The notes under the pieces were generated by a model that was not told the origin of the DNA, made no database searches, and saw only the letters and a program-made list of their open reading frames with translations. Shown one piece after another: positions 1-64,000 of a stretch of 64,000 nucleotides of DNA. This DNA is from an uncultured delta proteobacterium. GTDB taxonomy: Bacteria; Desulfobacterota; Binatia; Binatales; Binataceae. The DNA is taken from contig CAVQEQ010000004.1 of NCBI GenBank assembly GCA_963711565.1, forward strand, positions 1,344,001 through 1,408,000, given 5' to 3'. Made by a program: the position numbers and the translations under genes. The stretch's first letter is position 1. Each line of letters begins with the position of its first letter.

Positions 1-224
1 ACCAGGAACAGCATCAGCCCGAGCAGCAGGAAGCTCAGGTTGAAGAGCGAGATGACCGCGAGGTTGGAAACCAGCGAGGTGTGACGCGTAAGCGGCGGCA
101 ACTCGGTCTGCGCGAAGACGAATGCAATGAGCGTCGCGCCGGCTACGCCGACGGCGATCAGTTCGCGACGGCGCCGCTTGCGTTCTGCGAGCCGATGCGG
201 ACTTACGGATTTTTTCGCTGCCAA
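1..224 (-). CDS. N-terminal part of a membrane sensor histidine kinase (NtrY-like), runs off the window edge
   Basis: Manual translation from TTG at 224: LAAKKSVSPHRLAERKRRRRELIAVGVAGATLIAFVFAQTELPPL...NLAVISLFNLSFLLLGLMLFL; basic stretch then two TM helices, directly downstream of DUF2905; kinase domain not visible here. Confidence 0.55.
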   Translation of the reverse strand, partial: MAAKKSVSPHRLAERKRRRRELIAVGVAGATLIAFVFAQTELPPLTRHTSLVSNLAVISLFNLSFLLLGLMLFL

Positions 225-228
225 TTCG

Positions 229-441
229 TCAACGCCTCATCAGCGAAAACAGCAGGGTCGCGGCGATACTGATCAGGATGCAGGTCGCAAGCGGGAAGTA
301 GAAGGTGAAGTTGCCGCGACGGAGGTAGATGTCGCCGGGCAGCTTGCCGACATACGGCATCGACGATAATCCCCACAGTGCCAGGCCCACGACGATGATC
401 GCGATACCGGCGAAGACCAGGCTTTTTCCTATCGGCGCCAT
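229..441 (-). CDS. DUF2905 family small membrane protein
   Basis: Motif GKLPGDIYLRRGNFTFYFPLATCILIS; start taken at MAPIG. Confidence 0.85.
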   Translation of the reverse strand: MAPIGKSLVFAGIAIIVVGLALWGLSSMPYVGKLPGDIYLRRGNFTFYFPLATCILISIAATLLFSLMRR

Positions 442-514
442 CGGGAAACAGACCCCGCACCGATTGTACAAGACGGGCGCCCCTTACAATACAAGGCCGC
501 CCTGCCCCGCCCGG

Positions 515-2638
515 CTATGCGTGCGCGTGCGCGTGGCCCCCTGATTTGGCGCCGGCGGCCTCGCGCGCCGCGAGCGTCTCCTTGATAATTTTGTCAGCGA
601 CCGGAGCCGGCGCCTCTTCGTAGTGCGAGAAGTGCTGCTCGAAGGAGCCGCGGCCCGACGTGATCGAGCGCAAGTCGGGAGCGTACTTCAACACTTCCGA
701 CATCGGCACCTGCGCCTTGATCACCTGGCCGCTGCCCTTGCTGTCCATGCCGAGAACTTTGCCGCGGCGCGAATTCAGGTCACCAATCACGTCGCCCATG
801 CATTCGTCGGGACACGCGACTTCGATCGCGACGATCGGTTCGAGGATGATCGGTCGCGCTTTTTCGAGGCACGCCTTGAAGCCCATCGACGCCGCGATCT
901 GAAACGCCATGTCCGACGAATCGACGTCGTGATAGCTGCCGTCGAAGACCGTGACCCTCACGTCCACCATCGGATAGCCGGCCAGAAATCCCTCGGGCAG
1001 AGTGTTGCGCACGCCCTTCTCAACCGACGGAATGAAGTTGCGCGGGATGACGCCGCCGACGATGTTGTCGACGAACTCGAAGCCCTTGCCGCGCGGCATC
1101 GGCTCGATCTTGAGCCAGCAATCGCCGTATTGCCCGCGCCCGCCCGACTGGCGCTTGTATTTGCCCTGCGCCTCGGCGCGTCCCTTGATCGTTTCCTTGT
1201 ACGGAACCTTGGGCGCTTGCAGCTCGACGTCGACGTTGAATTTGCGGCGCAGCTTCTCGACCGTGATCTCAATATGCATCTGGCCGGTGCCCGACAGGAT
1301 GATGTCGTGAGTCTGCGGGTCCCGATGCATTTCGAGCGCGAGATCCTCCTCGATCAGCTTCTGGAGCGCGCCGGACGACTTCTCCTCGTCGCCCTTGGTC
1401 TTGGGACGAATCGCGAAAGAGATGACTCCGTTCGGACGCGTCAGCGGCGGCATCACGAGCACCGGCGCCTTCTCGTCGCATAGCGTGTCGCCGGTGGTGG
1501 TGTCCTTGAGCTTGGCGACGGCGACGATTTCGCCGGCGATCGCGCTGGCGATAGGCGACTGCTTCTTGCCCTCGAGCCGCAGCAACTGGCCGAAGCGCTC
1601 CTTTGTTTCGCGCGTCGAGTTGAACACGGCCGCATCGGTTTGAGCGTGGCCCGAAATGATACGAAAGATGGAGAGCTTGCCCGCGAAGGGATCGATAATC
1701 GTCTTGAATACCAACGCGGCGAACGGCGCGGACGGATCGGCGGGACGGCTCACCGGCTCGCCGGTGGTGGGATTCTGGCATTCCACCGGCGGACGTTCGT
1801 TGGGCGCAGGCAGAAACGTTGTGACAGCGTCGAGCAGCGGCGCGATACCGATATTCTTCGCGCCCGATCCGCAGAAGACGGGCGTGATCTTGCGCTCGAC
1901 GACGGCCGCATGCAGCGCCGCACGCACTTCGGCATCGTCGAGCGTGCCCTTGTCGAGATATTTCTCGAGCAGCGCATCGTCGGTCTCGGCGACCGCCTCG
2001 AACAGCGCGGTGCGCGCCGCTTCCGCCTGGGTCTTAAGGTCGGCTGACAGTTCCTCTTCTTTGAATTTTCCGCTGGTATCGGCGTAAGTGAGCGCCTTCA
2101 TCGCGAGCACGTCGACGACGCCCTTGAAGCCGAGCTCCTCGCCAATCGGGATCGTCAGCGCGACGGCACGCGCGCCCAGAACCTTCTCGAGATCCTTCAT
2201 CGCCGCGTCGAAGCTGGTGCGCTCGCGATCGAGCCGCGACACAAACGCGATTCGGGGCAGTTTGAGGTCTTCGGTTGCAGCCCAGATTTTTTCGGATTCG
2301 ACTTTAGTGTCGCTGCCCGGACTTATCAGCATCACGACACCGTCCACCGCGCGCAGAGTCGTGAGCGTCTCCGGCAGGAAGGCGCTGTAACCGGGCGTGT
2401 CGGCGAAAATTACTTCGGTCTTTTTCCAGTTGAGATGGTTGAACGCGGAACTGATCGAAATGTGATGTTTGGTTTCCTCGGGCTCGAAGTCCATCGCGGC
2501 CGAGCCGTCGTCGGGCTTCCCGAGCCGCTGCACCGCGCCCGCCGTGAAGAGCATCGCGTCGGCGGCCTGCGTCTTGCCGGTCCCGCCCTGGCCCACGATT
2601 GCGATTGTCCTAAGCCGTCCGATTTCCTCCACAGCCAT
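515..2638 (-). CDS. fusA: Elongation factor G-like protein (EF-G2)
   Basis: 707 aa; GQGGTGKT, DTPG, KRQSGGRGQYGD, DGSYHDVDSSDMAF; G4 motif is degenerate (SRLD), as in EF-G2 paralogues. Confidence 0.93.
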   Translation of the reverse strand: MAVEEIGRLRTIAIVGQGGTGKTQAADAMLFTAGAVQRLGKPDDGSAAMDFEPEETKHHISISSAFNHLNWKKTEVIFADTPGYSAFLPETLTTLRAVDGVVMLISPGSDTKVESEKIWAATEDLKLPRIAFVSRLDRERTSFDAAMKDLEKVLGARAVALTIPIGEELGFKGVVDVLAMKALTYADTSGKFKEEELSADLKTQAEAARTALFEAVAETDDALLEKYLDKGTLDDAEVRAALHAAVVERKITPVFCGSGAKNIGIAPLLDAVTTFLPAPNERPPVECQNPTTGEPVSRPADPSAPFAALVFKTIIDPFAGKLSIFRIISGHAQTDAAVFNSTRETKERFGQLLRLEGKKQSPIASAIAGEIVAVAKLKDTTTGDTLCDEKAPVLVMPPLTRPNGVISFAIRPKTKGDEEKSSGALQKLIEEDLALEMHRDPQTHDIILSGTGQMHIEITVEKLRRKFNVDVELQAPKVPYKETIKGRAEAQGKYKRQSGGRGQYGDCWLKIEPMPRGKGFEFVDNIVGGVIPRNFIPSVEKGVRNTLPEGFLAGYPMVDVRVTVFDGSYHDVDSSDMAFQIAASMGFKACLEKARPIILEPIVAIEVACPDECMGDVIGDLNSRRGKVLGMDSKGSGQVIKAQVPMSEVLKYAPDLRSITSGRGSFEQHFSHYEEAPAPVADKIIKETLAAREAAGAKSGGHAHAHA

Positions 2639-2731
2639 GGAGTCACCTCTCAGCTTGCCCGCCGGGACCAGCGCCGATTTCAGAGCGCCGCGCCCCGATC
2701 GATGCAGTTATTTCGCGTTCGTCACATAAAC

Positions 2732-3529
2732 TTACTCGTACGCCCCCTCCACACTCACCTCACCCGCGACAATTCGTTCGACGCGGTCTCCGATGTCTAG
2801 CAGCAGTGCACCGGTCGCGTCGATTCCTTTCACCACTCCCGTCTGACGCCTGTCGCCGTCCACGATCGCGATGCGCCTGCCTGTCAACGCCGAGAAACGC
2901 TCCCACGCCGGGCGGACCGCATCGAAGCCGCGCGTGACCGTTTCCATATAGCGAGAGTCGAGCAGATTAAAAAGCGAATCGGCGATCGCAATCCGGTCGC
3001 ATGCATGGCCCGTCGCGATACGCATCGAGGTCGCCTTGTCGCGCAAATCGGGCGGGATATCGTCGGCGGCGAGATTGATATTGATGCCGATACCGAGCAG
3101 CACGCAGTCGAGATTCTGCCGCGCGTCGGTCACGGCCTCGGCTATTATGCCGCCGGCCTTGCGCCCGCGCAGCCACACGTCGTTGGGCCACTTGAGCGCG
3201 ACGATTCCAGGCGCCTCGCGTTCCAGCGCTTCGGCGGCGGCGACGCCGGCGACCAGGCTCATCCGCGGCACGTCGGCAAGCGGAATCGGCGGGCGGAGAA
3301 TTATCGTAGTGTAGAGATTGACGCCGGACGGCGAATGCCACGTGCGGCCCATCCTGCCCCGCCCCGCGGTCTGCCTCTCGGCGATAACCAGTGTGCCCTG
3401 GTCGGCGCCGCTCGCAGCCAACTCGCGCGCAGCCTCCTGGGTGGAGTCGATCTCGTCGAAATAATGGATTCGCCAGCCGATCCGGCCCGGCGCGCCTCGT
3501 TCAATAGGAAGATATGGATTATGAGGCAT
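2732..3529 (-). CDS. birA: Biotin--[acetyl-CoA carboxylase] ligase (no N-terminal HTH)
   Basis: QTAGRGRMGR, KWPND, KAGGI, GIGIN motifs. Confidence 0.95.
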   Translation of the reverse strand: MPHNPYLPIERGAPGRIGWRIHYFDEIDSTQEAARELAASGADQGTLVIAERQTAGRGRMGRTWHSPSGVNLYTTIILRPPIPLADVPRMSLVAGVAAAEALEREAPGIVALKWPNDVWLRGRKAGGIIAEAVTDARQNLDCVLLGIGININLAADDIPPDLRDKATSMRIATGHACDRIAIADSLFNLLDSRYMETVTRGFDAVRPAWERFSALTGRRIAIVDGDRRQTGVVKGIDATGALLLDIGDRVERIVAGEVSVEGAYE

Positions 3530-3575
3530 TACTTTAAGTTCTCAACAAACGTCGGGCGCGCACGGCGCCCGCCAA

Positions 3576-4424
3576 TCAGACCGCGTCAATTCTCATGCTG
3601 ATATCCAAAAATCGCGCCGAATGCGTCAGCGCACCAACGGAGATTAGATCAACTCCCGTCTCCGCAATAGCGCGAACTATCTCGAGGGTCACGCCGCCCG
3701 AAACTTCAAGCTGAACTTTCAATCCCGCGAGCGCGCGCGCCTTGCGGATATTGTCGAGCGTCATGTTGTCGAGCAGGATCGCATCGGCGCCGGCCTTAAG
3801 CGCTTCTTCAACTTGCGCGAGCGTCTCGCATTCGATTTCGATTTTGAGCGTATGCGGCGCGACCCGGCGCGCACCTTCGATCGCCTTCGTCACCGTACCG
3901 GCCGCCGCGATATGGTTCTCCTTGATCAGCACGCCGCTGTCCAGCCCGAGGCGATGGTTATGCCCGCCGCCGACGCGGACAGCGTACTTCTCGACAATGC
4001 GCAGCCCAGGATGAGTCTTGCGCGTGTCGATGATTTTCGCGCGAGTGCCCGCGACCGCATCGACGAACGCCCGCGTTGTCGTCGCGATTCCCGAGAGTAG
4101 TTGCACGAAGTTGAGCGCGGTGCGTTCGCCAATCAGCAATCCCGCGAGCTTGCCGTCGATCTCGGCGAGTACATCGCCAGCCTTCAGCTCTGCGCCTTCC
4201 GGCTTGAGCGACGCCATTCGCGGCGCAGCACCCGCCTGCCGCATGACGGGCTCAATCAGGACGCCTCCAGCGAGAATCATCCGCGGCTCTTTGACGGTGA
4301 TCCTCGCGCGCCCCATCGCACCCGGCGCGACAGTCGCAGCGGTAGTGATATCGCCCTGCCCCACATCCTCAGCAAGCGCGCGCTTGATGAGGTCAGTGGG
4401 ATCGAATTGCTTGAACAGTTCCAC
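3576..4424 (-). CDS. nadC: Nicotinate-nucleotide diphosphorylase (carboxylating)
   Basis: DTRKTHPG, GGGHNHR, LIKENH, LLDNM, SVGALTHS motifs. Confidence 0.96.
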   Translation of the reverse strand: MELFKQFDPTDLIKRALAEDVGQGDITTAATVAPGAMGRARITVKEPRMILAGGVLIEPVMRQAGAAPRMASLKPEGAELKAGDVLAEIDGKLAGLLIGERTALNFVQLLSGIATTTRAFVDAVAGTRAKIIDTRKTHPGLRIVEKYAVRVGGGHNHRLGLDSGVLIKENHIAAAGTVTKAIEGARRVAPHTLKIEIECETLAQVEEALKAGADAILLDNMTLDNIRKARALAGLKVQLEVSGGVTLEIVRAIAETGVDLISVGALTHSARFLDISMRIDAV

Positions 4425-4493
4425 CGCTACCTGCGATCCGCTCGATTGTTAGGGGTTTTCCGCGCGTGGCTTCTTATTGTTTTGTGTTATTTT

Positions 4494-4675
4494 GTGTCAT
4501 TCAGAGCGGAGTCTGCGAAGCGAAGAATCCCGGATCTTCTCGACGCTCGCCCACGCACGCCCGGCCAACATTCATCGAGATGCTCTGCGCAGATTGAGCA
4601 AAGGGATACGCCACGATTGCGGAGTGCTTGTCTCCGCGTGGCGTCCGGGATTCTTCGCTCCGCTCTGAATGACAC
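4494..4675. repeat. REPIN/MITE-like element with terminal inverted repeats
   Basis: GTGTCATTCAGAGCGGAG...GCGAAGAATCCCGGA (4494-4534) is complementary to TCCGGGATTCTTCGCTCCGCTCTGAATGACAC (4644-4675); a further arm lies at 14059-14088. Confidence 0.8.
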
Positions 4676-4702
4676 GGAGGGTTCATGCGAGAATAACGTT
4701 GT

Positions 4703-7372
4703 TCATGCGATTACGAGCTTCTTCTTTCTGGCGCGTTCTTCGAGTTGGCGCAGTTGTTCGGTTAGCAACTTTCGCTGGGCCTGCAGTTCTTCGAATCGCT
4801 GCGCTACTTCCGCTCGCGTCTCAGGGTCGGCTTTCGCCATGAAGCGCGGGTCGTTCAAGCGCGCTTCATGTTGGGCGAGGTGCTTGGAGACCTCATTAAG
4901 CTTCTTCTGCACTATCTGGCGTGCAAGTTCGAAATCGAACCCGTCGGGCGCATCGACGCCCACGTCTGCCCACGCAAGATGCGAGAACACCGCTCGATCT
5001 CCTGACGTATCGGGATTCAAAGCTTCGAGCTTAGCGAGCGTCGTCGCATACGATCGCCAGCTTTCCAGCTCTTTGGCATCACTTGCTTTTATCAAAGCAG
5101 TAACCCGCTGACCGGGATGCCAGCCGAGCAGCGAGCGCAGCGAATTGATCGCTTCCGTCGCTTCGATGCAGTGATTCATCGCGATCTCTTCCGCTGCCGA
5201 CAGCGGATTCATCGCCGACGGTTCCGGATACTTCGCGATCGGTAGATGCGCTGCGAGATTCGGCTCGTCGATGTACGGCCTGATCACCTGCCAGATCTCC
5301 TCCGACACGAACGGCATGAACGGGTGCAGCAGACGTAGCATCTTGTCGAAGACGTTGATCAGCACCCATCGCGCGCCTTCCTGACGCTCGCCGCCCGCCT
5401 TGAGCGGTTCCTTCGACAGCTCGATGTACCAATCACAGAACTCGTGCCAGATGAACTGATAGAGCTTCATCGCGGCGACGTTGAATTCGTAGTCGTCGAT
5501 CGAGCCGCTGACCTCGCGAATCGTGACGTCCAAGCGCGAGAGGATCCATCGCTCGGCCAGTCCCAGCTTCGCGATTTCCACTTTCGGCAGAGGTTGTGGC
5601 GCGCCTTCGAGATTCATCATCACGAAGCGGGCGGCGTTCCAGATTTTGTTGGCGAAGGCGCGCGATGCGGCGAACCTGTCGTGCGACAGGATTACGTCGC
5701 GGCCTTGCGCGGCCAACTGCGCCAGTGTGAAGCGGACCGCGTCGGCCCCGTACTGGTTCATCAACTCGAGCGGGTCAACGACGTTGCCCTTCGTCTTGCT
5801 CATCTTCTTGCCGTCTTTGTCGCGGACCAGCGGCGTGATGTACACGTCCTTGAACGGCACCTTGTCGGTGAACTCGAGCCCGAACATCATCATGCGCGCG
5901 ACCCAGAAAAATATGATGTCGAAACCGGTGAGCAGCAGGCTGGTCGGGTAGTAGCGCGCGAAGTCCGCGGTGTTTTCCGGCCAGCCGAGCGTGGACATCG
6001 GCCACAAGCCCGAGCTGAACCACGTGTCGAGCACGTCGTCGTCCTGGACGATGTCGGAGCCGTCGCATTCGGGGCATCGCGACGGACGCTCGGCGGCGAC
6101 GAACAGATGGTCGCATCGCACGCACCTGTACGCGGGAATCCGATGGCCCCACCACAGCTGGCGCGAGATACACCAGTCGTGGATGTTCTCGAGCCAGTTG
6201 AAAAACACGTTCTCCCATCGCTTCGGATGGAAGGTCGTGTCGCCCTTGCGCACCGCTTCCATCGCGCGATCGGCCATCGCGCGCATCGCGAGGAACCACT
6301 GCTCGGAGAGCATCGGCTCGACCACGCTATCGCATCGCGAGCATACGCCGACTGCATGCTTGTGCGGCTCGATCTTTTCGAGGAGCCCGGCAAGCTCGAG
6401 GTCCTTGACGATTTGTTTGCGGGCGCCCTCGCGCGACAGCCCGCGATATGGGCCGCCATTTTCGTTGATGTGCGCAGCGTTGTCGAAGATCGAAATTTGG
6501 TCGAGGTCGTGACGTTTGCCCAAGTCGAAGTCCACCGGGTCGTGCGCGGGTGTAACCTTCAGCGCGCCGGTGCCGAATTCGCGATCGATCGCGGCGTCCG
6601 CGATAATTTTTATTTCGCGCTTCGTCAGCGGCAGACGGAGCGTCTTGCCGACGTACGACTTGTAGCGCTCGTCGTCGGGATTCACGGCGACCGCCGTGTC
6701 ACCGAGCATCGTCTCGGGCCGTGTCGTCGCGATCATGATTGCGCCCGAGCCGTCGGCGAACGGGTAGCGGATGTACCAAAGACTGCCCTGAACGTCCTGG
6801 TGATCGACTTCGAGATCGGACAGCGCCGTTTCGCATCGCGGGCACCAGTTGATCAGCCGCATCGCGCGGTAGATGAGTTTCCTGTTGTAGAGATCCACGA
6901 AGACTTGGGTCACCGCCTGCGACAAGCCCGCGTCGAGCGTGAAGCGCTCGCGGCTCCAGTCGCATGACGCGCCGAGGCGGCGCAACTGATTGAGGATGCG
7001 GTCGCCGTAGGTCTCGCGCCATTCCCAGACGCGATCTACGAATGCGTCGCGGCCGAGCTGATGGCGGTCCTTGCCTTCCTTCGCGAGATCCTTCTCGACG
7101 GCATTCTGCGTGGCGATGCCGGCGTGATCGGTGCCGGGGAGCCACAGCGTGTTGTAACCCTGCATCCGGCGCGTGCGGACTATTATGTCCTGGAGCGAGA
7201 CGTTGAGCGCGTGGCCGAGGTGGAGTTGGCCGGTGACGTTAGGCGGCGGGATGACGACCGAGAAGACTTTGCCCGGGCGCGCGGGATCGGCCTTGAAGTA
7301 ACCGAGGTCGATCCACAGTTGAAACCATCGCTCCTCAGCGGACTTGGAATCGAATGTTTTGGGCAAATCCAC
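4703..7372 (-). CDS. valS: Valine--tRNA ligase
   Basis: PPPNVTGQLHLGH, GTDHAGIATQ, WCISRQLWWGH, KMSKT; GTG start at 7372 has an upstream GGAG (ORF is open to 7417). Confidence 0.97.
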   Translation of the reverse strand: MDLPKTFDSKSAEERWFQLWIDLGYFKADPARPGKVFSVVIPPPNVTGQLHLGHALNVSLQDIIVRTRRMQGYNTLWLPGTDHAGIATQNAVEKDLAKEGKDRHQLGRDAFVDRVWEWRETYGDRILNQLRRLGASCDWSRERFTLDAGLSQAVTQVFVDLYNRKLIYRAMRLINWCPRCETALSDLEVDHQDVQGSLWYIRYPFADGSGAIMIATTRPETMLGDTAVAVNPDDERYKSYVGKTLRLPLTKREIKIIADAAIDREFGTGALKVTPAHDPVDFDLGKRHDLDQISIFDNAAHINENGGPYRGLSREGARKQIVKDLELAGLLEKIEPHKHAVGVCSRCDSVVEPMLSEQWFLAMRAMADRAMEAVRKGDTTFHPKRWENVFFNWLENIHDWCISRQLWWGHRIPAYRCVRCDHLFVAAERPSRCPECDGSDIVQDDDVLDTWFSSGLWPMSTLGWPENTADFARYYPTSLLLTGFDIIFFWVARMMMFGLEFTDKVPFKDVYITPLVRDKDGKKMSKTKGNVVDPLELMNQYGADAVRFTLAQLAAQGRDVILSHDRFAASRAFANKIWNAARFVMMNLEGAPQPLPKVEIAKLGLAERWILSRLDVTIREVSGSIDDYEFNVAAMKLYQFIWHEFCDWYIELSKEPLKAGGERQEGARWVLINVFDKMLRLLHPFMPFVSEEIWQVIRPYIDEPNLAAHLPIAKYPEPSAMNPLSAAEEIAMNHCIEATEAINSLRSLLGWHPGQRVTALIKASDAKELESWRSYATTLAKLEALNPDTSGDRAVFSHLAWADVGVDAPDGFDFELARQIVQKKLNEVSKHLAQHEARLNDPRFMAKADPETRAEVAQRFEELQAQRKLLTEQLRQLEERARKKKLVIA

Positions 7373-7564
7373 CGGTATCGCTCCGTCGAAAAAAGGGCGC
7401 GAGCGCCCTTCGCTCAAATCATATTGTCCGCGCCGTCACCTCTCAAGCGCGCAACTCAGCGCGTCGATCTACAGCTTGTAAAGTCGCGCGGGTTGATAAT
7501 ATCGTGCGCATGCTTGTATTGGGGACTGGGGACCGGACGTATATGACCGCGTAGGGGAAATTTC

Positions 7565-7819
7565 ATGGCTGACGTGTTTCGCAAACTGGGTATGGCAGCC
7601 GCGCTCGGAACGTTGCTCGTCGCCGGCATGTCGGGATGCGGCTCAATGTCCACTGACCACGTCGATTGCAACGTCGTGAAGCTGCAGCAGCAATCGGGCC
7701 GCTCCGATTCTGAGATCGCGTCTGCCATCGGCGGCAGCGAAGCGGATGTCGCGAAGTGTCACGGCGCGGAACATACGAGCAACAAGGATTCCACCAGCGC
7801 GGTCCCTTCGACGTATTGA
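7565..7819 (+). CDS. Small putative lipoprotein, hypothetical
   Basis: Signal peptide ending MSGC; GGGG RBS-like run upstream; two further Cys. Confidence 0.6.
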   Translation: MADVFRKLGMAAALGTLLVAGMSGCGSMSTDHVDCNVVKLQQQSGRSDSEIASAIGGSEADVAKCHGAEHTSNKDSTSAVPSTY

Positions 7820-7849
7820 GCGCGCCGCGGCGTTCCGGCGTATCAAAAC

Positions 7850-7935
7850 TGGTGCGAGAGAGGGGACTTGAACCCCTACGAGCTTGCGCTCACAAGGTCC
7901 TGAGCCTTGCGCGTCTGCCATTCCGCCACTCTCGC
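7850..7935 (-). tRNA. tRNA-Leu (anticodon CAG)
   Basis: Reverse complement GCGAGAGTGGCGGAATGGCAGACGCGCAAGGCTCAGGACCTTGTGAGCGCAAGCTCGTAGGGGTTCAAGTCCCCTCTCTCGCACCA: acceptor stem, D and T arms, long variable arm, encoded CCA. Confidence 0.97.
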
Positions 7936-8053
7936 GAGCGAGGACAAGAGTATACGGTTTAACCGGCTGATGATTCCAATTCAAGACGGGTTTCCAAAAT
8001 TCGCGCGGCCGTCTTGAGCGCGCGGCCTCAGTGACACACAATCTGCGGTTACG

Positions 8054-8755
8054 ATGAGTGAACGGGTTCGCGGCGCGATTGCGCTTGCGCCGGCGGCCGG
8101 GCCGTCGTCGCTCGCGCTGGACTTGAGCGCGGGTGACGGTCTTTCGAGCCGGATGCTGGCGGAGCGCGGATGGCGCGTCGTTTCGACCGAGTATCGCACG
8201 CGCAAGCCCGGCTGGGTGGCCGTCAACCTCGACAACGACCTCCCCTTTCGCCCGGCGAGCTTCGACCTGGTGACGATGCTCGAAGTGATCGAGCATCTCG
8301 CCGACATCCCGCACATGCTCGGCGAAATCGCGCGCGTGATGCGGCCCGGCGGCGTCGCAATCGTCACGACGCCCAATCGCCTGAACGTCAGCTCGCGGAT
8401 ACATTACCTGCTGAGCGGCTACTACAAGGGACGGCGCGCGCCGCTGGCGTACAAATATCGGGTCGAGGACGGGCGCAACTGGCACGTGATGGGCCTCAAC
8501 GACCTGCATTGGATAGCGTGGGGGGCGGGACTGCGGATGGACGCGATCGGGCGCAGCCGGCGCAAGTTGCGATCGCGAATCCTCGCGCCGATACTGTGGC
8601 CGTTCATCGCCGGTTTTTCGTGGATGCTCTACGGGCGTGTGAAAGATCCGGTGCAGCGTGGGATCAATCGCGAGCTGCTCGGCTTCATGACCAGCGCGAG
8701 CCTGCTGATGGACGAAAACATCATCATGCGATTTCGTAAAGTCGAACAGCATTGA
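8054..8755 (+). CDS. Class I SAM-dependent methyltransferase
   Basis: LDLSAGDG motif I, FDLVTMLEVIEH, RPGG; overlaps the start of the downstream glycosyltransferase. Confidence 0.85.
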   Translation: MSERVRGAIALAPAAGPSSLALDLSAGDGLSSRMLAERGWRVVSTEYRTRKPGWVAVNLDNDLPFRPASFDLVTMLEVIEHLADIPHMLGEIARVMRPGGVAIVTTPNRLNVSSRIHYLLSGYYKGRRAPLAYKYRVEDGRNWHVMGLNDLHWIAWGAGLRMDAIGRSRRKLRSRILAPILWPFIAGFSWMLYGRVKDPVQRGINRELLGFMTSASLLMDENIIMRFRKVEQH

Positions 8756-9597
8756 AGACTACCGTCATTATTGCGACTCACAATCGCCCCGACCCGCTCT
8801 CGCGGCTGATTGCGAGCCTCGCGCCCGAGCTCGCTACCGGAGCGCGCGAGCTAATCATTGCAGAGAATGGCACGCCGACGCCGATGCAGCTGTCGCTCGA
8901 AGGTCCGCCGCTCAAGCATCTGCACGAACCGCGCGCCGGGAAATGCCGTATCCAGAATCGCGCAATCGCGGCGGCGACCGGCGAGATCCTGGTTTTTCTC
9001 GATGACGATTTGGTCGTCGCGCTGGGCTATCTCCAGGCGGTTGAGGATTTCTTCGATACGCATCGCGAGTTCGCCGCGATGAAGGGCCGAATCCTTGCCG
9101 CCGAAGATCCCGATAAGAAAGTCGGGGCGACGGCGACGTACCTCGACTTGCCGATCGCCGATCATGGTGACGAAGTGATCGAGGTGCGAGGCGTACTTGG
9201 CGCGAACATGGCTTTCCGTGCGGACGCGATTAAGCAAGTGGGGCCGTTCGACGAGCGTCTCGGTCCCGGCGCAGGTGGGCATGAAGAGGAAACCGAGATG
9301 TCGCAGCGAATGCGGCGCGCGGGGTATCGAATCGGATACGCGCCCAAGGCCCTCGTTTATCATGAAGTCGATCCGGCCCGCGCGAATCGCGAACGGTTCA
9401 TCAGAATCGCGCGCGAGCGCGGCCGATGCCGGATGCTGCATGAGAAGCATTCCGCGGCGGACGTGATTCTGAAGAATGCGATCGCATGGGTGCGGCTGCG
9501 CGTCGCGCAGTTGACGGGCGCCGGCATCCCACGAATCGCGCGCGAGGAGCGGAGACTCGCGATCGCGCGCGGAATGTTCGACGGCCTCGGCGGCTGA
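8752..9597 (+). CDS. Glycosyltransferase family 2
   Basis: VIIATHNR, FLDDD, GANMAFR, GPFDERLGPG. Confidence 0.9.
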   Translation: MKTTVIIATHNRPDPLSRLIASLAPELATGARELIIAENGTPTPMQLSLEGPPLKHLHEPRAGKCRIQNRAIAAATGEILVFLDDDLVVALGYLQAVEDFFDTHREFAAMKGRILAAEDPDKKVGATATYLDLPIADHGDEVIEVRGVLGANMAFRADAIKQVGPFDERLGPGAGGHEEETEMSQRMRRAGYRIGYAPKALVYHEVDPARANRERFIRIARERGRCRMLHEKHSAADVILKNAIAWVRLRVAQLTGAGIPRIAREERRLAIARGMFDGLGG

Positions 9598-9606
9598 AGA
9601 CGCGCC

Positions 9607-10731
9607 CTACCCTATCGATTCGATCAGCGCGTTCAGTTCTTTCGCGTAGCGTGCCCAGGTGAATTTCTCGGCGGTCGCGCGGGCTTCGGCTGCGAGGCTT
9701 GCGGGTGCGTCGAACAGCGCGCCGAGCCGAAGCGCAACCTCGCCCACGTCGTCAGGATTTTCGACGCGGAAGCCGCGCATCGAGGGCGGGATGACCTCGG
9801 CGACGCCCGAGAACGCGCTGGTCATCGCGGGCAATCCAGCGGCCATCGCTTCCATCACGACGTTGCCGAACGGCTCGAACAGCGAAGGCATCGCGAACGC
9901 GTCGGCCGCGTGAAAGATTGTCTCGATGTTCGGCTGCGGACCGGTGAAGACGACTCGCCCGCCAACGTTGAGGGCGCTCGCGCGGCGGACGAATTTGTCG
10001 GTCTGGCGATCGGCGCCAGCCACCAGCAGAAACGCGCCGCCCGCGACCAGCGGCCATGCTTCGAGCAGGAATCCCAGTCCCTTGCGCGCGAAGCCGTTGC
10101 CAACGAAGGCGACCACGCGGGCACTGGCCGGCACTATAAACTTCTGGCGAATCGCCGCGCGCTCCGACGAATCGGCGGCGGGACGAAAGCGATCGAGATC
10201 GACGCCGTTGTAGATCGTGACAGTTTTCTCGGGCGCGAGACCGAACTCACGAATCAGATCGTCGCGAACGAAATTCGACACCGCGATCACTCGCTTCAGG
10301 CCGGGAGTCCGAAACGCCTGCCGTTCGACGAGCATCTGCACCTGGTGATACGGGTTGACACGCATCGCAGCCGCACCGAGCGCGCCGCGCCATTTTCGCG
10401 CCGCGCGGAGATAACTGGCATGAGCGCCGCCGCCGGAGCGCATCACGTCCGCGCCGACGCATCGCGCAAAACTCAGCACCAGATCGGCTCCAGCGCGGCG
10501 CGCCGCGGGGGCTGCGGTCCACGCGAATCGCAACAGGGACAGCGTGCGTCCGAGCCTGGGACCTGCGCCGACGCGACGGACATTCCAATCGCCGGTTGCA
10601 CCGCGGATCTCGTCGGCGAAAATCGAAACCTGATGATCCGATGCACGCAGACCATTCGCCGTGACGATCAAATCGCGCTCGGTGCCGCCGCCCGCGCTGT
10701 CGAAACGACGGGTCAGCAGCGCTATCCGCAT
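9607..10731 (-). CDS. Glycosyltransferase family 4 (WaaG/RfaG-like)
   Basis: GGGTER, IYNGVD, EPFGNVVMEAMAAG; start at MRIALL. Confidence 0.9.
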   Translation of the reverse strand: MRIALLTRRFDSAGGGTERDLIVTANGLRASDHQVSIFADEIRGATGDWNVRRVGAGPRLGRTLSLLRFAWTAAPAARRAGADLVLSFARCVGADVMRSGGGAHASYLRAARKWRGALGAAAMRVNPYHQVQMLVERQAFRTPGLKRVIAVSNFVRDDLIREFGLAPEKTVTIYNGVDLDRFRPAADSSERAAIRQKFIVPASARVVAFVGNGFARKGLGFLLEAWPLVAGGAFLLVAGADRQTDKFVRRASALNVGGRVVFTGPQPNIETIFHAADAFAMPSLFEPFGNVVMEAMAAGLPAMTSAFSGVAEVIPPSMRGFRVENPDDVGEVALRLGALFDAPASLAAEARATAEKFTWARYAKELNALIESIG

Positions 10732-10802
10732 TGAATGACGCTCCGCAGATGCGCGACCGCTTGCCGTATGATAATTTTTTCCGCGGGATGTGAGGTGGGG
10801 GA

Positions 10803-12152
10803 ATGATCGAAATTCAATGCACCAGTTGCCACACCCGTTATCGGATTGACGAGCGGGTCCTGCCCGACGATACACCGACCTTCAAGTGCTCGCGATGCGG
10901 CCATGTGTTCAACGCGGACCCTGTTCCCGCGAAGGCACGCAAACCGGCTCCCCAAGCGCCCGAGAGCGAATCGCAGGCGCCGCGCACAATCCGCCCCGCG
11001 CGACCGCGTCCGAGCGCGCTCAAGTCCCCGGTCGAAAGCAACGTCGTCAAGCGCGAGCATAGCGGAGAATTGCGGCCGACGATCGCGCGCAAACCCGAAG
11101 CTCGCCCGCCAAGAGTGGAATCGGAGCGGCGCGAGTCCGCCGAACATCGGACGCCGGCGCCGCTGCCCGATCAGCCCGAAGATCGAAGCGTTAAACCCCC
11201 GCAGGAACCGGAAGCCGACGATCCACTCAATCGCACTTTCGGCGACCGCGATCAGAGAGCCGACACCGGAGAAAATCTGAAATTCGATTTCAGCGACGAG
11301 CGCAGAGAAGTCGATGACGCGCAGCCGGAGGACGAGCTCGAGCGTCCCGAGCCGCACGATGCCGGCTGGCAGGTGGGCGACGTGCCGGACGAGTTCGCGT
11401 CGGCGCCGATTCGCCGGGCGCCCACCATGATGGCCGAGCCTGAGCCCGCTCCGCGGCCGACGCCGACCGCGGTGCGCCGCATGGCTGCTCCGCTGGAAGC
11501 CGAGGCGCCCCGATTCGCAACGCAGCCCGCGCAGGCAAAATCGACCGGGTTCCAGCTGGGCCAGGTTGACGATACGGCCGAGGCGGTATCTCCTGGAGCG
11601 ATTCACGCGTCCGGATTTTTTCTCGCACTCTTTTTCTTTGTCGCGATCGCTTTCCTCGCCGCGAGCGCGATCATCTGCGACGAGCCGCTGGCGAGTGCGC
11701 GGATTCTCGGCGGTGCTCCGCAAATCGGCGGTTACTTCGCGCGGCCGATTGTTCCCGCGATGCTGGTGACGCTGCATGACGTGCGCTCGGAGTATTACAC
11801 GCTCAAGGGCGGCCATGTCGCGCTGGTGATTACCGGCAACGCGCAGAATGTCGGCGAGCGTCCGCTGCACCTGGTCGCGATCGACGCCGATCTGATTGGC
11901 GACACCGCGCATCCGATCGCCAGCCAGAACGTTTACTGCGGCAACGAGCTCTCGGCCCAGATGCTCGGTGAGATGACACCGCGCGAAATCGAATTTTCTC
12001 AGGGGTTGAGCCCGCAGAAGGCGTTCGCGATCGAGCCGTCGGAATCGGTTCCCTTCCTCATGGTGTTCATCGATCCTCCCACGGGCGCCGGCAAGATTAG
12101 AATCTCGGTGTCGAAGGCCGAACCCGGCGCGAGCGCGGAGCCGCAGCCCTGA
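10803..12152 (+). CDS. Zinc-ribbon (MJ0042-type) / DUF3426-like membrane protein
   Basis: CTSC...CSRC zinc ribbon, long Pro/Glu-rich linker, one TM helix, C-terminal ITGNAQN beta domain. Confidence 0.75.
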   Translation: MIEIQCTSCHTRYRIDERVLPDDTPTFKCSRCGHVFNADPVPAKARKPAPQAPESESQAPRTIRPARPRPSALKSPVESNVVKREHSGELRPTIARKPEARPPRVESERRESAEHRTPAPLPDQPEDRSVKPPQEPEADDPLNRTFGDRDQRADTGENLKFDFSDERREVDDAQPEDELERPEPHDAGWQVGDVPDEFASAPIRRAPTMMAEPEPAPRPTPTAVRRMAAPLEAEAPRFATQPAQAKSTGFQLGQVDDTAEAVSPGAIHASGFFLALFFFVAIAFLAASAIICDEPLASARILGGAPQIGGYFARPIVPAMLVTLHDVRSEYYTLKGGHVALVITGNAQNVGERPLHLVAIDADLIGDTAHPIASQNVYCGNELSAQMLGEMTPREIEFSQGLSPQKAFAIEPSESVPFLMVFIDPPTGAGKIRISVSKAEPGASAEPQP

Positions 12153-12168
12153 ATCGTCGTCGCCGCCT

Positions 12169-12558
12169 CTACTCCTTCTCGCGCGCGAGCAGTTCGGTGT
12201 ATTCCTCCGCGTCCATCAGGTCTTCGAGATCGCTCATGTCGGTAATCTTCACCTTGATCAGCCATCCGTCGCCGTACGGATCTTCGTTGACGGTTTCGGG
12301 GCTCTCGGGCAGGTCTTCGTTGATCTCGATCACGGTGCCGGTGACCGGCGCATAAATATCCGAGACCGCCTTGACCGACTCGACGACACCAAACGGATCG
12401 TCCTTGCTGACCTTGTCGCCGACCGCGGGCAGTTCGATGTACACGATCTCACCCAACTGGTCTTGCGCGTGATCGGTAATTCCAACGGTCGCGACGCTGT
12501 CTTCAGTGGCGACCCATTCATGCTCTTTCGAATATTTGAGCCCCTGCGGGATCTCCAT
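12169..12558 (-). CDS. gcvH: Glycine cleavage system H protein
   Basis: YSKEHEW, VESVKA lipoyl-lysine, DPYGDGW; GGAGG RBS. Confidence 0.97.
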   Translation of the reverse strand: MEIPQGLKYSKEHEWVATEDSVATVGITDHAQDQLGEIVYIELPAVGDKVSKDDPFGVVESVKAVSDIYAPVTGTVIEINEDLPESPETVNEDPYGDGWLIKVKITDMSDLEDLMDAEEYTELLAREKE

Positions 12559-12766
12559 GACTCCTCCGTAGATCGCGAACGGTGCGCATATTTCGTCCGC
12601 CCCGCGCGAGACCGATCGCGATCACATCCAATGCTCATGAAGCGCAGCGGCGCGAGTTTTGTCAAGTTCCCGTTCGTGCCATCGCGGGCATCGGTCACGC
12701 GCGTTACTCTTGACTGTCGCGTGTCGATGGCGTTAGCCGTCGGGCGGACGCGGAGGACCTGATTGC

Positions 12767-13873
12767 ATGAATGTCGGCATCCCCACGGAAATCAAATCCG
12801 ACGAGCAGCGCGTGTCGCTGACCCCGGCGGGCGTCGCCGCACTGCGCACGCACGGTCATCGCGTGATGGTCCAGGCGGGAGCGGGAGTCGGCAGCGGATT
12901 CGCCGACACTGACTATCGCAAGGCAGGTGCATCAATCGTCACGGGGGCGGCGGACGTGTGGCGCCGCGCCGACATGATCCTCAAGGTCAAGGAACCACAG
13001 CCGCCGGAATACCCCCTGATGCGTCCGGGGTTGATCGTTTTTACCTATCTGCATCTCGCCGCGGACTCGCGTCTCTCACGCGAACTGATCCGCCGGCGCG
13101 TGACCGCGGTCGGCTACGAAACGATCCAGCTCGAAGACTCGAGTCTGCCGTTGCTCGCGCCGATGAGCGAAGTCGCGGGACGCCTCGCAATCCAGGCCGG
13201 CTGATGGTGTCTGCAGGCGCGCAGTGGCGGCCGCGGCGTCCTGCTGAGCGGAGCGTCCGGCGTGCGGCCGGGCAAGGTCGTGGTGCTCGGCGGAGGAATC
13301 TCGGGACTGAACGCATGTCGAGTCGCGGCGGGCGTCGGCGCTGAAGTGACGATCATGGATATCAATCCGACGCGGTTGCGCTACCTGGGCGATCTGCTCG
13401 GCGGGCGCGTGACGACGGTGATGTCGAATCGCGCGACGCTGGACGAGGAAGTTACGAACTGCGACCTCGTGATTGGCGCGGTGCTGGTGCCGGGCGCACG
13501 CGCGCCGCGGCTGCTGAGCGCAAAGATGGTTGCGCGGATGCGTCGAGGCGCGGCGATTGTGGATCTGTCGATTGATCAAGGTGGAATCGCGGAGACTTCG
13601 GCGCCCACGACGCATGCGCGTCCGACTTTCATCCGCAACGGCGTCGTGCACTACTGCGTGACGAACATGCCTGCGATGGTGCCGCACACCTCGACCTACG
13701 CGCTCACCAACGCGACGCTGACCTATGCGCTCGAAATCGCGGACCACGGGATTCTCGACGCCGGGATGAACAACTCCGCCATTCGCCACGGCCTGAATAC
13801 CTTTGACGGCCACGTCGTGCATCCCGCCGTCGCGCAGGCGCTCAAGATGAAACCGAACTCACCTTGGCAATAG
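12767..13873 (+). CDS. ald: Alanine dehydrogenase, interrupted by an in-frame TGA at 13202-13204 (probable sequence error or nonsense allele)
   Basis: GIPTEIK, VKEP, YLHLA, LLAPMSEVAGR, then TGA, then the same frame continues WCLQARSGGRGVLL...DQGG...NMPAMVP. Confidence 0.92.
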
Positions 13874-13927
13874 CGAGTCGGCTCAATCGCTCTGAGTGGT
13901 TCTGCAGAGCTGCTCCGATTTCCGATA

Positions 13928-14053
13928 CCTCTCCCCCCGGGAGAGGACGGCGCGCGCTTCGCGCGCCGTGTGAGGGCGCATGCATTCAGCTCGATGCGCG
14001 CGCCCTCACCCGACGCTCGCGGACTCGCATCGACCTCTCCCGAGGGGAGAGGT
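13928..14053. repeat. REP-like doublet (CCTCTCCC..GGGAGAGG / GTGAGGG..CCCTCACC family)
   Basis: Two CCTCTCCC-GGGAGAGG hairpins flanking GTGAGGGCGC...GCGCCCTCAC arms, between convergent genes. Confidence 0.7.
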
Positions 14054-14094
14054 AAGAGCCGGGATTCTTCGCTTCGCTCTGAATGACACAAAAA

Positions 14095-14153
14095 ACACTG
14101 GGTGCAGGGGTCACCCCTGCCCAAGGAAGCGTGAAACCCACCGCGGGTTTCAC
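14095..14153. repeat. 59 bp double-hairpin repeat, copy 1 (copy 2 at 62171-62229)
   Basis: ACACTGGGTGCAGGGGTCACCCCTGCCCAAGGAAGCGTGAAACCCACCGCGGGTTTCAC. Confidence 0.85.
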
Positions 14154-14180
14154 ATTCAATAAAATGATTTCTCTTTCTTC

Positions 14181-15230
14181 TTAAACCTGATCCTTATCGA
14201 GACTTGAGGTCCACTTGCGCGACGTGCGCCCTTCCCACGCGCGCTTGTGATAGGCGTATCCCACGATCAGCGGCACTGCGATCGTCGCCTCGCAATACAC
14301 CATCTGCTCGTAAGTCGTATCCACCTTGCCCCAACTGCTCGCCTCTTTGAGCGTGCTGCCCGACAGCGCGCCGTCGCGCACGTCGGCCACCGTGATCTGA
14401 ATTGCGTACTTGTGCATCGGCACGTCATGCCCCAGCACTTCGGCTGCGACCACGATGTCCTGCGCGAAATTCTTCGGTACGCCGCCGCCGATCATGAAGA
14501 GCCCCGTGCTTTCATTCTTCACCTTGAGCCGCGTCAGCTCGTAAAAATCCTTGGCACTGTCGAGCGAGACTTTGGGCTTGCCGTGACGGGCCGCCTGATG
14601 CGCCACCAGCCCGAAGCCGGCAGAGCAATCGCTGAACGCGGGACAGAAGATCGGCACCTCTTCGCGAAACGCCTCGAGCACGATGCTCGCGTCCGTCTTC
14701 GCACCGGTCTCTGCGAGATACTTGCCCATCTCGCCGACGAACTCGCGCGACGAATACGGCCGCGGTTCGAGGCTGTCGGTGATTTTATGAATCGTTTCGT
14801 CGCACACGCGCAGTTCATCTTCGTCGATCAGCGTGTCGTAGATTCGATCGATATGCAGTTCGCGCAGCTTGTCGTCGTCGAGCCCGTACTTGAAACGATC
14901 CTCGGCCATCCAATGCTTGAAGCCGAGCGCCTCGAAGAAATCCTGATCGACGATATTCGCGCCGGTGCTGACGATCGCATCGACCATGTGATTGCGAATC
15001 ATGTCGGCGAAGACGCGCTTCAGCCCCGCGCTGATCAGCGATCCAGCCAGGCACAGGATCACCCCGCACTCGCGATCGCGCAGCATGCGGTCGTAAATCG
15101 TCGCCGCGCGATGCAGGTCGCGGGCGCTGTACGCCATCTGCCCCATCGCCTCGACGATCGGCACGACACTGTCGCGCGTAATATCGACGTGCTCGATCGG
15201 TTTCTTCAGAAATTCTGATTTGACGCTCAT
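14181..15230 (-). CDS. Deoxyhypusine synthase-like protein (polyamine/homospermidine synthesis)
   Basis: STGANIVDQD, IGGGVPKNFAQD, DGALSGSTLKEASSWGK. Confidence 0.92.
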   Translation of the reverse strand: MSVKSEFLKKPIEHVDITRDSVVPIVEAMGQMAYSARDLHRAATIYDRMLRDRECGVILCLAGSLISAGLKRVFADMIRNHMVDAIVSTGANIVDQDFFEALGFKHWMAEDRFKYGLDDDKLRELHIDRIYDTLIDEDELRVCDETIHKITDSLEPRPYSSREFVGEMGKYLAETGAKTDASIVLEAFREEVPIFCPAFSDCSAGFGLVAHQAARHGKPKVSLDSAKDFYELTRLKVKNESTGLFMIGGGVPKNFAQDIVVAAEVLGHDVPMHKYAIQITVADVRDGALSGSTLKEASSWGKVDTTYEQMVYCEATIAVPLIVGYAYHKRAWEGRTSRKWTSSLDKDQV

Positions 15231-15299
15231 TACAGTCCTCGCGATGTATTCGATTTATTCGCCGATACTAAACATCGGCCAGGTTATACGCTACTTCGG

Positions 15300-16118
15300 T
15301 TATTTGATGGGGCCGATTCCGCCCACGCCGGTCCAGTAGAACATGAAATACAGGGTGCCGAGCCCGACCAAAAACGCAAACGCGATCACGTCCGCCGCCG
15401 TCACCGGGTATTCGATAAACGTCGTCGGCTCGTGGCTGAAGCCGAAGCCGCGCGCTTCCAGAGCCATCGCCATGTTGTTGGCCTTGCGCAGCGCGCCCAT
15501 AAAAACCGGGATCACCACCGGCACGTAACGCCGCACGCGCTCGAGCGGCCCGCCCTGGTTGAAGTCATAGCCGCGCAACCGCTGCGCATCGACAATCGTC
15601 ACGGCCGAATCGATAAACAGCGGGACCAATCGGAATGAGAGCGAGATCGCGAAGCTGACGCGATACGGCACCCGCATCCGCTGCAGTCCGTAAGTGAACT
15701 CCTCTATCTTGGTGGTCGAAAGAAACAGCACCGACGCCGCCAGCAACTCCGCCAGCTTGATCCCGCGCCCGATACCGAACTTGATCGAAAGCCACGTCAC
15801 ATCTATCGCCACATGACGCGATCCCCAGTGAAACAACTCCACTTTGAACAGTGGCGTTCCGCGCTGGTAAAAGACCATCCACATCAGCGTGGTCGTGAAA
15901 ATCAAAATTACGAATAGCCAGCGCAGCCGATAAAAATTCGGCCACGAATCGGTAAGCTGCGCGACCCAAAGCATCAGCACCCCGATCGGAACCAGCAGCA
16001 CGATCGGATTGTCCACCCAGTACACCGACCAGAACATGACGAACAGCGAGAACACCTTGACCGTCGGATGCAGCCGATGAACGAAGGTGCCTCTGTCGAT
16101 GTACAGATAAATCGGCAT
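15300..16118 (-). CDS. ECF transporter transmembrane T component
   Basis: LHPTVK, AQRLRG, MALEARG motifs; ATGA overlap with the ATPase gene. Confidence 0.9.
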   Translation of the reverse strand: MPIYLYIDRGTFVHRLHPTVKVFSLFVMFWSVYWVDNPIVLLVPIGVLMLWVAQLTDSWPNFYRLRWLFVILIFTTTLMWMVFYQRGTPLFKVELFHWGSRHVAIDVTWLSIKFGIGRGIKLAELLAASVLFLSTTKIEEFTYGLQRMRVPYRVSFAISLSFRLVPLFIDSAVTIVDAQRLRGYDFNQGGPLERVRRYVPVVIPVFMGALRKANNMAMALEARGFGFSHEPTTFIEYPVTAADVIAFAFLVGLGTLYFMFYWTGVGGIGPIK

Positions 16119-17830
16119 CAGGCGCGCCCCTTCACCCAGGCGACGAATTCGTCCGTCGTCAGCGCAAGCATGCCGAAACGGCGGCTCAGCTCCGTGATTT
16201 CCGGCGCCCGAAACGACGACGACCGCAGCAGCTCGTCCTGCATGAAGAACTCGCGCACGCCGCCGTCGAATATCTTCGCGCCCTTGCGCATCAACACGAC
16301 CCGCCGCGCATACTCCGCGACCAGCCACGGCGTATGGGTGATGATCACAATCGCGATCCCCGCGCGGTTGAGGTCGCGCACCAGTTCCATCATGCGAAGT
16401 TGCTCGCGATGGTCCAGCCCCGTAGTCGGCTCGTCGAGTATCAGCATCCGCGGTCGCAGCACGAGGACACTCGCTACCGCCAGCCGTTGCCGCTCGCCCT
16501 TGCTGAGCAGGAACGGGTCGCTCTGCCGCTCGTTCTGGAGGCCGACCGCTTCGAGCGCTTCGTCGCATCTCCGCCGGATCTCGTCCTCGGCCAGGCCGAA
16601 GTTGCGCGGCCCGAACGCGACTTCCTCCTCAACCGTGGCGGCGAAAATCTGATGGTCCGGATTCTGAAAAACGTACGCGACCACGCGCGCCGTCTCCGCC
16701 GGACGCATCTCCGCGCGATCCTTGCCGTCGATCGTCACGCGACCCGCCACCGGCTGCAGCAGCCCCACGATATGCTTGGCCAGCGTGGTTTTACCGGAAC
16801 CATTTTGCCCGACGATCGCAAGAAATTCGCCCGCTTCGACTTTGAGCTCGATCGAATCCAGCACGCGCGGTCCACCCGCGTAGCTGAAGCTGACGTTCTC
16901 GATTCCGATAAACGCGGGAGCGACCGGCATCGAGGACTCGGGCCGAGCATTTACGTTGCCGATTTGATTCGTCGCGAGCCGCGGATATGCGCGCTCGATC
17001 GCGTCGTAAGCCTGCTCGACGCTTTTCGGTTGCGCGTCGATTCCGAGCAGCCCGAGCGCGTGACCGAGTCCCGGCGGACGCACGCCGCATGCAGTCAGCA
17101 GCTCGGTGCGTGCGAACACTTCGGCCGGCGGACCGTCCGCCGCGATTTCGCCCTCGCGCAGAACGACTATCCGATCGGCGGCGCGCAGCTCCTCCGACTC
17201 GTGCTCGATCACGATCAGGCTCAAGCCCTGCGCGCGCAGCTTCGCGATCAAGTCGAAGACTTCCGCCCTGCCCTCGGGATCGAGGTCGGTGGTCGGCTCG
17301 TCGAGCACGATCACCGACGGGCGCAGCGCCAGCACCGACGCGATCGCGAGCCGCTGCTTCTCGCCGCCCGACAGCGACATCGGATCGCGATGCTCGAAGC
17401 CGCGCAGCCCGACGGCTTCCAGAGCGGGCAGGATTCGCCGGTCCATCTCGGCGCGGTCCATCCCAACCTGTTCCATCGCGAAGGCCACTTCGTGCGCGAC
17501 GTTGGTCGAGAACAGCTGCGACTCGAAATCCTGGAAGACCATGCCGACCTTCGGCGCAACGTCGCAGACGCGAAGAACTTCCAGCGACTCGCCCGCGATT
17601 CGTATCACGCCGTGAAAATCCCCGTCCTCGAACTCCGGCACGATCCGATTCAAACATTTCGCGAGCGTCGATTTGCCCGCGCCCGACGCGCCCATCACGC
17701 CGATCGCCTCGCCCGCCGCCTGGGTGAAGCTGACCCCGCGAAGCGCCGGCCGCTCCGCACCGTGATAGGTGAACGTGACGCCCTGCGCCGACACTGAGTG
17801 CTGGTTAGTATTCACTGATAAAGTTTTCAC
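16118..17830 (-). CDS. ECF transporter fused double ATPase (A-A')
   Basis: Two Walker A (GASGAGKS, GQNGSGKT), LSGGEKQ/LSKGERQ signatures, two LDEPTT; GTG start overlaps the upstream TGA. Confidence 0.92.
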   Translation of the reverse strand: MKTLSVNTNQHSVSAQGVTFTYHGAERPALRGVSFTQAAGEAIGVMGASGAGKSTLAKCLNRIVPEFEDGDFHGVIRIAGESLEVLRVCDVAPKVGMVFQDFESQLFSTNVAHEVAFAMEQVGMDRAEMDRRILPALEAVGLRGFEHRDPMSLSGGEKQRLAIASVLALRPSVIVLDEPTTDLDPEGRAEVFDLIAKLRAQGLSLIVIEHESEELRAADRIVVLREGEIAADGPPAEVFARTELLTACGVRPPGLGHALGLLGIDAQPKSVEQAYDAIERAYPRLATNQIGNVNARPESSMPVAPAFIGIENVSFSYAGGPRVLDSIELKVEAGEFLAIVGQNGSGKTTLAKHIVGLLQPVAGRVTIDGKDRAEMRPAETARVVAYVFQNPDHQIFAATVEEEVAFGPRNFGLAEDEIRRRCDEALEAVGLQNERQSDPFLLSKGERQRLAVASVLVLRPRMLILDEPTTGLDHREQLRMMELVRDLNRAGIAIVIITHTPWLVAEYARRVVLMRKGAKIFDGGVREFFMQDELLRSSSFRAPEITELSRRFGMLALTTDEFVAWVKGRA

Positions 17831-18612
17831 ATCATGAACAGGCCCGCGAACGCCAGCAGCAGGAACGGGCCAACTATAATCAGGACCGGCTTGTCGTACG
17901 GCGCGACGATCATCCACGCGGGCAGAAACTTCGGCGCCCAGTATCCGGTCGATAGCAAATTTCCCAAAACCCACGCGCCGCCCTCGCCCGCTATCAGCAG
18001 CGCGAAACCGGTGGCGCGAAGCGGTACCGGCTTCAGCTTCACCTCCGGCATCACGTCAGTGTAAAGCATCCGGCCTTTCTTCACCCGCGGATAGACGGCG
18101 GCGAGGATGAACGGCGAAAGCGCCAGCGCCGAGATCATATTGTTGAAGATGATCACGTTGCCGAGCATCGCGAACGGCCGGATCACGAGCACGTTGTCGG
18201 CCCATCCGACCAGGTCGGCGCACAGCACGCTCGCCGCGAGGCACGCGATTACGTACTTGAAAATTATAATAGGTGAATTGGGCACGGGGCTCTCGCCGCG
18301 CGCGATCAATTCCCAGACCTTGTAGGGAATCCATCCGTACGCCAGGTTCGCGAAGAATCCGAAGATGTCGCCCGGCGACACGCCGCCGAAAAAATCGCCG
18401 ATCATATTTCCGATCGCCGAGCCCCACGCTGCCGCCGGACCGAACAGGAACGAGCACACGACCGGAATCGCGTTGGCGGGACGCAGTTCGGTGACGCCGG
18501 GAATCAGCGGCACCACCTTGAACGGCACCAGCACTGCCGCGTACAGCGCCGCCGAGATCGCGCACAGCACGACCATCCGCGTGTTGCGCCACATCAGGCG
18601 GAGATCGCTCAT
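17827..18612 (-). CDS. ECF transporter S component, QueT-like
   Basis: AALYAAVL...ELRPAN...LFGPAAAWGSAIGN; multiple TM helices; first gene of an S-A-T operon. Confidence 0.8.
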   Translation of the reverse strand: MSDLRLMWRNTRMVVLCAISAALYAAVLVPFKVVPLIPGVTELRPANAIPVVCSFLFGPAAAWGSAIGNMIGDFFGGVSPGDIFGFFANLAYGWIPYKVWELIARGESPVPNSPIIIFKYVIACLAASVLCADLVGWADNVLVIRPFAMLGNVIIFNNMISALALSPFILAAVYPRVKKGRMLYTDVMPEVKLKPVPLRATGFALLIAGEGGAWVLGNLLSTGYWAPKFLPAWMIVAPYDKPVLIIVGPFLLLAFAGLFMM

Positions 18613-18665
18613 CGCGGCACCGGCCACGCGATGCGCGCACGGCGCATGCCTGCTATACGGATTGA

Positions 18666-19442
18666 ATGATCGACAGCCACGTTCATCTCGACGCTGACCA
18701 GTATCCCGACCCTTCCGGCGCAATCAAGCGGGCGCATGATGCGGGAGTGTCGGCGATGGTCGTGCCGGGAGTCGGGCCGGCGTCGAATCGCGCGGTGCTT
18801 GAACTTGGGCGTAAGCATCGGGGCGTCATTTTTCCCGCACTAGGATTTCATCCCGAACGATTTGAACATAGTGAGGATGAGGCGCGCGCGGTGCTCGAGA
18901 TGATCGAGCGCGAGCGCGCCTCGATTTGCGCTGTCGGCGAAGTCGGGCTGCCGTGGTACGGCGAGCGCGCGGGGGACGCCGGTGTGATCGACGCCGCGAA
19001 ATTGACGCTCGCACGCTTCGCGCGTGCCGCAGTCGCGCTCGATCTGCCGCTGATACTGCACGCGCCGCACGCGCGCGCCGGCGAGGCGTTAGCGATAATC
19101 CGCGAGGCTCACGTGACGCGCGCCGTTTTTCACTGGCACAAATCCGACGAGCAGACCACGCGCGCTATCATTGGAGCCGGATACTTTATTTCGCTGTCGC
19201 CCGAGGTCGCCTACCGGGCGCGCGACCAGGATCTCGCGCGGATGCTGCCTGCCGACAGGATGCTCGTCGAGACGGACGGCCCGTGGGCACACGGCGGTCA
19301 ATTTGCGGGAAGATTGACCGAGCCCGCGATGATCAAGGAAGTCGTCGCTGCGCTCGCGCATCTGCGCTGCACGACCTTCGAGGAAGTCGCCGCCGCGACG
19401 ACAGCCAACTCCCGCACGCTGTTCCGAACTAAATCTTCGTGA
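18666..19442 (+). CDS. TatD family hydrolase
   Basis: IDSHVHL, GFHP, VGEVGL, VFHW, LVETDGP. Confidence 0.92.
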   Translation: MIDSHVHLDADQYPDPSGAIKRAHDAGVSAMVVPGVGPASNRAVLELGRKHRGVIFPALGFHPERFEHSEDEARAVLEMIERERASICAVGEVGLPWYGERAGDAGVIDAAKLTLARFARAAVALDLPLILHAPHARAGEALAIIREAHVTRAVFHWHKSDEQTTRAIIGAGYFISLSPEVAYRARDQDLARMLPADRMLVETDGPWAHGGQFAGRLTEPAMIKEVVAALAHLRCTTFEEVAAATTANSRTLFRTKSS

Positions 19443-19475
19443 AATACGCACGCGCAGTCGCTACAATAAATCGAG

Positions 19476-19832
19476 ATGCCAATATACGAATATCGATGCG
19501 AGAAGTGCCGGCGGACTACCAGCGTTCTGACCACCCGCATCAGCGAAAAGGTCGAGGCGGTTTGCGCGCATTGCGGCGGCAAGAAAATGAGCCGGCTGAT
19601 GTCGCGCTTCGCGATGCCGCGCAGCGAGGAATCGCGGATGGAATCGCTCGCGGATCCGTCGAAGATGGGCGACATCGACGAGAACGACCCGAAGAGCGTC
19701 GCGCGGATGATGAAGCGGATGGGCAAGGAAATGGGCGACGAGTTTGGCGGCGCCGAATTCGATGAGGCGGTCGAGGAGATCGAGAGCGGCGGCGATTTGG
19801 GGGACGACGGATCGGATGAGGGGGATATTTAG
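19476..19832 (+). CDS. FmdB-family zinc-ribbon protein
   Basis: MPIYEYRCEKC...CAHCG; acidic C-terminus. Confidence 0.88.
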   Translation: MPIYEYRCEKCRRTTSVLTTRISEKVEAVCAHCGGKKMSRLMSRFAMPRSEESRMESLADPSKMGDIDENDPKSVARMMKRMGKEMGDEFGGAEFDEAVEEIESGGDLGDDGSDEGDI

Positions 19833-20093
19833 GCTGCCGCATCTCTGCCGACCGAAAGAGGTTAGGATCTAGTTCGTTCGTCAGCCATCTTCTTCTTCCC
19901 ACCTGTCGTCGGTGACTCCGGGGCAGGCCCGTTGAACATTTAGACACCCTCCTCCGTCCAAGGAGACGACCACTCTTGGATACTGCCGAGGAGGGCTTCC
20001 TTCGGGATGACACGCGCAAGTGATCGATTCGCCGCTAGGCCAACCCCTGGCCCCTTCCCACGTAGGAGCGAGAACAATCGCCGGGGGGGCGCG

Positions 20094-20759
20094 ATGATAG
20101 ATACGTTGCGGGCGAGAGCTTTTCTCGCGCTGGGAAGGCCGGACGGCCGCCTCGGAATCTGGCTGTTGGGTCATCGCGAATACGTCGGCGGCGATTGGGA
20201 CGCGCTCGGGAAATTGCAGTTCGAATTCATGCTCAAGATGGGGTTGCAGCCGGCGCACGTCCTGCTGGACGTCGGATGCGGTGCACCGCGGGCGGGGGTG
20301 AAGTTCATCGAGTACCTCGACGACGGAAACTACCTCGGGCTCGACAGTGAAAAATGGCTCATTCAGATTGGAGTCAAGAAGGAACTGGGGACGGATCTAA
20401 GGCGGCGTAAATCGCCGCAGTTCGTAGCATCGAAAAGTTTCGCATTTGACCGATTTTCAAAGCGGCCCGACTACGCGATCGCGCAGTCACTGTTTACCCA
20501 TCTCGCCGAGCCAGACATCCGCCTATGCCTGGAGAAAATGCGGCGCTTCATCAATCCGGGAGGACGGTTCTACGCGACCTACTTCATTGCGGACGAGTCG
20601 CACGTCAACGAGTCGTCCCGCTCGCATTCGCGCCGCAGCTTCCGCTATCCGCGCGCGACGGTCGAAGACTTCGGCGTCGAAGCGGGATGGCGTCAACGAT
20701 ACATCGGCGACTGGGCGCATCCGCGCCGCCAGATGATGGTCGAGTACGTTGCGGACTAG
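20094..20759 (+). CDS. Class I SAM-dependent methyltransferase
   Basis: LLDVGCG, YLGLD, AQSLFTH, HPRRQMM. Confidence 0.8.
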   Translation: MIDTLRARAFLALGRPDGRLGIWLLGHREYVGGDWDALGKLQFEFMLKMGLQPAHVLLDVGCGAPRAGVKFIEYLDDGNYLGLDSEKWLIQIGVKKELGTDLRRRKSPQFVASKSFAFDRFSKRPDYAIAQSLFTHLAEPDIRLCLEKMRRFINPGGRFYATYFIADESHVNESSRSHSRRSFRYPRATVEDFGVEAGWRQRYIGDWAHPRRQMMVEYVAD

Positions 20760-20784
20760 CGCCCTGATCCGCTTGGAGCATCAC

Positions 20785-20859
20785 GCGCCCGACTGCGTTG
20801 ACAATAGCAATTTCAGCCGCCAAGCTTTTGCTCATTGCCCGTCAGGATGATCACTCGCG
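20785..20859 (+). promoter_or_regulatory. Duplicated sigma70-like promoter/leader (copy of 22709-22783) upstream of the acyltransferase
   Basis: TTGACA (20798-20803), 17 nt spacer, CAAGCT; ~75 bp near-identical to 22709-22783. Confidence 0.65.
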
Positions 20860-21031
20860 ATTCGGGGACGGCTCGGGTGAGGAGAATTGGTAGGGAGGGG
20901 TGCAGGATTCGGAGAAAGACCCGGGGTCCCTCGGCTCCGCGGATTCCGCTGGGGATGAAGCGATAAGGAAGATCCGGCGGCCGCGAGAGGATGTGGCCTC
21001 GGCTATCGGTGCCGAGCCCCGGCCGCGAAAC

Positions 21032-22180
21032 ATGCTGGCCTACAAATCGCTTCGCGGCACTGCGGCATCCGACCATCTCGATTTCGTGCGAGGAGTTGCA
21101 TCACTCGAAGTACTGCTCGGTCATTTGCGTGGCCTGTTTTTCGTAGAAATCGTGCACAACCCCAGCCCGCTTACCAGGATCGTATATTTCGCCACGGACT
21201 TCGGCCACGAAGCGGTAATGATCTTCTTCGTGCTGAGCGGATTTCTAATTGGTGGGACGGTGCTGCGCGGACGTATGGACAGGAATTTCAGTTGGAGCCT
21301 GTACACCACGAATCGGCTGACTCGTCTGTGGGTCGTGTTGATACCAGCTTTGTTCCTCGGCGCGGTTTGGGACCATGTCGGGATACACGTGTTTGGGACC
21401 TCGGGAATCTACGGACTGGCACCCGGCAGCACGGGAAGATACGCGGTGTTACCGCGGCTGTCGGGAAGTGTGATGCTTGGCAACGCGCTTTTCCTGCAAG
21501 GCATCCTGACTCCGACCTTTGGATCGAATGGACCGTTGTGGAGCTTGAGTTATGAATTCTGGTACTACGTGCTTTTTCCCCTGATAGTACTGGTCTATCC
21601 GGCGGAGAAGGTCGATTGGTCAACCGTTCTGTACGCGTACGCCACATTGATACTTGTGTTTTTTATAGGGCATCCCATTAGTTCCTATTTCCTGATCTGG
21701 CTCCTTGGCGCCGCGATAAATTTTGCGCCGGAAACGTCAGGCCGGTACGCCAGGGTCGGGATCGGGACCGCTGCCGTAGGACTGCTATCGGTTCTTGCCG
21801 GGATCAGACACATCCCAGGCATCGCGGGATATCTACCCGATCTTGCGGTTGGAGTTGCTTCGGCCGCTTTGGTATTTGCTCTGCTTCGCAGCCGCGCGAT
21901 GAGCAGGTCAGGACTATATTCCAGGATTGTGCGCAGGCTGGCCGGCTTTTCCTACACCCTCTATCTTGTGCATCTACCGGCGCTGATATTTATGAGCGCG
22001 TGGCTCGTTGCGGGACGACAATGGCAACCCGACGCAATCCACTTCATTGTGGTGGCAATCCTCGGCGTCTGCATGCTCGCATACGCATTCGGGATCGCTC
22101 AACTCACCGAATACCGGACCAGCGCAATCAGATCCCGCGTGACTGCCGCCCTTGGCAGCATCGGGAATCGCGCCACCTAA
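21032..22180 (+). CDS. Acyltransferase family 3 (OafA-like O-acyltransferase)
   Basis: LDFVRG, AVMIFFVLSGF, NGPLWSLSYE, FSYTLYLVH; visibly AT-richer than the flanks; ORF is open from 20900. Confidence 0.9.
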   Translation: MLAYKSLRGTAASDHLDFVRGVASLEVLLGHLRGLFFVEIVHNPSPLTRIVYFATDFGHEAVMIFFVLSGFLIGGTVLRGRMDRNFSWSLYTTNRLTRLWVVLIPALFLGAVWDHVGIHVFGTSGIYGLAPGSTGRYAVLPRLSGSVMLGNALFLQGILTPTFGSNGPLWSLSYEFWYYVLFPLIVLVYPAEKVDWSTVLYAYATLILVFFIGHPISSYFLIWLLGAAINFAPETSGRYARVGIGTAAVGLLSVLAGIRHIPGIAGYLPDLAVGVASAALVFALLRSRAMSRSGLYSRIVRRLAGFSYTLYLVHLPALIFMSAWLVAGRQWQPDAIHFIVVAILGVCMLAYAFGIAQLTEYRTSAIRSRVTAALGSIGNRAT

Positions 22181-22662
22181 TCCGCTTCGAGCATTACGAT
22201 TGCTGACGCGGCCATGCCCTCGCCGCGGCCTAGCGCGCCTAATCCTTCGGGGCTGGACGCTTTCACATTGACTCGCGATTGATCCGCGCCGAGCGCGGCG
22301 GCGAGACGCTCGCGCATCGCGTCGAGATGCGGTTTCAGCTTCGGCTGCTCCGCGAAGATCGTCAGGTCGGCATTGCCGAGCCGCCATCCTTGATCGCTCG
22401 CCAGTTTCCAGACGGATGCGAGCAGAGCGATCGAATCGGCGTTCTTGTACTTCGGATCGTTGTCAGGAAAATGCCGGCCTAAGTCGCCCGCGCCGATCGC
22501 GCCGAGGATCGCGTTGGCGAGCGCATGCGCCGCGACATCCGCGTCCGAATGCCCGCGGAGTCCCTTGTCGTGCTTGATTTCGACGCCGCCGAGCACGAGC
22601 TGGCGCCCCGCTTCGAGCGGATGAAAATCGAAGCCGTTGCCTACGCGATAACGCGTTGCCAT
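22177..22662 (-). CDS. ispF: 2-C-methyl-D-erythritol 2,4-cyclodiphosphate synthase
   Basis: GNGFDFH, GHSDAD, GDLGRHFP, NVKA, GRGEG. Confidence 0.95.
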   Translation of the reverse strand: MATRYRVGNGFDFHPLEAGRQLVLGGVEIKHDKGLRGHSDADVAAHALANAILGAIGAGDLGRHFPDNDPKYKNADSIALLASVWKLASDQGWRLGNADLTIFAEQPKLKPHLDAMRERLAAALGADQSRVNVKASSPEGLGALGRGEGMAASAIVMLEAD

Positions 22663-22721
22663 TGCGTCAACCCTCGCGCGCGAGCCCGGCAGGCGCATCA
22701 TTTGCGCTGCGCCCGACTGCG

Positions 22722-22750
22722 TTGACATTAGCTATTTCAGCCGCCAAGCT
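22722..22750 (+). promoter_or_regulatory. sigma70-like promoter of the small membrane protein gene
   Basis: TTGACA-N17-CAAGCT, followed by AGGAGG RBS and ATG at 22784. Confidence 0.55.
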
Positions 22751-22783
22751 TTTGCTCATTGCTCGTCAGGAGGATCGCTCGCA

Positions 22784-23074
22784 ATGCCCGCATTTGTGAA
22801 GAACCCGAAATTCATCGTCGGCACAATCGTGGTCGTGTGGGTGGCGTACGTCATTTACGCAAACTTCCAGATCGACATGGTCACCTTCTACCTGCTGCCC
22901 TTCAACATCCTGAAACTGCAGCTCAGGCTTTCGGCGGTGATAATCGGCGCCGCGATTTTCGGGTCCGTCGCGACGATCGTGATTCACTGGCTGTGGGTGC
23001 GCCCCTCGAACAGTTCGTCGGCCGCGACCGCGCCCACATCGCCGTCCACGCCCAGGAGCAGCACCGTCGCCTGA
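22784..23074 (+). CDS. Small two-TM membrane protein (LapA/DUF1049-like)
   Basis: Strong RBS; TM-N-x-V-x-F-TM pattern. Confidence 0.6.
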   Translation: MPAFVKNPKFIVGTIVVVWVAYVIYANFQIDMVTFYLLPFNILKLQLRLSAVIIGAAIFGSVATIVIHWLWVRPSNSSSAATAPTSPSTPRSSTVA

Positions 23075-24252
23075 GCGCCTGCCTTCAAAATAGTTTCAGT
23101 TGACGGGCCTATCAGCAGGCCGTCGGCGCGCGAGAGCGAGCTTAAAATCCCCGAGCCCTGGCTGCCGGTCGGCGTCGCAACGAAACCATCGGCGTCGCGC
23201 TCGACTGTGACCCGCACGAACTCAGTCAGGTCTTTGGAGATTTTGATATCGACGCCGCATCGCGCGATGACGCGCGGGAGACCAACGCGCCGCCTCCCAG
23301 CCATCTTGAGTAGCGCGGGCCGTGCGTACAGATAGAAGCAGACCAGCGTCGAGACGGGATTGCCCGGCAGACCGAAGATCGGGCGGTAGTCTACCGTGCC
23401 GAATTTCAGTGGGCGCCCGGGCTTCTGCGCGACGCCGTGAAACAGTTGGCGCATCCCGAGTTCGTCGAGCGCGCCTTTGACGTGATCGAACTGCCCTACC
23501 GACACGCCGCCGGTCGAGAGTACCGCGTCGAAGGTCATCGCCTCGGTTAGGCGCTCGCGAATCTCACGCGCGTCGTCGCGCGCCACCTTGAGGATGACAG
23601 CCTCGGCGCCGGCTTCGCGTACCGCGCCGGCGAGCGCATACGCACTCGAGTTGACGACCTGCGCGCCGACCGGCGCTTGATCAACGTCAACCAGTTCGTC
23701 GCCGGTGGCAACGATTGCGACGCGCGGGCGGCGAATGACTTCCACCATCGCGCGATTCACCGACGCAATCGTCCCAAGGTCGGCGGGCGTGAGAATTTTG
23801 CCCGCGGACATCACCAATTCGCCGAGCCGCAAATCCTCGCCGCGCGGCCGGATGAATGCGCCCTTCTCGACGGCGGCGAGAAACTCGACGACATCTCCGC
23901 TGCCGCGCGTGCGCTCGACCGGGATAATCGCATCCGCCCCTTCCGCGATCGGCGCGCCGGTCATCGTACGGACCGCCTCGCCCGCGCTGACGCGACGCGT
24001 CGGCATCTGGCCCGCGCCGATAGTCTCTACGACCTTCAGCTTGACCGGGCTCGCCTCCGACGCCTTGGCAAAATCGGCGGCGCGCACAGCGAACCCGTCC
24101 ATCGCGGAGTTGTCGAATCCGGGGATATCGCGCGACGACCTGATCTCTTCGCCGAGCACGCGCCCCAGCGCCTCGAGAATCGGCACACGCTCGACGCCGA
24201 GCGCCGCGACATTTTCAAGAACGATCCGGAGAGCCTGGTCAGCGCTAATCAT
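22984..24252 (-). CDS. moeA: Molybdopterin molybdotransferase
   Basis: DNSAMDG, MTGAP, TGDEL, GGVSVG, GLPGNPVS. Confidence 0.95.
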   Translation of the reverse strand: MISADQALRIVLENVAALGVERVPILEALGRVLGEEIRSSRDIPGFDNSAMDGFAVRAADFAKASEASPVKLKVVETIGAGQMPTRRVSAGEAVRTMTGAPIAEGADAIIPVERTRGSGDVVEFLAAVEKGAFIRPRGEDLRLGELVMSAGKILTPADLGTIASVNRAMVEVIRRPRVAIVATGDELVDVDQAPVGAQVVNSSAYALAGAVREAGAEAVILKVARDDAREIRERLTEAMTFDAVLSTGGVSVGQFDHVKGALDELGMRQLFHGVAQKPGRPLKFGTVDYRPIFGLPGNPVSTLVCFYLYARPALLKMAGRRRVGLPRVIARCGVDIKISKDLTEFVRVTVERDADGFVATPTGSQGSGILSSLSRADGLLIGPSTETILKAGAQATVLLLGVDGDVGAVAADELFEGRTHSQ

Positions 24253-24336
24253 AACGCAGAAAGGATACGCCGCTTGAGATCGGGAATGAACCTACGACCA
24301 GCAAATGCCGGTCCCGCGCAGGGTGCGAAAAGAGCC

Positions 24337-25311
24337 CTAAAGAGAGGGGTGGGTATACGAGGATTCTACGGGAACGCGGACGCTGTAGGAGCGCTCGTTC
24401 GGCGGCACGACGTCGCGCAGCAGCGCCGGGTTGAGTTCACGCAAGCGCTCCAGAGTCGTCCCGTGATCCAGCGCGACGCGGCTGAGCGGGGTGCCGCCGC
24501 GAACGTCCAGCATCTGGAAGGCCGGCGGATCATCGAGCTTTATCGGCGTGATTCCGTAGCTGTCAGCATGATGCGCGATATACGCGACGGCCATGAAACG
24601 TCCCATCAGCCCGCGCGTCCGTCGCGGCAGCCGGCTCCCGAACCGCTCCATGTCACGACCGCGAAGCGACCAGTAACGATTGATGGCGCGGTCGCCGTTG
24701 TTCCATGCGACGAGAGTCATCGGCCAGTCGTCGCCGGCTTCGTCGTGCAAGGTCGCCAGATACTCGGCCGCCGCCTTGGTGGACATCACGGGGTCGCGGC
24801 GCTCGTCAACATAGTTGTCGATTTTTAGGCCGAAGCGCTTCGCAGTTTCGGAATTGAATTGCCAGGGACCCTTGCCGCGCTTGGAAAATTCGCTTTCAGC
24901 GAAAGCCAGGTAAACCAGGTCGTCGGGGAGGCCGTAGCTGCGCAGCACCTTGACCATATCAGGCAGGTAGGGGTGACTACGGTCGAAGGTATCCTGCAGA
25001 TGGTCGGGAGAGCTCATGAAGTCCGACACGTAGCGACGAACTGCCTGATTAAGCTGAATCGGGAACGGCGGAACAGCCTCAGGCAATGGCATCACGTAGG
25101 GCGAGGGAATCGGCTGTGCGCCGGCTTCCGCTGGAGTCTCCAACTCGAAACCCGTGATTTGCTGCGGCGAGCTGGGAGTTGTGCTATCCGTCGCTGCCGG
25201 AACCGCCGATCCAAAGTCTTCGGCGTTTGCACGAGTGGACGCCCATCCGGCGAGAATCAGGACCGCCATCAGGACAACAAGCACTCGATAGATAAAGTTA
25301 GACTTACGCAT
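24337..25311 (-). CDS. Lytic transglycosylase (SLT, MltD-like) with LysM-like C-terminus
   Basis: LAFAES, GPWQF, DERRDP, AWNNG, LRELNPAL; signal peptide. Confidence 0.85.
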   Translation of the reverse strand: MRKSNFIYRVLVVLMAVLILAGWASTRANAEDFGSAVPAATDSTTPSSPQQITGFELETPAEAGAQPIPSPYVMPLPEAVPPFPIQLNQAVRRYVSDFMSSPDHLQDTFDRSHPYLPDMVKVLRSYGLPDDLVYLAFAESEFSKRGKGPWQFNSETAKRFGLKIDNYVDERRDPVMSTKAAAEYLATLHDEAGDDWPMTLVAWNNGDRAINRYWSLRGRDMERFGSRLPRRTRGLMGRFMAVAYIAHHADSYGITPIKLDDPPAFQMLDVRGGTPLSRVALDHGTTLERLRELNPALLRDVVPPNERSYSVRVPVESSYTHPSL

Positions 25312-25545
25312 TCTCCCCCGAGAAAGATGAGCCCAACCGTACCGACCGAAACGACCGCGATCAACCAATTCGAGGTGGATAATCCATTAAAAAGTCTAAT
25401 AGTGGACCTTGTAATTCTTAATAAATGCTTGCAAATGCTCACGAATCTTGAAGCTGGATGGCGGCAATATTCGTTACGTCAATTTCAGCCAATCTAGTCG
25501 TTTATGTTACGGTGACTGCCGATGGCCTGAAAAGCGGGAACAAAT

Positions 25546-26646
25546 TTGAACCTCTGGCACGACATCATCGACAGTCTGACCGACGCGATCATCGTGCTTT
25601 CACCTGCCATGGAACCCCAGGTGGTCAATCCCGCCGCAGAAACGATGCTCGGGGTTTCCCAGGTCAACACCGCGATGGTCGCCGACCTCGTGCGCCAAAA
25701 CGATTGGCTCGGGCGGATGGTCGGGGCATGCCTCGAGAGCGGTCACGACTTGGGCGACATGGAGACCGTGCTGACCGCAGGCCCACGCGAGGTCGCCGTT
25801 CGCGTCGAGGTCTCGCCCCTGCTGAATGCCGAGGGACGCCCCGGCGGCGTCATCATTCTGCTTCATGACCTGTCCCACGAAAAGGAGGCGGCCGAGGCTG
25901 CCGTTACCGGCGACCTGAGCTTGCGCCTGTCTCCCGCCGGCCTCGCGCATGAGGTCAAGAATCCGCTGACCGGCATCAAGGGCGCCGCCGAACTGATCGC
26001 CGGGATGTTTCCCGAGGACGCCCGCGCGCAGCAGTACTGCAGCGTGATCCTCGACGGCGTCAACCGCATCGCGTCGCTCGTCGAGCAGGTCTTGATGGTC
26101 AGCGGACCGCAGCGCCTCGCGCAGGAGCCGGTCAACATCCACATGGTGCTGCATCAGGCGATGCGGATGGCGGGGCTGTTCCCGCAGCCGCCCGAGGGCG
26201 TCGTCGTGGTGCAGGATTTCGACCCCAGCCTGCCCGATGTGATGGGAGACACAGCAGCCCTGGAACGAACGTTCCTCAACCTCATAAAGAATGCGGCGGA
26301 AGCGATCGGCGAGTCGGGCACGATTCGGCTGCATACGCGAATCGAGCGCGAATTCAGGATGACCGCCGAGGGGCGCCGCCGCCAGTTCCTGCGAGTCGAG
26401 GTCAGCGACAGCGGCGTCGGCATCGCGGAGGACCAGCTAGCCCAGCTCTTCACCCCGTTCTTCACGACGAAGCCCGCCGGCACCGGCCTGGGTCTCGTGC
26501 TATGCCAGCGAATCATCGCGCTGCACGGCGGTCGCCTGTGGGCGCAGCGAGGCGGCGTCAACCGCGTGAAAGGCACGGCGGCCTCTCACGGCATGACGTT
26601 CAAGGTGACGCTCCCGATGATGCCGACTGACAAGCGCCCGCAATAG
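25546..26646 (+). CDS. PAS sensor histidine kinase, NtrB/GlnL-like
   Basis: PAS domain, GLAHEVKNPLTGIKGAA, FDPSLP, NLIKNA, FFTTK, GTGLGL. Confidence 0.88.
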   Translation: MNLWHDIIDSLTDAIIVLSPAMEPQVVNPAAETMLGVSQVNTAMVADLVRQNDWLGRMVGACLESGHDLGDMETVLTAGPREVAVRVEVSPLLNAEGRPGGVIILLHDLSHEKEAAEAAVTGDLSLRLSPAGLAHEVKNPLTGIKGAAELIAGMFPEDARAQQYCSVILDGVNRIASLVEQVLMVSGPQRLAQEPVNIHMVLHQAMRMAGLFPQPPEGVVVVQDFDPSLPDVMGDTAALERTFLNLIKNAAEAIGESGTIRLHTRIEREFRMTAEGRRRQFLRVEVSDSGVGIAEDQLAQLFTPFFTTKPAGTGLGLVLCQRIIALHGGRLWAQRGGVNRVKGTAASHGMTFKVTLPMMPTDKRPQ

Positions 26647-26660
26647 GCCGACCTGAACCG

Positions 26661-27650
26661 TTAAGAGCGCGACAGCCCGATAAGTTGTTCGCTCAGTTTC
26701 CACAGACGATCCGCTGCATCCGGGTCAAGCGCGTGCGGCATCACGCCCAGCGCCATCGATCCGAACGGGTTCGCGGCCAACTCCCCGGTCACCAGCGGCG
26801 CAATGTCGCAATTGTGGCAATACACTCCGCCGATGCCGTTGAGCTGCGGACTCGTCGCGCACCAGACGGTCGTCGCGGCGCCCTGTTCCACCGTCTTCTG
26901 ATTCTTCGCCGGGTCGATGATCGGATTCCCGCCCTCATCAACGAGCCCCACCGCGCGAAGCACCTCCGGCGGGACGTACTTGGACAGACCCGTGGCGACT
27001 ATGCTGCCCGGATGCAGCGAGAAGGCGCGGACGCCATCCGCCTTGCCCCGCTCGTCCAGCGCCAGCGCGAACAGGATATTCGCCGTCTTCGACTGCCCAT
27101 ACGCCATCCACGGAATATACTCGCGATGCTCAAAATTGATGTCCTCGAACATCATCGGCGACCGGCTATGCGCCCACGCCGAAACCGCCACCACCCTCGC
27201 GCCGTTCGCTTTGCGCAGTGCCGGCCAAAGTCGCATCGCGAGCTGGAAATGCCCTACATGGTTCGTCGCGAAGTGAAATTCCAACCCGCGCGCATCGCGC
27301 GCCAACGGCGCACCTGCTATTCCAGCGCTGTTAACGAGAATGTGCAGCGGCCTGCCCGACGCAATGAATCTTTCGGCGAAAGCGTCGATCAAGGCCGGCT
27401 TGAGCAAGTCCATCTCGTCGATCTCGACGTTTATTCCATCCAGCGCACGTATCGCCTTCTCGCGATCGCGCGTCGGAACGATCACACTGGCGCCAGCGCG
27501 CCCCAGCACCCGTGCAGTTTCCAGCCCGATGCCGGAATAGCCGCCGGTCACGATCGCAACCTTGCCCGACAAGTCGATCCCCTTTATTACGTCGGCCGCG
27601 GTTGACGCCGCGCCAAACCCCGATCCGATCGGTTTCTGCAAAGTCGCCAT
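26661..27650 (-). CDS. SDR family oxidoreductase
   Basis: TGGYSGIG, NSAG, YGQSK, LHPG. Confidence 0.92.
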   Translation of the reverse strand: MATLQKPIGSGFGAASTAADVIKGIDLSGKVAIVTGGYSGIGLETARVLGRAGASVIVPTRDREKAIRALDGINVEIDEMDLLKPALIDAFAERFIASGRPLHILVNSAGIAGAPLARDARGLEFHFATNHVGHFQLAMRLWPALRKANGARVVAVSAWAHSRSPMMFEDINFEHREYIPWMAYGQSKTANILFALALDERGKADGVRAFSLHPGSIVATGLSKYVPPEVLRAVGLVDEGGNPIIDPAKNQKTVEQGAATTVWCATSPQLNGIGGVYCHNCDIAPLVTGELAANPFGSMALGVMPHALDPDAADRLWKLSEQLIGLSRS

Positions 27651-27685
27651 CGTACTTGACTCCTGGATCAGAATCCTCCGCCCGC

Positions 27686-27714
27686 TTGACATCATTTAGA
27701 TGATTAGCTAAATG
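27686..27714 (+). promoter_or_regulatory. Promoter with overlapping palindromic operator (ArsR/SdpR autorepression site)
   Basis: TTGACA at 27686; inverted repeat CATTTAG-N8-CTAAATG at 27693-27714; ATG at 27722, suggesting a leaderless mRNA. Confidence 0.65.
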
Positions 27715-27721
27715 TCTATCC

Positions 27722-28045
27722 ATGCCCGGGGTGTTCAAAGCTCTCGCTGATCCTACGCGGCGGCGCGTTCTCCAACTTCTGCGGAAGAAGCCGATGACGG
27801 CTGGAGAACTCTCGGAGCACTTTGCGGTTTCCAAACCGACCATGTCGGCGCACTTCGCAGCGCTGCGCGAGGCGAACCTTGTCTATGCCGAGAAGTCCGG
27901 CAAGTCGATCACCTACCATCTGAGACTCTCGGTGCTCGAAGAAGCGCTGATGGGCTTTGCGCAGACCTTTGGACTGGGCTCGGAGGCCGATGGCGCGCAA
28001 GCCGAAACGAAACCCACAGCTACGAAGGAGGAAATCTCACAATGA
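27722..28045 (+). CDS. ArsR/SmtB family repressor, SdpR-like
   Basis: FKALADPTRR, MTAGEL, SKPTMSAHF, SVLEE. Confidence 0.9.
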   Translation: MPGVFKALADPTRRRVLQLLRKKPMTAGELSEHFAVSKPTMSAHFAALREANLVYAEKSGKSITYHLRLSVLEEALMGFAQTFGLGSEADGAQAETKPTATKEEISQ

Positions 28046-28413
28046 CTACTCGGATCACGTCCAACCTGGCGCTGGCCGGACTCTTGATAGCGGTCTCGAC
28101 CGGTCTTGCGTTTCTCCAGAGGCATGGCGTCGTCGGCGCCGAAGCAGCTACGCGAGGGGCGATGGTACTTACCGGTATTCTGCTGGCGGTCTATGGAAAC
28201 GTGATTCCCAAATCTCTTTCGCGATTGTCCGCAAGGGGCGAGTCCCTTCAGCGTGTTACCGGCTGGGCAACCGTCATCTCGGGGATCGGCTATGCCGCAA
28301 TCTGGGCCTTTGCCCCAATCGAGATTGCCGCGGTCGCATCGATGTGCGCCGTTGCGATCGGTTTCGTCTTCGTAGTCGGCTATTGCGTATGGCTCCGCTC
28401 GATTCCGGCGTAG
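28042..28413 (+). CDS. Four-TM membrane protein, SdpI-like
   Basis: YGNVIPK motif; translationally coupled to the SdpR-like gene. Confidence 0.65.
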   Translation: MTTRITSNLALAGLLIAVSTGLAFLQRHGVVGAEAATRGAMVLTGILLAVYGNVIPKSLSRLSARGESLQRVTGWATVISGIGYAAIWAFAPIEIAAVASMCAVAIGFVFVVGYCVWLRSIPA

Positions 28414-28446
28414 GCTTAGATCTCTGGACATGGCGGCGTCGCTCGC

Positions 28447-29469
<1,023 letters not shown>

Positions 29470-29527
29470 TCATCCATCCGGACTGTGAATACTTGAAAGT
29501 CCGCATAACCTGCGCGATAGTACGAAA

Positions 29528-30493
29528 ATGGCCACTGACCCTTTCTCCGACATCCTCAAGCTTACCAACGCCGAAACCGTCGTCTCGGGCGGCTTCACAG
29601 CGGGAGGCACATGGGCGATCCGCTTCCCCAAGCTGGAAAAAATCATGTTCTCCGCGATCGTGAAGGGCAGTTGCTGGCTATGCGTCGAGGGCTTCGAGGC
29701 GCCCGTCCACGCCGATGCGAACGACGTGATTTTGCTTTCGGCGCAGCGGCCCTTCGTTCTCGCCGGCGATTTGTCGGCCGTCCCAATCGACGCGGAAGTT
29801 TTGTTCGCCGGCAAGGCGAGCAGGATCGCTAAACTGGGCGACAGCGAGGACTGCATTCAGATCGGCGGCTATGTGCGCCTCGACCCTGCCAGCGGAGGCC
29901 TGCTCGCCGACGTCCTGCCGCCGCTGATCCACGTTCACGGCACTTCGCCGCATACGACGGTCTTGCGATGGCTCCTCGATCAGCTCGTCCGCGAGCGCGC
30001 GGCTGAACTTCCGGGGTCCACTCTCGCTTCAGCGCAACTCGCCCAGCTCATGCTCGTGGAGATTTTGCGCGCTTACCTCGAGACCTCCGGTCCGTTGCCC
30101 ACCGGATGGCTCCGCGCGGTCGCCGACAGGCGGCTCGCCCCCGCGCTCCGCCTGATGCATGCCGAGCCCGGCCGCGCGTGGCAGCTCGGAGAGCTGGCGA
30201 GAGCCGCCGCGATGTCGCGGACCACTTTCGCGCAGTATTTCAAAATGGTCGCCGGAATCTCGCCGCTCGCGTACCTGACGAAATGGCGGATGCGCCTGGC
30301 CGAGCGCGCACTCCGCGAAGAACCCACTTCTGTTTCAGCCCTCGCGGGCCAGCTCGGTTATACGTCCGAGAGCGCGTTCAGCAACGCCTTCAAACGCGTG
30401 ACCGGCAACGCCCCGAGACGTTACCGCTTGGCGGCGCGGACGGCGGTGTCCGGCAGGATAGTCTCGACGCCTGCGCCGGAACGGGCTCTATAA
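29528..30493 (+). CDS. AraC family regulator (Cupin_6 + HTH)
   Basis: MSRTTF, YLTKWRM, GYTSESAFSNAFKR; divergent from the AKR gene. Confidence 0.92.
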   Translation: MATDPFSDILKLTNAETVVSGGFTAGGTWAIRFPKLEKIMFSAIVKGSCWLCVEGFEAPVHADANDVILLSAQRPFVLAGDLSAVPIDAEVLFAGKASRIAKLGDSEDCIQIGGYVRLDPASGGLLADVLPPLIHVHGTSPHTTVLRWLLDQLVRERAAELPGSTLASAQLAQLMLVEILRAYLETSGPLPTGWLRAVADRRLAPALRLMHAEPGRAWQLGELARAAAMSRTTFAQYFKMVAGISPLAYLTKWRMRLAERALREEPTSVSALAGQLGYTSESAFSNAFKRVTGNAPRRYRLAARTAVSGRIVSTPAPERAL

Positions 30494-30564
30494 CGTGTAG
30501 CGCCGGAGGAAAGGACCGACGCTCATCGGAGACTGCTGTTCCACACTGCCCGCCATCCGCCCGC

Positions 30565-31698
30565 TCATGCAGTAGAGCGCAATGAATCGGCGATCGCGCG
30601 GCGCGTAGTCGAGAGCGCGGGGATTGCGGCGCTTATCAATCCGATCCCAGATGCGACCGCAACGCTTTCTGCCGCGACTCCCGGCATCAGATGGAGCCCG
30701 AACTCCGGCCCCATCAGCGACGGGCCGGCAATCCGAAGGGCGGCGTATGCAATCGCAGCTCCGAGCGCTCCCGCGACCGTGCCCATCAGCATGCCCTCGG
30801 CGAGGATGAGGCCGACCAGCGTGCGTCGGGTGAAGCCCAGCGCGCGCATCACCGCCAGCTCGTGACGTCGTTCGCGCACCGCCATCGCGGCCGTGTTTGC
30901 CGAGACCAATGCGATCACGATCACGACGATTCCCGCAAACAATTGCGCGCCGACGAACAGCAGCCGAAAATCATGAAGCTGCGATTGTGCCACGCCGAGT
31001 TCGGTCTGGGTTGCGGTCTCGAAGGGCGAGTTGGCGAAATGCCCGTCGATTTGCTTGAGCAACGGCTGCGCGAACTCGGACGCATCGGCTTTGACGAAAA
31101 AGACCGTCACCTTGCCTTCGAAAGCCTCCATCTGGTTGAGCCGATCGATCGGCACTATCACGAGATTCCTGGACACCTGGCCGTCCATCGTGCCCGCGAC
31201 AGTGAAACTCAAGTCCGTCGGCAGCGACAGTCCATGCAGGATAATGTTGTCGCCGACCTTCCACTGGAAGCGTCTGACCAATCCATTGCCGACCAGCCCG
31301 ACCGAGCGTGAATGCCCGAGCGCCGCAGCGGCGGCGGCCGAGGCCCAGTCAGGCCAGATGACGTGCAATTGATCGGGATCGACGCCGACGATTGGTATCA
31401 GCTCGCCGGCCTTGCGGTAGCTGGTCATCATGACGAGGTAACCGGTCATCGCGCTCACGTGCGGCAGGTCGCGGATAGTCTCGCCGTAGGCGGCGGGCAA
31501 CATGTAGTTGAACCCGGCCTTGTTGCCGCAAATCAGCCGCAGCGCACTCACGCGATCGCGCAGCAGGCGTGCCGCGACCGCGGGAACGCTCATCAGCGCC
31601 GCAAAGATAAGGGTCGAGACGGCGATCGACAGCACGCTGAGAATCGTACGGCGCCGATTGCGCAGCAGGTTACGGATGATCAGCGGAACGAACTTCAT
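30565..31698 (-). CDS. ABC transporter permease (MacB/FtsX family)
   Basis: RNLLRNRRRT, VRERRHELAVMRALGF, LILAEG. Confidence 0.88.
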   Translation of the reverse strand: MKFVPLIIRNLLRNRRRTILSVLSIAVSTLIFAALMSVPAVAARLLRDRVSALRLICGNKAGFNYMLPAAYGETIRDLPHVSAMTGYLVMMTSYRKAGELIPIVGVDPDQLHVIWPDWASAAAAAALGHSRSVGLVGNGLVRRFQWKVGDNIILHGLSLPTDLSFTVAGTMDGQVSRNLVIVPIDRLNQMEAFEGKVTVFFVKADASEFAQPLLKQIDGHFANSPFETATQTELGVAQSQLHDFRLLFVGAQLFAGIVVIVIALVSANTAAMAVRERRHELAVMRALGFTRRTLVGLILAEGMLMGTVAGALGAAIAYAALRIAGPSLMGPEFGLHLMPGVAAESVAVASGIGLISAAIPALSTTRRAIADSLRSTA

Positions 31699-31781
31699 TC
31701 TCGATCTGCCCGCGCCCCACAGTACGGACCTCGACACCAGGGAACGACCATCACGTTCGCGAGAGAATCTCCACTGATGCG

Positions 31782-32852
31782 CTATGGCCGCTGATTCGCA
31801 GCGCTCGTGGAGAAGACCAACGCGACTACGATCAAAACAGCGACATATATGACCGGATATAGTATTCGCGCGATCACGCGCACTCGTGCCGCGCTATCCG
31901 ACTGGTTCCGTTCAGTGATCTGATGGACCGCGACCAGCTCGACGATGCACGCGCAACTAAACCCGAAACTCATCAGAAAAAACGCATCGATGAAGGTCAG
32001 ATAGGGCACTTTCGGCAGGCTCGAGGATATCGCAAATAGAAAGGCGATTTCGGTCAGGACGGCGGTCAGGGTGATCGATATCTGCGTATAGTAGTCACTG
32101 GTCTTTATCCAGAACGCGGAGTAAGCAATCGCGACCATTGCAACCAGAGGCAAAAACACTTTCCAAATGTAGTACGCGTACCGGCGCTGAACGACCACGT
32201 CGATTTCAATCTCGGATGTCTCCTTGCCGGTTGCGCCGATGGCATGACGCTGCGCCGCCCCCTGCACGCCGAGTATCTTCCACTGCGCCAGCTCAACGAA
32301 GGGTTCGCTGCCAACTCCCGCTACCTGCTTGTCGTATTCCAGCATCATCGTGTCGCGCTCATCGAGAAACGGCACCACGAAGACTTCCAGCGACTCGGTG
32401 TCGAACGGGAAGCTTTCCAGATAGAGAGAGGTAGTGAGCTGCGCCTGGAACATTTCGAGGTAGTGGATAGTCCCGTCGGGGTCCCCCCTGATGTTGATGG
32501 TGATTTTTTCGCGTCGTGTGGTGGCGTTAATCATAAGAACGCGCGGGATCCAGATGCTATCGGGGTTGTACGATCGCTCCGCGGCGGCTCCAGCGGTGCT
32601 AAATGCCAGCCGCGGGTCTTTCCAAGTCATGAAGAGATAGCCGCTGATTTGGAAAAGCTCTCTGACTTCGTCAACGTCGATCAGGTTGGTCAGAAAGAGC
32701 CCGACCTTCACGTTGACCGCCTTGTTGTCAATCATCGGCGGGCTCAGCAATCCTGTATCGGTCTCTATTCCGGCCGCCCGCACGATCGCCGGAGTTAGAA
32801 TGCACAGTATCGCGGCGACCACGCTGCACCTTAAGACGCGACCCGCACCCAT
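31782..32852 (-). CDS. Pentameric ligand-gated ion channel (GLIC/ELIC-like)
   Basis: Signal peptide, WKDPRL, IWIP, FPFD Pro-loop, RR..YYIWK.FLP, LPKVPYLT..D, four TM helices. Confidence 0.88.
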   Translation of the reverse strand: MGAGRVLRCSVVAAILCILTPAIVRAAGIETDTGLLSPPMIDNKAVNVKVGLFLTNLIDVDEVRELFQISGYLFMTWKDPRLAFSTAGAAAERSYNPDSIWIPRVLMINATTRREKITINIRGDPDGTIHYLEMFQAQLTTSLYLESFPFDTESLEVFVVPFLDERDTMMLEYDKQVAGVGSEPFVELAQWKILGVQGAAQRHAIGATGKETSEIEIDVVVQRRYAYYIWKVFLPLVAMVAIAYSAFWIKTSDYYTQISITLTAVLTEIAFLFAISSSLPKVPYLTFIDAFFLMSFGFSCACIVELVAVHQITERNQSDSAARVRVIARILYPVIYVAVLIVVALVFSTSAANQRP

Positions 32853-32915
32853 CTTAAGGTAGCCGGTTATCTCGCCGCATTCGGTCATATCATCGACCTT
32901 GTGCTGTCAAGCCGG

Positions 32916-33500
32916 CTACTGCTTGAAGACGATCGGAGGGCCGCTTACCCGGTTCGCCTTGAGAGCGACTTTCACCTCGACGCGGTTGGCGATTTTGATG
33001 AAGGGGATGCCGCTGTTCATCCCGTAGTCCTTGCGGTCGAAGTACAGGGTCCCGCTGATCACGCCTGAGCCGGTACCTTTGCCGGACACCGCAAGTGTCA
33101 GCTTCTCGGATCTGGTGACTCCGCGTATGGTAAAGTTGCCGTCCACCTCAAAGGTGTTGGGACCGGTCTGCAAAAGTTTGGTTGATCTGAACGTGATCAA
33201 CGGATTCCGCACAACGTCGAAGAAGTCTGAGCTCTTCAGCTTGCTATTCTTCAAGCCGCTTCCGGTATCCACCGTGGCAGCCTGAATCTCGACGGCCAAC
33301 ATTCCTGTCGTCACCTCAGGCGAGGTAAATGTGAGAGTGGCGTTCCACTTGTCGAACGTCCCATTGATCGGCACCGAAGCTTGTACGTCGAACTTGATCG
33401 AGCTTTCCAGCGGCGTGATCGCGAAAACCGGAACCCCCTGTGCCAAACTCACTGAGGGAATCAACGCGGACACGAAGACGCAGATGACAGTTAGTCGCAT
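32916..33500 (-). CDS. YceI family protein
   Basis: Signal peptide, LKSSDFFDV, ITFRST, GNFTIRG, DRKDYG. Confidence 0.9.
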   Translation of the reverse strand: MRLTVICVFVSALIPSVSLAQGVPVFAITPLESSIKFDVQASVPINGTFDKWNATLTFTSPEVTTGMLAVEIQAATVDTGSGLKNSKLKSSDFFDVVRNPLITFRSTKLLQTGPNTFEVDGNFTIRGVTRSEKLTLAVSGKGTGSGVISGTLYFDRKDYGMNSGIPFIKIANRVEVKVALKANRVSGPPIVFKQ

Positions 33501-33637
33501 GGCGAAAAGTGTCAGTGTTCCCTGCTGCATTGTCAATCGAGATCGCCCGGGGCGGAAAAGTCCGCGTGTCCGCAGTCCTAAATTCGACCCTTCGAGCATT
33601 CGCGACAAGATCGAACTTACTGTTACGATTGTAGCCC

Positions 33638-35157
<1,520 letters not shown>

Positions 35158-35161
<4 letters not shown>

Positions 35162-35766
35162 CGCGGCTCCCCTCGCACTACTACGCGATCGTCGATCCGT
35201 CCGGCGGACACGAGCCGGTCGCGCTCGCGGAGACTCTGCTCGACGCTGGCGCTCGAATCATGCAAATCCGCCTCAAGGATTCGGGCGGCCGCGATTTTCT
35301 GGCCGCCGCGCGTGCGATTGCCGAGATGTGCCGCAAGCGCGGCGCAACTTTAATCGTCAACGACCGGGTCGATATCGCGATGCTCGCCGGCGCGCACGGC
35401 GTCCATCTTGGACAAGAAGATCTCCCGCTCGAAGCTGCGCGGCGCATCGCCGGTCCCGGCATGATGATCGGAATCTCGACCCACAACGTCGAGCAGGCGC
35501 GCGCGGCTGAAGGCGGCGGCGCTGACTACATCGGCTTCGGCCCGATGTATCCCGGTGGACTGCGAAACAACGCCGCCGGCATGGGCCTCGACCACCTCCG
35601 CGCGATCCGCGCCGCGGTGAAAATTCCAATCGTCGCGATCGGCGGCATCACGGAAGCGCGCGTCCCGGAAACACTCGCCGCCGGCGCCGACGCCGTGGCA
35701 ATCATCACGGATGTGCTGAACGCGCCCGACATCGCAGCCAAAGTCCGTGCGATCCTCGCGATTTGA
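35158..35766 (+). CDS. thiE: Thiamine-phosphate synthase
   Basis: QIRLK, IVNDRVD, GVHLGQED, VAIGGI; ATGA overlap with ntrC. Confidence 0.93.
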
Positions 35767-35798
35767 ATGGTCCGTGATATCTGTTCATGCTCTCATAC

Positions 35799-36035
35799 AT
35801 GGCAGGTATAAGAGCGCGGGTTGCCGAACGCGGCCACGTGACTATTCCGAAGCGGCTCCGCGACAGCCTTGGGCTTAAGCCGGGTACGGTACTTGAGTTC
35901 AGCGAAGAACACGGGAAGTTGATCGCAGTCAAAAGCGGGAGCATCGATCCGGTTGGCGAGGTGCTTGGCTGCCTGGGCAAGCGACTCAATACTGACGCCG
36001 TAGTGGCGCGGCTTCGCGGACGTCGCGCTCGCTGA
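35799..36035 (+). CDS. AbrB/MazE/SpoVT family DNA-binding protein (orphan antitoxin-like)
   Basis: RGHVTIPKRLRDSLGLKPGTVLEF. Confidence 0.82.
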   Translation: MAGIRARVAERGHVTIPKRLRDSLGLKPGTVLEFSEEHGKLIAVKSGSIDPVGEVLGCLGKRLNTDAVVARLRGRRAR

Positions 36036-36047
36036 TCTACAGTCGAA

Positions 36048-37289
36048 TTACGCAGTAACCGGGAGCGGCGCGGTGGTCTGGCGGGCCTGCTCGGATTCGA
36101 AGGAGCGGCACGAGTATGTTACTGCCGCGCCTAACAGGCACATCACGACGAATACTTCGAAGGCGTTCACGTAGCTGCCGGTTAAGTCGTAGATCTTGCC
36201 GGCGCCGACCGGGCCGACGAATGCGCCGATCGTGTTGAAGATACCGGCGATGCCGCCGATCGAGCCGAAGCGCTTGAGCCCCAGCGACTCCGCCACCAGC
36301 ATCGGGATCAGCACCAGCGGCGCGCCGAGCGACAGGCCGAAGAGCAACACGAACGGGATCAGTACGGTGGTTCGCGCCGCGCCGAATATCAGGATCATCC
36401 CGACGCAGGCGACCAGAAAGTTGAACGTCAGCGCGATTCTTGCGCTCACGCGATCCGCAAAGAGGCCCATCCCGAGTTTGCCGAACGCCGCGAACACCAG
36501 TATCAGGCTCGCAGTTCCGGCAGCGAACGACGGAGTGTAGCCGAGTTCGGTGAGATAGGTGATTAGATGCAACCCCGCGCCGGCCGCGACCGCGGCGAAA
36601 AAGAACTGCGCCGCCGAAATCATCCAGAATGAGCGCGAGCGGAACGCTTCCCGCAGTTCAAACCCGGGCAAGGCGTCGCTGGCCTGCGCGACGCTCACGC
36701 TTTCGGCCTGCGCCGGCCGGGTCTTCACTACGAAGATGATCAGCGGGATCACGATGATGAACATGGGGACTGCGAGCGTGACGTAACCGGCACGCCATCC
36801 GCTGTGCACGATCGCGAAGTTGCCGACCAACGTCATCGCAGCGCCGCCGAGCGAAGTGCCCGCGAACGTCAGGCCCATCGCCAGCCCGCGCCGCGCACCG
36901 AACCAGTTGGCGATCACCAGCGAGCACGGCAGCAGCGTCGAAGCGCCGATGCCGACGCCGAGTAGCACGTAAGCGCCGAACAGCGGGCCGAATGAATCGA
37001 CGCGGCTCGCGATCACAAAAGAAGTGCCGGTCATGAGCACGCCGGCCACCATCACGACCCGCGCCTCGACGCGATCGAGCAGCCATCCGAACAGAGGAGC
37101 GCTAAGGCCGGCGGACAGCGGCAGCGCGGCGCCCTGGAGCGTCGAGAGCTGCGTGCGCGACCATCCGAAGTGCTTCAGCAGCTGGGGAAAGAACAAGCCG
37201 CCGGTGTTGTAGCCGGATCCGAAAACGAACACGAGCACTACGAAGAGGCTCGCGACGATGATCCAACCCTGTCGTTCCCGATCCGTCAT
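36048..37289 (-). CDS. MFS transporter
   Basis: 12 TM pattern, GWLLDRV, WFGARRG, GLFADR. Confidence 0.9.
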   Translation of the reverse strand: MTDRERQGWIIVASLFVVLVFVFGSGYNTGGLFFPQLLKHFGWSRTQLSTLQGAALPLSAGLSAPLFGWLLDRVEARVVMVAGVLMTGTSFVIASRVDSFGPLFGAYVLLGVGIGASTLLPCSLVIANWFGARRGLAMGLTFAGTSLGGAAMTLVGNFAIVHSGWRAGYVTLAVPMFIIVIPLIIFVVKTRPAQAESVSVAQASDALPGFELREAFRSRSFWMISAAQFFFAAVAAGAGLHLITYLTELGYTPSFAAGTASLILVFAAFGKLGMGLFADRVSARIALTFNFLVACVGMILIFGAARTTVLIPFVLLFGLSLGAPLVLIPMLVAESLGLKRFGSIGGIAGIFNTIGAFVGPVGAGKIYDLTGSYVNAFEVFVVMCLLGAAVTYSCRSFESEQARQTTAPLPVTA

Positions 37290-37348
37290 CAGATGGTCCC
37301 TGCCCGAAACTTATAGCGGCACGACGGCGGATCGTCGAGTGCGAAAAG

Positions 37349-38026
37349 CTATTCGAGCGCGGTCATCGGGATGAACCCTTCGAGCCCGCTCTTCATCCGG
37401 ATTCTCATGTAGTTCAGCGACACGCCGACGACGTGGACATTGTGGCCCTGGTGAACCTCGGCGAGCTTCCTGGCCCATCGATTCGGTTTGTCGAGCACGC
37501 CGGCGTCGTGCGAGAGCACGAAGACCTTGTCGGCCGGCTTGACCAGTTCGACCGCCGACGGATCGATATAGCCGGTCTGTCCGGACTTCAGCCTGACCTG
37601 CAGATAGTAGTGAGTGGAGCCCGTCACGTCAACGAATTTGCCTGCGGACATCTGCTCGAGGTGCTTGCTGCTTTTCGCGGGCGCGGAGTAAACGGGTCCG
37701 TCCTCGAGCACCTTCAGCCGCGCCTGCGCCGGTTCAATCTCCGGCTCGCGGACGCTGTGTCTACTCGACGCGTGGTGCGACGGCGACGTCGGCTTCATCC
37801 CCGCCGGCGCTGGCACGTAGGTGCCGGACGGTGCAGACGGACTCGTCGCCGACGATGGGGGATTGACCGGCGCAGCGCCGTTCGGACCTTCCGCGGGGAC
37901 GACGGACGTCGAGGGCACGTCTTCCTCGCCGATTCCCGCCGCAAATGCCGGCGCTGACAACGCCAACGCCGTCACGGCGGCCATCAGAGCCACTGTCCGT
38001 GCCAGACGAAAACTGCGATGAACCAT
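37349..38026 (-). CDS. Secreted protein with two SH3-like domains
   Basis: Signal peptide, Pro/Ser linker, repeats YLQVRLKSGQTGYI and YMRIRMKSGLEGFI. Confidence 0.7.
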   Translation of the reverse strand: MVHRSFRLARTVALMAAVTALALSAPAFAAGIGEEDVPSTSVVPAEGPNGAAPVNPPSSATSPSAPSGTYVPAPAGMKPTSPSHHASSRHSVREPEIEPAQARLKVLEDGPVYSAPAKSSKHLEQMSAGKFVDVTGSTHYYLQVRLKSGQTGYIDPSAVELVKPADKVFVLSHDAGVLDKPNRWARKLAEVHQGHNVHVVGVSLNYMRIRMKSGLEGFIPMTALE

Positions 38027-38061
38027 CTTCCTCTTCCTCCCCCTCAGCTTGCACTTTTATT

Positions 38062-39819
38062 CTAGCAGGCGCCGCACACGGTGCATCGCTCAACGTCGCA
38101 CGGCGGACTCTGATGCTCATGATGAGCCTTCTTGCGTTCGGCGAGCAGGAACCATTTGAAAATGTGATGATCGATAAAGTCCCACGGCAGCAGTTCGTCG
38201 TGGAAGTAATGGCGCGTGACGAAAAAATCGGGATCGGGCAGCGATGAATTCTCGCCCGCCTCGACCTCGCGATGAATCTTGGACAACTCGTGCCAGATGG
38301 GTCCCGCAGTTTCGCATCCCGCGGCTTCGAGCCGCTCGAGGATGCCGCTGACGCGGCGATCGCCGCGGGAGACCATAGTCTGGAAATACGCCTCGCGCGG
38401 CGACTCGGCGTCGAGCTCGACCTGCCCCAGGCGCGAGAGGCTCTGGCGCAACATCGCGACCTTGCGCTTGATCGAGCGCGCGTCCTGCATCGGATCCCAT
38501 TGAAATGGCGTCCACGGTTTGGGCACGAACGGATTCAGCGATATCGTCACCGAGCCTATGCGGGTGCGACGGGTACGAGCGCGTTCGAGCACTTTGGCCA
38601 CGAGGTCGGCGATCGCGAGCACGTCCTCGTCGCGCTCCTCGGGCAGGCCGATCATGAAATAAAATTTCAGATTGCCAACGCCCTCGCCCAGCATCATCTC
38701 GGCCGCGTGCAGGATCTCTGCCTCGGAGAGATTTTTGTTGATGACCTTGCGCATCCGCTCGCTGCCGGCCTCGGGCGCGACGGTCACGCTCTGATTTCCG
38801 CCGCGCGCCAACGCCGATGCCAGCGCGGGCGAAATGCAATCGGCCTTCAACGACGACGGCGACAGCCGGCCGCCACGATCGACCACCGCCGACGCGATGT
38901 CGGCGACGCCGGGCACGCTTGCCATCTCGGCGCCGACGAGGCCGATCACCTTGCGCTCGCCAAGACCGCGCTCGGCCTCGGCGATCAACACTTCAGGCGC
39001 GCGGTAACGAATCGGGCGATACATGAAACCAGCCGCGCAGAAGCGGCATCCCCATTGGCATCCGCGGCTCGCCTCGACCAGAAACATATCGCCAAAGACG
39101 CTCTCTTCGGTGAGAATCAGCGACGAGGTAGTGAAGCGGTTGAGGTCGCGAATCAGGCGACGATTCACCTGCGCGCTGCCAGGACCGCTGTAGTTCACGG
39201 TGGCGAGGCGGCCGGCGTCGTCGTAAACGGGAATGTAGAAGTCGGGAAGATATGCGCCCGCGACGGATGCGAGTTCGCGCAGTTGATTCGGCGAGCCGCG
39301 CGTCGCGTCCCAACGCTCGATGAACTCCGGGACCATCTCCTCGCCCTCGCCAATCAGAAACAGGTCGATGAAATCGGCGATCGGTTCGGGATTGAGAAAA
39401 ACGGCGGAGCCGCCGGCGATGATCAGCGGAAAATTACGGCCCGCGCGATCGGCGCGGCGAGCAGGAATCCCAGCCATGCGCAGCACGCTCAAGACGTTGA
39501 GATAGTCAGTCTCGAAGGAGATAGAAAACGCGAGGATGTCGAAGTCGGAGAGCGGACGGCCGCGCTCGAACGATACGAGGCGCTCGCCGCGCTCGCGGAA
39601 GCTGTCGCGCTCGTCGGCGTCGGGCAGGAATGCGCGATCGGCGGCGACCGACGGATCGGATTCGAAGATATGGAACACGGCCTGGAAGCCGAGATTCGCC
39701 ATCCCAAGCCGGTACGTGTTGGGATAGATGACGCAGACGGAAATGTCGCCGCCGGGCTGGCGCGCGTAGAGCACTTTTTCGCGCGCGATGCGCTCGAGCG
39801 CGCGCTTACGCGGGTACAT
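38062..39819 (-). CDS. Radical SAM protein (B12-binding-like N-terminus)
   Basis: RGCQWGCRFC CxxxCxxC, YFMIGLP, FVPKPWTPFQW, C-terminal CxxxxCxxCGAC. Confidence 0.9.
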   Translation of the reverse strand: MYPRKRALERIAREKVLYARQPGGDISVCVIYPNTYRLGMANLGFQAVFHIFESDPSVAADRAFLPDADERDSFRERGERLVSFERGRPLSDFDILAFSISFETDYLNVLSVLRMAGIPARRADRAGRNFPLIIAGGSAVFLNPEPIADFIDLFLIGEGEEMVPEFIERWDATRGSPNQLRELASVAGAYLPDFYIPVYDDAGRLATVNYSGPGSAQVNRRLIRDLNRFTTSSLILTEESVFGDMFLVEASRGCQWGCRFCAAGFMYRPIRYRAPEVLIAEAERGLGERKVIGLVGAEMASVPGVADIASAVVDRGGRLSPSSLKADCISPALASALARGGNQSVTVAPEAGSERMRKVINKNLSEAEILHAAEMMLGEGVGNLKFYFMIGLPEERDEDVLAIADLVAKVLERARTRRTRIGSVTISLNPFVPKPWTPFQWDPMQDARSIKRKVAMLRQSLSRLGQVELDAESPREAYFQTMVSRGDRRVSGILERLEAAGCETAGPIWHELSKIHREVEAGENSSLPDPDFFVTRHYFHDELLPWDFIDHHIFKWFLLAERKKAHHEHQSPPCDVERCTVCGAC

Positions 39820-39924
39820 TCGACGACTCCGACATGATCACACAGAGTATCGCCGCGCGGATAGCACGCTCAAGAGGAGTATAGAAGCGGTAGTGGCCGG
39901 TTATGAGGAAAGCCGCGATTCAGG

Positions 39925-40347
39925 TCACGGGCAAGGCGTCGCACTCTCCGTGCAGGCAAAGACTCCGGAATCGCCTTCTACAGTTGCTACTTCGCCGCTG
40001 AGCTTTTTGGACTTTACTTTTGCGGTCAATTGAGTTCCTTCTTCCACACACTCGAAGGCGTTCGCAGATGCATCGAATGAAGGCGACTTGTAACCGCCTG
40101 TCGGCAGGCACGTACAGCCGTAGTCAGTGCCGTCTACATCAAGATTAAAATCTATAGAGGGGGACCCCGTGTAGAATTCAAAGCAAGCGGTCTCAGGCCC
40201 CGTGTTTGCTTTTACGGTGCAGTTGTAAGAGTTGCCTACGAGCTTGTCTGCGCAATTTCCCCCCGCCTGGGAAGGAGAACTAGCGAACAAGACCGTCACA
40301 ACCGCAGGAAACATCACGACTGTCGGAAACTTGCCTATCGAATTCAT
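39925..40347 (-). CDS. Hypothetical secreted Cys-rich protein
   Basis: GGAGG RBS, signal peptide ending SQA, eight Cys; AT-richer than the flanks. Confidence 0.65.
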   Translation of the reverse strand: MNSIGKFPTVVMFPAVVTVLFASSPSQAGGNCADKLVGNSYNCTVKANTGPETACFEFYTGSPSIDFNLDVDGTDYGCTCLPTGGYKSPSFDASANAFECVEEGTQLTAKVKSKKLSGEVATVEGDSGVFACTESATPCP

Positions 40348-40458
40348 CGTCCGATCCTCCCTGCGTCCTGGTATCACATTCGGGCAGAGTTGCGTCAAAT
40401 CGTTGATTCACCGGCGCGGAATTTCAAAAGCGTCCACTACCATCGAAGCCCTTGGGGC

Positions 40459-41268
40459 TCAGCGCTTCCACGCCATGTACGCGAAAAACTCGGGTGGTTC
40501 TCCCTTGAGAATACCGGAGGGCTCGGCGGCCAAAATCGCGGCACGCACGTCGCGCTCGAAGGCCTCGACGCGGTCGCCGAGCACCCGGCGGCTGCAGTAT
40601 GACATCGAGTAGAGATTCCCCATCATCGAGTCGATGGTCCATTCGACGTCGAAGGATTCGCAGTAGCTCAGCAGATCCTTGAAGCGAGAGCGCGCTAGGT
40701 ATACCTCGTGACGTTCCTCCGGCGGCGGACCCGGAGGCTCCCAGGATATCTGCCGCTCGGGCAAATAGCGCTTCAGTACCGTGTTGATCGCTGCGCGCCA
40801 TCGCGACGGCGGCGGAGGAGGAATCGGAGCACCCTCGCCGACCACTGCGATGCCGCCGCCATCCGTCACGAGATCGTAGAGCGCGTCGAGCGTGCGCGCG
40901 CGATCCATCCAATGAAACGAGTTGCCCATCGTAACGAGGCGGAATTGTCCCAGCTCGCGCGACAAGTCCTTCGAGCCGCCGAAGCGCCACTCGATGTTGC
41001 CGATACCGCGTTCCCGTGCGATGCGCTCGCCCTCTGCACGCATCGCGTCGTCGGGATCCACCGCGAGAACTTCATCGAACAGATGCGCGAGCGCAATCGC
41101 GACGGGACCAGGGCCGCAACCGAGATCGAGCAGCCTGCCGGTGCCGTCGAGCCGAAAATTCTCACGAAGAATCCTGACGAGCGCCGGCGGATACTTGGGG
41201 CGATAGCGCGAGTAGTACCACGCGGTGCCTTCGTAGATGGTCAGGTCATACTTGTCGCTTTTACTCAC
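40459..41268 (-). CDS. Class I SAM-dependent methyltransferase
   Basis: YRPKYP, LLDLGCGPG, SFHWMD; GTG start at 41268. Confidence 0.88.
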   Translation of the reverse strand: MSKSDKYDLTIYEGTAWYYSRYRPKYPPALVRILRENFRLDGTGRLLDLGCGPGPVAIALAHLFDEVLAVDPDDAMRAEGERIARERGIGNIEWRFGGSKDLSRELGQFRLVTMGNSFHWMDRARTLDALYDLVTDGGGIAVVGEGAPIPPPPPSRWRAAINTVLKRYLPERQISWEPPGPPPEERHEVYLARSRFKDLLSYCESFDVEWTIDSMMGNLYSMSYCSRRVLGDRVEAFERDVRAAILAAEPSGILKGEPPEFFAYMAWKR

Positions 41269-41281
41269 TGGCGGGAAGGCG

Positions 41282-42134
41282 TTATGGCGCGATGCGGTCG
41301 GGGCGCGTGTAGATGTTGAAGCTGCCGTCGCGCAAGAAGCCGATGAGCGTCGTGCCGATTTCTTCGGCCAGCTCGACCGCCAGCGATGAAGGCGCCGAGA
41401 CGGCCGCGAGAATCGGGACGCCTGCAGCGGCGGCCTTCTGCACGATCTCGAAACTGAGCCTGGCCACTGACCATCATTATATGTCGCGCCAGCGGGACCA
41501 TCGCATTTGTCAACGCATAACCGATCACCTTGTCCACCGCGTTGTGACGCCCGACGTCCTCGCGTATCGCGAGCATCGTGCCGTCGAGGCTGAAGATCGC
41601 GGCGCCGTGGAGGCCTCCGGTCGCGGCGAACACGCGCTGGCCCGCGTGGAGTTTCTCCGACAGCGCGAGCAGCGTGGGCGGCGTGACGAGCGCGGAATCC
41701 GCGGGCGGCGCGACGCGGCGTCGAATCGAGTCGATGCTGGTCTTGCCGCAGACGCCGCAACTCGAGCTCATCACGAAGTTGCGCTTGAGGCGGGCGCGCA
41801 GTCCGTCGGCTGGAACATTCAGGATAATGTCGATCGCGTTTGGCTCCGGCGCGCCCTTGCGTCCACGCACTCGGCGAATCTCGTCGAGCTCGCTCGCATC
41901 GTTGATGAAACCCTCGGCGAAGAGAAAGCCCGCCGCCAGTTCCTCGTCATGCCCCGGCGTGCGCATCGTGAGGGTGAAGCGGCGGCCTGCGAGTCGAATC
42001 TCGAGCGGCTCTTCGACGGCGAGTTTCTCCGCGCGTTCCGCAGTCGTGCCATGATGCCATTTGAGTGCCCGATGCTCTCGAACTTCATCGGCCGGTTCCT
42101 CATGCACGGAAATGTGCGCGGAGTCGGTTTTCAT
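41282..42134 (-). CDS. fdhD: Formate dehydrogenase accessory sulfurtransferase FdhD/FdsC, with a one-base insertion near 41461
   Basis: [31 protein letters not shown]; the C-terminus [10 protein letters not shown]...SAPSS is in another frame. Confidence 0.92.
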
Positions 42135-45100
42135 CCCTCGCCAACTTCTTCCGATTCAACGACCGACTCGGTCGCAATGAAGGCAACGGCTTCACGTACG
42201 AGCGGGCTCAGCTCATCGCCGCCCTTCGCCACGTAGTCAACGATCTCGCGGCGCATCCGCGCCTCCCAGAAATTGCGGAGATGGTTCGCGACGCCTTCGG
42301 CGGCTTCCTCTTGATCCGGAAGACCGACGAAGTACGCACCGATATCGTTCGCCATCCTGACGAGATGATGAATATCCACTGCGTGAACGTCGCCATTAGC
42401 TAGTCGATGTTCGGCATCTCTGTCCTTTCGTCCGTTGCCACCGCGTTCCGGCGAGACCTGGACGGCGGTGACCTTGAACTCGGGACAGTTGGTAGCCCAA
42501 TCAGAATGATCGGTCATCAGATCATTGGTGCGCGATTCCGGATGATGAAATGTGGTGTACACGACGCCGGGCTGGACGCGTTCAGTGACCAGCGCACGCA
42601 AGCGAGTCTCCCCTCGGCGCGCCCGCACCTGGAGCCAATCTCCGTCGCGGATGCCGCGCAGCTCGGCGTCGCTCGAATGGATCTCGAGGCGATCCTCCGC
42701 GTGCATCGAGGCATTCAGAGTGCGCCGCGTCTGAGTACCAACATTATACTGACTGAGTATTCGGCCAGTAGTCAGTATCAGCGGATACTCTGAGTTCGTG
42801 CGTTCCTCAGTGGGTATATACTCGGTAATCGTGAACTTGCCTTTGCCGCGGACGAAGTGATCTTCATGCATGGTAGGAGTGCCCGCCGGTGCGGCGTCGT
42901 TGCACGGCCATTGCACGGAGCCGAGGCGCTCGATCTTCTCGTAGCTGACGCCGGAGAAAGTCGGAGTCAGCCGCGCGATTTCGTCCATGATTTCCGACGG
43001 ATGCGAATACTTCATCGGATAGCCGAGCGCGGTCGCGAGCTCGCAGGTGATCTCCCAATCTTCCTTGCCGGCCAGCGGCGCGGCGACCTTGCGCACCATC
43101 GAGATTCGCCGCTCGCTGTTGGTGAAAGTGCCGTTCTTTTCGAGGAACGACGAGCCCGGCAGAAAGACGTGCGCGTATTTCGCGGTCTCGTTGAAAAACA
43201 GATCCTGCACCACGACGCATTCCATTGCGCGCAAGGCCGCCGCGACGTGATGGCCGTTCGGTTCCGATTGCGCGACGTCTTCGCCCTGCACGTAGAGGCC
43301 CTTGAAGCTACCGTCCACTGCCGCGTCGAACATGTTGGGAATCCGCAGGCCCGGCTCGGGATCGATGCGTACGCCCCACGCCGCGTCGAAGCTCGCTCGC
43401 ACATCTTTGTCGGAGATGTGGCGGTAGCCGCTGAACTCATGCGGGAACGAGCCCATGTCGCATGAGCCTTGCACGTTGTTCTGGCCGCGCAGAGGATTCA
43501 CGCCGACTCCGGGACGCCCGATATTGCCGGTCGCCATCGCGAGGTTGGCGATACCCAGCACCATCGTGCTGCCCTGGCTGTGCTCGGTGACGCCGAGGCC
43601 GTAGTAGATCGCGCCGTTGGGCGCGTTCGCATACATGCGCGCGGCCGCACGGACCTTGTCGGCGGGCACGCCGGTGATTCTCTCCATCGCTTCCGGCGAG
43701 TTGCGCGGATCGGCGACGAATTTCTTCCACGCCTCGAATTCATGCGGATCGCATCGCGCCGCCGCGAAGGCTTCGTCGGTGAGTCCCTCCGTCACGACCA
43801 CATGAGCGATCGCGTTGATGAGCGCGACGTTGGTGCCGGGACGGAGTTGCAGATGATACGACGCCTGCACGTGGGGCAGCCGCACAATTTCGGTGACGCG
43901 AGGATCGACGACGATCAGCCGGGCGCCCTCGCGGATTCGGCGCTTCATCTGCGCCGCGAACACCGGATGCCCTTCCGTGACGTTGGCGCCGATCACCATG
44001 ATTACGTCGGCTTGCATCACCGACTCGAAATCCTGCGTCGTCGCCGAAGTGCCGAACGCTGTCTTGAGTCCGTAACCGGTCGGCGAATGACACACGCGCG
44101 CGCAGGTGTTGACGTTGTTGTTGCCGAACGCGGCGCGCACCAGTTTCTGCACGAGAAAAGTTTCCTCGTTGGTGCATCGCGAGGACGTAATCCCGCCGAC
44201 CGCCCCGCGCCCATACTCGTCCTGGATGCGCTTGAACTCCGACGCCGCATAATCGATCGCCTCGTGCCACGAAACCTCGCGCCACGGCTGGTCGATCGAT
44301 TTGCGAATCAACGGACGCGTGACGCGATCCGGATGCGTCGTGTAGCCCCACGCGAAGCGGCCCTTGACGCACGAGTGCCCGTGATTGGCCTGCCCGTTGG
44401 GGTTGGGCACCATCCGCGCGACGAGGTCGCCTTTCATTTCGGCCCTGAATGAGCAGCCGACGCCGCAATATCCGCAGGTCGTGACGACGCTGTGATCCGG
44501 CTGGCCGAGTTCGACTACGGATTTTTCCATCAAGGTCGCGGTGGGACATGCCTGCACGCAGGCGCCGCACGAAACACATTCGGACGCCGAGAACGGGCCG
44601 TTCTGCCCCGGCGAAACCAACGACGAGAATCCACGCCCGTCGATCGTCAGCGCGAACGTGCCCTGCACTTCTTCGCACGCACGGACGCATCGCGAGCACA
44701 CGATGCATTTCGACGGATCGAAGGTGAAATACGGATTCGACTGGTCCTTCTCTGCGTGCAGATGATTCGCGCCGTCGCCGCTGCGGTAGCGCACCTCGCG
44801 CAGGCCGACCGCACCCGCCATGTCCTGCAGCTCGCAGTTGCCGTTGGCGGGACAGGTCAGGCAGTCGAGCGGATGATCCGAAATATACAGCTCCATCACG
44901 CCGCGCCGCAGCCGCGCGAGCGCGGGGCTCTCGGTGCGGACTTTCATACCAGCACGCACGGGAGTCGTGCATGAGGCCGGATAGCCGCGCTGGCCTTCGA
45001 CTTCGACCAGGCACAGGCGGCAGGAGCCGAACGGCTCGAGCGAATCCGTCGCGCACAATTTCGGAACGTGGATTCCGGCTTCGGCGGCCGCGCGAATCAG

Positions 45101-45208
45101 CAACGTCCCTTCAGGAACCGCGACGCCGCGTCCATCGATCTCCAGCGCGACCGTTCGCGCGCCAGGTCGAAGTGGTGTGGCGAAATCGCTATCGCTACGC
45201 GATCGCAT
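42131..45208 (-). CDS. fdsA: NAD-dependent formate dehydrogenase alpha subunit with a C-terminally fused delta (FdsD-like) domain
   Basis: 2Fe-2S and 4Fe-4S motifs, CGYCGVGC, CARVCH (Cys ligand), RGQNNVQG; last ~80 aa DIHHLVRMANDIG...NHLRNFWEARMR match FdsD. Confidence 0.93.
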   Translation of the reverse strand: MRSRSDSDFATPLRPGARTVALEIDGRGVAVPEGTLLIRAAAEAGIHVPKLCATDSLEPFGSCRLCLVEVEGQRGYPASCTTPVRAGMKVRTESPALARLRRGVMELYISDHPLDCLTCPANGNCELQDMAGAVGLREVRYRSGDGANHLHAEKDQSNPYFTFDPSKCIVCSRCVRACEEVQGTFALTIDGRGFSSLVSPGQNGPFSASECVSCGACVQACPTATLMEKSVVELGQPDHSVVTTCGYCGVGCSFRAEMKGDLVARMVPNPNGQANHGHSCVKGRFAWGYTTHPDRVTRPLIRKSIDQPWREVSWHEAIDYAASEFKRIQDEYGRGAVGGITSSRCTNEETFLVQKLVRAAFGNNNVNTCARVCHSPTGYGLKTAFGTSATTQDFESVMQADVIMVIGANVTEGHPVFAAQMKRRIREGARLIVVDPRVTEIVRLPHVQASYHLQLRPGTNVALINAIAHVVVTEGLTDEAFAAARCDPHEFEAWKKFVADPRNSPEAMERITGVPADKVRAAARMYANAPNGAIYYGLGVTEHSQGSTMVLGIANLAMATGNIGRPGVGVNPLRGQNNVQGSCDMGSFPHEFSGYRHISDKDVRASFDAAWGVRIDPEPGLRIPNMFDAAVDGSFKGLYVQGEDVAQSEPNGHHVAAALRAMECVVVQDLFFNETAKYAHVFLPGSSFLEKNGTFTNSERRISMVRKVAAPLAGKEDWEITCELATALGYPMKYSHPSEIMDEIARLTPTFSGVSYEKIERLGSVQWPCNDAAPAGTPTMHEDHFVRGKGKFTITEYIPTEERTNSEYPLILTTGRILSQYNVGTQTRRTLNASMHAEDRLEIHSSDAELRGIRDGDWLQVRARRGETRLRALVTERVQPGVVYTTFHHPESRTNDLMTDHSDWATNCPEFKVTAVQVSPERGGNGRKDRDAEHRLANGDVHAVDIHHLVRMANDIGAYFVGLPDQEEAAEGVANHLRNFWEARMRREIVDYVAKGGDELSPLVREAVAFIATESVVESEEVGEG

Positions 45209-46805
45209 GGCTATTGCCGGCTCCCGATGTCGAGATCGTCAGGTCGTCACCGATGAAGTCCACGTCGCGGGGCGTCAGACTGAAATCTTCGGGAAAATAT
45301 TTGAGCGCGCTCAACACCGGCAACGGCGTGAGGCCGCCGAGCGCGCACAGCGATCCGAATTTCATCGTGTCGCACAAGTCGCGAAGCACTTCGAGATTCT
45401 CGCGCGGACGGCGACGGTTGATGATGTCGTCGATCACCTCGGTGCCGCGGATCGATCCGATTCGGCACGGCGTGCACTTGCCGCACGATTCGATTGCGCA
45501 GAACTCCATCGCATAGCGCGCCATCCGCGCCATATCGACGGTGTCGTCAAAGACGACGATGCCGCCGTGCCCCAGTATTCCGCCGCGCGCCGCGATTGAT
45601 TCAAAATCCAGCGCAACGTCGAGCATCGATGCCGTGAAGTACGCGCCCAACGGTCCGCCCACCTGCACCGCGCGGACCGGCCTGCCGCTGGCGGTGCCGC
45701 CGCCATAGTCGTGGACGATTTCGCGAAGCGTTACGCCCATCGGCGCTTCGATCATGCCGGGACGTTTCGCATTGCCTGCGAGCTGGAACGGCATCGTGCC
45801 GCGCGAGTTGCCGACGCCGTAGTCGCGGAAAAGTTCCGCGCCGCGCTCGATGATGATTGGCACCGTCGCGAACGAGACCACGTTGTTAATCAGCGTCGGC
45901 TTGCCGAAGAGTCCCTCGAGCGCGGGAATCGGCGGCTTGAAGCGAACCATCCCGCGGCGCCCTTCGATGCTTTCGAGCATCGCGGTTTCTTCGCCGCAGA
46001 TGTACGCGCCGGCGCCAAGCCGAATCTCCAGCTCGAACGACCTGCCAATACCAAGAACGTTCGCTCCCAAATAGCCACTCGAATAGGCAGTCGCGATCGC
46101 TTCAGTGAGTGCGCGACGTGCGTGCGGGTACTCAGATCGCAGGTAGATGTAACCCTGCGTCGCGCCGACGGCGAGCGCCGCAATCGTCATCCCTTCGATC
46201 AGGGTGAAAGGATCGCCCTCCATGATCATGCGGTCGGAAAAGGTGCCGGAGTCGCCCTCGTCGGCATTGCAGACGACATACTTTGGCGTGGCCGGCGCAT
46301 CAGCGGCGGTCTTCCACTTGATGCCGGTTGGAAAGCCCGCGCCGCCACGGCCGCGAAGACCAGACTTCGTAACCTCGGTAATCGTCCGCTCGCGACCAAG
46401 CTCGATTGCGCGCGCCAGGCCGCGGTATCCGCCGTGGGCGATGAAGTCGTCCAGCGACACCGGGTCGGTCACACCGGCGCGCGCGAACGTCAGCCGCGTC
46501 TGCGACTTGAGCCACGGTATTTCATCGGCCATACCGAGACGCAGACGGTGCTCGCGACCGTCGAGAAAATCCGAATCGAACAGAGAGGCGACATCGGCCC
46601 TCGCGACCGGCCCGTACGCTATCCGCCCGCCACTAGTCGCGACTTCTACCATCGGCTCATGCGAGAACATCCCGCGCGAGCCGTTGCGCACAATCTTCAC
46701 GTCCAGCTTGCGCGCCGCCGCTTCGCGGCGAATCGCCTCGGCGACCGCATCCGCGCCAAGCGACACCGCGCTCCAATCGCGCGGGACGTACACGACCGCC
46801 GTCAT
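45195..46805 (-). CDS. fdsB: Formate dehydrogenase beta subunit (NuoF-like, FMN/NADH)
   Basis: GRGGAGFPTG, NADEGD, GAGAYICGEET, SCGKCTPCR. Confidence 0.93.
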   Translation of the reverse strand: MTAVVYVPRDWSAVSLGADAVAEAIRREAAARKLDVKIVRNGSRGMFSHEPMVEVATSGGRIAYGPVARADVASLFDSDFLDGREHRLRLGMADEIPWLKSQTRLTFARAGVTDPVSLDDFIAHGGYRGLARAIELGRERTITEVTKSGLRGRGGAGFPTGIKWKTAADAPATPKYVVCNADEGDSGTFSDRMIMEGDPFTLIEGMTIAALAVGATQGYIYLRSEYPHARRALTEAIATAYSSGYLGANVLGIGRSFELEIRLGAGAYICGEETAMLESIEGRRGMVRFKPPIPALEGLFGKPTLINNVVSFATVPIIIERGAELFRDYGVGNSRGTMPFQLAGNAKRPGMIEAPMGVTLREIVHDYGGGTASGRPVRAVQVGGPLGAYFTASMLDVALDFESIAARGGILGHGGIVVFDDTVDMARMARYAMEFCAIESCGKCTPCRIGSIRGTEVIDDIINRRRPRENLEVLRDLCDTMKFGSLCALGGLTPLPVLSALKYFPEDFSLTPRDVDFIGDDLTISTSGAGNSHAIA

Positions 46806-47308
46806 CGCGACGACCTCGATGAGGTGACCGAGGAAAGTATCTCGTCGAAGCGTTCCGGATTGACGCGGCCGTAGAGATCGTCGCCGACGACGATCGCCGG
46901 CGAGCACGCGCAGTTGCCGAGACAGTAAACCGGCTCGAGGGTGAAATCACCATTGCCGCTCGTCTGTCCAAAATCAATTCCAAGGCGTGTCTGAATATGT
47001 TCGGCGAGCGCGACCGCGCCCATCGCCTGGCACGACTCGGCGCGGCATACGCGAATGATTTTCCGGCCGGGGCGCTCGGTCCGGAAGTCGTGATAGAAGC
47101 TGATGACACCGTGGACCTCGGCGCGCGACAGATTCAAGGCTCGCGCGATCGCAGGAACCGCCGCGGGCGGGATGTAACCGATGCGCTCATTCACAGCGTG
47201 CAGCACGGGCATCAGAGCACCCGGCTTGTCGGCCAGACCGGCGACGATCTCGTCTACCACGCGCGGGTCAAAGCCGGCACCACCATTTCTGGAATTCTTT
47301 GCGTCCAT
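46802..47308 (-). CDS. fdsG: Formate dehydrogenase gamma subunit (NuoE-like)
   Basis: SRAEVHGVISFYHDF, CRAESC, CLGNC. Confidence 0.93.
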   Translation of the reverse strand: MDAKNSRNGGAGFDPRVVDEIVAGLADKPGALMPVLHAVNERIGYIPPAAVPAIARALNLSRAEVHGVISFYHDFRTERPGRKIIRVCRAESCQAMGAVALAEHIQTRLGIDFGQTSGNGDFTLEPVYCLGNCACSPAIVVGDDLYGRVNPERFDEILSSVTSSRSSR

Positions 47309-47410
47309 CGCAGCTACTAAGGATCGCTATACCACGATTGATGCCGGTGATCTTGATCCTGCCGGTTGCATATTGCAACCTGACAATTGCGCCGCGGGCC
47401 GGAGGTTCAG

Positions 47411-47896
47411 ATGATTCGCAAATTCAAGTTCGAAGACGAGATGCACGAAAGTTTGCAATGCGTCCCGATGGCGGTACGGCGCAAGCTCGATCGGGTCGGC
47501 TTGAAAATCGGGCTCGAACAATGGAAGTCGCTCGACCGCGGCGAGCGCCTCGCGATCTGCCATCTCCCGGTCGATTCCAGCGAGGAGTGCGACGCGCTCG
47601 GCGTGTTTATCCGCGAGGCGATGAAGCGCCGATTTGGCGTCGAACCGAAGAGTCTCACCGATGCGCAAAGGGCATCGGCCGAACCGCCCGCGTCGGCGCC
47701 TAGTCGAGTCGTGGCGAATGCGCGTGCAGCGGGATTCGATCTAAGCGCCGCATGCTGGTCGCGGCTGGACGGCGACGAACGATTCGCGCTGATGAAGATG
47801 GGCGATGCGGAGACGCCGAGCCACAATCTCGCCGCCGCGCTGAAAGAGTTCGGCGTGCCGGCGATCGCGCAAGCCGATCAGCCGCGTGCGAAGTGA
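47411..47896 (+). CDS. Nitrate reductase-associated protein family (NarM-like)
   Basis: FKFE...LQCVPMAVRRKLD..GLK..L.QW, RFALMK, HNL; GGAGG RBS. Confidence 0.8.
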   Translation: MIRKFKFEDEMHESLQCVPMAVRRKLDRVGLKIGLEQWKSLDRGERLAICHLPVDSSEECDALGVFIREAMKRRFGVEPKSLTDAQRASAEPPASAPSRVVANARAAGFDLSAACWSRLDGDERFALMKMGDAETPSHNLAAALKEFGVPAIAQADQPRAK

Positions 47897-48684
47897 TCGA
47901 GGAGCGCCCGCCCTTTTCCTAATTTGAAACTCTGCTTGAGCGCCATCGTCACGAAGCGTTTCGCGCCGCGGACCGAATCCTCGAGGCTCGCGCCGCGCGC
48001 GAGATACGCCGCGATCGCCGCCGAGAACGCGCATCCCGTGCCATGCGCGCCGCCACCCGCGATTCGCGGGCCTTTAAGTTCGACGAAGGTGCGCCCGTCG
48101 TAAAAGAAATCGGTGGCCGACTTGTCGTCCTCGCGATGGCCGCCTTTGATCACGACCGCGTGCGCGCCCAGCTTCAATATCTTTTCCGCGGCCTTGCGAA
48201 TGGCGGCGTCCGAATCGATTTGAATGTCCGCCAACCCTTCGGCCTCCGCGATATTCGGCGTGACGATAGCCGCGAGCGGGATCAGGCGCTTTCGGATAGC
48301 GCGCTCGCCCTTCGGACCAATCAGGCGCGCGCCTGCGCTCGACACGATCACCGGATCGACCACTGGCGCCGGCATTTTGAGCCGTTCGATCGTGCGCGCG
48401 ACCGCCTTGACAATGGCCGCATTGGCCAGCGCTCCCGTCTTGAGCGCGCGAGGCGAAAATTCCAAAGCGAGAACGTCGAGCTGAGCTTCGACCAACTCCG
48501 GCGCCACGGGTTCAACGTCGGCGACCTTCCAACTGTTCTGCGCAATCACCTCGGTGATGACCGAATAGCCGTACACACCGAGTGCGGCGAACGTTTTGAG
48601 GTCGGCCTGGAGTCCGGCGCCGCCGCCCGGATCGCTGCCTGCAATGGTGAGTGCTACTGGATGTTTCGAGTTGGAAGAGGCCAA
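47878..48684 (-). CDS. thiD: Hydroxymethylpyrimidine/phosphomethylpyrimidine kinase
   Basis: [33 protein letters not shown]. Confidence 0.95.
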
Positions 48685-48811
48685 GAGATGGGCCCTGACG
48701 CGATGCAGAGATCATATCTGACGGCGCGGTTAAGCGAAAGATCCGCGCTTAGTTGATCGGTCGAGGAACCGCGCGATACTTTGCAGTTCGGATGCAAGTC
48801 GTGCGAGTGAT

Positions 48812-50521
48812 ATGGCGGTAAGAGGCGAATCGGAATTTCTCAATCTTCCGTTTCAGGAAAAGCTCGAATTCCTGTACGGCCTGCCCGCGCGCCAGAAGCG
48901 CGACCTGATTCTCTCCGCGCCCGAGGCCGAGCGCCTGGTGCAATCGTTCTCGCCCGAGACGCTCTTCTACACGCTCAAGGAAATCGGCAGCGCCGACGCC
49001 GGCGACCTGCTCAGCCTCGCGATGCCCGAGCAGGTGAAGTCGCTGTTCGATCTCGATTGCTGGAACCGCGACCGTCCCAACGTGCATCGCATGCGCGAGT
49101 GGATCGAGGCGATGGCCGACGGTGGACGGCGCAAGCTGGCCGACGCGCTGATGGGCCTCGACATGGAGATGATGTCGCTCCTGCTGCGCGGCTACATAAA
49201 GGTGCATCGAATTGACGACGCGGCATCCTCGCCCGACGCAACCGCCAATCGTTTTGCGCAGTATGACGAAAATTATCTGATCGAGTTCATCCGCCACGAC
49301 GCAATCTCTCAGCACATCTCGGATTTCATCGAGGAGGCGTTCGAGCGCGACTACAACTACTTCGGCGGCCTGATGGAGGAAATCTATTGGGGCGTCGAGG
49401 CCGAGCTCGAAGAAGAGGCCTACCAGTTCCGGCGCGCACGCCTCAACGACCGCGGCTTTCCCGACTTCTTCGAGGCGCAGAGCGTCTTCGCGTACCTCAA
49501 GCCCGAACAGTTCATTACGATTCGCGCCGGCTACGAACCGCCGAGCCGCGCCGACCTGCCCGACGATACCGAAGTGATCGCGCCCGAGATGGCGCCCGCG
49601 ATTGCCGACGGCGATGTCTCGTTGTTCAACACCGCGCTCACTGCGGGATTTGCTGCGCAAGGCAAACGGCAGCTCCGCAGCGAGATGGCGATGGTCAGCA
49701 ACCAGGTGCTGGTCGCGCGCGCGGTGGACTTCGGCGATCTGGAAGCGGTGCGTGTCGCGGTCGAGATGACGCACCATTACCTGAACCTGGCGCTGGAGCA
49801 TCTGGCGGGCGGCGACTTGCAAAGCGCGATCGAACATCTGCGCGACACTCCGCTCAAGTTGCTCTTCCGCCTCGGCGTCAGCCTGACGATCGATCTGCGC
49901 ACGAGCACGGAGCTGACGCTCAAGAAGCTCGGCCTTTCGAGCGTCAAGGTGCGCGAGATTCCGTACCTCGACTCGCCTTATCGGGAAGCGCTGGCCGGCT
50001 TTATGGCGCGGCAGCCGCGATTCTACAGCGGCCTCGACGGCAGCGGCGCGGTCGAGATGCGCGATTTCAGCAGCATGCGCGATCTGCATCTCAGCTACGC
50101 GATTCTCGATCAGATCGATTCGGCCGCCGAGCTGTTCCGCGCGATGTTCGCGATCGATATCTCGTCGCCAAATTTCCGCGCACAGATGGCCGCGCGCGAC
50201 GTTCGCCTGAGCCAGCTCGTGCTGACCGGCCTCGCGCGACTGGCGCTGGACAACCGCCTGACGATCGATCCGATCGAAGGCAGCAGGCTGACTGCGATGC
50301 GCGCGGCGATGATGACGGGACAGCCGGGTGTTCTCAGCGATGAATTTCGCTTCAGGATAAATCAGGCGCTGGCCGAGCGGATGGACGACACCGCGCGAAA
50401 GCGCACCGCCGCATTCCTGAATTCATGCTTGAACCTCCTCGAAGAGGAGTTCGCCAACCTGGGCGGCGAGCGCGAGATCGATCCGCGTTTCATCGAGAGC
50501 GTGCTCGTGCGAATCGGCTAG
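48812..50521 (+). CDS. Conserved hypothetical protein (DUF6178-like)
   Basis: KEIG..DA..LL, FDLDCW, ELEEEAYQFRRARL.DRGFP. Confidence 0.7.
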   Translation: MAVRGESEFLNLPFQEKLEFLYGLPARQKRDLILSAPEAERLVQSFSPETLFYTLKEIGSADAGDLLSLAMPEQVKSLFDLDCWNRDRPNVHRMREWIEAMADGGRRKLADALMGLDMEMMSLLLRGYIKVHRIDDAASSPDATANRFAQYDENYLIEFIRHDAISQHISDFIEEAFERDYNYFGGLMEEIYWGVEAELEEEAYQFRRARLNDRGFPDFFEAQSVFAYLKPEQFITIRAGYEPPSRADLPDDTEVIAPEMAPAIADGDVSLFNTALTAGFAAQGKRQLRSEMAMVSNQVLVARAVDFGDLEAVRVAVEMTHHYLNLALEHLAGGDLQSAIEHLRDTPLKLLFRLGVSLTIDLRTSTELTLKKLGLSSVKVREIPYLDSPYREALAGFMARQPRFYSGLDGSGAVEMRDFSSMRDLHLSYAILDQIDSAAELFRAMFAIDISSPNFRAQMAARDVRLSQLVLTGLARLALDNRLTIDPIEGSRLTAMRAAMMTGQPGVLSDEFRFRINQALAERMDDTARKRTAAFLNSCLNLLEEEFANLGGEREIDPRFIESVLVRIG

Positions 50522-50530
50522 GAGGATCAC

Positions 50531-50839
50531 ATGGCTCTCGCATCGTCAAAAGAAGATTGCAAGCAGGCCGCTGGAGTCTTTGCGCCGGTGATCGATCGCA
50601 CGCGATGCGAGGCCAAGGAGGATTGCGTCGAAGCTTGTCCCTACGACGTCTTCGAGGTGCGCAAGCTCGGCGACGATGACAAGCGAGCGCTACCGCTGAT
50701 GGCGCGCGTGAAAGCGTGGGTTCACGGGAATCGCCAGGCGTTCGCGGTTCGCGCCGATGAATGCCACGCGTGCGGCTTGTGCGTCAGCGCGTGCCCCGAG
50801 CATGCGATCAAGTTGATGCGAGTGGCGAGTCCCGCTTAG
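50531..50839 (+). CDS. 4Fe-4S dicluster ferredoxin
   Basis: CEAKEDCVEACP and CHACGLCVSACP; GGAGG RBS. Confidence 0.9.
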   Translation: MALASSKEDCKQAAGVFAPVIDRTRCEAKEDCVEACPYDVFEVRKLGDDDKRALPLMARVKAWVHGNRQAFAVRADECHACGLCVSACPEHAIKLMRVASPA

Positions 50840-51660
50840 CGGCTGCCAGCGTCCGCCGCCAGCGTAACGGTGCGGCTCGAGCCGTCGCGATTCAACGTCA
50901 GCGTCACTGCGCCGCGCTTGACGTTCGCCGTATCGCGGCTGAAATCGTCGAGCGCCTTGACGTCGCTGTTTCCCACCTTGACCACAATATCGCCGCGCGC
51001 GACGCCCGCGCTCTTCGCCGACGAATCGACTTCGGATACCAGCACGCCGCGCGTGTCAGCCTGGCCAAACGCGCTCGCGAGGTCAGGAGTCAGTTGCTCC
51101 ACAGTCAGCCCGAGCGCCCGCGCGGTGTCGGGAATTTTTCCGGCGGGACCCAGCCCCACCGCGGCCGACGAGTCGAAAAGTTTTGCGTTCACGTAAATCG
51201 GTGCGTTCATGCCCATCGCCAGCGCGATCGCGTCGCTCGGGCGGCTGTCGATCGAATAGCGGCCGCCGTCCATGAAAATCGTGGCGTAGTAGGTCTCGTC
51301 GCGCATGTCGCCGATCACGACTCGATCGACGCGGTTGCCGGTCTGTCCGATGATCGAGCGGACCAAATCATTTGTTAAAGGCCGCTCGGGTTTGACTCCG
51401 TGGAGCGCGAGCAGGATTGCCGTCGCCTCGCTCTCGCCAATCATCATTGGCAGCACGCGCGACTCGGTCTCGTCGGTCAGCAGCACGTAGTTCGAGCCCG
51501 TGTCGTCGTCAAAGCCGACGCGAGCAACCTGCACTCTGATCTCGTCGGGTGAAACTTTCGCGGATGCGGACGAGCTGAATGGCGAGCGGCCGCATGAACA
51601 AGCCGCGACGACGGCTGCCAGAAGCAGCAGGCAAAGAAGCCGTCCGCCTACAGCCTTCAT
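50836..51660 (-). CDS. Putative lipoprotein: bifunctional nuclease (DUF151) domain plus PDZ domain
   Basis: Lipobox VAAC; IGESEA..I, RPLTNDL, YYA, DSRPSDAIALA; then LGLTVEQLT...GVLVSEV...GDIVVKV. Confidence 0.8.
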   Translation of the reverse strand: MKAVGGRLLCLLLLAAVVAACSCGRSPFSSSASAKVSPDEIRVQVARVGFDDDTGSNYVLLTDETESRVLPMMIGESEATAILLALHGVKPERPLTNDLVRSIIGQTGNRVDRVVIGDMRDETYYATIFMDGGRYSIDSRPSDAIALAMGMNAPIYVNAKLFDSSAAVGLGPAGKIPDTARALGLTVEQLTPDLASAFGQADTRGVLVSEVDSSAKSAGVARGDIVVKVGNSDVKALDDFSRDTANVKRGAVTLTLNRDGSSRTVTLAADAGSR

Positions 51661-51704
51661 ACTCAAGACGTTACGCGCGTCGTGCGCTTGACGCCAATCA
51701 TGCG

Positions 51705-52298
51705 TCAGCCGCGGAACTCGCGCGCCACGATGTACAGCTCCGACGATCCTGGACGGCTGGCTTTGGTGCGCGTTACCTCGACGCTTCCGAAGTGGCGCTT
51801 GAATGAATCGACGATGTCCTTGAACTGCGCGCCCATGAAGAGCTTGGCGACCATCGCGCCGCCCGGTTTCAGCATCGTCGTCGCGAAAGCCAGCGCGCAG
51901 TCTATCAGCTCGCGCGAACGTGCCTCGTCGCGCGCCGCAATCCCGGTCAGCTTCGGCGCAAGGTCGCTGGTCACCAGGTCGGCACGTCCGCCAAGCTCGC
52001 TATCCACGCGCGCGGCGACATTGGGATCGAGAATGTCACCGGCGATCGTGATCGCGCCGACGGGCGGATTTTTCACCTGCGCGAGATCGACTCCCACGAC
52101 GCGTCCACTGGCGCCCGCCGCCGCGACCAGGATCACCAGCCATCCGCCGGGCGCGCATCCGAGATCGACGACTCGCGCGCCTTTGCCGACGAGCCGGTTG
52201 CGGGCGATTATTTCCTCGATCTTGAATGCCGCGCGCGACGGCAATCCCATCGCGCGCGCCTTACGGTAAAATTTGTCGTGTGGTTCGTACGTCGCCAC
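51705..52298 (-). CDS. rlmE: 23S rRNA (uridine-2'-O)-methyltransferase
   Basis: SRAAFK, DLGCAPGGW, SDLAP, ASR..SSELY. Confidence 0.95.
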   Translation of the reverse strand: MATYEPHDKFYRKARAMGLPSRAAFKIEEIIARNRLVGKGARVVDLGCAPGGWLVILVAAAGASGRVVGVDLAQVKNPPVGAITIAGDILDPNVAARVDSELGGRADLVTSDLAPKLTGIAARDEARSRELIDCALAFATTMLKPGGAMVAKLFMGAQFKDIVDSFKRHFGSVEVTRTKASRPGSSELYIVAREFRG

Positions 52299-52384
52299 AA
52301 ATTCACTCGTTCGCTTTGCCGCGCGCGCCGGAGCCGCTATCTTGATCTACTCCGCTCCGAAGTTTTGAAGCTGCGACGGTCACC

Positions 52385-54564
52385 GTGAATCTCGACGACT
52401 TGAATCCTGAACAGCGCGCCGCTGTGCTCGCGCCCGACGGCCCGATACTCATCCTGGCCGGTGCGGGCTCGGGCAAGACCCGCGTGCTGACCTACCGTAT
52501 CGCCCACATTCTGGCCGAGCGCAAGGCTGCGCCCTTCGAGATGCTCGCGGTGACGTTCACCAACAAGGCCGCCAATGAGATGCGCGAGCGGGTCGCGGCT
52601 CTGGTCGGCGACGAGTCGCGGCTGCCGTGGGTCAGCACGTTCCATTCGGCGTGCGCGCGGATTTTGCGCCAGGAAGGTCACGCGCTCGGCTACGACCGCA
52701 ATTTCTCGATTCTCGACGAAGGCGACTCGCTGACGACGATCCGCCGCGTACTCGACGACGCCGCGCTGGCCGACTCGCCCCCGCTCGAACTTGCGCGCGC
52801 GCGAATCGAGCAGGCCAAGAACGAAGCGATCTCGCCCGACGACATGCTGGCGAGCGCTCAACCAGGGCGCGAGGCCTCGATCGCGCAGATTTACCGGCTC
52901 TACCAGAACCGGATGCGCGAGATGAACGCGATGGACTTCAGCGATTTGCAATTGCAGACCTGGATTCTGTTCGAGCGCTTCCCCGAAATCCTCGAGAAGT
53001 GGCAGCGGCGCGCGGCGCATCTGCTGGTCGATGAGTATCAGGACACCAACCGCGTCCAATATTTGATCGTCAAGGCGCTCGCTGCGCGGTCGGGAAATCT
53101 ATGCGTGGTCGGCGACGAGGATCAATCGATTTACCGCTGGCGCGGCGCCGACATCCGCAACATCCTCGATTTCGAGCGCGACTACCCCGCCGCGCAAATC
53201 TTCAAGCTCGAGCAGAACTACCGCTCGACCAAAACCATCCTGGCCGCGGCCGGCGGCGTCATCCGCAACAACACCGAGCGCAAGATCAAAAACCTGTGGA
53301 CCGAAAATGGCGCCGGCGAGCCGGTCACCTACTACACCGGCGTGACCGAGCGCGACGAGGCCGATTTTATCGCGCTCGAAATCGCGCGACAGACCGGCTC
53401 CGGCGGATTCCGGGCCGCCGACATAGTCGTCTTCTACCGCGTCAATGCCCAGTCGCGCGCGATCGAAGAGGCGCTCGTGCGCCGGCGAATCCCCTACTAC
53501 ATCGTTGGCGGCGTGCGCTTTTACGAACAGCGCGACGTTAAGGATCTGCTCGCCTACCTGCGCGTGCTCGCGAATCCCGCCGACGCCGTCAGCCTCGAGC
53601 GGATGGTCGGCACACCGCCGCGCGGAATTGGCGCGAAGTCCTTCGAGGCGATCACTGAATTGGCAGCGCGCGAGCAGATCACGGCGTTCGAGGCGATGGG
53701 CCGGCTGAGACTTACTCGAAGGTTGCACTCAGAATCGCCAAGCAGGCCGGGATGCTCTATTCGTGGATGCACGATCTTGCCGTGCGCATGCCCGAGTTGA
53801 GCGTGCGCGGAATCGTCGAGGAGGTCGTGGCCCACAGCGGCTTCGAGCCGTATCTCGACACGCTCGACGACTCCGCGATGCGCAAACAGAATCTCGCCGA
53901 GATGCTCACCGCGGCCAGCGCCTTCGACGCCGAGAAATCCGGCGGCGGTCTGGCCGAGTTCCTCGAACGAGTCGCGCTGGTCAGCGACACCGAGCAGATC
54001 GATTCGAGCGGAGGACGCGCCGCGCTGATGACGCTCCACACCTCAAAGGGCCTCGAGTATCCGATCGTCTTCATCGCCGGGATGGAGGAAGGACTGTTTC
54101 CGCATAGCCGCTCCGCCGATATCGACGAGGAAGTCGAGGAGGAGCGCCGTCTGTGCTACGTCGGCATGACGCGCGCGCGCCAGTTGCTCTACCTGACCAA
54201 CACGCTCTCGCGCGAAATTTACGGCGTGCGCCAGGAATCCCGTCAGTCGCGATTCATGCGCGAGATCGACCCCGCCCTGATTCACCGTATCGCGCCGCAA
54301 CGCCACACCGCTCCGATACGCCCGCTCTCGCCGCGCGAATCTTACGTCAACCTGAGCGACAGCCAGTTGCCCGACGACGAGCCGGGTCCCGGTGGCGACG
54401 GTCTTTCAGTTGGCGCGCGCGTCGTTCATCCGACCTTCGGCCGCGGTATCGTCCGTAGGCGCGAGGGACGCGGCGACGGCGCCAAGGCGTGGGTGAATTT
54501 CGAGCGCGGCGGGATCAAGCTGCTTGTGCTCAAGTTCGCAAACCTGAGGTTGATTGCAGACTGA
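52385..54564 (+). CDS. pcrA: UvrD/PcrA DNA helicase with an apparent one-base deletion near 53706
   Basis: AGAGSGKT, VDEYQD, GDEDQSIY, QNYRS in ORF 52385..53800; TLHTSKGLEY, EERRLCYVGMTRA and the C-terminal Tudor-like domain in ORF 53752..54564. Confidence 0.93.
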
Positions 54565-54640
54565 TCGCGCCGGTATCATTCCTGTGAATGCGCCGACGAC
54601 GCTTGAATCGGAAGACTGTCGCCAACCAACCCGGAAGTTC

Positions 54641-55693
54641 ATGAAACGCTTCATTCATATAGCGATTCGATTCATCCCCGCCCTGCTGATAATTGCGCTG
54701 GTCGCGATTCCAGCCGCGCATGGCGCGTGGACCGAAGACCTCTTCGAGAAACGTCCGCTGTACGCGTACCCGCTCCCGCACGGCAAGGACAACATCATCG
54801 GCAACCTGATGACCTACGAGATCCAGAAGGGCGACACTCTGCTCAACGTCGGCCGATGGTTCGGCGTGACGGCCAAGGAAATCTCCAACGCCAACACCGG
54901 CGTGGACTGGTGGGCGCCTACCGCAGGCCGGGTGATCATTCTGCCCGACGAGCACATCCTGCCGAATACGCCCCACGTCGGCATCGTGATGAACATCCCG
55001 GAGATGCGGATCTACTATTATTTCCCATCGCCGACCGGGCCGATTCACCCTAAAGGCAAAGTCACGCCCGCCAAGTTCGAACCGGGGAAGAAGCATGCCG
55101 GAGGAGTCACGCCCACGGTGGTGTACACGTTCCCGGTCGGCCTCGGTCGTTTCGATTGGAAGACGCCCGTCGGAACTTTCACGGTTCGCGGTAAGACGCG
55201 CAATCCGACATGGGTGGTGCCGCAAGACATCTACGAGGAACATATGGAGCGCGACGGCGAAGCGGAACACGTCGTCTCGGGCGACGATCCCGACAATCCG
55301 CTGGGCCACTACCGCATCGAATTGACGCTGCCCGAGTATGCGTTCCATGGCACCAACGTGCCGTGGGGCGTTGGCATGGAAGTCAGTCACGGATGCATCC
55401 GGCTGTATCCCGAGGATATCGAGCGGTTCTTCAACAAGGTGAAAATCGGGACGCCCGGGATGTTCGTCTATCAGCCGGTGAAGTTCGGATGGCGCGGCGA
55501 CTCGCTATACGTCGAGGTCCACGACGATCTCTACGGCATGTACGCGGGACTGTGGGCGTATGCGACGAAGGAAGCCGACCGCCAGGGATTGACGGATCAG
55601 ATCGACATGCAGAAGCTGGAAAAAGCAATCGAGCAGAAGTCCGGCGTCCCGACTTACATAATGCCCGGCCCCGCCCCCGGCAGCGCGAGTTAG
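54641..55693 (+). CDS. L,D-transpeptidase (ErfK/YbiS family) with LysM
   Basis: GDTL LysM, NIPEMRIY, PVGLG, NPLG, FHGT, SHGCIRL. Confidence 0.93.
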   Translation: MKRFIHIAIRFIPALLIIALVAIPAAHGAWTEDLFEKRPLYAYPLPHGKDNIIGNLMTYEIQKGDTLLNVGRWFGVTAKEISNANTGVDWWAPTAGRVIILPDEHILPNTPHVGIVMNIPEMRIYYYFPSPTGPIHPKGKVTPAKFEPGKKHAGGVTPTVVYTFPVGLGRFDWKTPVGTFTVRGKTRNPTWVVPQDIYEEHMERDGEAEHVVSGDDPDNPLGHYRIELTLPEYAFHGTNVPWGVGMEVSHGCIRLYPEDIERFFNKVKIGTPGMFVYQPVKFGWRGDSLYVEVHDDLYGMYAGLWAYATKEADRQGLTDQIDMQKLEKAIEQKSGVPTYIMPGPAPGSAS

Positions 55694-55802
55694 TTCACTC
55701 ACTAATATACCGCCGTCACCAAGCCTGTTAGAATTTGTGGCGAACGTAAGCAGGCGAGACTTCCAATATCCTGCTTAACTCGAGAACGCTGGAGGCACAG
55801 AG

Positions 55803-56786
55803 GTGGGATTGGCGGTGCTGGAACTGTGCGCGGGCGGCGGCGGACAGGCACTTGGGCTTGAGGCTGCGGGCTTCGAGTCCGCGGCCGTAGTGGAGATCGA
55901 CACGCATTCTTGCAATACGCTTCGGTTCAACCGTCCCAAGTGGCACGTCATTCAATCAGACATCCGCGAGATAAGCGGCCGCAATTTCCGCGGAATTGGT
56001 CTCTTCGCGGCTGGCGTGCCTTGCCCGCCGTTCTCGATTGCTGGAAAGCAGCTCGGGCGGCACGATGAACGCGATCTCTTTCCAGAGGCGCTTCGAATCA
56101 TAGAGGAATCTAGGCCGCCGGCAGTTTTGTTGGAGAACGTTCCCGGCTTAGCGTCGAACAAATTCAAGACGTATCGCCACGGTATCGCCGCGGCCCTTTC
56201 GGAACTGGGCTACGAGGTCCGCTGGGCTACGCTAAGTGCTTCGGATTTCAACGTTCCCCAGTTACGCCCACGCTTCATCGTCGTAGCTTTGCGCGCCAGG
56301 CTGTCCGGTCGTTTTGCTTGGCCCGAGCGACTGACGCGCCGGCCTCCGACAGTCGGCGAAGCCATCGGAGATCTGATGGCCGCAGGCGGTTGGACCGGCG
56401 CTGAAGCATGGGCGCGCAAAGCGAGCGGGATTGCGCCGACAATCGTCGGCGGTTCGAAGAAGCACGGAGGTCCCGACCTGGGTCCGACTCGTGCGCGCCG
56501 CCAGTGGGCGAGTCTTGGCGTTGATGGTCTCGGCATAGCGGACGAACCGCCTGATCGAGGGTTTCCGTCTTCAGCAAAGCCCAGACTCACCATCCCGATG
56601 GTCGCTCGGCTCCAAGGCTTCCCCGACGACTGGAAATTCACCGGAAAAAAGACCGCCGCATACCGCCAGGTTGGAAACGCCTTCCCACCTCCGGTAGCCG
56701 CACAAGTGGGTTGCGCGCTTCTCGAAGCTCTAAACGCCACACGGACTCACCTCGTGCGGCGTTCACAGCCCAGTCTATTCGCGTAA
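55803..56786 (+). CDS. DNA (cytosine-5) methyltransferase, M.NaeI/M.NgoMIV-like
   Basis: ELCAGGGG, PCPPFS, ENV, Q.RPR, QVGNA; target-recognition region APTIVGGSKKHGGPDLGPTRA. Confidence 0.93.
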   Translation: MGLAVLELCAGGGGQALGLEAAGFESAAVVEIDTHSCNTLRFNRPKWHVIQSDIREISGRNFRGIGLFAAGVPCPPFSIAGKQLGRHDERDLFPEALRIIEESRPPAVLLENVPGLASNKFKTYRHGIAAALSELGYEVRWATLSASDFNVPQLRPRFIVVALRARLSGRFAWPERLTRRPPTVGEAIGDLMAAGGWTGAEAWARKASGIAPTIVGGSKKHGGPDLGPTRARRQWASLGVDGLGIADEPPDRGFPSSAKPRLTIPMVARLQGFPDDWKFTGKKTAAYRQVGNAFPPPVAAQVGCALLEALNATRTHLVRRSQPSLFA

Positions 56787-57371
56787 ATGCCGCATCGCCC
56801 AAAAGGGATGAGCGCACGAGAGTCCATCCGGCTCTTCTTGCTCAAGAACCTGAATCGCACAATACAGGGTTCCGAGTTGCGTGAAGCGGCCGGTGGAATT
56901 TCGGAATGGGCACGACGGGTTCGCGAGCTTCGGGACGAACAGGGTTACGATATTCTAACGCACAAGGATCGCGCGGATCTTAAACTTGGCCAGTACATGC
57001 TGCTAACCGCGAGACGCCGCCCCATTTTGGATCGGACGATCTCAAAGGAAATAAGAGCGCGCGTGCTGGAACGCAACGGCTTCACTTGCCAAGCGTGCGG
57101 CGCTGCTGCGGGCGATCCCGATCCCTTCCACCCAGATCGCACGATTCGGCTTACCATCGGGCACATCGTCAACTTCTCCAAAGGTGGCAAATCGGAGTTC
57201 GGAAACCTCCGTGCGGAATGCACCAATTGCAACGAAGGCTTGCAAAACACTTCTCTGCCGAAACCATCGCGGATCGAGCTCTTCAAACAGATTCGGCGCG
57301 CTACGCTGGATGACCAGCGAGTGGTCCTGGAATGGCTCGAACGGAAATTCGGGGGCCGCAGCAAAAGTTAG
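56787..57371 (+). CDS. HNH endonuclease, KpnI-like putative type II restriction enzyme
   Basis: FLLKNL...EWARRVRELRDEQGYDIL N-terminus, CQAC...GH...CTNCN HNH/zinc motif; starts immediately after the MTase stop. Confidence 0.8.
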   Translation: MPHRPKGMSARESIRLFLLKNLNRTIQGSELREAAGGISEWARRVRELRDEQGYDILTHKDRADLKLGQYMLLTARRRPILDRTISKEIRARVLERNGFTCQACGAAAGDPDPFHPDRTIRLTIGHIVNFSKGGKSEFGNLRAECTNCNEGLQNTSLPKPSRIELFKQIRRATLDDQRVVLEWLERKFGGRSKS

Positions 57372-57374
57372 CGT

Positions 57375-57800
57375 TTGAAGCTCGTGCCGGACGTATTCAC
57401 TCCAGAAAAACGTTCCAAAGTGATGGCGCGAATTCGCGCCAAAAACACAAAACCCGAGCTTGCCGTTCGCCGGGCGCTTCACCGTCTCGGCTATCGCTTC
57501 CGATTGCACGATCCGAGACTGCCGGGGCGTCCGGATATCGTGCTCGCCAGACACCGGCTAATTATCGAGGTGAACGGCTGTTTCTGGCATGGCCACCGCT
57601 GCCTCAAAGGCCGCATACCTGTCGGCAATCGCGCCTATTGGGTGCAGAAAATCGGCGGTAACAAGATTCGGGAAAGGCGAAATGCCCACCGTCTGCGTGC
57701 CATGGGATGGAAGGTCAAGACTGTCTGGGAGTGCGAAGTGCGGCGTCAAAACACGGATCAGCTTGCCGCCGGCTTGCGGAAGCTCTTCGCCGAAATCTAA
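57375..57800 (+). CDS. vsr: Very short patch repair endonuclease
   Basis: RSKVMARIRAKNTKPE, LPGRPD, GCFWHGH, VWECE. Confidence 0.93.
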   Translation: MKLVPDVFTPEKRSKVMARIRAKNTKPELAVRRALHRLGYRFRLHDPRLPGRPDIVLARHRLIIEVNGCFWHGHRCLKGRIPVGNRAYWVQKIGGNKIRERRNAHRLRAMGWKVKTVWECEVRRQNTDQLAAGLRKLFAEI

Positions 57801-57822
57801 TCCGCATATCGAAGGTCGATTG

Positions 57823-59487
57823 CTAGTTCTTTGGCTGCGGTGCCGCTGGCGCAGCGGTCGGCGGATTGCCGTCGTGCGCGGCCGGGGTTTTCACCAGGTA
57901 GAAGTATCGATGACCCAGCCCGAATGGGCCCGGCCATTCGAGACGCTCGACGACTTCCATGCCGGCGATCGGCTCGCTCGCGATCGTGTACTCACCCACC
58001 TTCTCCGACGTGATCATCGGAATTCCAGCTTCGAGCTTCATCGTATCGATTCCATGCTTGGGATAGCGGTATAGGTCCTCGCCGTTGAGGGCATAGCCGG
58101 CGTCGATGGCCGAGCGCGGAACACCTTTGCGCTCCAGTTCATTGCGCGTCGCCAGGATCGCCGCCATGCCGCGCTGATACGCGTAAGTGCCGCCGAGCGA
58201 CATCAGGCCCATCGCGAACGTCATCGCAAATCCCGCCGCCATGACCAGCCTGCGTCGCGGTAGCGGCGCGAGCGCCATCACGATCGCACCGGCCGGCACC
58301 AGAACGAGGTAGTAGCGGTCGTTGTAGAACCACAGCGGTATCGTCGCCAACCAGTAGATTGTCGCGGCAATCAAGATCGCCGCGGCACTGCGGCCGAGCG
58401 TCCTGAAAATCCCGGCAAACGCCGCGAGCAATCCCGCCGCGCCGAAGCTCGCAAGGATGAGGAACGCGTATTGCCAATCGCTGTTCCATGAAAAGCGATT
58501 CGCCTGCCCTCGCAGTATAAGCACGTTGTGCCATCCGCCGAAGCAACTGTACTCGGGCGTCACCGGCATCCGATTGTCCATCCACATCAGGAGCATCGCG
58601 GCTGCGAAGATTCCCGCGCCGCCCATCACGACGCGGCGCCATCGCGGCGTCGTCAGTTGCAGAATCGCCAGCGGCGACAGCACGGTCCCCAGGTAGAGCG
58701 CCGGTCCCAGCACGCCCGCGCGCAGGTAGTTCGCGAGCGGCACGCGGAAGATATAGCGGAAATGATTTTCGTTCAGCTGCATTTCCCATGGCTTCGGACC
58801 CAGTACCGTCAGCCCGATCCACACCCCCGCGCAAATCGCCAGCGCCGCGCCAAACGGCACCAGCATCTCGGCCCACACCGCGCGATCCCGGAGATTCATT
58901 CCTCGCAACCGCGTGTCGTAAAGGATCATCGCGCCGACGCAGCCGGCTATCACCATCGCGCCGAACGGCCGAATCAGAAACGCGATCGCCGAGAGAGCCG
59001 CCGCGAGCCAAAGCCACAACTGCGCACGGCGTCCTTCGGCGTTGGCGAACGCCAGATGCGCCGCGACGATCGCGGTCAGGAATGGAATTTCGGTCATGAA
59101 CGAAAAACTAAGGAACATGAAACACGGATTGCAGATCAGCAGTCCCGTCGCCGCCAGCGCCTGCCATCGCGGCGCGCCGCACTTGAGCGCGAGCGCATGG
59201 AACATCACGCCGCACAGAACAGCCAGCGCCACCACTGAAAGCTCCAGCGACGCCGAGTTGCCGCCGAATACGTGCGCCCATGCCACGCCGTACACGACCT
59301 GCGCGATCGGCGTCGCCTGAGAGTAGCCGGCGAATCTGATCTCGCCGGTGCGCAGATACCGCCGCACGGCCGAACCGTACAGCCAGCTATCCACCACCGG
59401 CGCGTCGGTCAGCGGATGCAGGATCGCGAGCGCGAACACGTACCATCCGACCACCACCGCTGCCGCGGCCCATCCTGCGCGCCTCAT
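57823..59487 (-). CDS. GT-C membrane glycosyltransferase (ArnT/PMT-like)
   Basis: PVVDSWLY acidic loop, SFMTEIPF, DRYYL, many TM helices. Confidence 0.7.
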   Translation of the reverse strand: MRRAGWAAAAVVVGWYVFALAILHPLTDAPVVDSWLYGSAVRRYLRTGEIRFAGYSQATPIAQVVYGVAWAHVFGGNSASLELSVVALAVLCGVMFHALALKCGAPRWQALAATGLLICNPCFMFLSFSFMTEIPFLTAIVAAHLAFANAEGRRAQLWLWLAAALSAIAFLIRPFGAMVIAGCVGAMILYDTRLRGMNLRDRAVWAEMLVPFGAALAICAGVWIGLTVLGPKPWEMQLNENHFRYIFRVPLANYLRAGVLGPALYLGTVLSPLAILQLTTPRWRRVVMGGAGIFAAAMLLMWMDNRMPVTPEYSCFGGWHNVLILRGQANRFSWNSDWQYAFLILASFGAAGLLAAFAGIFRTLGRSAAAILIAATIYWLATIPLWFYNDRYYLVLVPAGAIVMALAPLPRRRLVMAAGFAMTFAMGLMSLGGTYAYQRGMAAILATRNELERKGVPRSAIDAGYALNGEDLYRYPKHGIDTMKLEAGIPMITSEKVGEYTIASEPIAGMEVVERLEWPGPFGLGHRYFYLVKTPAAHDGNPPTAAPAAPQPKN

Positions 59488-59582
59488 CGACTCCTGCCTT
59501 GCTCCGCTTTTAACCTATCCCTTATACTCCGAAATTAACTCGACACATGGGGATTGCGCCGATTTCAACCGAATCACACACG

Positions 59583-60764
59583 ATGCGACAAGTAGCATTT
59601 CACCGTCCGTCCATCGGACCCGACGAGGAGCGCGAGGTGCTCGACACCCTGCGCTCCGGATGGATCACCACCGGCCCCAAGGCCAAGCGCTTCGAGAGCG
59701 AATTCGCCGGCTACGTCGGCGCCAAACACGCGCTCGCGCTTGCGCATTGCACCGGCGCGCTCCATCTCTCGCTGTGGGCGCTCGGCATCGGCCCCGGCGA
59801 CGAGGTCATCACCACGCCGTTTACCTTCACGGCGACCGCCGAGATTCTCGGCTACCTCGGCGCGCGTCCGGTGTTCGTCAACGTCGATCCCGGAACATTC
59901 AACATCAACCCGGCGCGCATCGAAGAGGCACTCGAGAGCGGCGCGCACAAACGCGTCCGCGCGATCCTGCCGGTGCACTTCGCCGGCCACGCTTGCGACA
60001 TGGATCGCATCCTCAACATCGCGCGCAACTACAATCTGAAGGTTGTCGAGGACGCCGCGCACGCCGCCGGCTCCGCGCGCCACATGGACGGCCGCGGGAT
60101 GGCGAAAATCGGCACCATCGGCGACCTCACCTGCTTCAGTTTCTACGCCACCAAGAATTTCACCACCGCCGAGGGCGGCATGATCACAACGTCCGACGAC
60201 GCGCTCGCGGAAAAAATCGCCGTCGCCAGCCTGCACGGGATGAACAAGGACGCGTGGAAGCGCTACGATAAGAGCGGCTCGTGGTACTACGAAATCCACG
60301 ACATGGGTTTCAAGTACAACCTCTCCGACGTGCACGCCGCCATCGGCCTGGCTCAGCTCAAACGCGCCGACGACTTCATGCGCCGGCGCGGTGAAATCGC
60401 GAGCGCCTACAACGAGGCTTTCCGCGGCGACGACAGTCTCCAGCCGGCGTACTCCGAACCCGGCATCGAGCACGCCTGGCATCTCTACGTCCTGCGCATC
60501 CGCCCCGAGCGCCTCAAGCTCGGCCGCAATCAGTTCGTCGAAATTCTGCGCGAGCGCGGCGTCGGATGCTCCGTGCACTGCATCCCGCTGCACACGATGC
60601 ACTACTACCAGCGCATGTACGGCTACCGCGACGGCGATTTTCCGGTCGCCGAAGAAATCTTCAGCCGGTGCCTGTCGCTGCCGATCTACGCCGCGATGAC
60701 CGACGACAACGTCGCTTACGTGATCGAAACCGTTCGCGCCATCGCGCGCGAGAATGGCCGCTGA
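59583..60764 (+). CDS. DegT/DnrJ/EryC1/StrS aminotransferase
   Basis: SGWITTGP, EDAAHA, SFYATKN..TAEGG. Confidence 0.93.
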   Translation: MRQVAFHRPSIGPDEEREVLDTLRSGWITTGPKAKRFESEFAGYVGAKHALALAHCTGALHLSLWALGIGPGDEVITTPFTFTATAEILGYLGARPVFVNVDPGTFNINPARIEEALESGAHKRVRAILPVHFAGHACDMDRILNIARNYNLKVVEDAAHAAGSARHMDGRGMAKIGTIGDLTCFSFYATKNFTTAEGGMITTSDDALAEKIAVASLHGMNKDAWKRYDKSGSWYYEIHDMGFKYNLSDVHAAIGLAQLKRADDFMRRRGEIASAYNEAFRGDDSLQPAYSEPGIEHAWHLYVLRIRPERLKLGRNQFVEILRERGVGCSVHCIPLHTMHYYQRMYGYRDGDFPVAEEIFSRCLSLPIYAAMTDDNVAYVIETVRAIARENGR

Positions 60765-60779
60765 CCCCGGAGAACAACT

Positions 60780-61724
60780 GTGCGCACATTGGTAACCGGC
60801 GGCGCGGGATTCCTCGGCTCTCATCTATGCGAGCGCCTGCTCAACGACGGCCACGAAGTCATCTGCCTCGACAACTTTTTCAGCGGCAAGCGCGCCAACA
60901 TCATGCACCTGCTCGGCAACCGCAATTTCGAATTCATCCGCCACAACGTCGTCGAGCCAATCCTGCTGGAAGTCGATCGCATCTTCAGCCTCGCCTGCCC
61001 CGCGTCACCGGTGCATTACCAGTACAACCCGGTGAAGACCATCAAGACCTCCGTGATGGGCACCATCAACATGCTTGGGCTGGCCAAGCGCGTGCACGCG
61101 CGCATTCTGCTGACTTCGACCAGCGAGGTTTACGGTGATCCCGAGCAGCATCCGCAAACCGAATCGTACTGGGGCAACGTCAATCCGATCGGCGTGCGTT
61201 CCTGCTACGACGAGGGCAAGCGCGTCGCCGAATGCCTGATGATGGACTATCATCGGCAGAACAACGTCGATACTCGCATCGTGCGCATCTTCAATACTTA
61301 CGGCCCGCGGATGGCGATCAACGACGGCCGCGTGGTCTCGAACTTTTGCGTCTCTGCGTTGCGCGGCGAGGATCTCGAAATTTACGGCGACGGCAAATCG
61401 ACGCGCTCGTTCGCCTACGTCAACGACATTATCGACGCACTCGTGCGCATGATGAATCAGGACACGCACATCGGCCCTGTGAACATCGGCAACCCCGACG
61501 AATTTACGATCGAGGAACTCGCCAGCCTCGCCATCGAGCTGTCAGGCAGCTCGTCGAAGGTCGTTTACAAACCGCCGCGGGCCGACGATCCTGTGCGTCG
61601 CAAACCCAATATCGAGCTCGCGAAAAAGATTCTCGGCGGATGGCAGCCGCAGACGGCTCTTCTGCCTGGGCTCACAAAATCAATCGCGCACTTCCGCGAA
61701 GTCCTGGGCATCCCGCGAAAATAA
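60780..61724 (+). CDS. UDP-glucuronate decarboxylase family NAD-dependent epimerase
   Basis: [34 protein letters not shown]. Confidence 0.93.
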
Positions 61725-61816
61725 CGTCGGTCGTTGGCTTCGCTTGCCATTGCGTCCATCCGGCGAGAAGATATGAAGGTATCAGAAGTCCGCCGTTTCC
61801 CATTCGACAGCGCATC

Positions 61817-62170
61817 ATGAGTCGAAATGATTTCTCTTGCTCTTTTTCCCTAATCCGGTCCCCCTTCCCGCGCGGGAAGGGGTTAGGAGTTGGGTTCTTC
61901 GCCGTACCACCGCTGCTCGCCTTGGCCCTCGCGTCATGCGCCGCAGCGCCGCCGCCTCCGGCTCGTGCACCCCAGCCAATCGTCTATATGCCGCCCGATC
62001 CTAATCCGCCGCCGCCCGACGAATGGAACCTGCTCCCCGACCCGACCACCGGCCAGGTCGATGTCTATCACGAAGGCGGTTACGTCGGCTCCGTCACCGG
62101 CAACGAGCCCGCGGACCAGGACCCGCCAATCCCGCATCCGGTCGCGACCCCTGCGCCTGACGCGGATTAG
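61817..62170 (+). CDS. Small proline-rich putative lipoprotein
   Basis: LLALALASC lipobox, Pro-rich linker, compact domain WNLLPDPTTGQVDVYHEGGYVG; start codon uncertain. Confidence 0.55.
   Translation: MSRNDFSCSFSLIRSPFPRGKGLGVGFFAVPPLLALALASCAAAPPPPARAPQPIVYMPPDPNPPPPDEWNLLPDPTTGQVDVYHEGGYVGSVTGNEPADQDPPIPHPVATPAPDAD
61852..61887. repeat. REP-like hairpin CCCCTTCCC..GGGAAGGGGTTAG, copy 1
   Basis: Related copy at 63853-63896 and a partial arm at 20041-20065. Confidence 0.7.
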
Positions 62171-62229
62171 ACACTGGGTGCAGGGGTCACCCCTGCCGAA
62201 GGAAGTATGAAACCCACCGTGGGTTTCAT
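62171..62229. repeat. 59 bp double-hairpin repeat, copy 2
   Basis: ACACTGGGTGCAGGGGTCACCCCTGCCGAAGGAAGTATGAAACCCACCGTGGGTTTCAT; five differences from 14095-14153. Confidence 0.85.
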
Positions 62230-62247
62230 TTTAATCGTTCCTGGCTT

Positions 62248-63390
62248 TCACTTTTTGAGTAGATTCCGCGCGATCACGACGCGCTGGATCTGCGACGTGC
62301 CCTCGTAAATCTGCAACAGCTTCGCATCGCGCATCAGCTTCTCGACGGGATACTCCTTCATGTACCCATACCCGCCGAAAATCTGTACCGCGTTGGTCGT
62401 GATCTCCATCGTCGCGTCGGCGCTGAAGGCCTTCGCGTATGCCGAAATCGTGTTGGCGCCTTCGCCCTTGTCGACCAGCCACGCCGCCTTGTACGTCAGC
62501 AGCCGCATCGCTTCGATTTGGATCGCCATGTCGGCCATCATGAACTGGATCGCCTGGAAGTTCGCGATCGGCTGCCCAAACGCGTTGCGCTGCTTGGAGT
62601 ACTTGAGGCATTCGTCGAGTGCGCGCTGCGCAATCCCAATCGCGATCGCGCCAATCTCCGGCAGGCTATGATCGAACGTCGCCATCGCGTACTTGAAGCC
62701 TTCGCCCTCGCGTCCGACCAGCGCGCTCGCGGGAACGCGCACGTCCTCGTAAAAGATCTCGCCGGTGTCCGCCGCGCGCTGCCCGAGCTTTCCATGCATC
62801 CGGTTGCGCGTGATTCCCGGCACGCTCGACGGAAACACGAAGCACGAGATGCCCTTGTGCTTGAGCCGCCTGTCCGACGTCGCGAAGGTGACGTACCAGT
62901 CCGCGCGCGAGCCGTTCGAGATAAAATGCTTGGTGCCGTTGATTACGAACTCGTCGCCCTCGCGCCGATACGTCGTGCTCATCGCGGCAACGTCCGAGCC
63001 CGCGCTCGGCTCGGTGATCGCGAATGCGCAGAACGTCAGTTTCTTTACCAACTGCCCCAGGTAGGTGCGCTTCTGCTCGTCGTTGCCTGCGATCAGAATC
63101 GGCAATGTCGCGAGGTCGTTGGCGCCGACCGCGTTCGAGATTCCCGCGCATCCGTAGTTCAGCTCCTCGACAATCAGGCTCGTGTCGAGCACGCCGAGTC
63201 CCGGTCCGCCCAGTTCCTTCGGCACCCCGAAGTTCATCAGCCCCGCCGCGAACGCCTTCTCGCACACGTCGACCGGAAAAATCTCCTTTTCATCGTACTC
63301 ACGAGCGCGCGGAATTATTTCCTGCTCAGCAAACTTGTGCGCCAGCTCTTTCAGCTCGCGCTGCTCATCGGTCAAATCAAAACCAAGCAT
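62248..63390 (-). CDS. Acyl-CoA dehydrogenase
   Basis: AITEPSAGSD, NGTKHFISN, KLGQRA, FGGYGY, IYEGTSQIQ. Confidence 0.95.
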   Translation of the reverse strand: MLGFDLTDEQRELKELAHKFAEQEIIPRAREYDEKEIFPVDVCEKAFAAGLMNFGVPKELGGPGLGVLDTSLIVEELNYGCAGISNAVGANDLATLPILIAGNDEQKRTYLGQLVKKLTFCAFAITEPSAGSDVAAMSTTYRREGDEFVINGTKHFISNGSRADWYVTFATSDRRLKHKGISCFVFPSSVPGITRNRMHGKLGQRAADTGEIFYEDVRVPASALVGREGEGFKYAMATFDHSLPEIGAIAIGIAQRALDECLKYSKQRNAFGQPIANFQAIQFMMADMAIQIEAMRLLTYKAAWLVDKGEGANTISAYAKAFSADATMEITTNAVQIFGGYGYMKEYPVEKLMRDAKLLQIYEGTSQIQRVVIARNLLKK

Positions 63391-63544
63391 CGTGATATTC
63401 TCCCGTGATCGATCGTCGCCATTGGTGTTAATCGACCGCGCGATGCAATGAAAGAGCCGCGGCACCCGCGTCGATTCGCCTTGATAAACCGCGCGCATGT
63501 GGGATACGAGGGTAGTTGAGTTTGAACCCTAAAGGAGATCCACG

Positions 63545-63844
63545 ATGTCGATTACTGTGATCGCGAAATTGAAAGTACAGCCCGGCAAGGAAGCCGAGTT
63601 CGAAGCCGCCGGCAAAGAAATGATCGCGACGGTGAAGACCGCCGAGCCCGGCACCCTCGCCTACATCCTGCACAAGAACACCAAGGACCCGACCGAGTTC
63701 ACTTACTACGAGGTCTATCAGGATCAGGCTGCGTTCGAGTCGCACGGCAAGACCGATCACATGAAAGCGTTCGGCGGAAAAATCGGCGCCCTGCTCGCCG
63801 GCCGTCCCGAGATAGCGATCCTCGCCGAAGTCGCCCGCAAATAA
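63545..63844 (+). CDS. ABM-domain protein (putative quinol monooxygenase)
   Basis: EPGTLAY, YEVY.D..AF..H..T.H; AAGGAG RBS. Confidence 0.88.
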   Translation: MSITVIAKLKVQPGKEAEFEAAGKEMIATVKTAEPGTLAYILHKNTKDPTEFTYYEVYQDQAAFESHGKTDHMKAFGGKIGALLAGRPEIAILAEVARK

Positions 63845-63852
63845 GAAAGAAC

Positions 63853-63896
63853 AATCCGGTTCCCCTTCCCGCGCGCAATGGCGGGAAGGGGTTAGC
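63853..63896. repeat. REP-like hairpin, copy 2 (possible terminator)
   Basis: AATCCGGTTCCCCTTCCCGC...GCGGGAAGGGGTTAG immediately after the ABM gene stop. Confidence 0.7.
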
Positions 63897-64000
63897 GTTA
63901 CCTTGATGGCCTCTGGTAAACTTAAAGTACCGGTTTAGCTTTACTCGAATGCCTTCAACTCTCGCAATTCTCGGCGGCCAGCCCCTTCGCACGCGACCAT

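Follow-up and report, generated by a model that had tools for sequence, protein, structure and literature searches.

Lesions that break open reading frames (ORFs) in this assembly cluster at the hexamer GCCGGC, and they are very probably motif-linked consensus errors, likely arising from 5-methylcytosine (5mC) at GCCGGC, and not real gene loss. This reading draws on the clustering, its absence in the congener G007, intact near-identical alleles and the likeness of a resident enzyme to the NgoMIV partner. In the window (the whole stretch of 64,000 nucleotides that was analyzed) the following four lesions, all attributed to GCCGGC in the preliminary description, were found in the sequence and compared with congener loci at each site:

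13196..13204, + strand: ald lesion, GCCGGC and an in-frame TGA (gene 12767-13873)
41458..41464, - strand: fdhD lesion, one extra base (T41461 on the + strand) in the middle of GCC-GGC (gene about 41287-42134)
53700..53707, + strand: pcrA/uvrD lesion, GCCGGC and then a deletion of one base behind 53706 (gene about 52385-54564)
62661..62666, - strand: acyl-CoA dehydrogenase lesion, GCAGGC for GCCGGC, with Leu243 where Arg is conserved (gene 62248-63390)

The in-frame TGA of ald directly follows the motif (13196-13201), and base 13203, two places 3' of the motif, differs from the C of the congeners. GCCGGC is kept in all five congener loci, where the aligned codon encodes Ser or Ala (TCA in two, TCC, GCG and GCA). 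Selenocysteine or read-through at this TGA was rejected, since congeners have either Ser or Ala at the aligned position and another assembly is frameshifted there. For fdhD, the window reads GCC-T-GGC and all five congener loci are one base shorter at this position; GCCGGC itself was seen in only one of the five, and at 41459 the public contigs from X1 and X5 (sequencing runs) carry A; the case for the motif here thus depends on the letters of the window itself. The shift in pcrA, bracketed earlier to 53659-53800, could be pinned to a single base behind 53706. This missing base, two places after GCCGGC (53700-53705), is present in all nine congener loci, eight of which carry the motif itself. 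An error at CTCGAG was considered for pcrA and rejected: the intact context also has CTCGAG, but errors of the CTCGAG class are insertions. Deletions directly 3' of GCCGGCT, as in pcrA, recur at C1:393712, C1:485685 and C3:1380155. At the acyl-CoA dehydrogenase site all five congener loci read GCCGGC, and Arg occupies the position of Leu243 in 14 of 14 other members of the protein cluster, among the 15 listed of 470. An ab initio frame scan of the window recovered the same three ORF breaks, the other frame switches were read as gene junctions, and no cherry-picking of the window lesions was seen. GCCGGC is as frequent as had been cautioned, with 94 sites in the window; the four sites alone are therefore weak evidence and the claim is carried by the genome-wide test.

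This test compared the assembly with G007 over 2.0 Mb of aligned sequence, leaving out the four discovery sites and using a method that mainly detects indels. The enrichment for which the preliminary description had suggested looking was pronounced, as 28 of the 52 ORF-breaking lesions of this assembly were no more than 4 bases away from GCCGGC, against an expectation of 1.41 (binomial p 3e-30), making GCCGGC the top-ranked hexamer for lesion proximity. In contrast, none of the 46 ORF-breaking lesions of G007, the one genome that served as control (97% complete; methyltransferase not found), was located at GCCGGC (1.39 expected; Fisher p 2.5e-10 for 28/52 versus 0/46). The 28 motif-linked lesions comprised 26 deletions and two insertions, and the fdhD type was seen twice more, as GCC-A-GGC. 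Among the remaining 24 lesions there was no excess at CCGG (3 versus 1.94 expected), other RCCGGY sequences (1 versus 0.65) or the GCCGG 5-mer (2 versus 1.44). The wider motifs CCGG, RCCGGY, GGCGCC and CGGCCG were rejected accordingly, their excess being gone after removal of the GCCGGC-linked lesions, and the clustering is specific to the hexamer GCCGGC and not to CCGG or RCCGGY. The consensus would be wrong at about 1.3% (roughly 1 in 80) of surveyed GCCGGC sites.

The window also contains a methyltransferase cassette consisting of three genes:

55803..56786, + strand: intact C5 cytosine DNA methyltransferase of 327 aa with an NgoMIV-type target region, predicted target GCCGGC
56787..57371, + strand: HNH endonuclease of 194 aa, adjoining the methyltransferase gene
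57375..57800, + strand: Vsr very-short-patch repair endonuclease of 141 aa

The frame of the methyltransferase is open, PF00145 scores 218 bits, TIGR00675 is over its cut-off, and the catalytic PC motif (GVPCPPFS) is found in the alignment. Its earlier noted resemblance to M.NgoMIV was borne out in the target region, in which 44 of 73 residues are identical to the enzyme encoded upstream of R.NgoMIV (L117) and 51 of 73 to L116, whereas two other C5 enzymes, among them the intact C2 paralog, share 10 of 73. The enzyme is thus predicted from its sequence to be of NgoMIV type and would methylate GCCGGC. At high similarity it was present in one of the 46 other genomes of the genus; the congener G036, an assembly of short contigs, has an enzyme that is 60% identical. 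Large-contig assemblies with the cassette are those behind the records L186, L187, P0161 and P0163. The adjacent HNH endonuclease is likely the cognate restriction enzyme; it gave no Pfam match to the NaeI family. A narrow search of the open-access literature found no HNH enzyme tied to GCCGGC, and we lean toward the view that this gene encodes a restriction enzyme for GCCGGC with a fold for which that search gave no link to the motif.

We propose that the resident methyltransferase (55803-56786) is active and would place 5mC on GCCGGC. During long-read sequencing of native DNA, the modified base would shift the signal across several neighboring bases and could thereby lead to a wrong consensus at the observed fraction of sites, mostly as a deletion of one or two bases in or beside the motif. 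The four window lesions and about half of the surveyed ORF-breaking lesions may have arisen in this way, in which case the genes would be intact in the sequenced cells. The platform was presumably nanopore, judging from the four contigs of 0.3-1.6 Mb.

It is unlikely, although the best surviving alternative, that the lesions are sequencing errors caused by the GCCGGC context itself or by the mark of another enzyme. Two further C5 methyltransferases and several of the N6/N4 type are encoded in the genome, the activity of the window enzyme is a prediction, and G007, whose frameshifts are mostly insertions (40/42), was perhaps sequenced or polished differently. However, the aligned part contains more GCCGGC sites in G007 (3379) than in this assembly (2786) and yet none of the G007 lesions occur at them, while a GACGTC error class common to both assemblies indicates that G007 is open to motif-linked errors. 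The lesion motif moreover coincides with the target predicted for the window enzyme, from which the C2 paralog is far removed in its target region.

Near-identical public contigs bear on whether the lesions are real. In runs X1 and X2, whose contigs include the methyltransferase cassette as well, pcrA is in frame with a C behind 53706, and fdhD is in frame in contigs of X1 and X5, where T41461 is absent; position 41461 is outside the coverage of X3 and X6. These contigs come from other strains (similarity of about 99% around pcrA and about 95-96% at fdhD; libraries not on record), so a strain-private mutation could still give the same picture. The proposal that the errors are a methylome footprint, with 5mC as the presumed mark, is supported by these intact alleles together with the enrichment. 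Scanning metagenomes with 30 bases of ald as the pattern gave 0 matches and hence no closely matching DNA for that site. In protein records, the truncated ald, fdhD and pcrA products as well as the Leu variant were each derived from one contig only, while the methyltransferase sequence is on record from 4 and 11 contigs. In P0139, encoded on a contig of 897,037 bases, the ald frame is lost at the same base through a different error, with the translation implying a deletion; the contig of the methyltransferase record P0161 is also 897,037 bases long.

These data make it very improbable that the lesions mark an in vivo hotspot, at which the HNH nuclease would cut under-methylated GCCGGC and Ku-dependent end joining would leave deletions of one or two bases. 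Ku is encoded in the genome, short deletions dominate the motif-linked lesions, and for run X6, with a depth of 8.57 at 53706 but perhaps no contig bridging the site, the missing pcrA base does not appear among the pieces listed. Self-cutting by a resident restriction-modification system is described in N. gonorrhoeae for CCGG (PMC13321361). For most of the genes hit, an essential role is not evident: ribosomal proteins, tRNA synthetases and RNA polymerase subunits are absent from the named genes among the 28, and the genome has an intact paralog of the broken groEL and distant paralogs of pcrA, so that real mutations are not precluded on grounds of essentiality. On the other hand, 19 of the 28 lesions keep a GCCGGC that would be open to re-cutting, pcrA is intact in near-identical contigs with the same cassette, each lesion allele comes from one contig, and the same ald base is hit by a different lesion in a second assembly. 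Furthermore, none of 32 GCCGGC sites was cut in the N. gonorrhoeae study (PMC13321361). Fixing dozens of fresh nulls in the consensus of a soil population would presumably require very weak selection, and we give little credence to self-cutting restriction scars having knocked out dozens of genes in a wild population.

Substitutions carried a weak GCCGGC signal. Radical amino-acid losses at the motif (81 versus 52) were skewed no more than those at control palindromes (e.g. CGCGCG, 115 versus 75) and substitution rates in the GCCGGC flanks were not raised; at about 85% identity, rare errors are swamped by real divergence. C-to-T changes at the first C of the motif were in excess (61 versus 27 inside, 1922 versus 1697 outside; odds ratio 2.0, p 0.003 as one of six tests). 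A real deamination hotspot, with methylated C turning to T faster than Vsr repair, would fit this excess but is hardly credible, as C-to-T accounts for 0/4 window lesions and 0/28 motif-linked frameshifts and the hotspot explains at most a small substitution excess that miscalls could also give. GCCGGC is hardly depleted (observed/expected 0.94), which gives no hint that the system is a long-standing resident.

With consensus errors as the preferred reading, roughly 80-90 genes of this genome record may be falsely broken at GCCGGC, extrapolating the rate of about 1.3% to 6,827 sites. Truncated products have already entered public protein collections, so it is unsafe to call pseudogenes or gene losses from this record. 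The error pattern of one assembly together with one congener led to a motif matching the predicted target of the resident enzyme, which offers a cheap way of pairing methyltransferases with motifs in uncultured bacteria, a principle already in print. The cassette of an HNH nuclease and an NgoMIV-type methyltransferase is a testable candidate restriction system.

This kind of artefact is known and well described. Modification-mediated Oxford Nanopore consensus errors have been reported for Dcm CCWGG (PMC6591954), at GCAGC and GCTGG in Listeria (PMC10687267) and within 5 bases of methylated sites (PMC12392509), and Hammerhead (PMC11610603) as well as 10.64898/2026.01.14.699587 address the same class. 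A narrow open-access literature search found no paper on GCCGGC-linked assembly errors. Unlike the published cases, the lesions described here involve GCCGGC in an uncultured soil bacterium, are mostly indels (the type the method mainly sees), and their motif was derived from the assembly and a single congener, with no use of reads. As in those cases, they fall inside a methylation motif or within a few bases of it, affect some copies only and track the strain's methyltransferase. NgoMIV/NgoAIV is described as a type II restriction-modification system of N. gonorrhoeae with 5mC at GCCGGC (PMC6789123, PMC13321361; R.NgoMIV, PDB 1fiu). The downstream genes of the window cassette encode the 194-aa HNH nuclease and then Vsr and not a PD-(D/E)XK enzyme of the NgoMIV family, and the cassette is therefore not classed as an NgoMIV system. 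Its C5 methyltransferase nonetheless resembles that of the NgoMIV system overall (175/327 identical residues) as well as in the target region, and the motif of that system is the same as that of the lesions.

The four lesions in conserved genes that the preliminary description had noted at GCCGGC were all present as described, and each could be placed by congener DNA of 82-95% identity. In ald (13203) the motif was kept in 5/5 congener loci, which carried a Ser or Ala codon at the TGA of the window. GCCGGC was likewise found in 5/5 congener loci for the acyl-CoA dehydrogenase (GCAGGC at 62661-62666 in the window), with Arg243, read as Leu in the window, in 14/14 of the other cluster members listed (cluster of 470). 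The frame change in pcrA, previously set near GCCGGC at 53700-53705, corresponds to a base missing behind 53706, where nine of nine congener loci have an extra base and eight have the motif. For fdhD the extra base (41461) was borne out by congener loci that were one base shorter in 5/5, but GCCGGC was read in only one of the five. Scanning the reading frames of the window ab initio gave the three ORF breaks again, and all other switches read as gene junctions. GCCGGC is common, with 94 copies in the window, and the four sites are therefore insufficient alone for the claim.

The assembly holding the window comprises 4.84 Mb in four contigs, whose sizes of 0.3-1.6 Mb point to a long-read origin; cluster mates of the window's proteins carry the name Candidatus Binatus, and soil metagenomes were the best public holders of window DNA. 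The congener G007 was aligned against it (2.8 of 4.58 Mb; 2,005,063 aligned bases), while another genome, G018 (unpublished), was used solely in genome tallies. Lesions, defined as indels not divisible by three or in-frame stops, were assigned to either genome by a coding model trained on the window's genome. Four parameter sets were pooled, gap clusters exceeding a width of two columns were excluded (three rows of this kind in the alignment's list), and 30,000 simulated lesions under identical scoring served as the null. The resulting set, which includes none of the four discovery sites, comprises 52 ORF-breaking lesions for the window's genome, made up of 50 frameshifts and 2 stops; for G007 it comprises 46 (42 frameshifts, 4 stops). 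The predicted genome-wide enrichment was found: 28/52 lesions lay within 4 bases of GCCGGC against 1.41 expected (p 3e-30; rank 1 among hexamers), compared with 0/46 against 1.39 expected in G007, a congener without the enzyme (Fisher p 2.5e-10 between genomes). Among the remaining 24 lesions no excess was observed at CCGG, other RCCGGY, GGCGCC or CGGCCG. The 28 linked lesions consisted of 22 one-base deletions, 4 two-base deletions and 2 insertions, both of the latter reading GCC-A-GGC, which is the fdhD lesion (GCC-T-GGC) seen on the opposite strand, and GCCGGC was still present within 4 bases in 19 of them. With about 2,127 surveyable intact coding copies, roughly 1.3% of sites are lesioned (the two filters differ slightly), which extrapolates to some 80-90 lesions among 6,827 genomic sites. 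GCCGGC itself is hardly depleted in this genome (0.94 of the Markov expectation); GTCGAC (0.24) and CAGCTG (0.42) are strongly depleted.

The window encodes a C5 methyltransferase within a cassette that is absent from this place in congeners:

55803-56786, (+), C5 methyltransferase, intact
56787-57371, (+), HNH nuclease
57375-57800, (+), vsr

Of 46 other genomes in the genus, two gave a match to the methyltransferase at E 1e-20 (60% and 34%), and its best PADLOC models were DruM2 and type II methyltransferases. Two homologs have NgoMIV-type neighbours: one on a plasmid (57%) is upstream of an enzyme annotated as NgoMIV-family, and one from Neisseria (55%) is upstream of a gene matching R.NgoMIV (PDB 1fiu; E 1e-188). 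The NgoMIV-like character ascribed earlier to the target-recognition region held, as residues 178-250 share 51/73 and 44/73 positions with these two homologs versus 10/73 with two further C5 enzymes, including the C2 paralog of this genome. M.NgoAIV is reported to methylate GCCGGC as 5mC (PMC6789123; PMC13321361). Since its described deamination substrate is GTCGGC/GCCGGC (PMC6116569), the first C would be the methylated base, and it is at this position that a C-to-T excess falls in the window's genome (odds ratio 2.0, p 0.003, among six tests). Within the six substitution tests at GCCGGC, the one other signal was C-to-G among synonymous changes at the second C (1.28, p 0.003); radical changes at the motif were skewed as at control palindromes.

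Public sequencing runs, which represent other strains than the sequenced one, hold intact alleles. Contigs from X1 and X2, which span the methyltransferase cassette, agree with the window to about 99% over long stretches and show the C behind 53706. T41461 is absent from X1 and X5, both with A at 41459 and thus no GCCGGC there. Run X6, with a depth of 8.57 at 53706, had no inserted base listed there, which could count against read error and for real mutation. For each of the truncated products (ald, fdhD, pcrA), and likewise for the Leu variant, a single contig of C4's length is on record, whereas the methyltransferase sequence is on 4 and 11 contigs. Another ald record, P0139, originates from an 897,037-base contig, probably the same as the equally long one encoding P0161, a methyltransferase near-identical to that of the window. 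Several residues set P0139 apart from the window's ald, and it loses the frame directly after AIQAG, the shifted frame being that expected from deleting the base read as G in the window. That two assemblies carry unlike lesions at a single base is more in keeping with an error that recurs in reads than with descent. The genes among the 28 lesions include glnE, kdpA, thiI, recD2, one groEL and many metabolic enzymes, none clearly essential; groEL has an intact paralog (64%), pcrA has paralogs (34% and 30%) and Ku is encoded in the genome, all of which calls for caution over read error as the cause.

Differences between the window and near-identical public contigs were dense at 41279-41616, 44981-45164 and 51862-52125, with nearly identical stretches between, a patchiness that suggests recombination among strains. 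In 4/4 runs the contig depth was very high over a short intergenic stretch at about 62170-62230, with many loose ends, and this stretch is therefore a high-copy repeat.

We consider it highly probable that the lesions are motif-linked consensus errors, likely arising from 5mC at GCCGGC. The window's methyltransferase is predicted to methylate this motif; the mark would disturb the signal of native-DNA nanopore reads over several bases and leave a wrong consensus at a minority of sites. At a guess, a central A/T insertion might make CCGG into CCWGG, the Dcm site, which has featured in the training of basecallers. The GCCGGC lesions would belong to an already known kind of artefact. Dcm motifs reportedly account for about 70% of consensus errors under default models (PMC6591954), motif-linked mismatches in Listeria were ascribed to strain-specific methylases (PMC10687267), and errors were described up to 5 bases from methylated sites with only some motif copies affected (PMC12392509). 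Motif discovery from read errors has also been reported (PMC11610603; 10.64898/2026.01.14.699587), and GCCGGC-linked errors could already be in supplementary motif tables of published work.

Other error classes were also observed. In both genomes A or T was duplicated inside GACGTC (5/52 versus 0.26 expected in the window's genome, where the motif is depleted to 0.56; 9/46 versus 0.28 in G007), possibly a genus-wide methylated motif. Lesions of this class in the window's genome, by contig, include:

C1:229959
C1:1003557
C3:727298
C3:1434382

A third, weaker class consisted of one-base insertions at TCGA/CTCGAG (9/24 of the lesions left in the window's genome versus 3.56 expected). It fits a frameshift at GGTTCGAAG in the window's methyltransferase as recorded in two other assemblies (P0161, P0163; window about 56451-56459). 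A second C5 methyltransferase (L034:1450-2639; contig C1, about 1042800-1044000) is in two frames near a seven-C run, either a homopolymer error or phase variation. In G007, 13 one-base insertions within about 32 kb (L113-L114, aligned to C1:547000-579000) likely mark a poorly covered assembly stretch.

Among 24 HNH relatives, each of the closest 14 (61-88%) is directly preceded by a methyltransferase whose target region is of the same type (61-85%); in the other 10, which are more distant, the methyltransferase is a different one or none is in view. The conserved pairing in 14/14 suggests that the HNH gene is likely the cognate restriction enzyme. The pair occurs in 14 loci (L186-L199) labelled Binataceae or delta proteobacterium, Chloroflexota and Verrucomicrobiota. 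In one large-contig record (L187:1469-2455) the related methyltransferase changes frame twice, both times at places other than GCCGGC. The pair is a candidate HNH-type GCCGGC restriction system. NgoMIV, which cuts GCCGGC, is described as a PD-(D/E)XK enzyme (PMC4081073), whereas the system of the window falls outside the NgoMIV family by its HNH nuclease.
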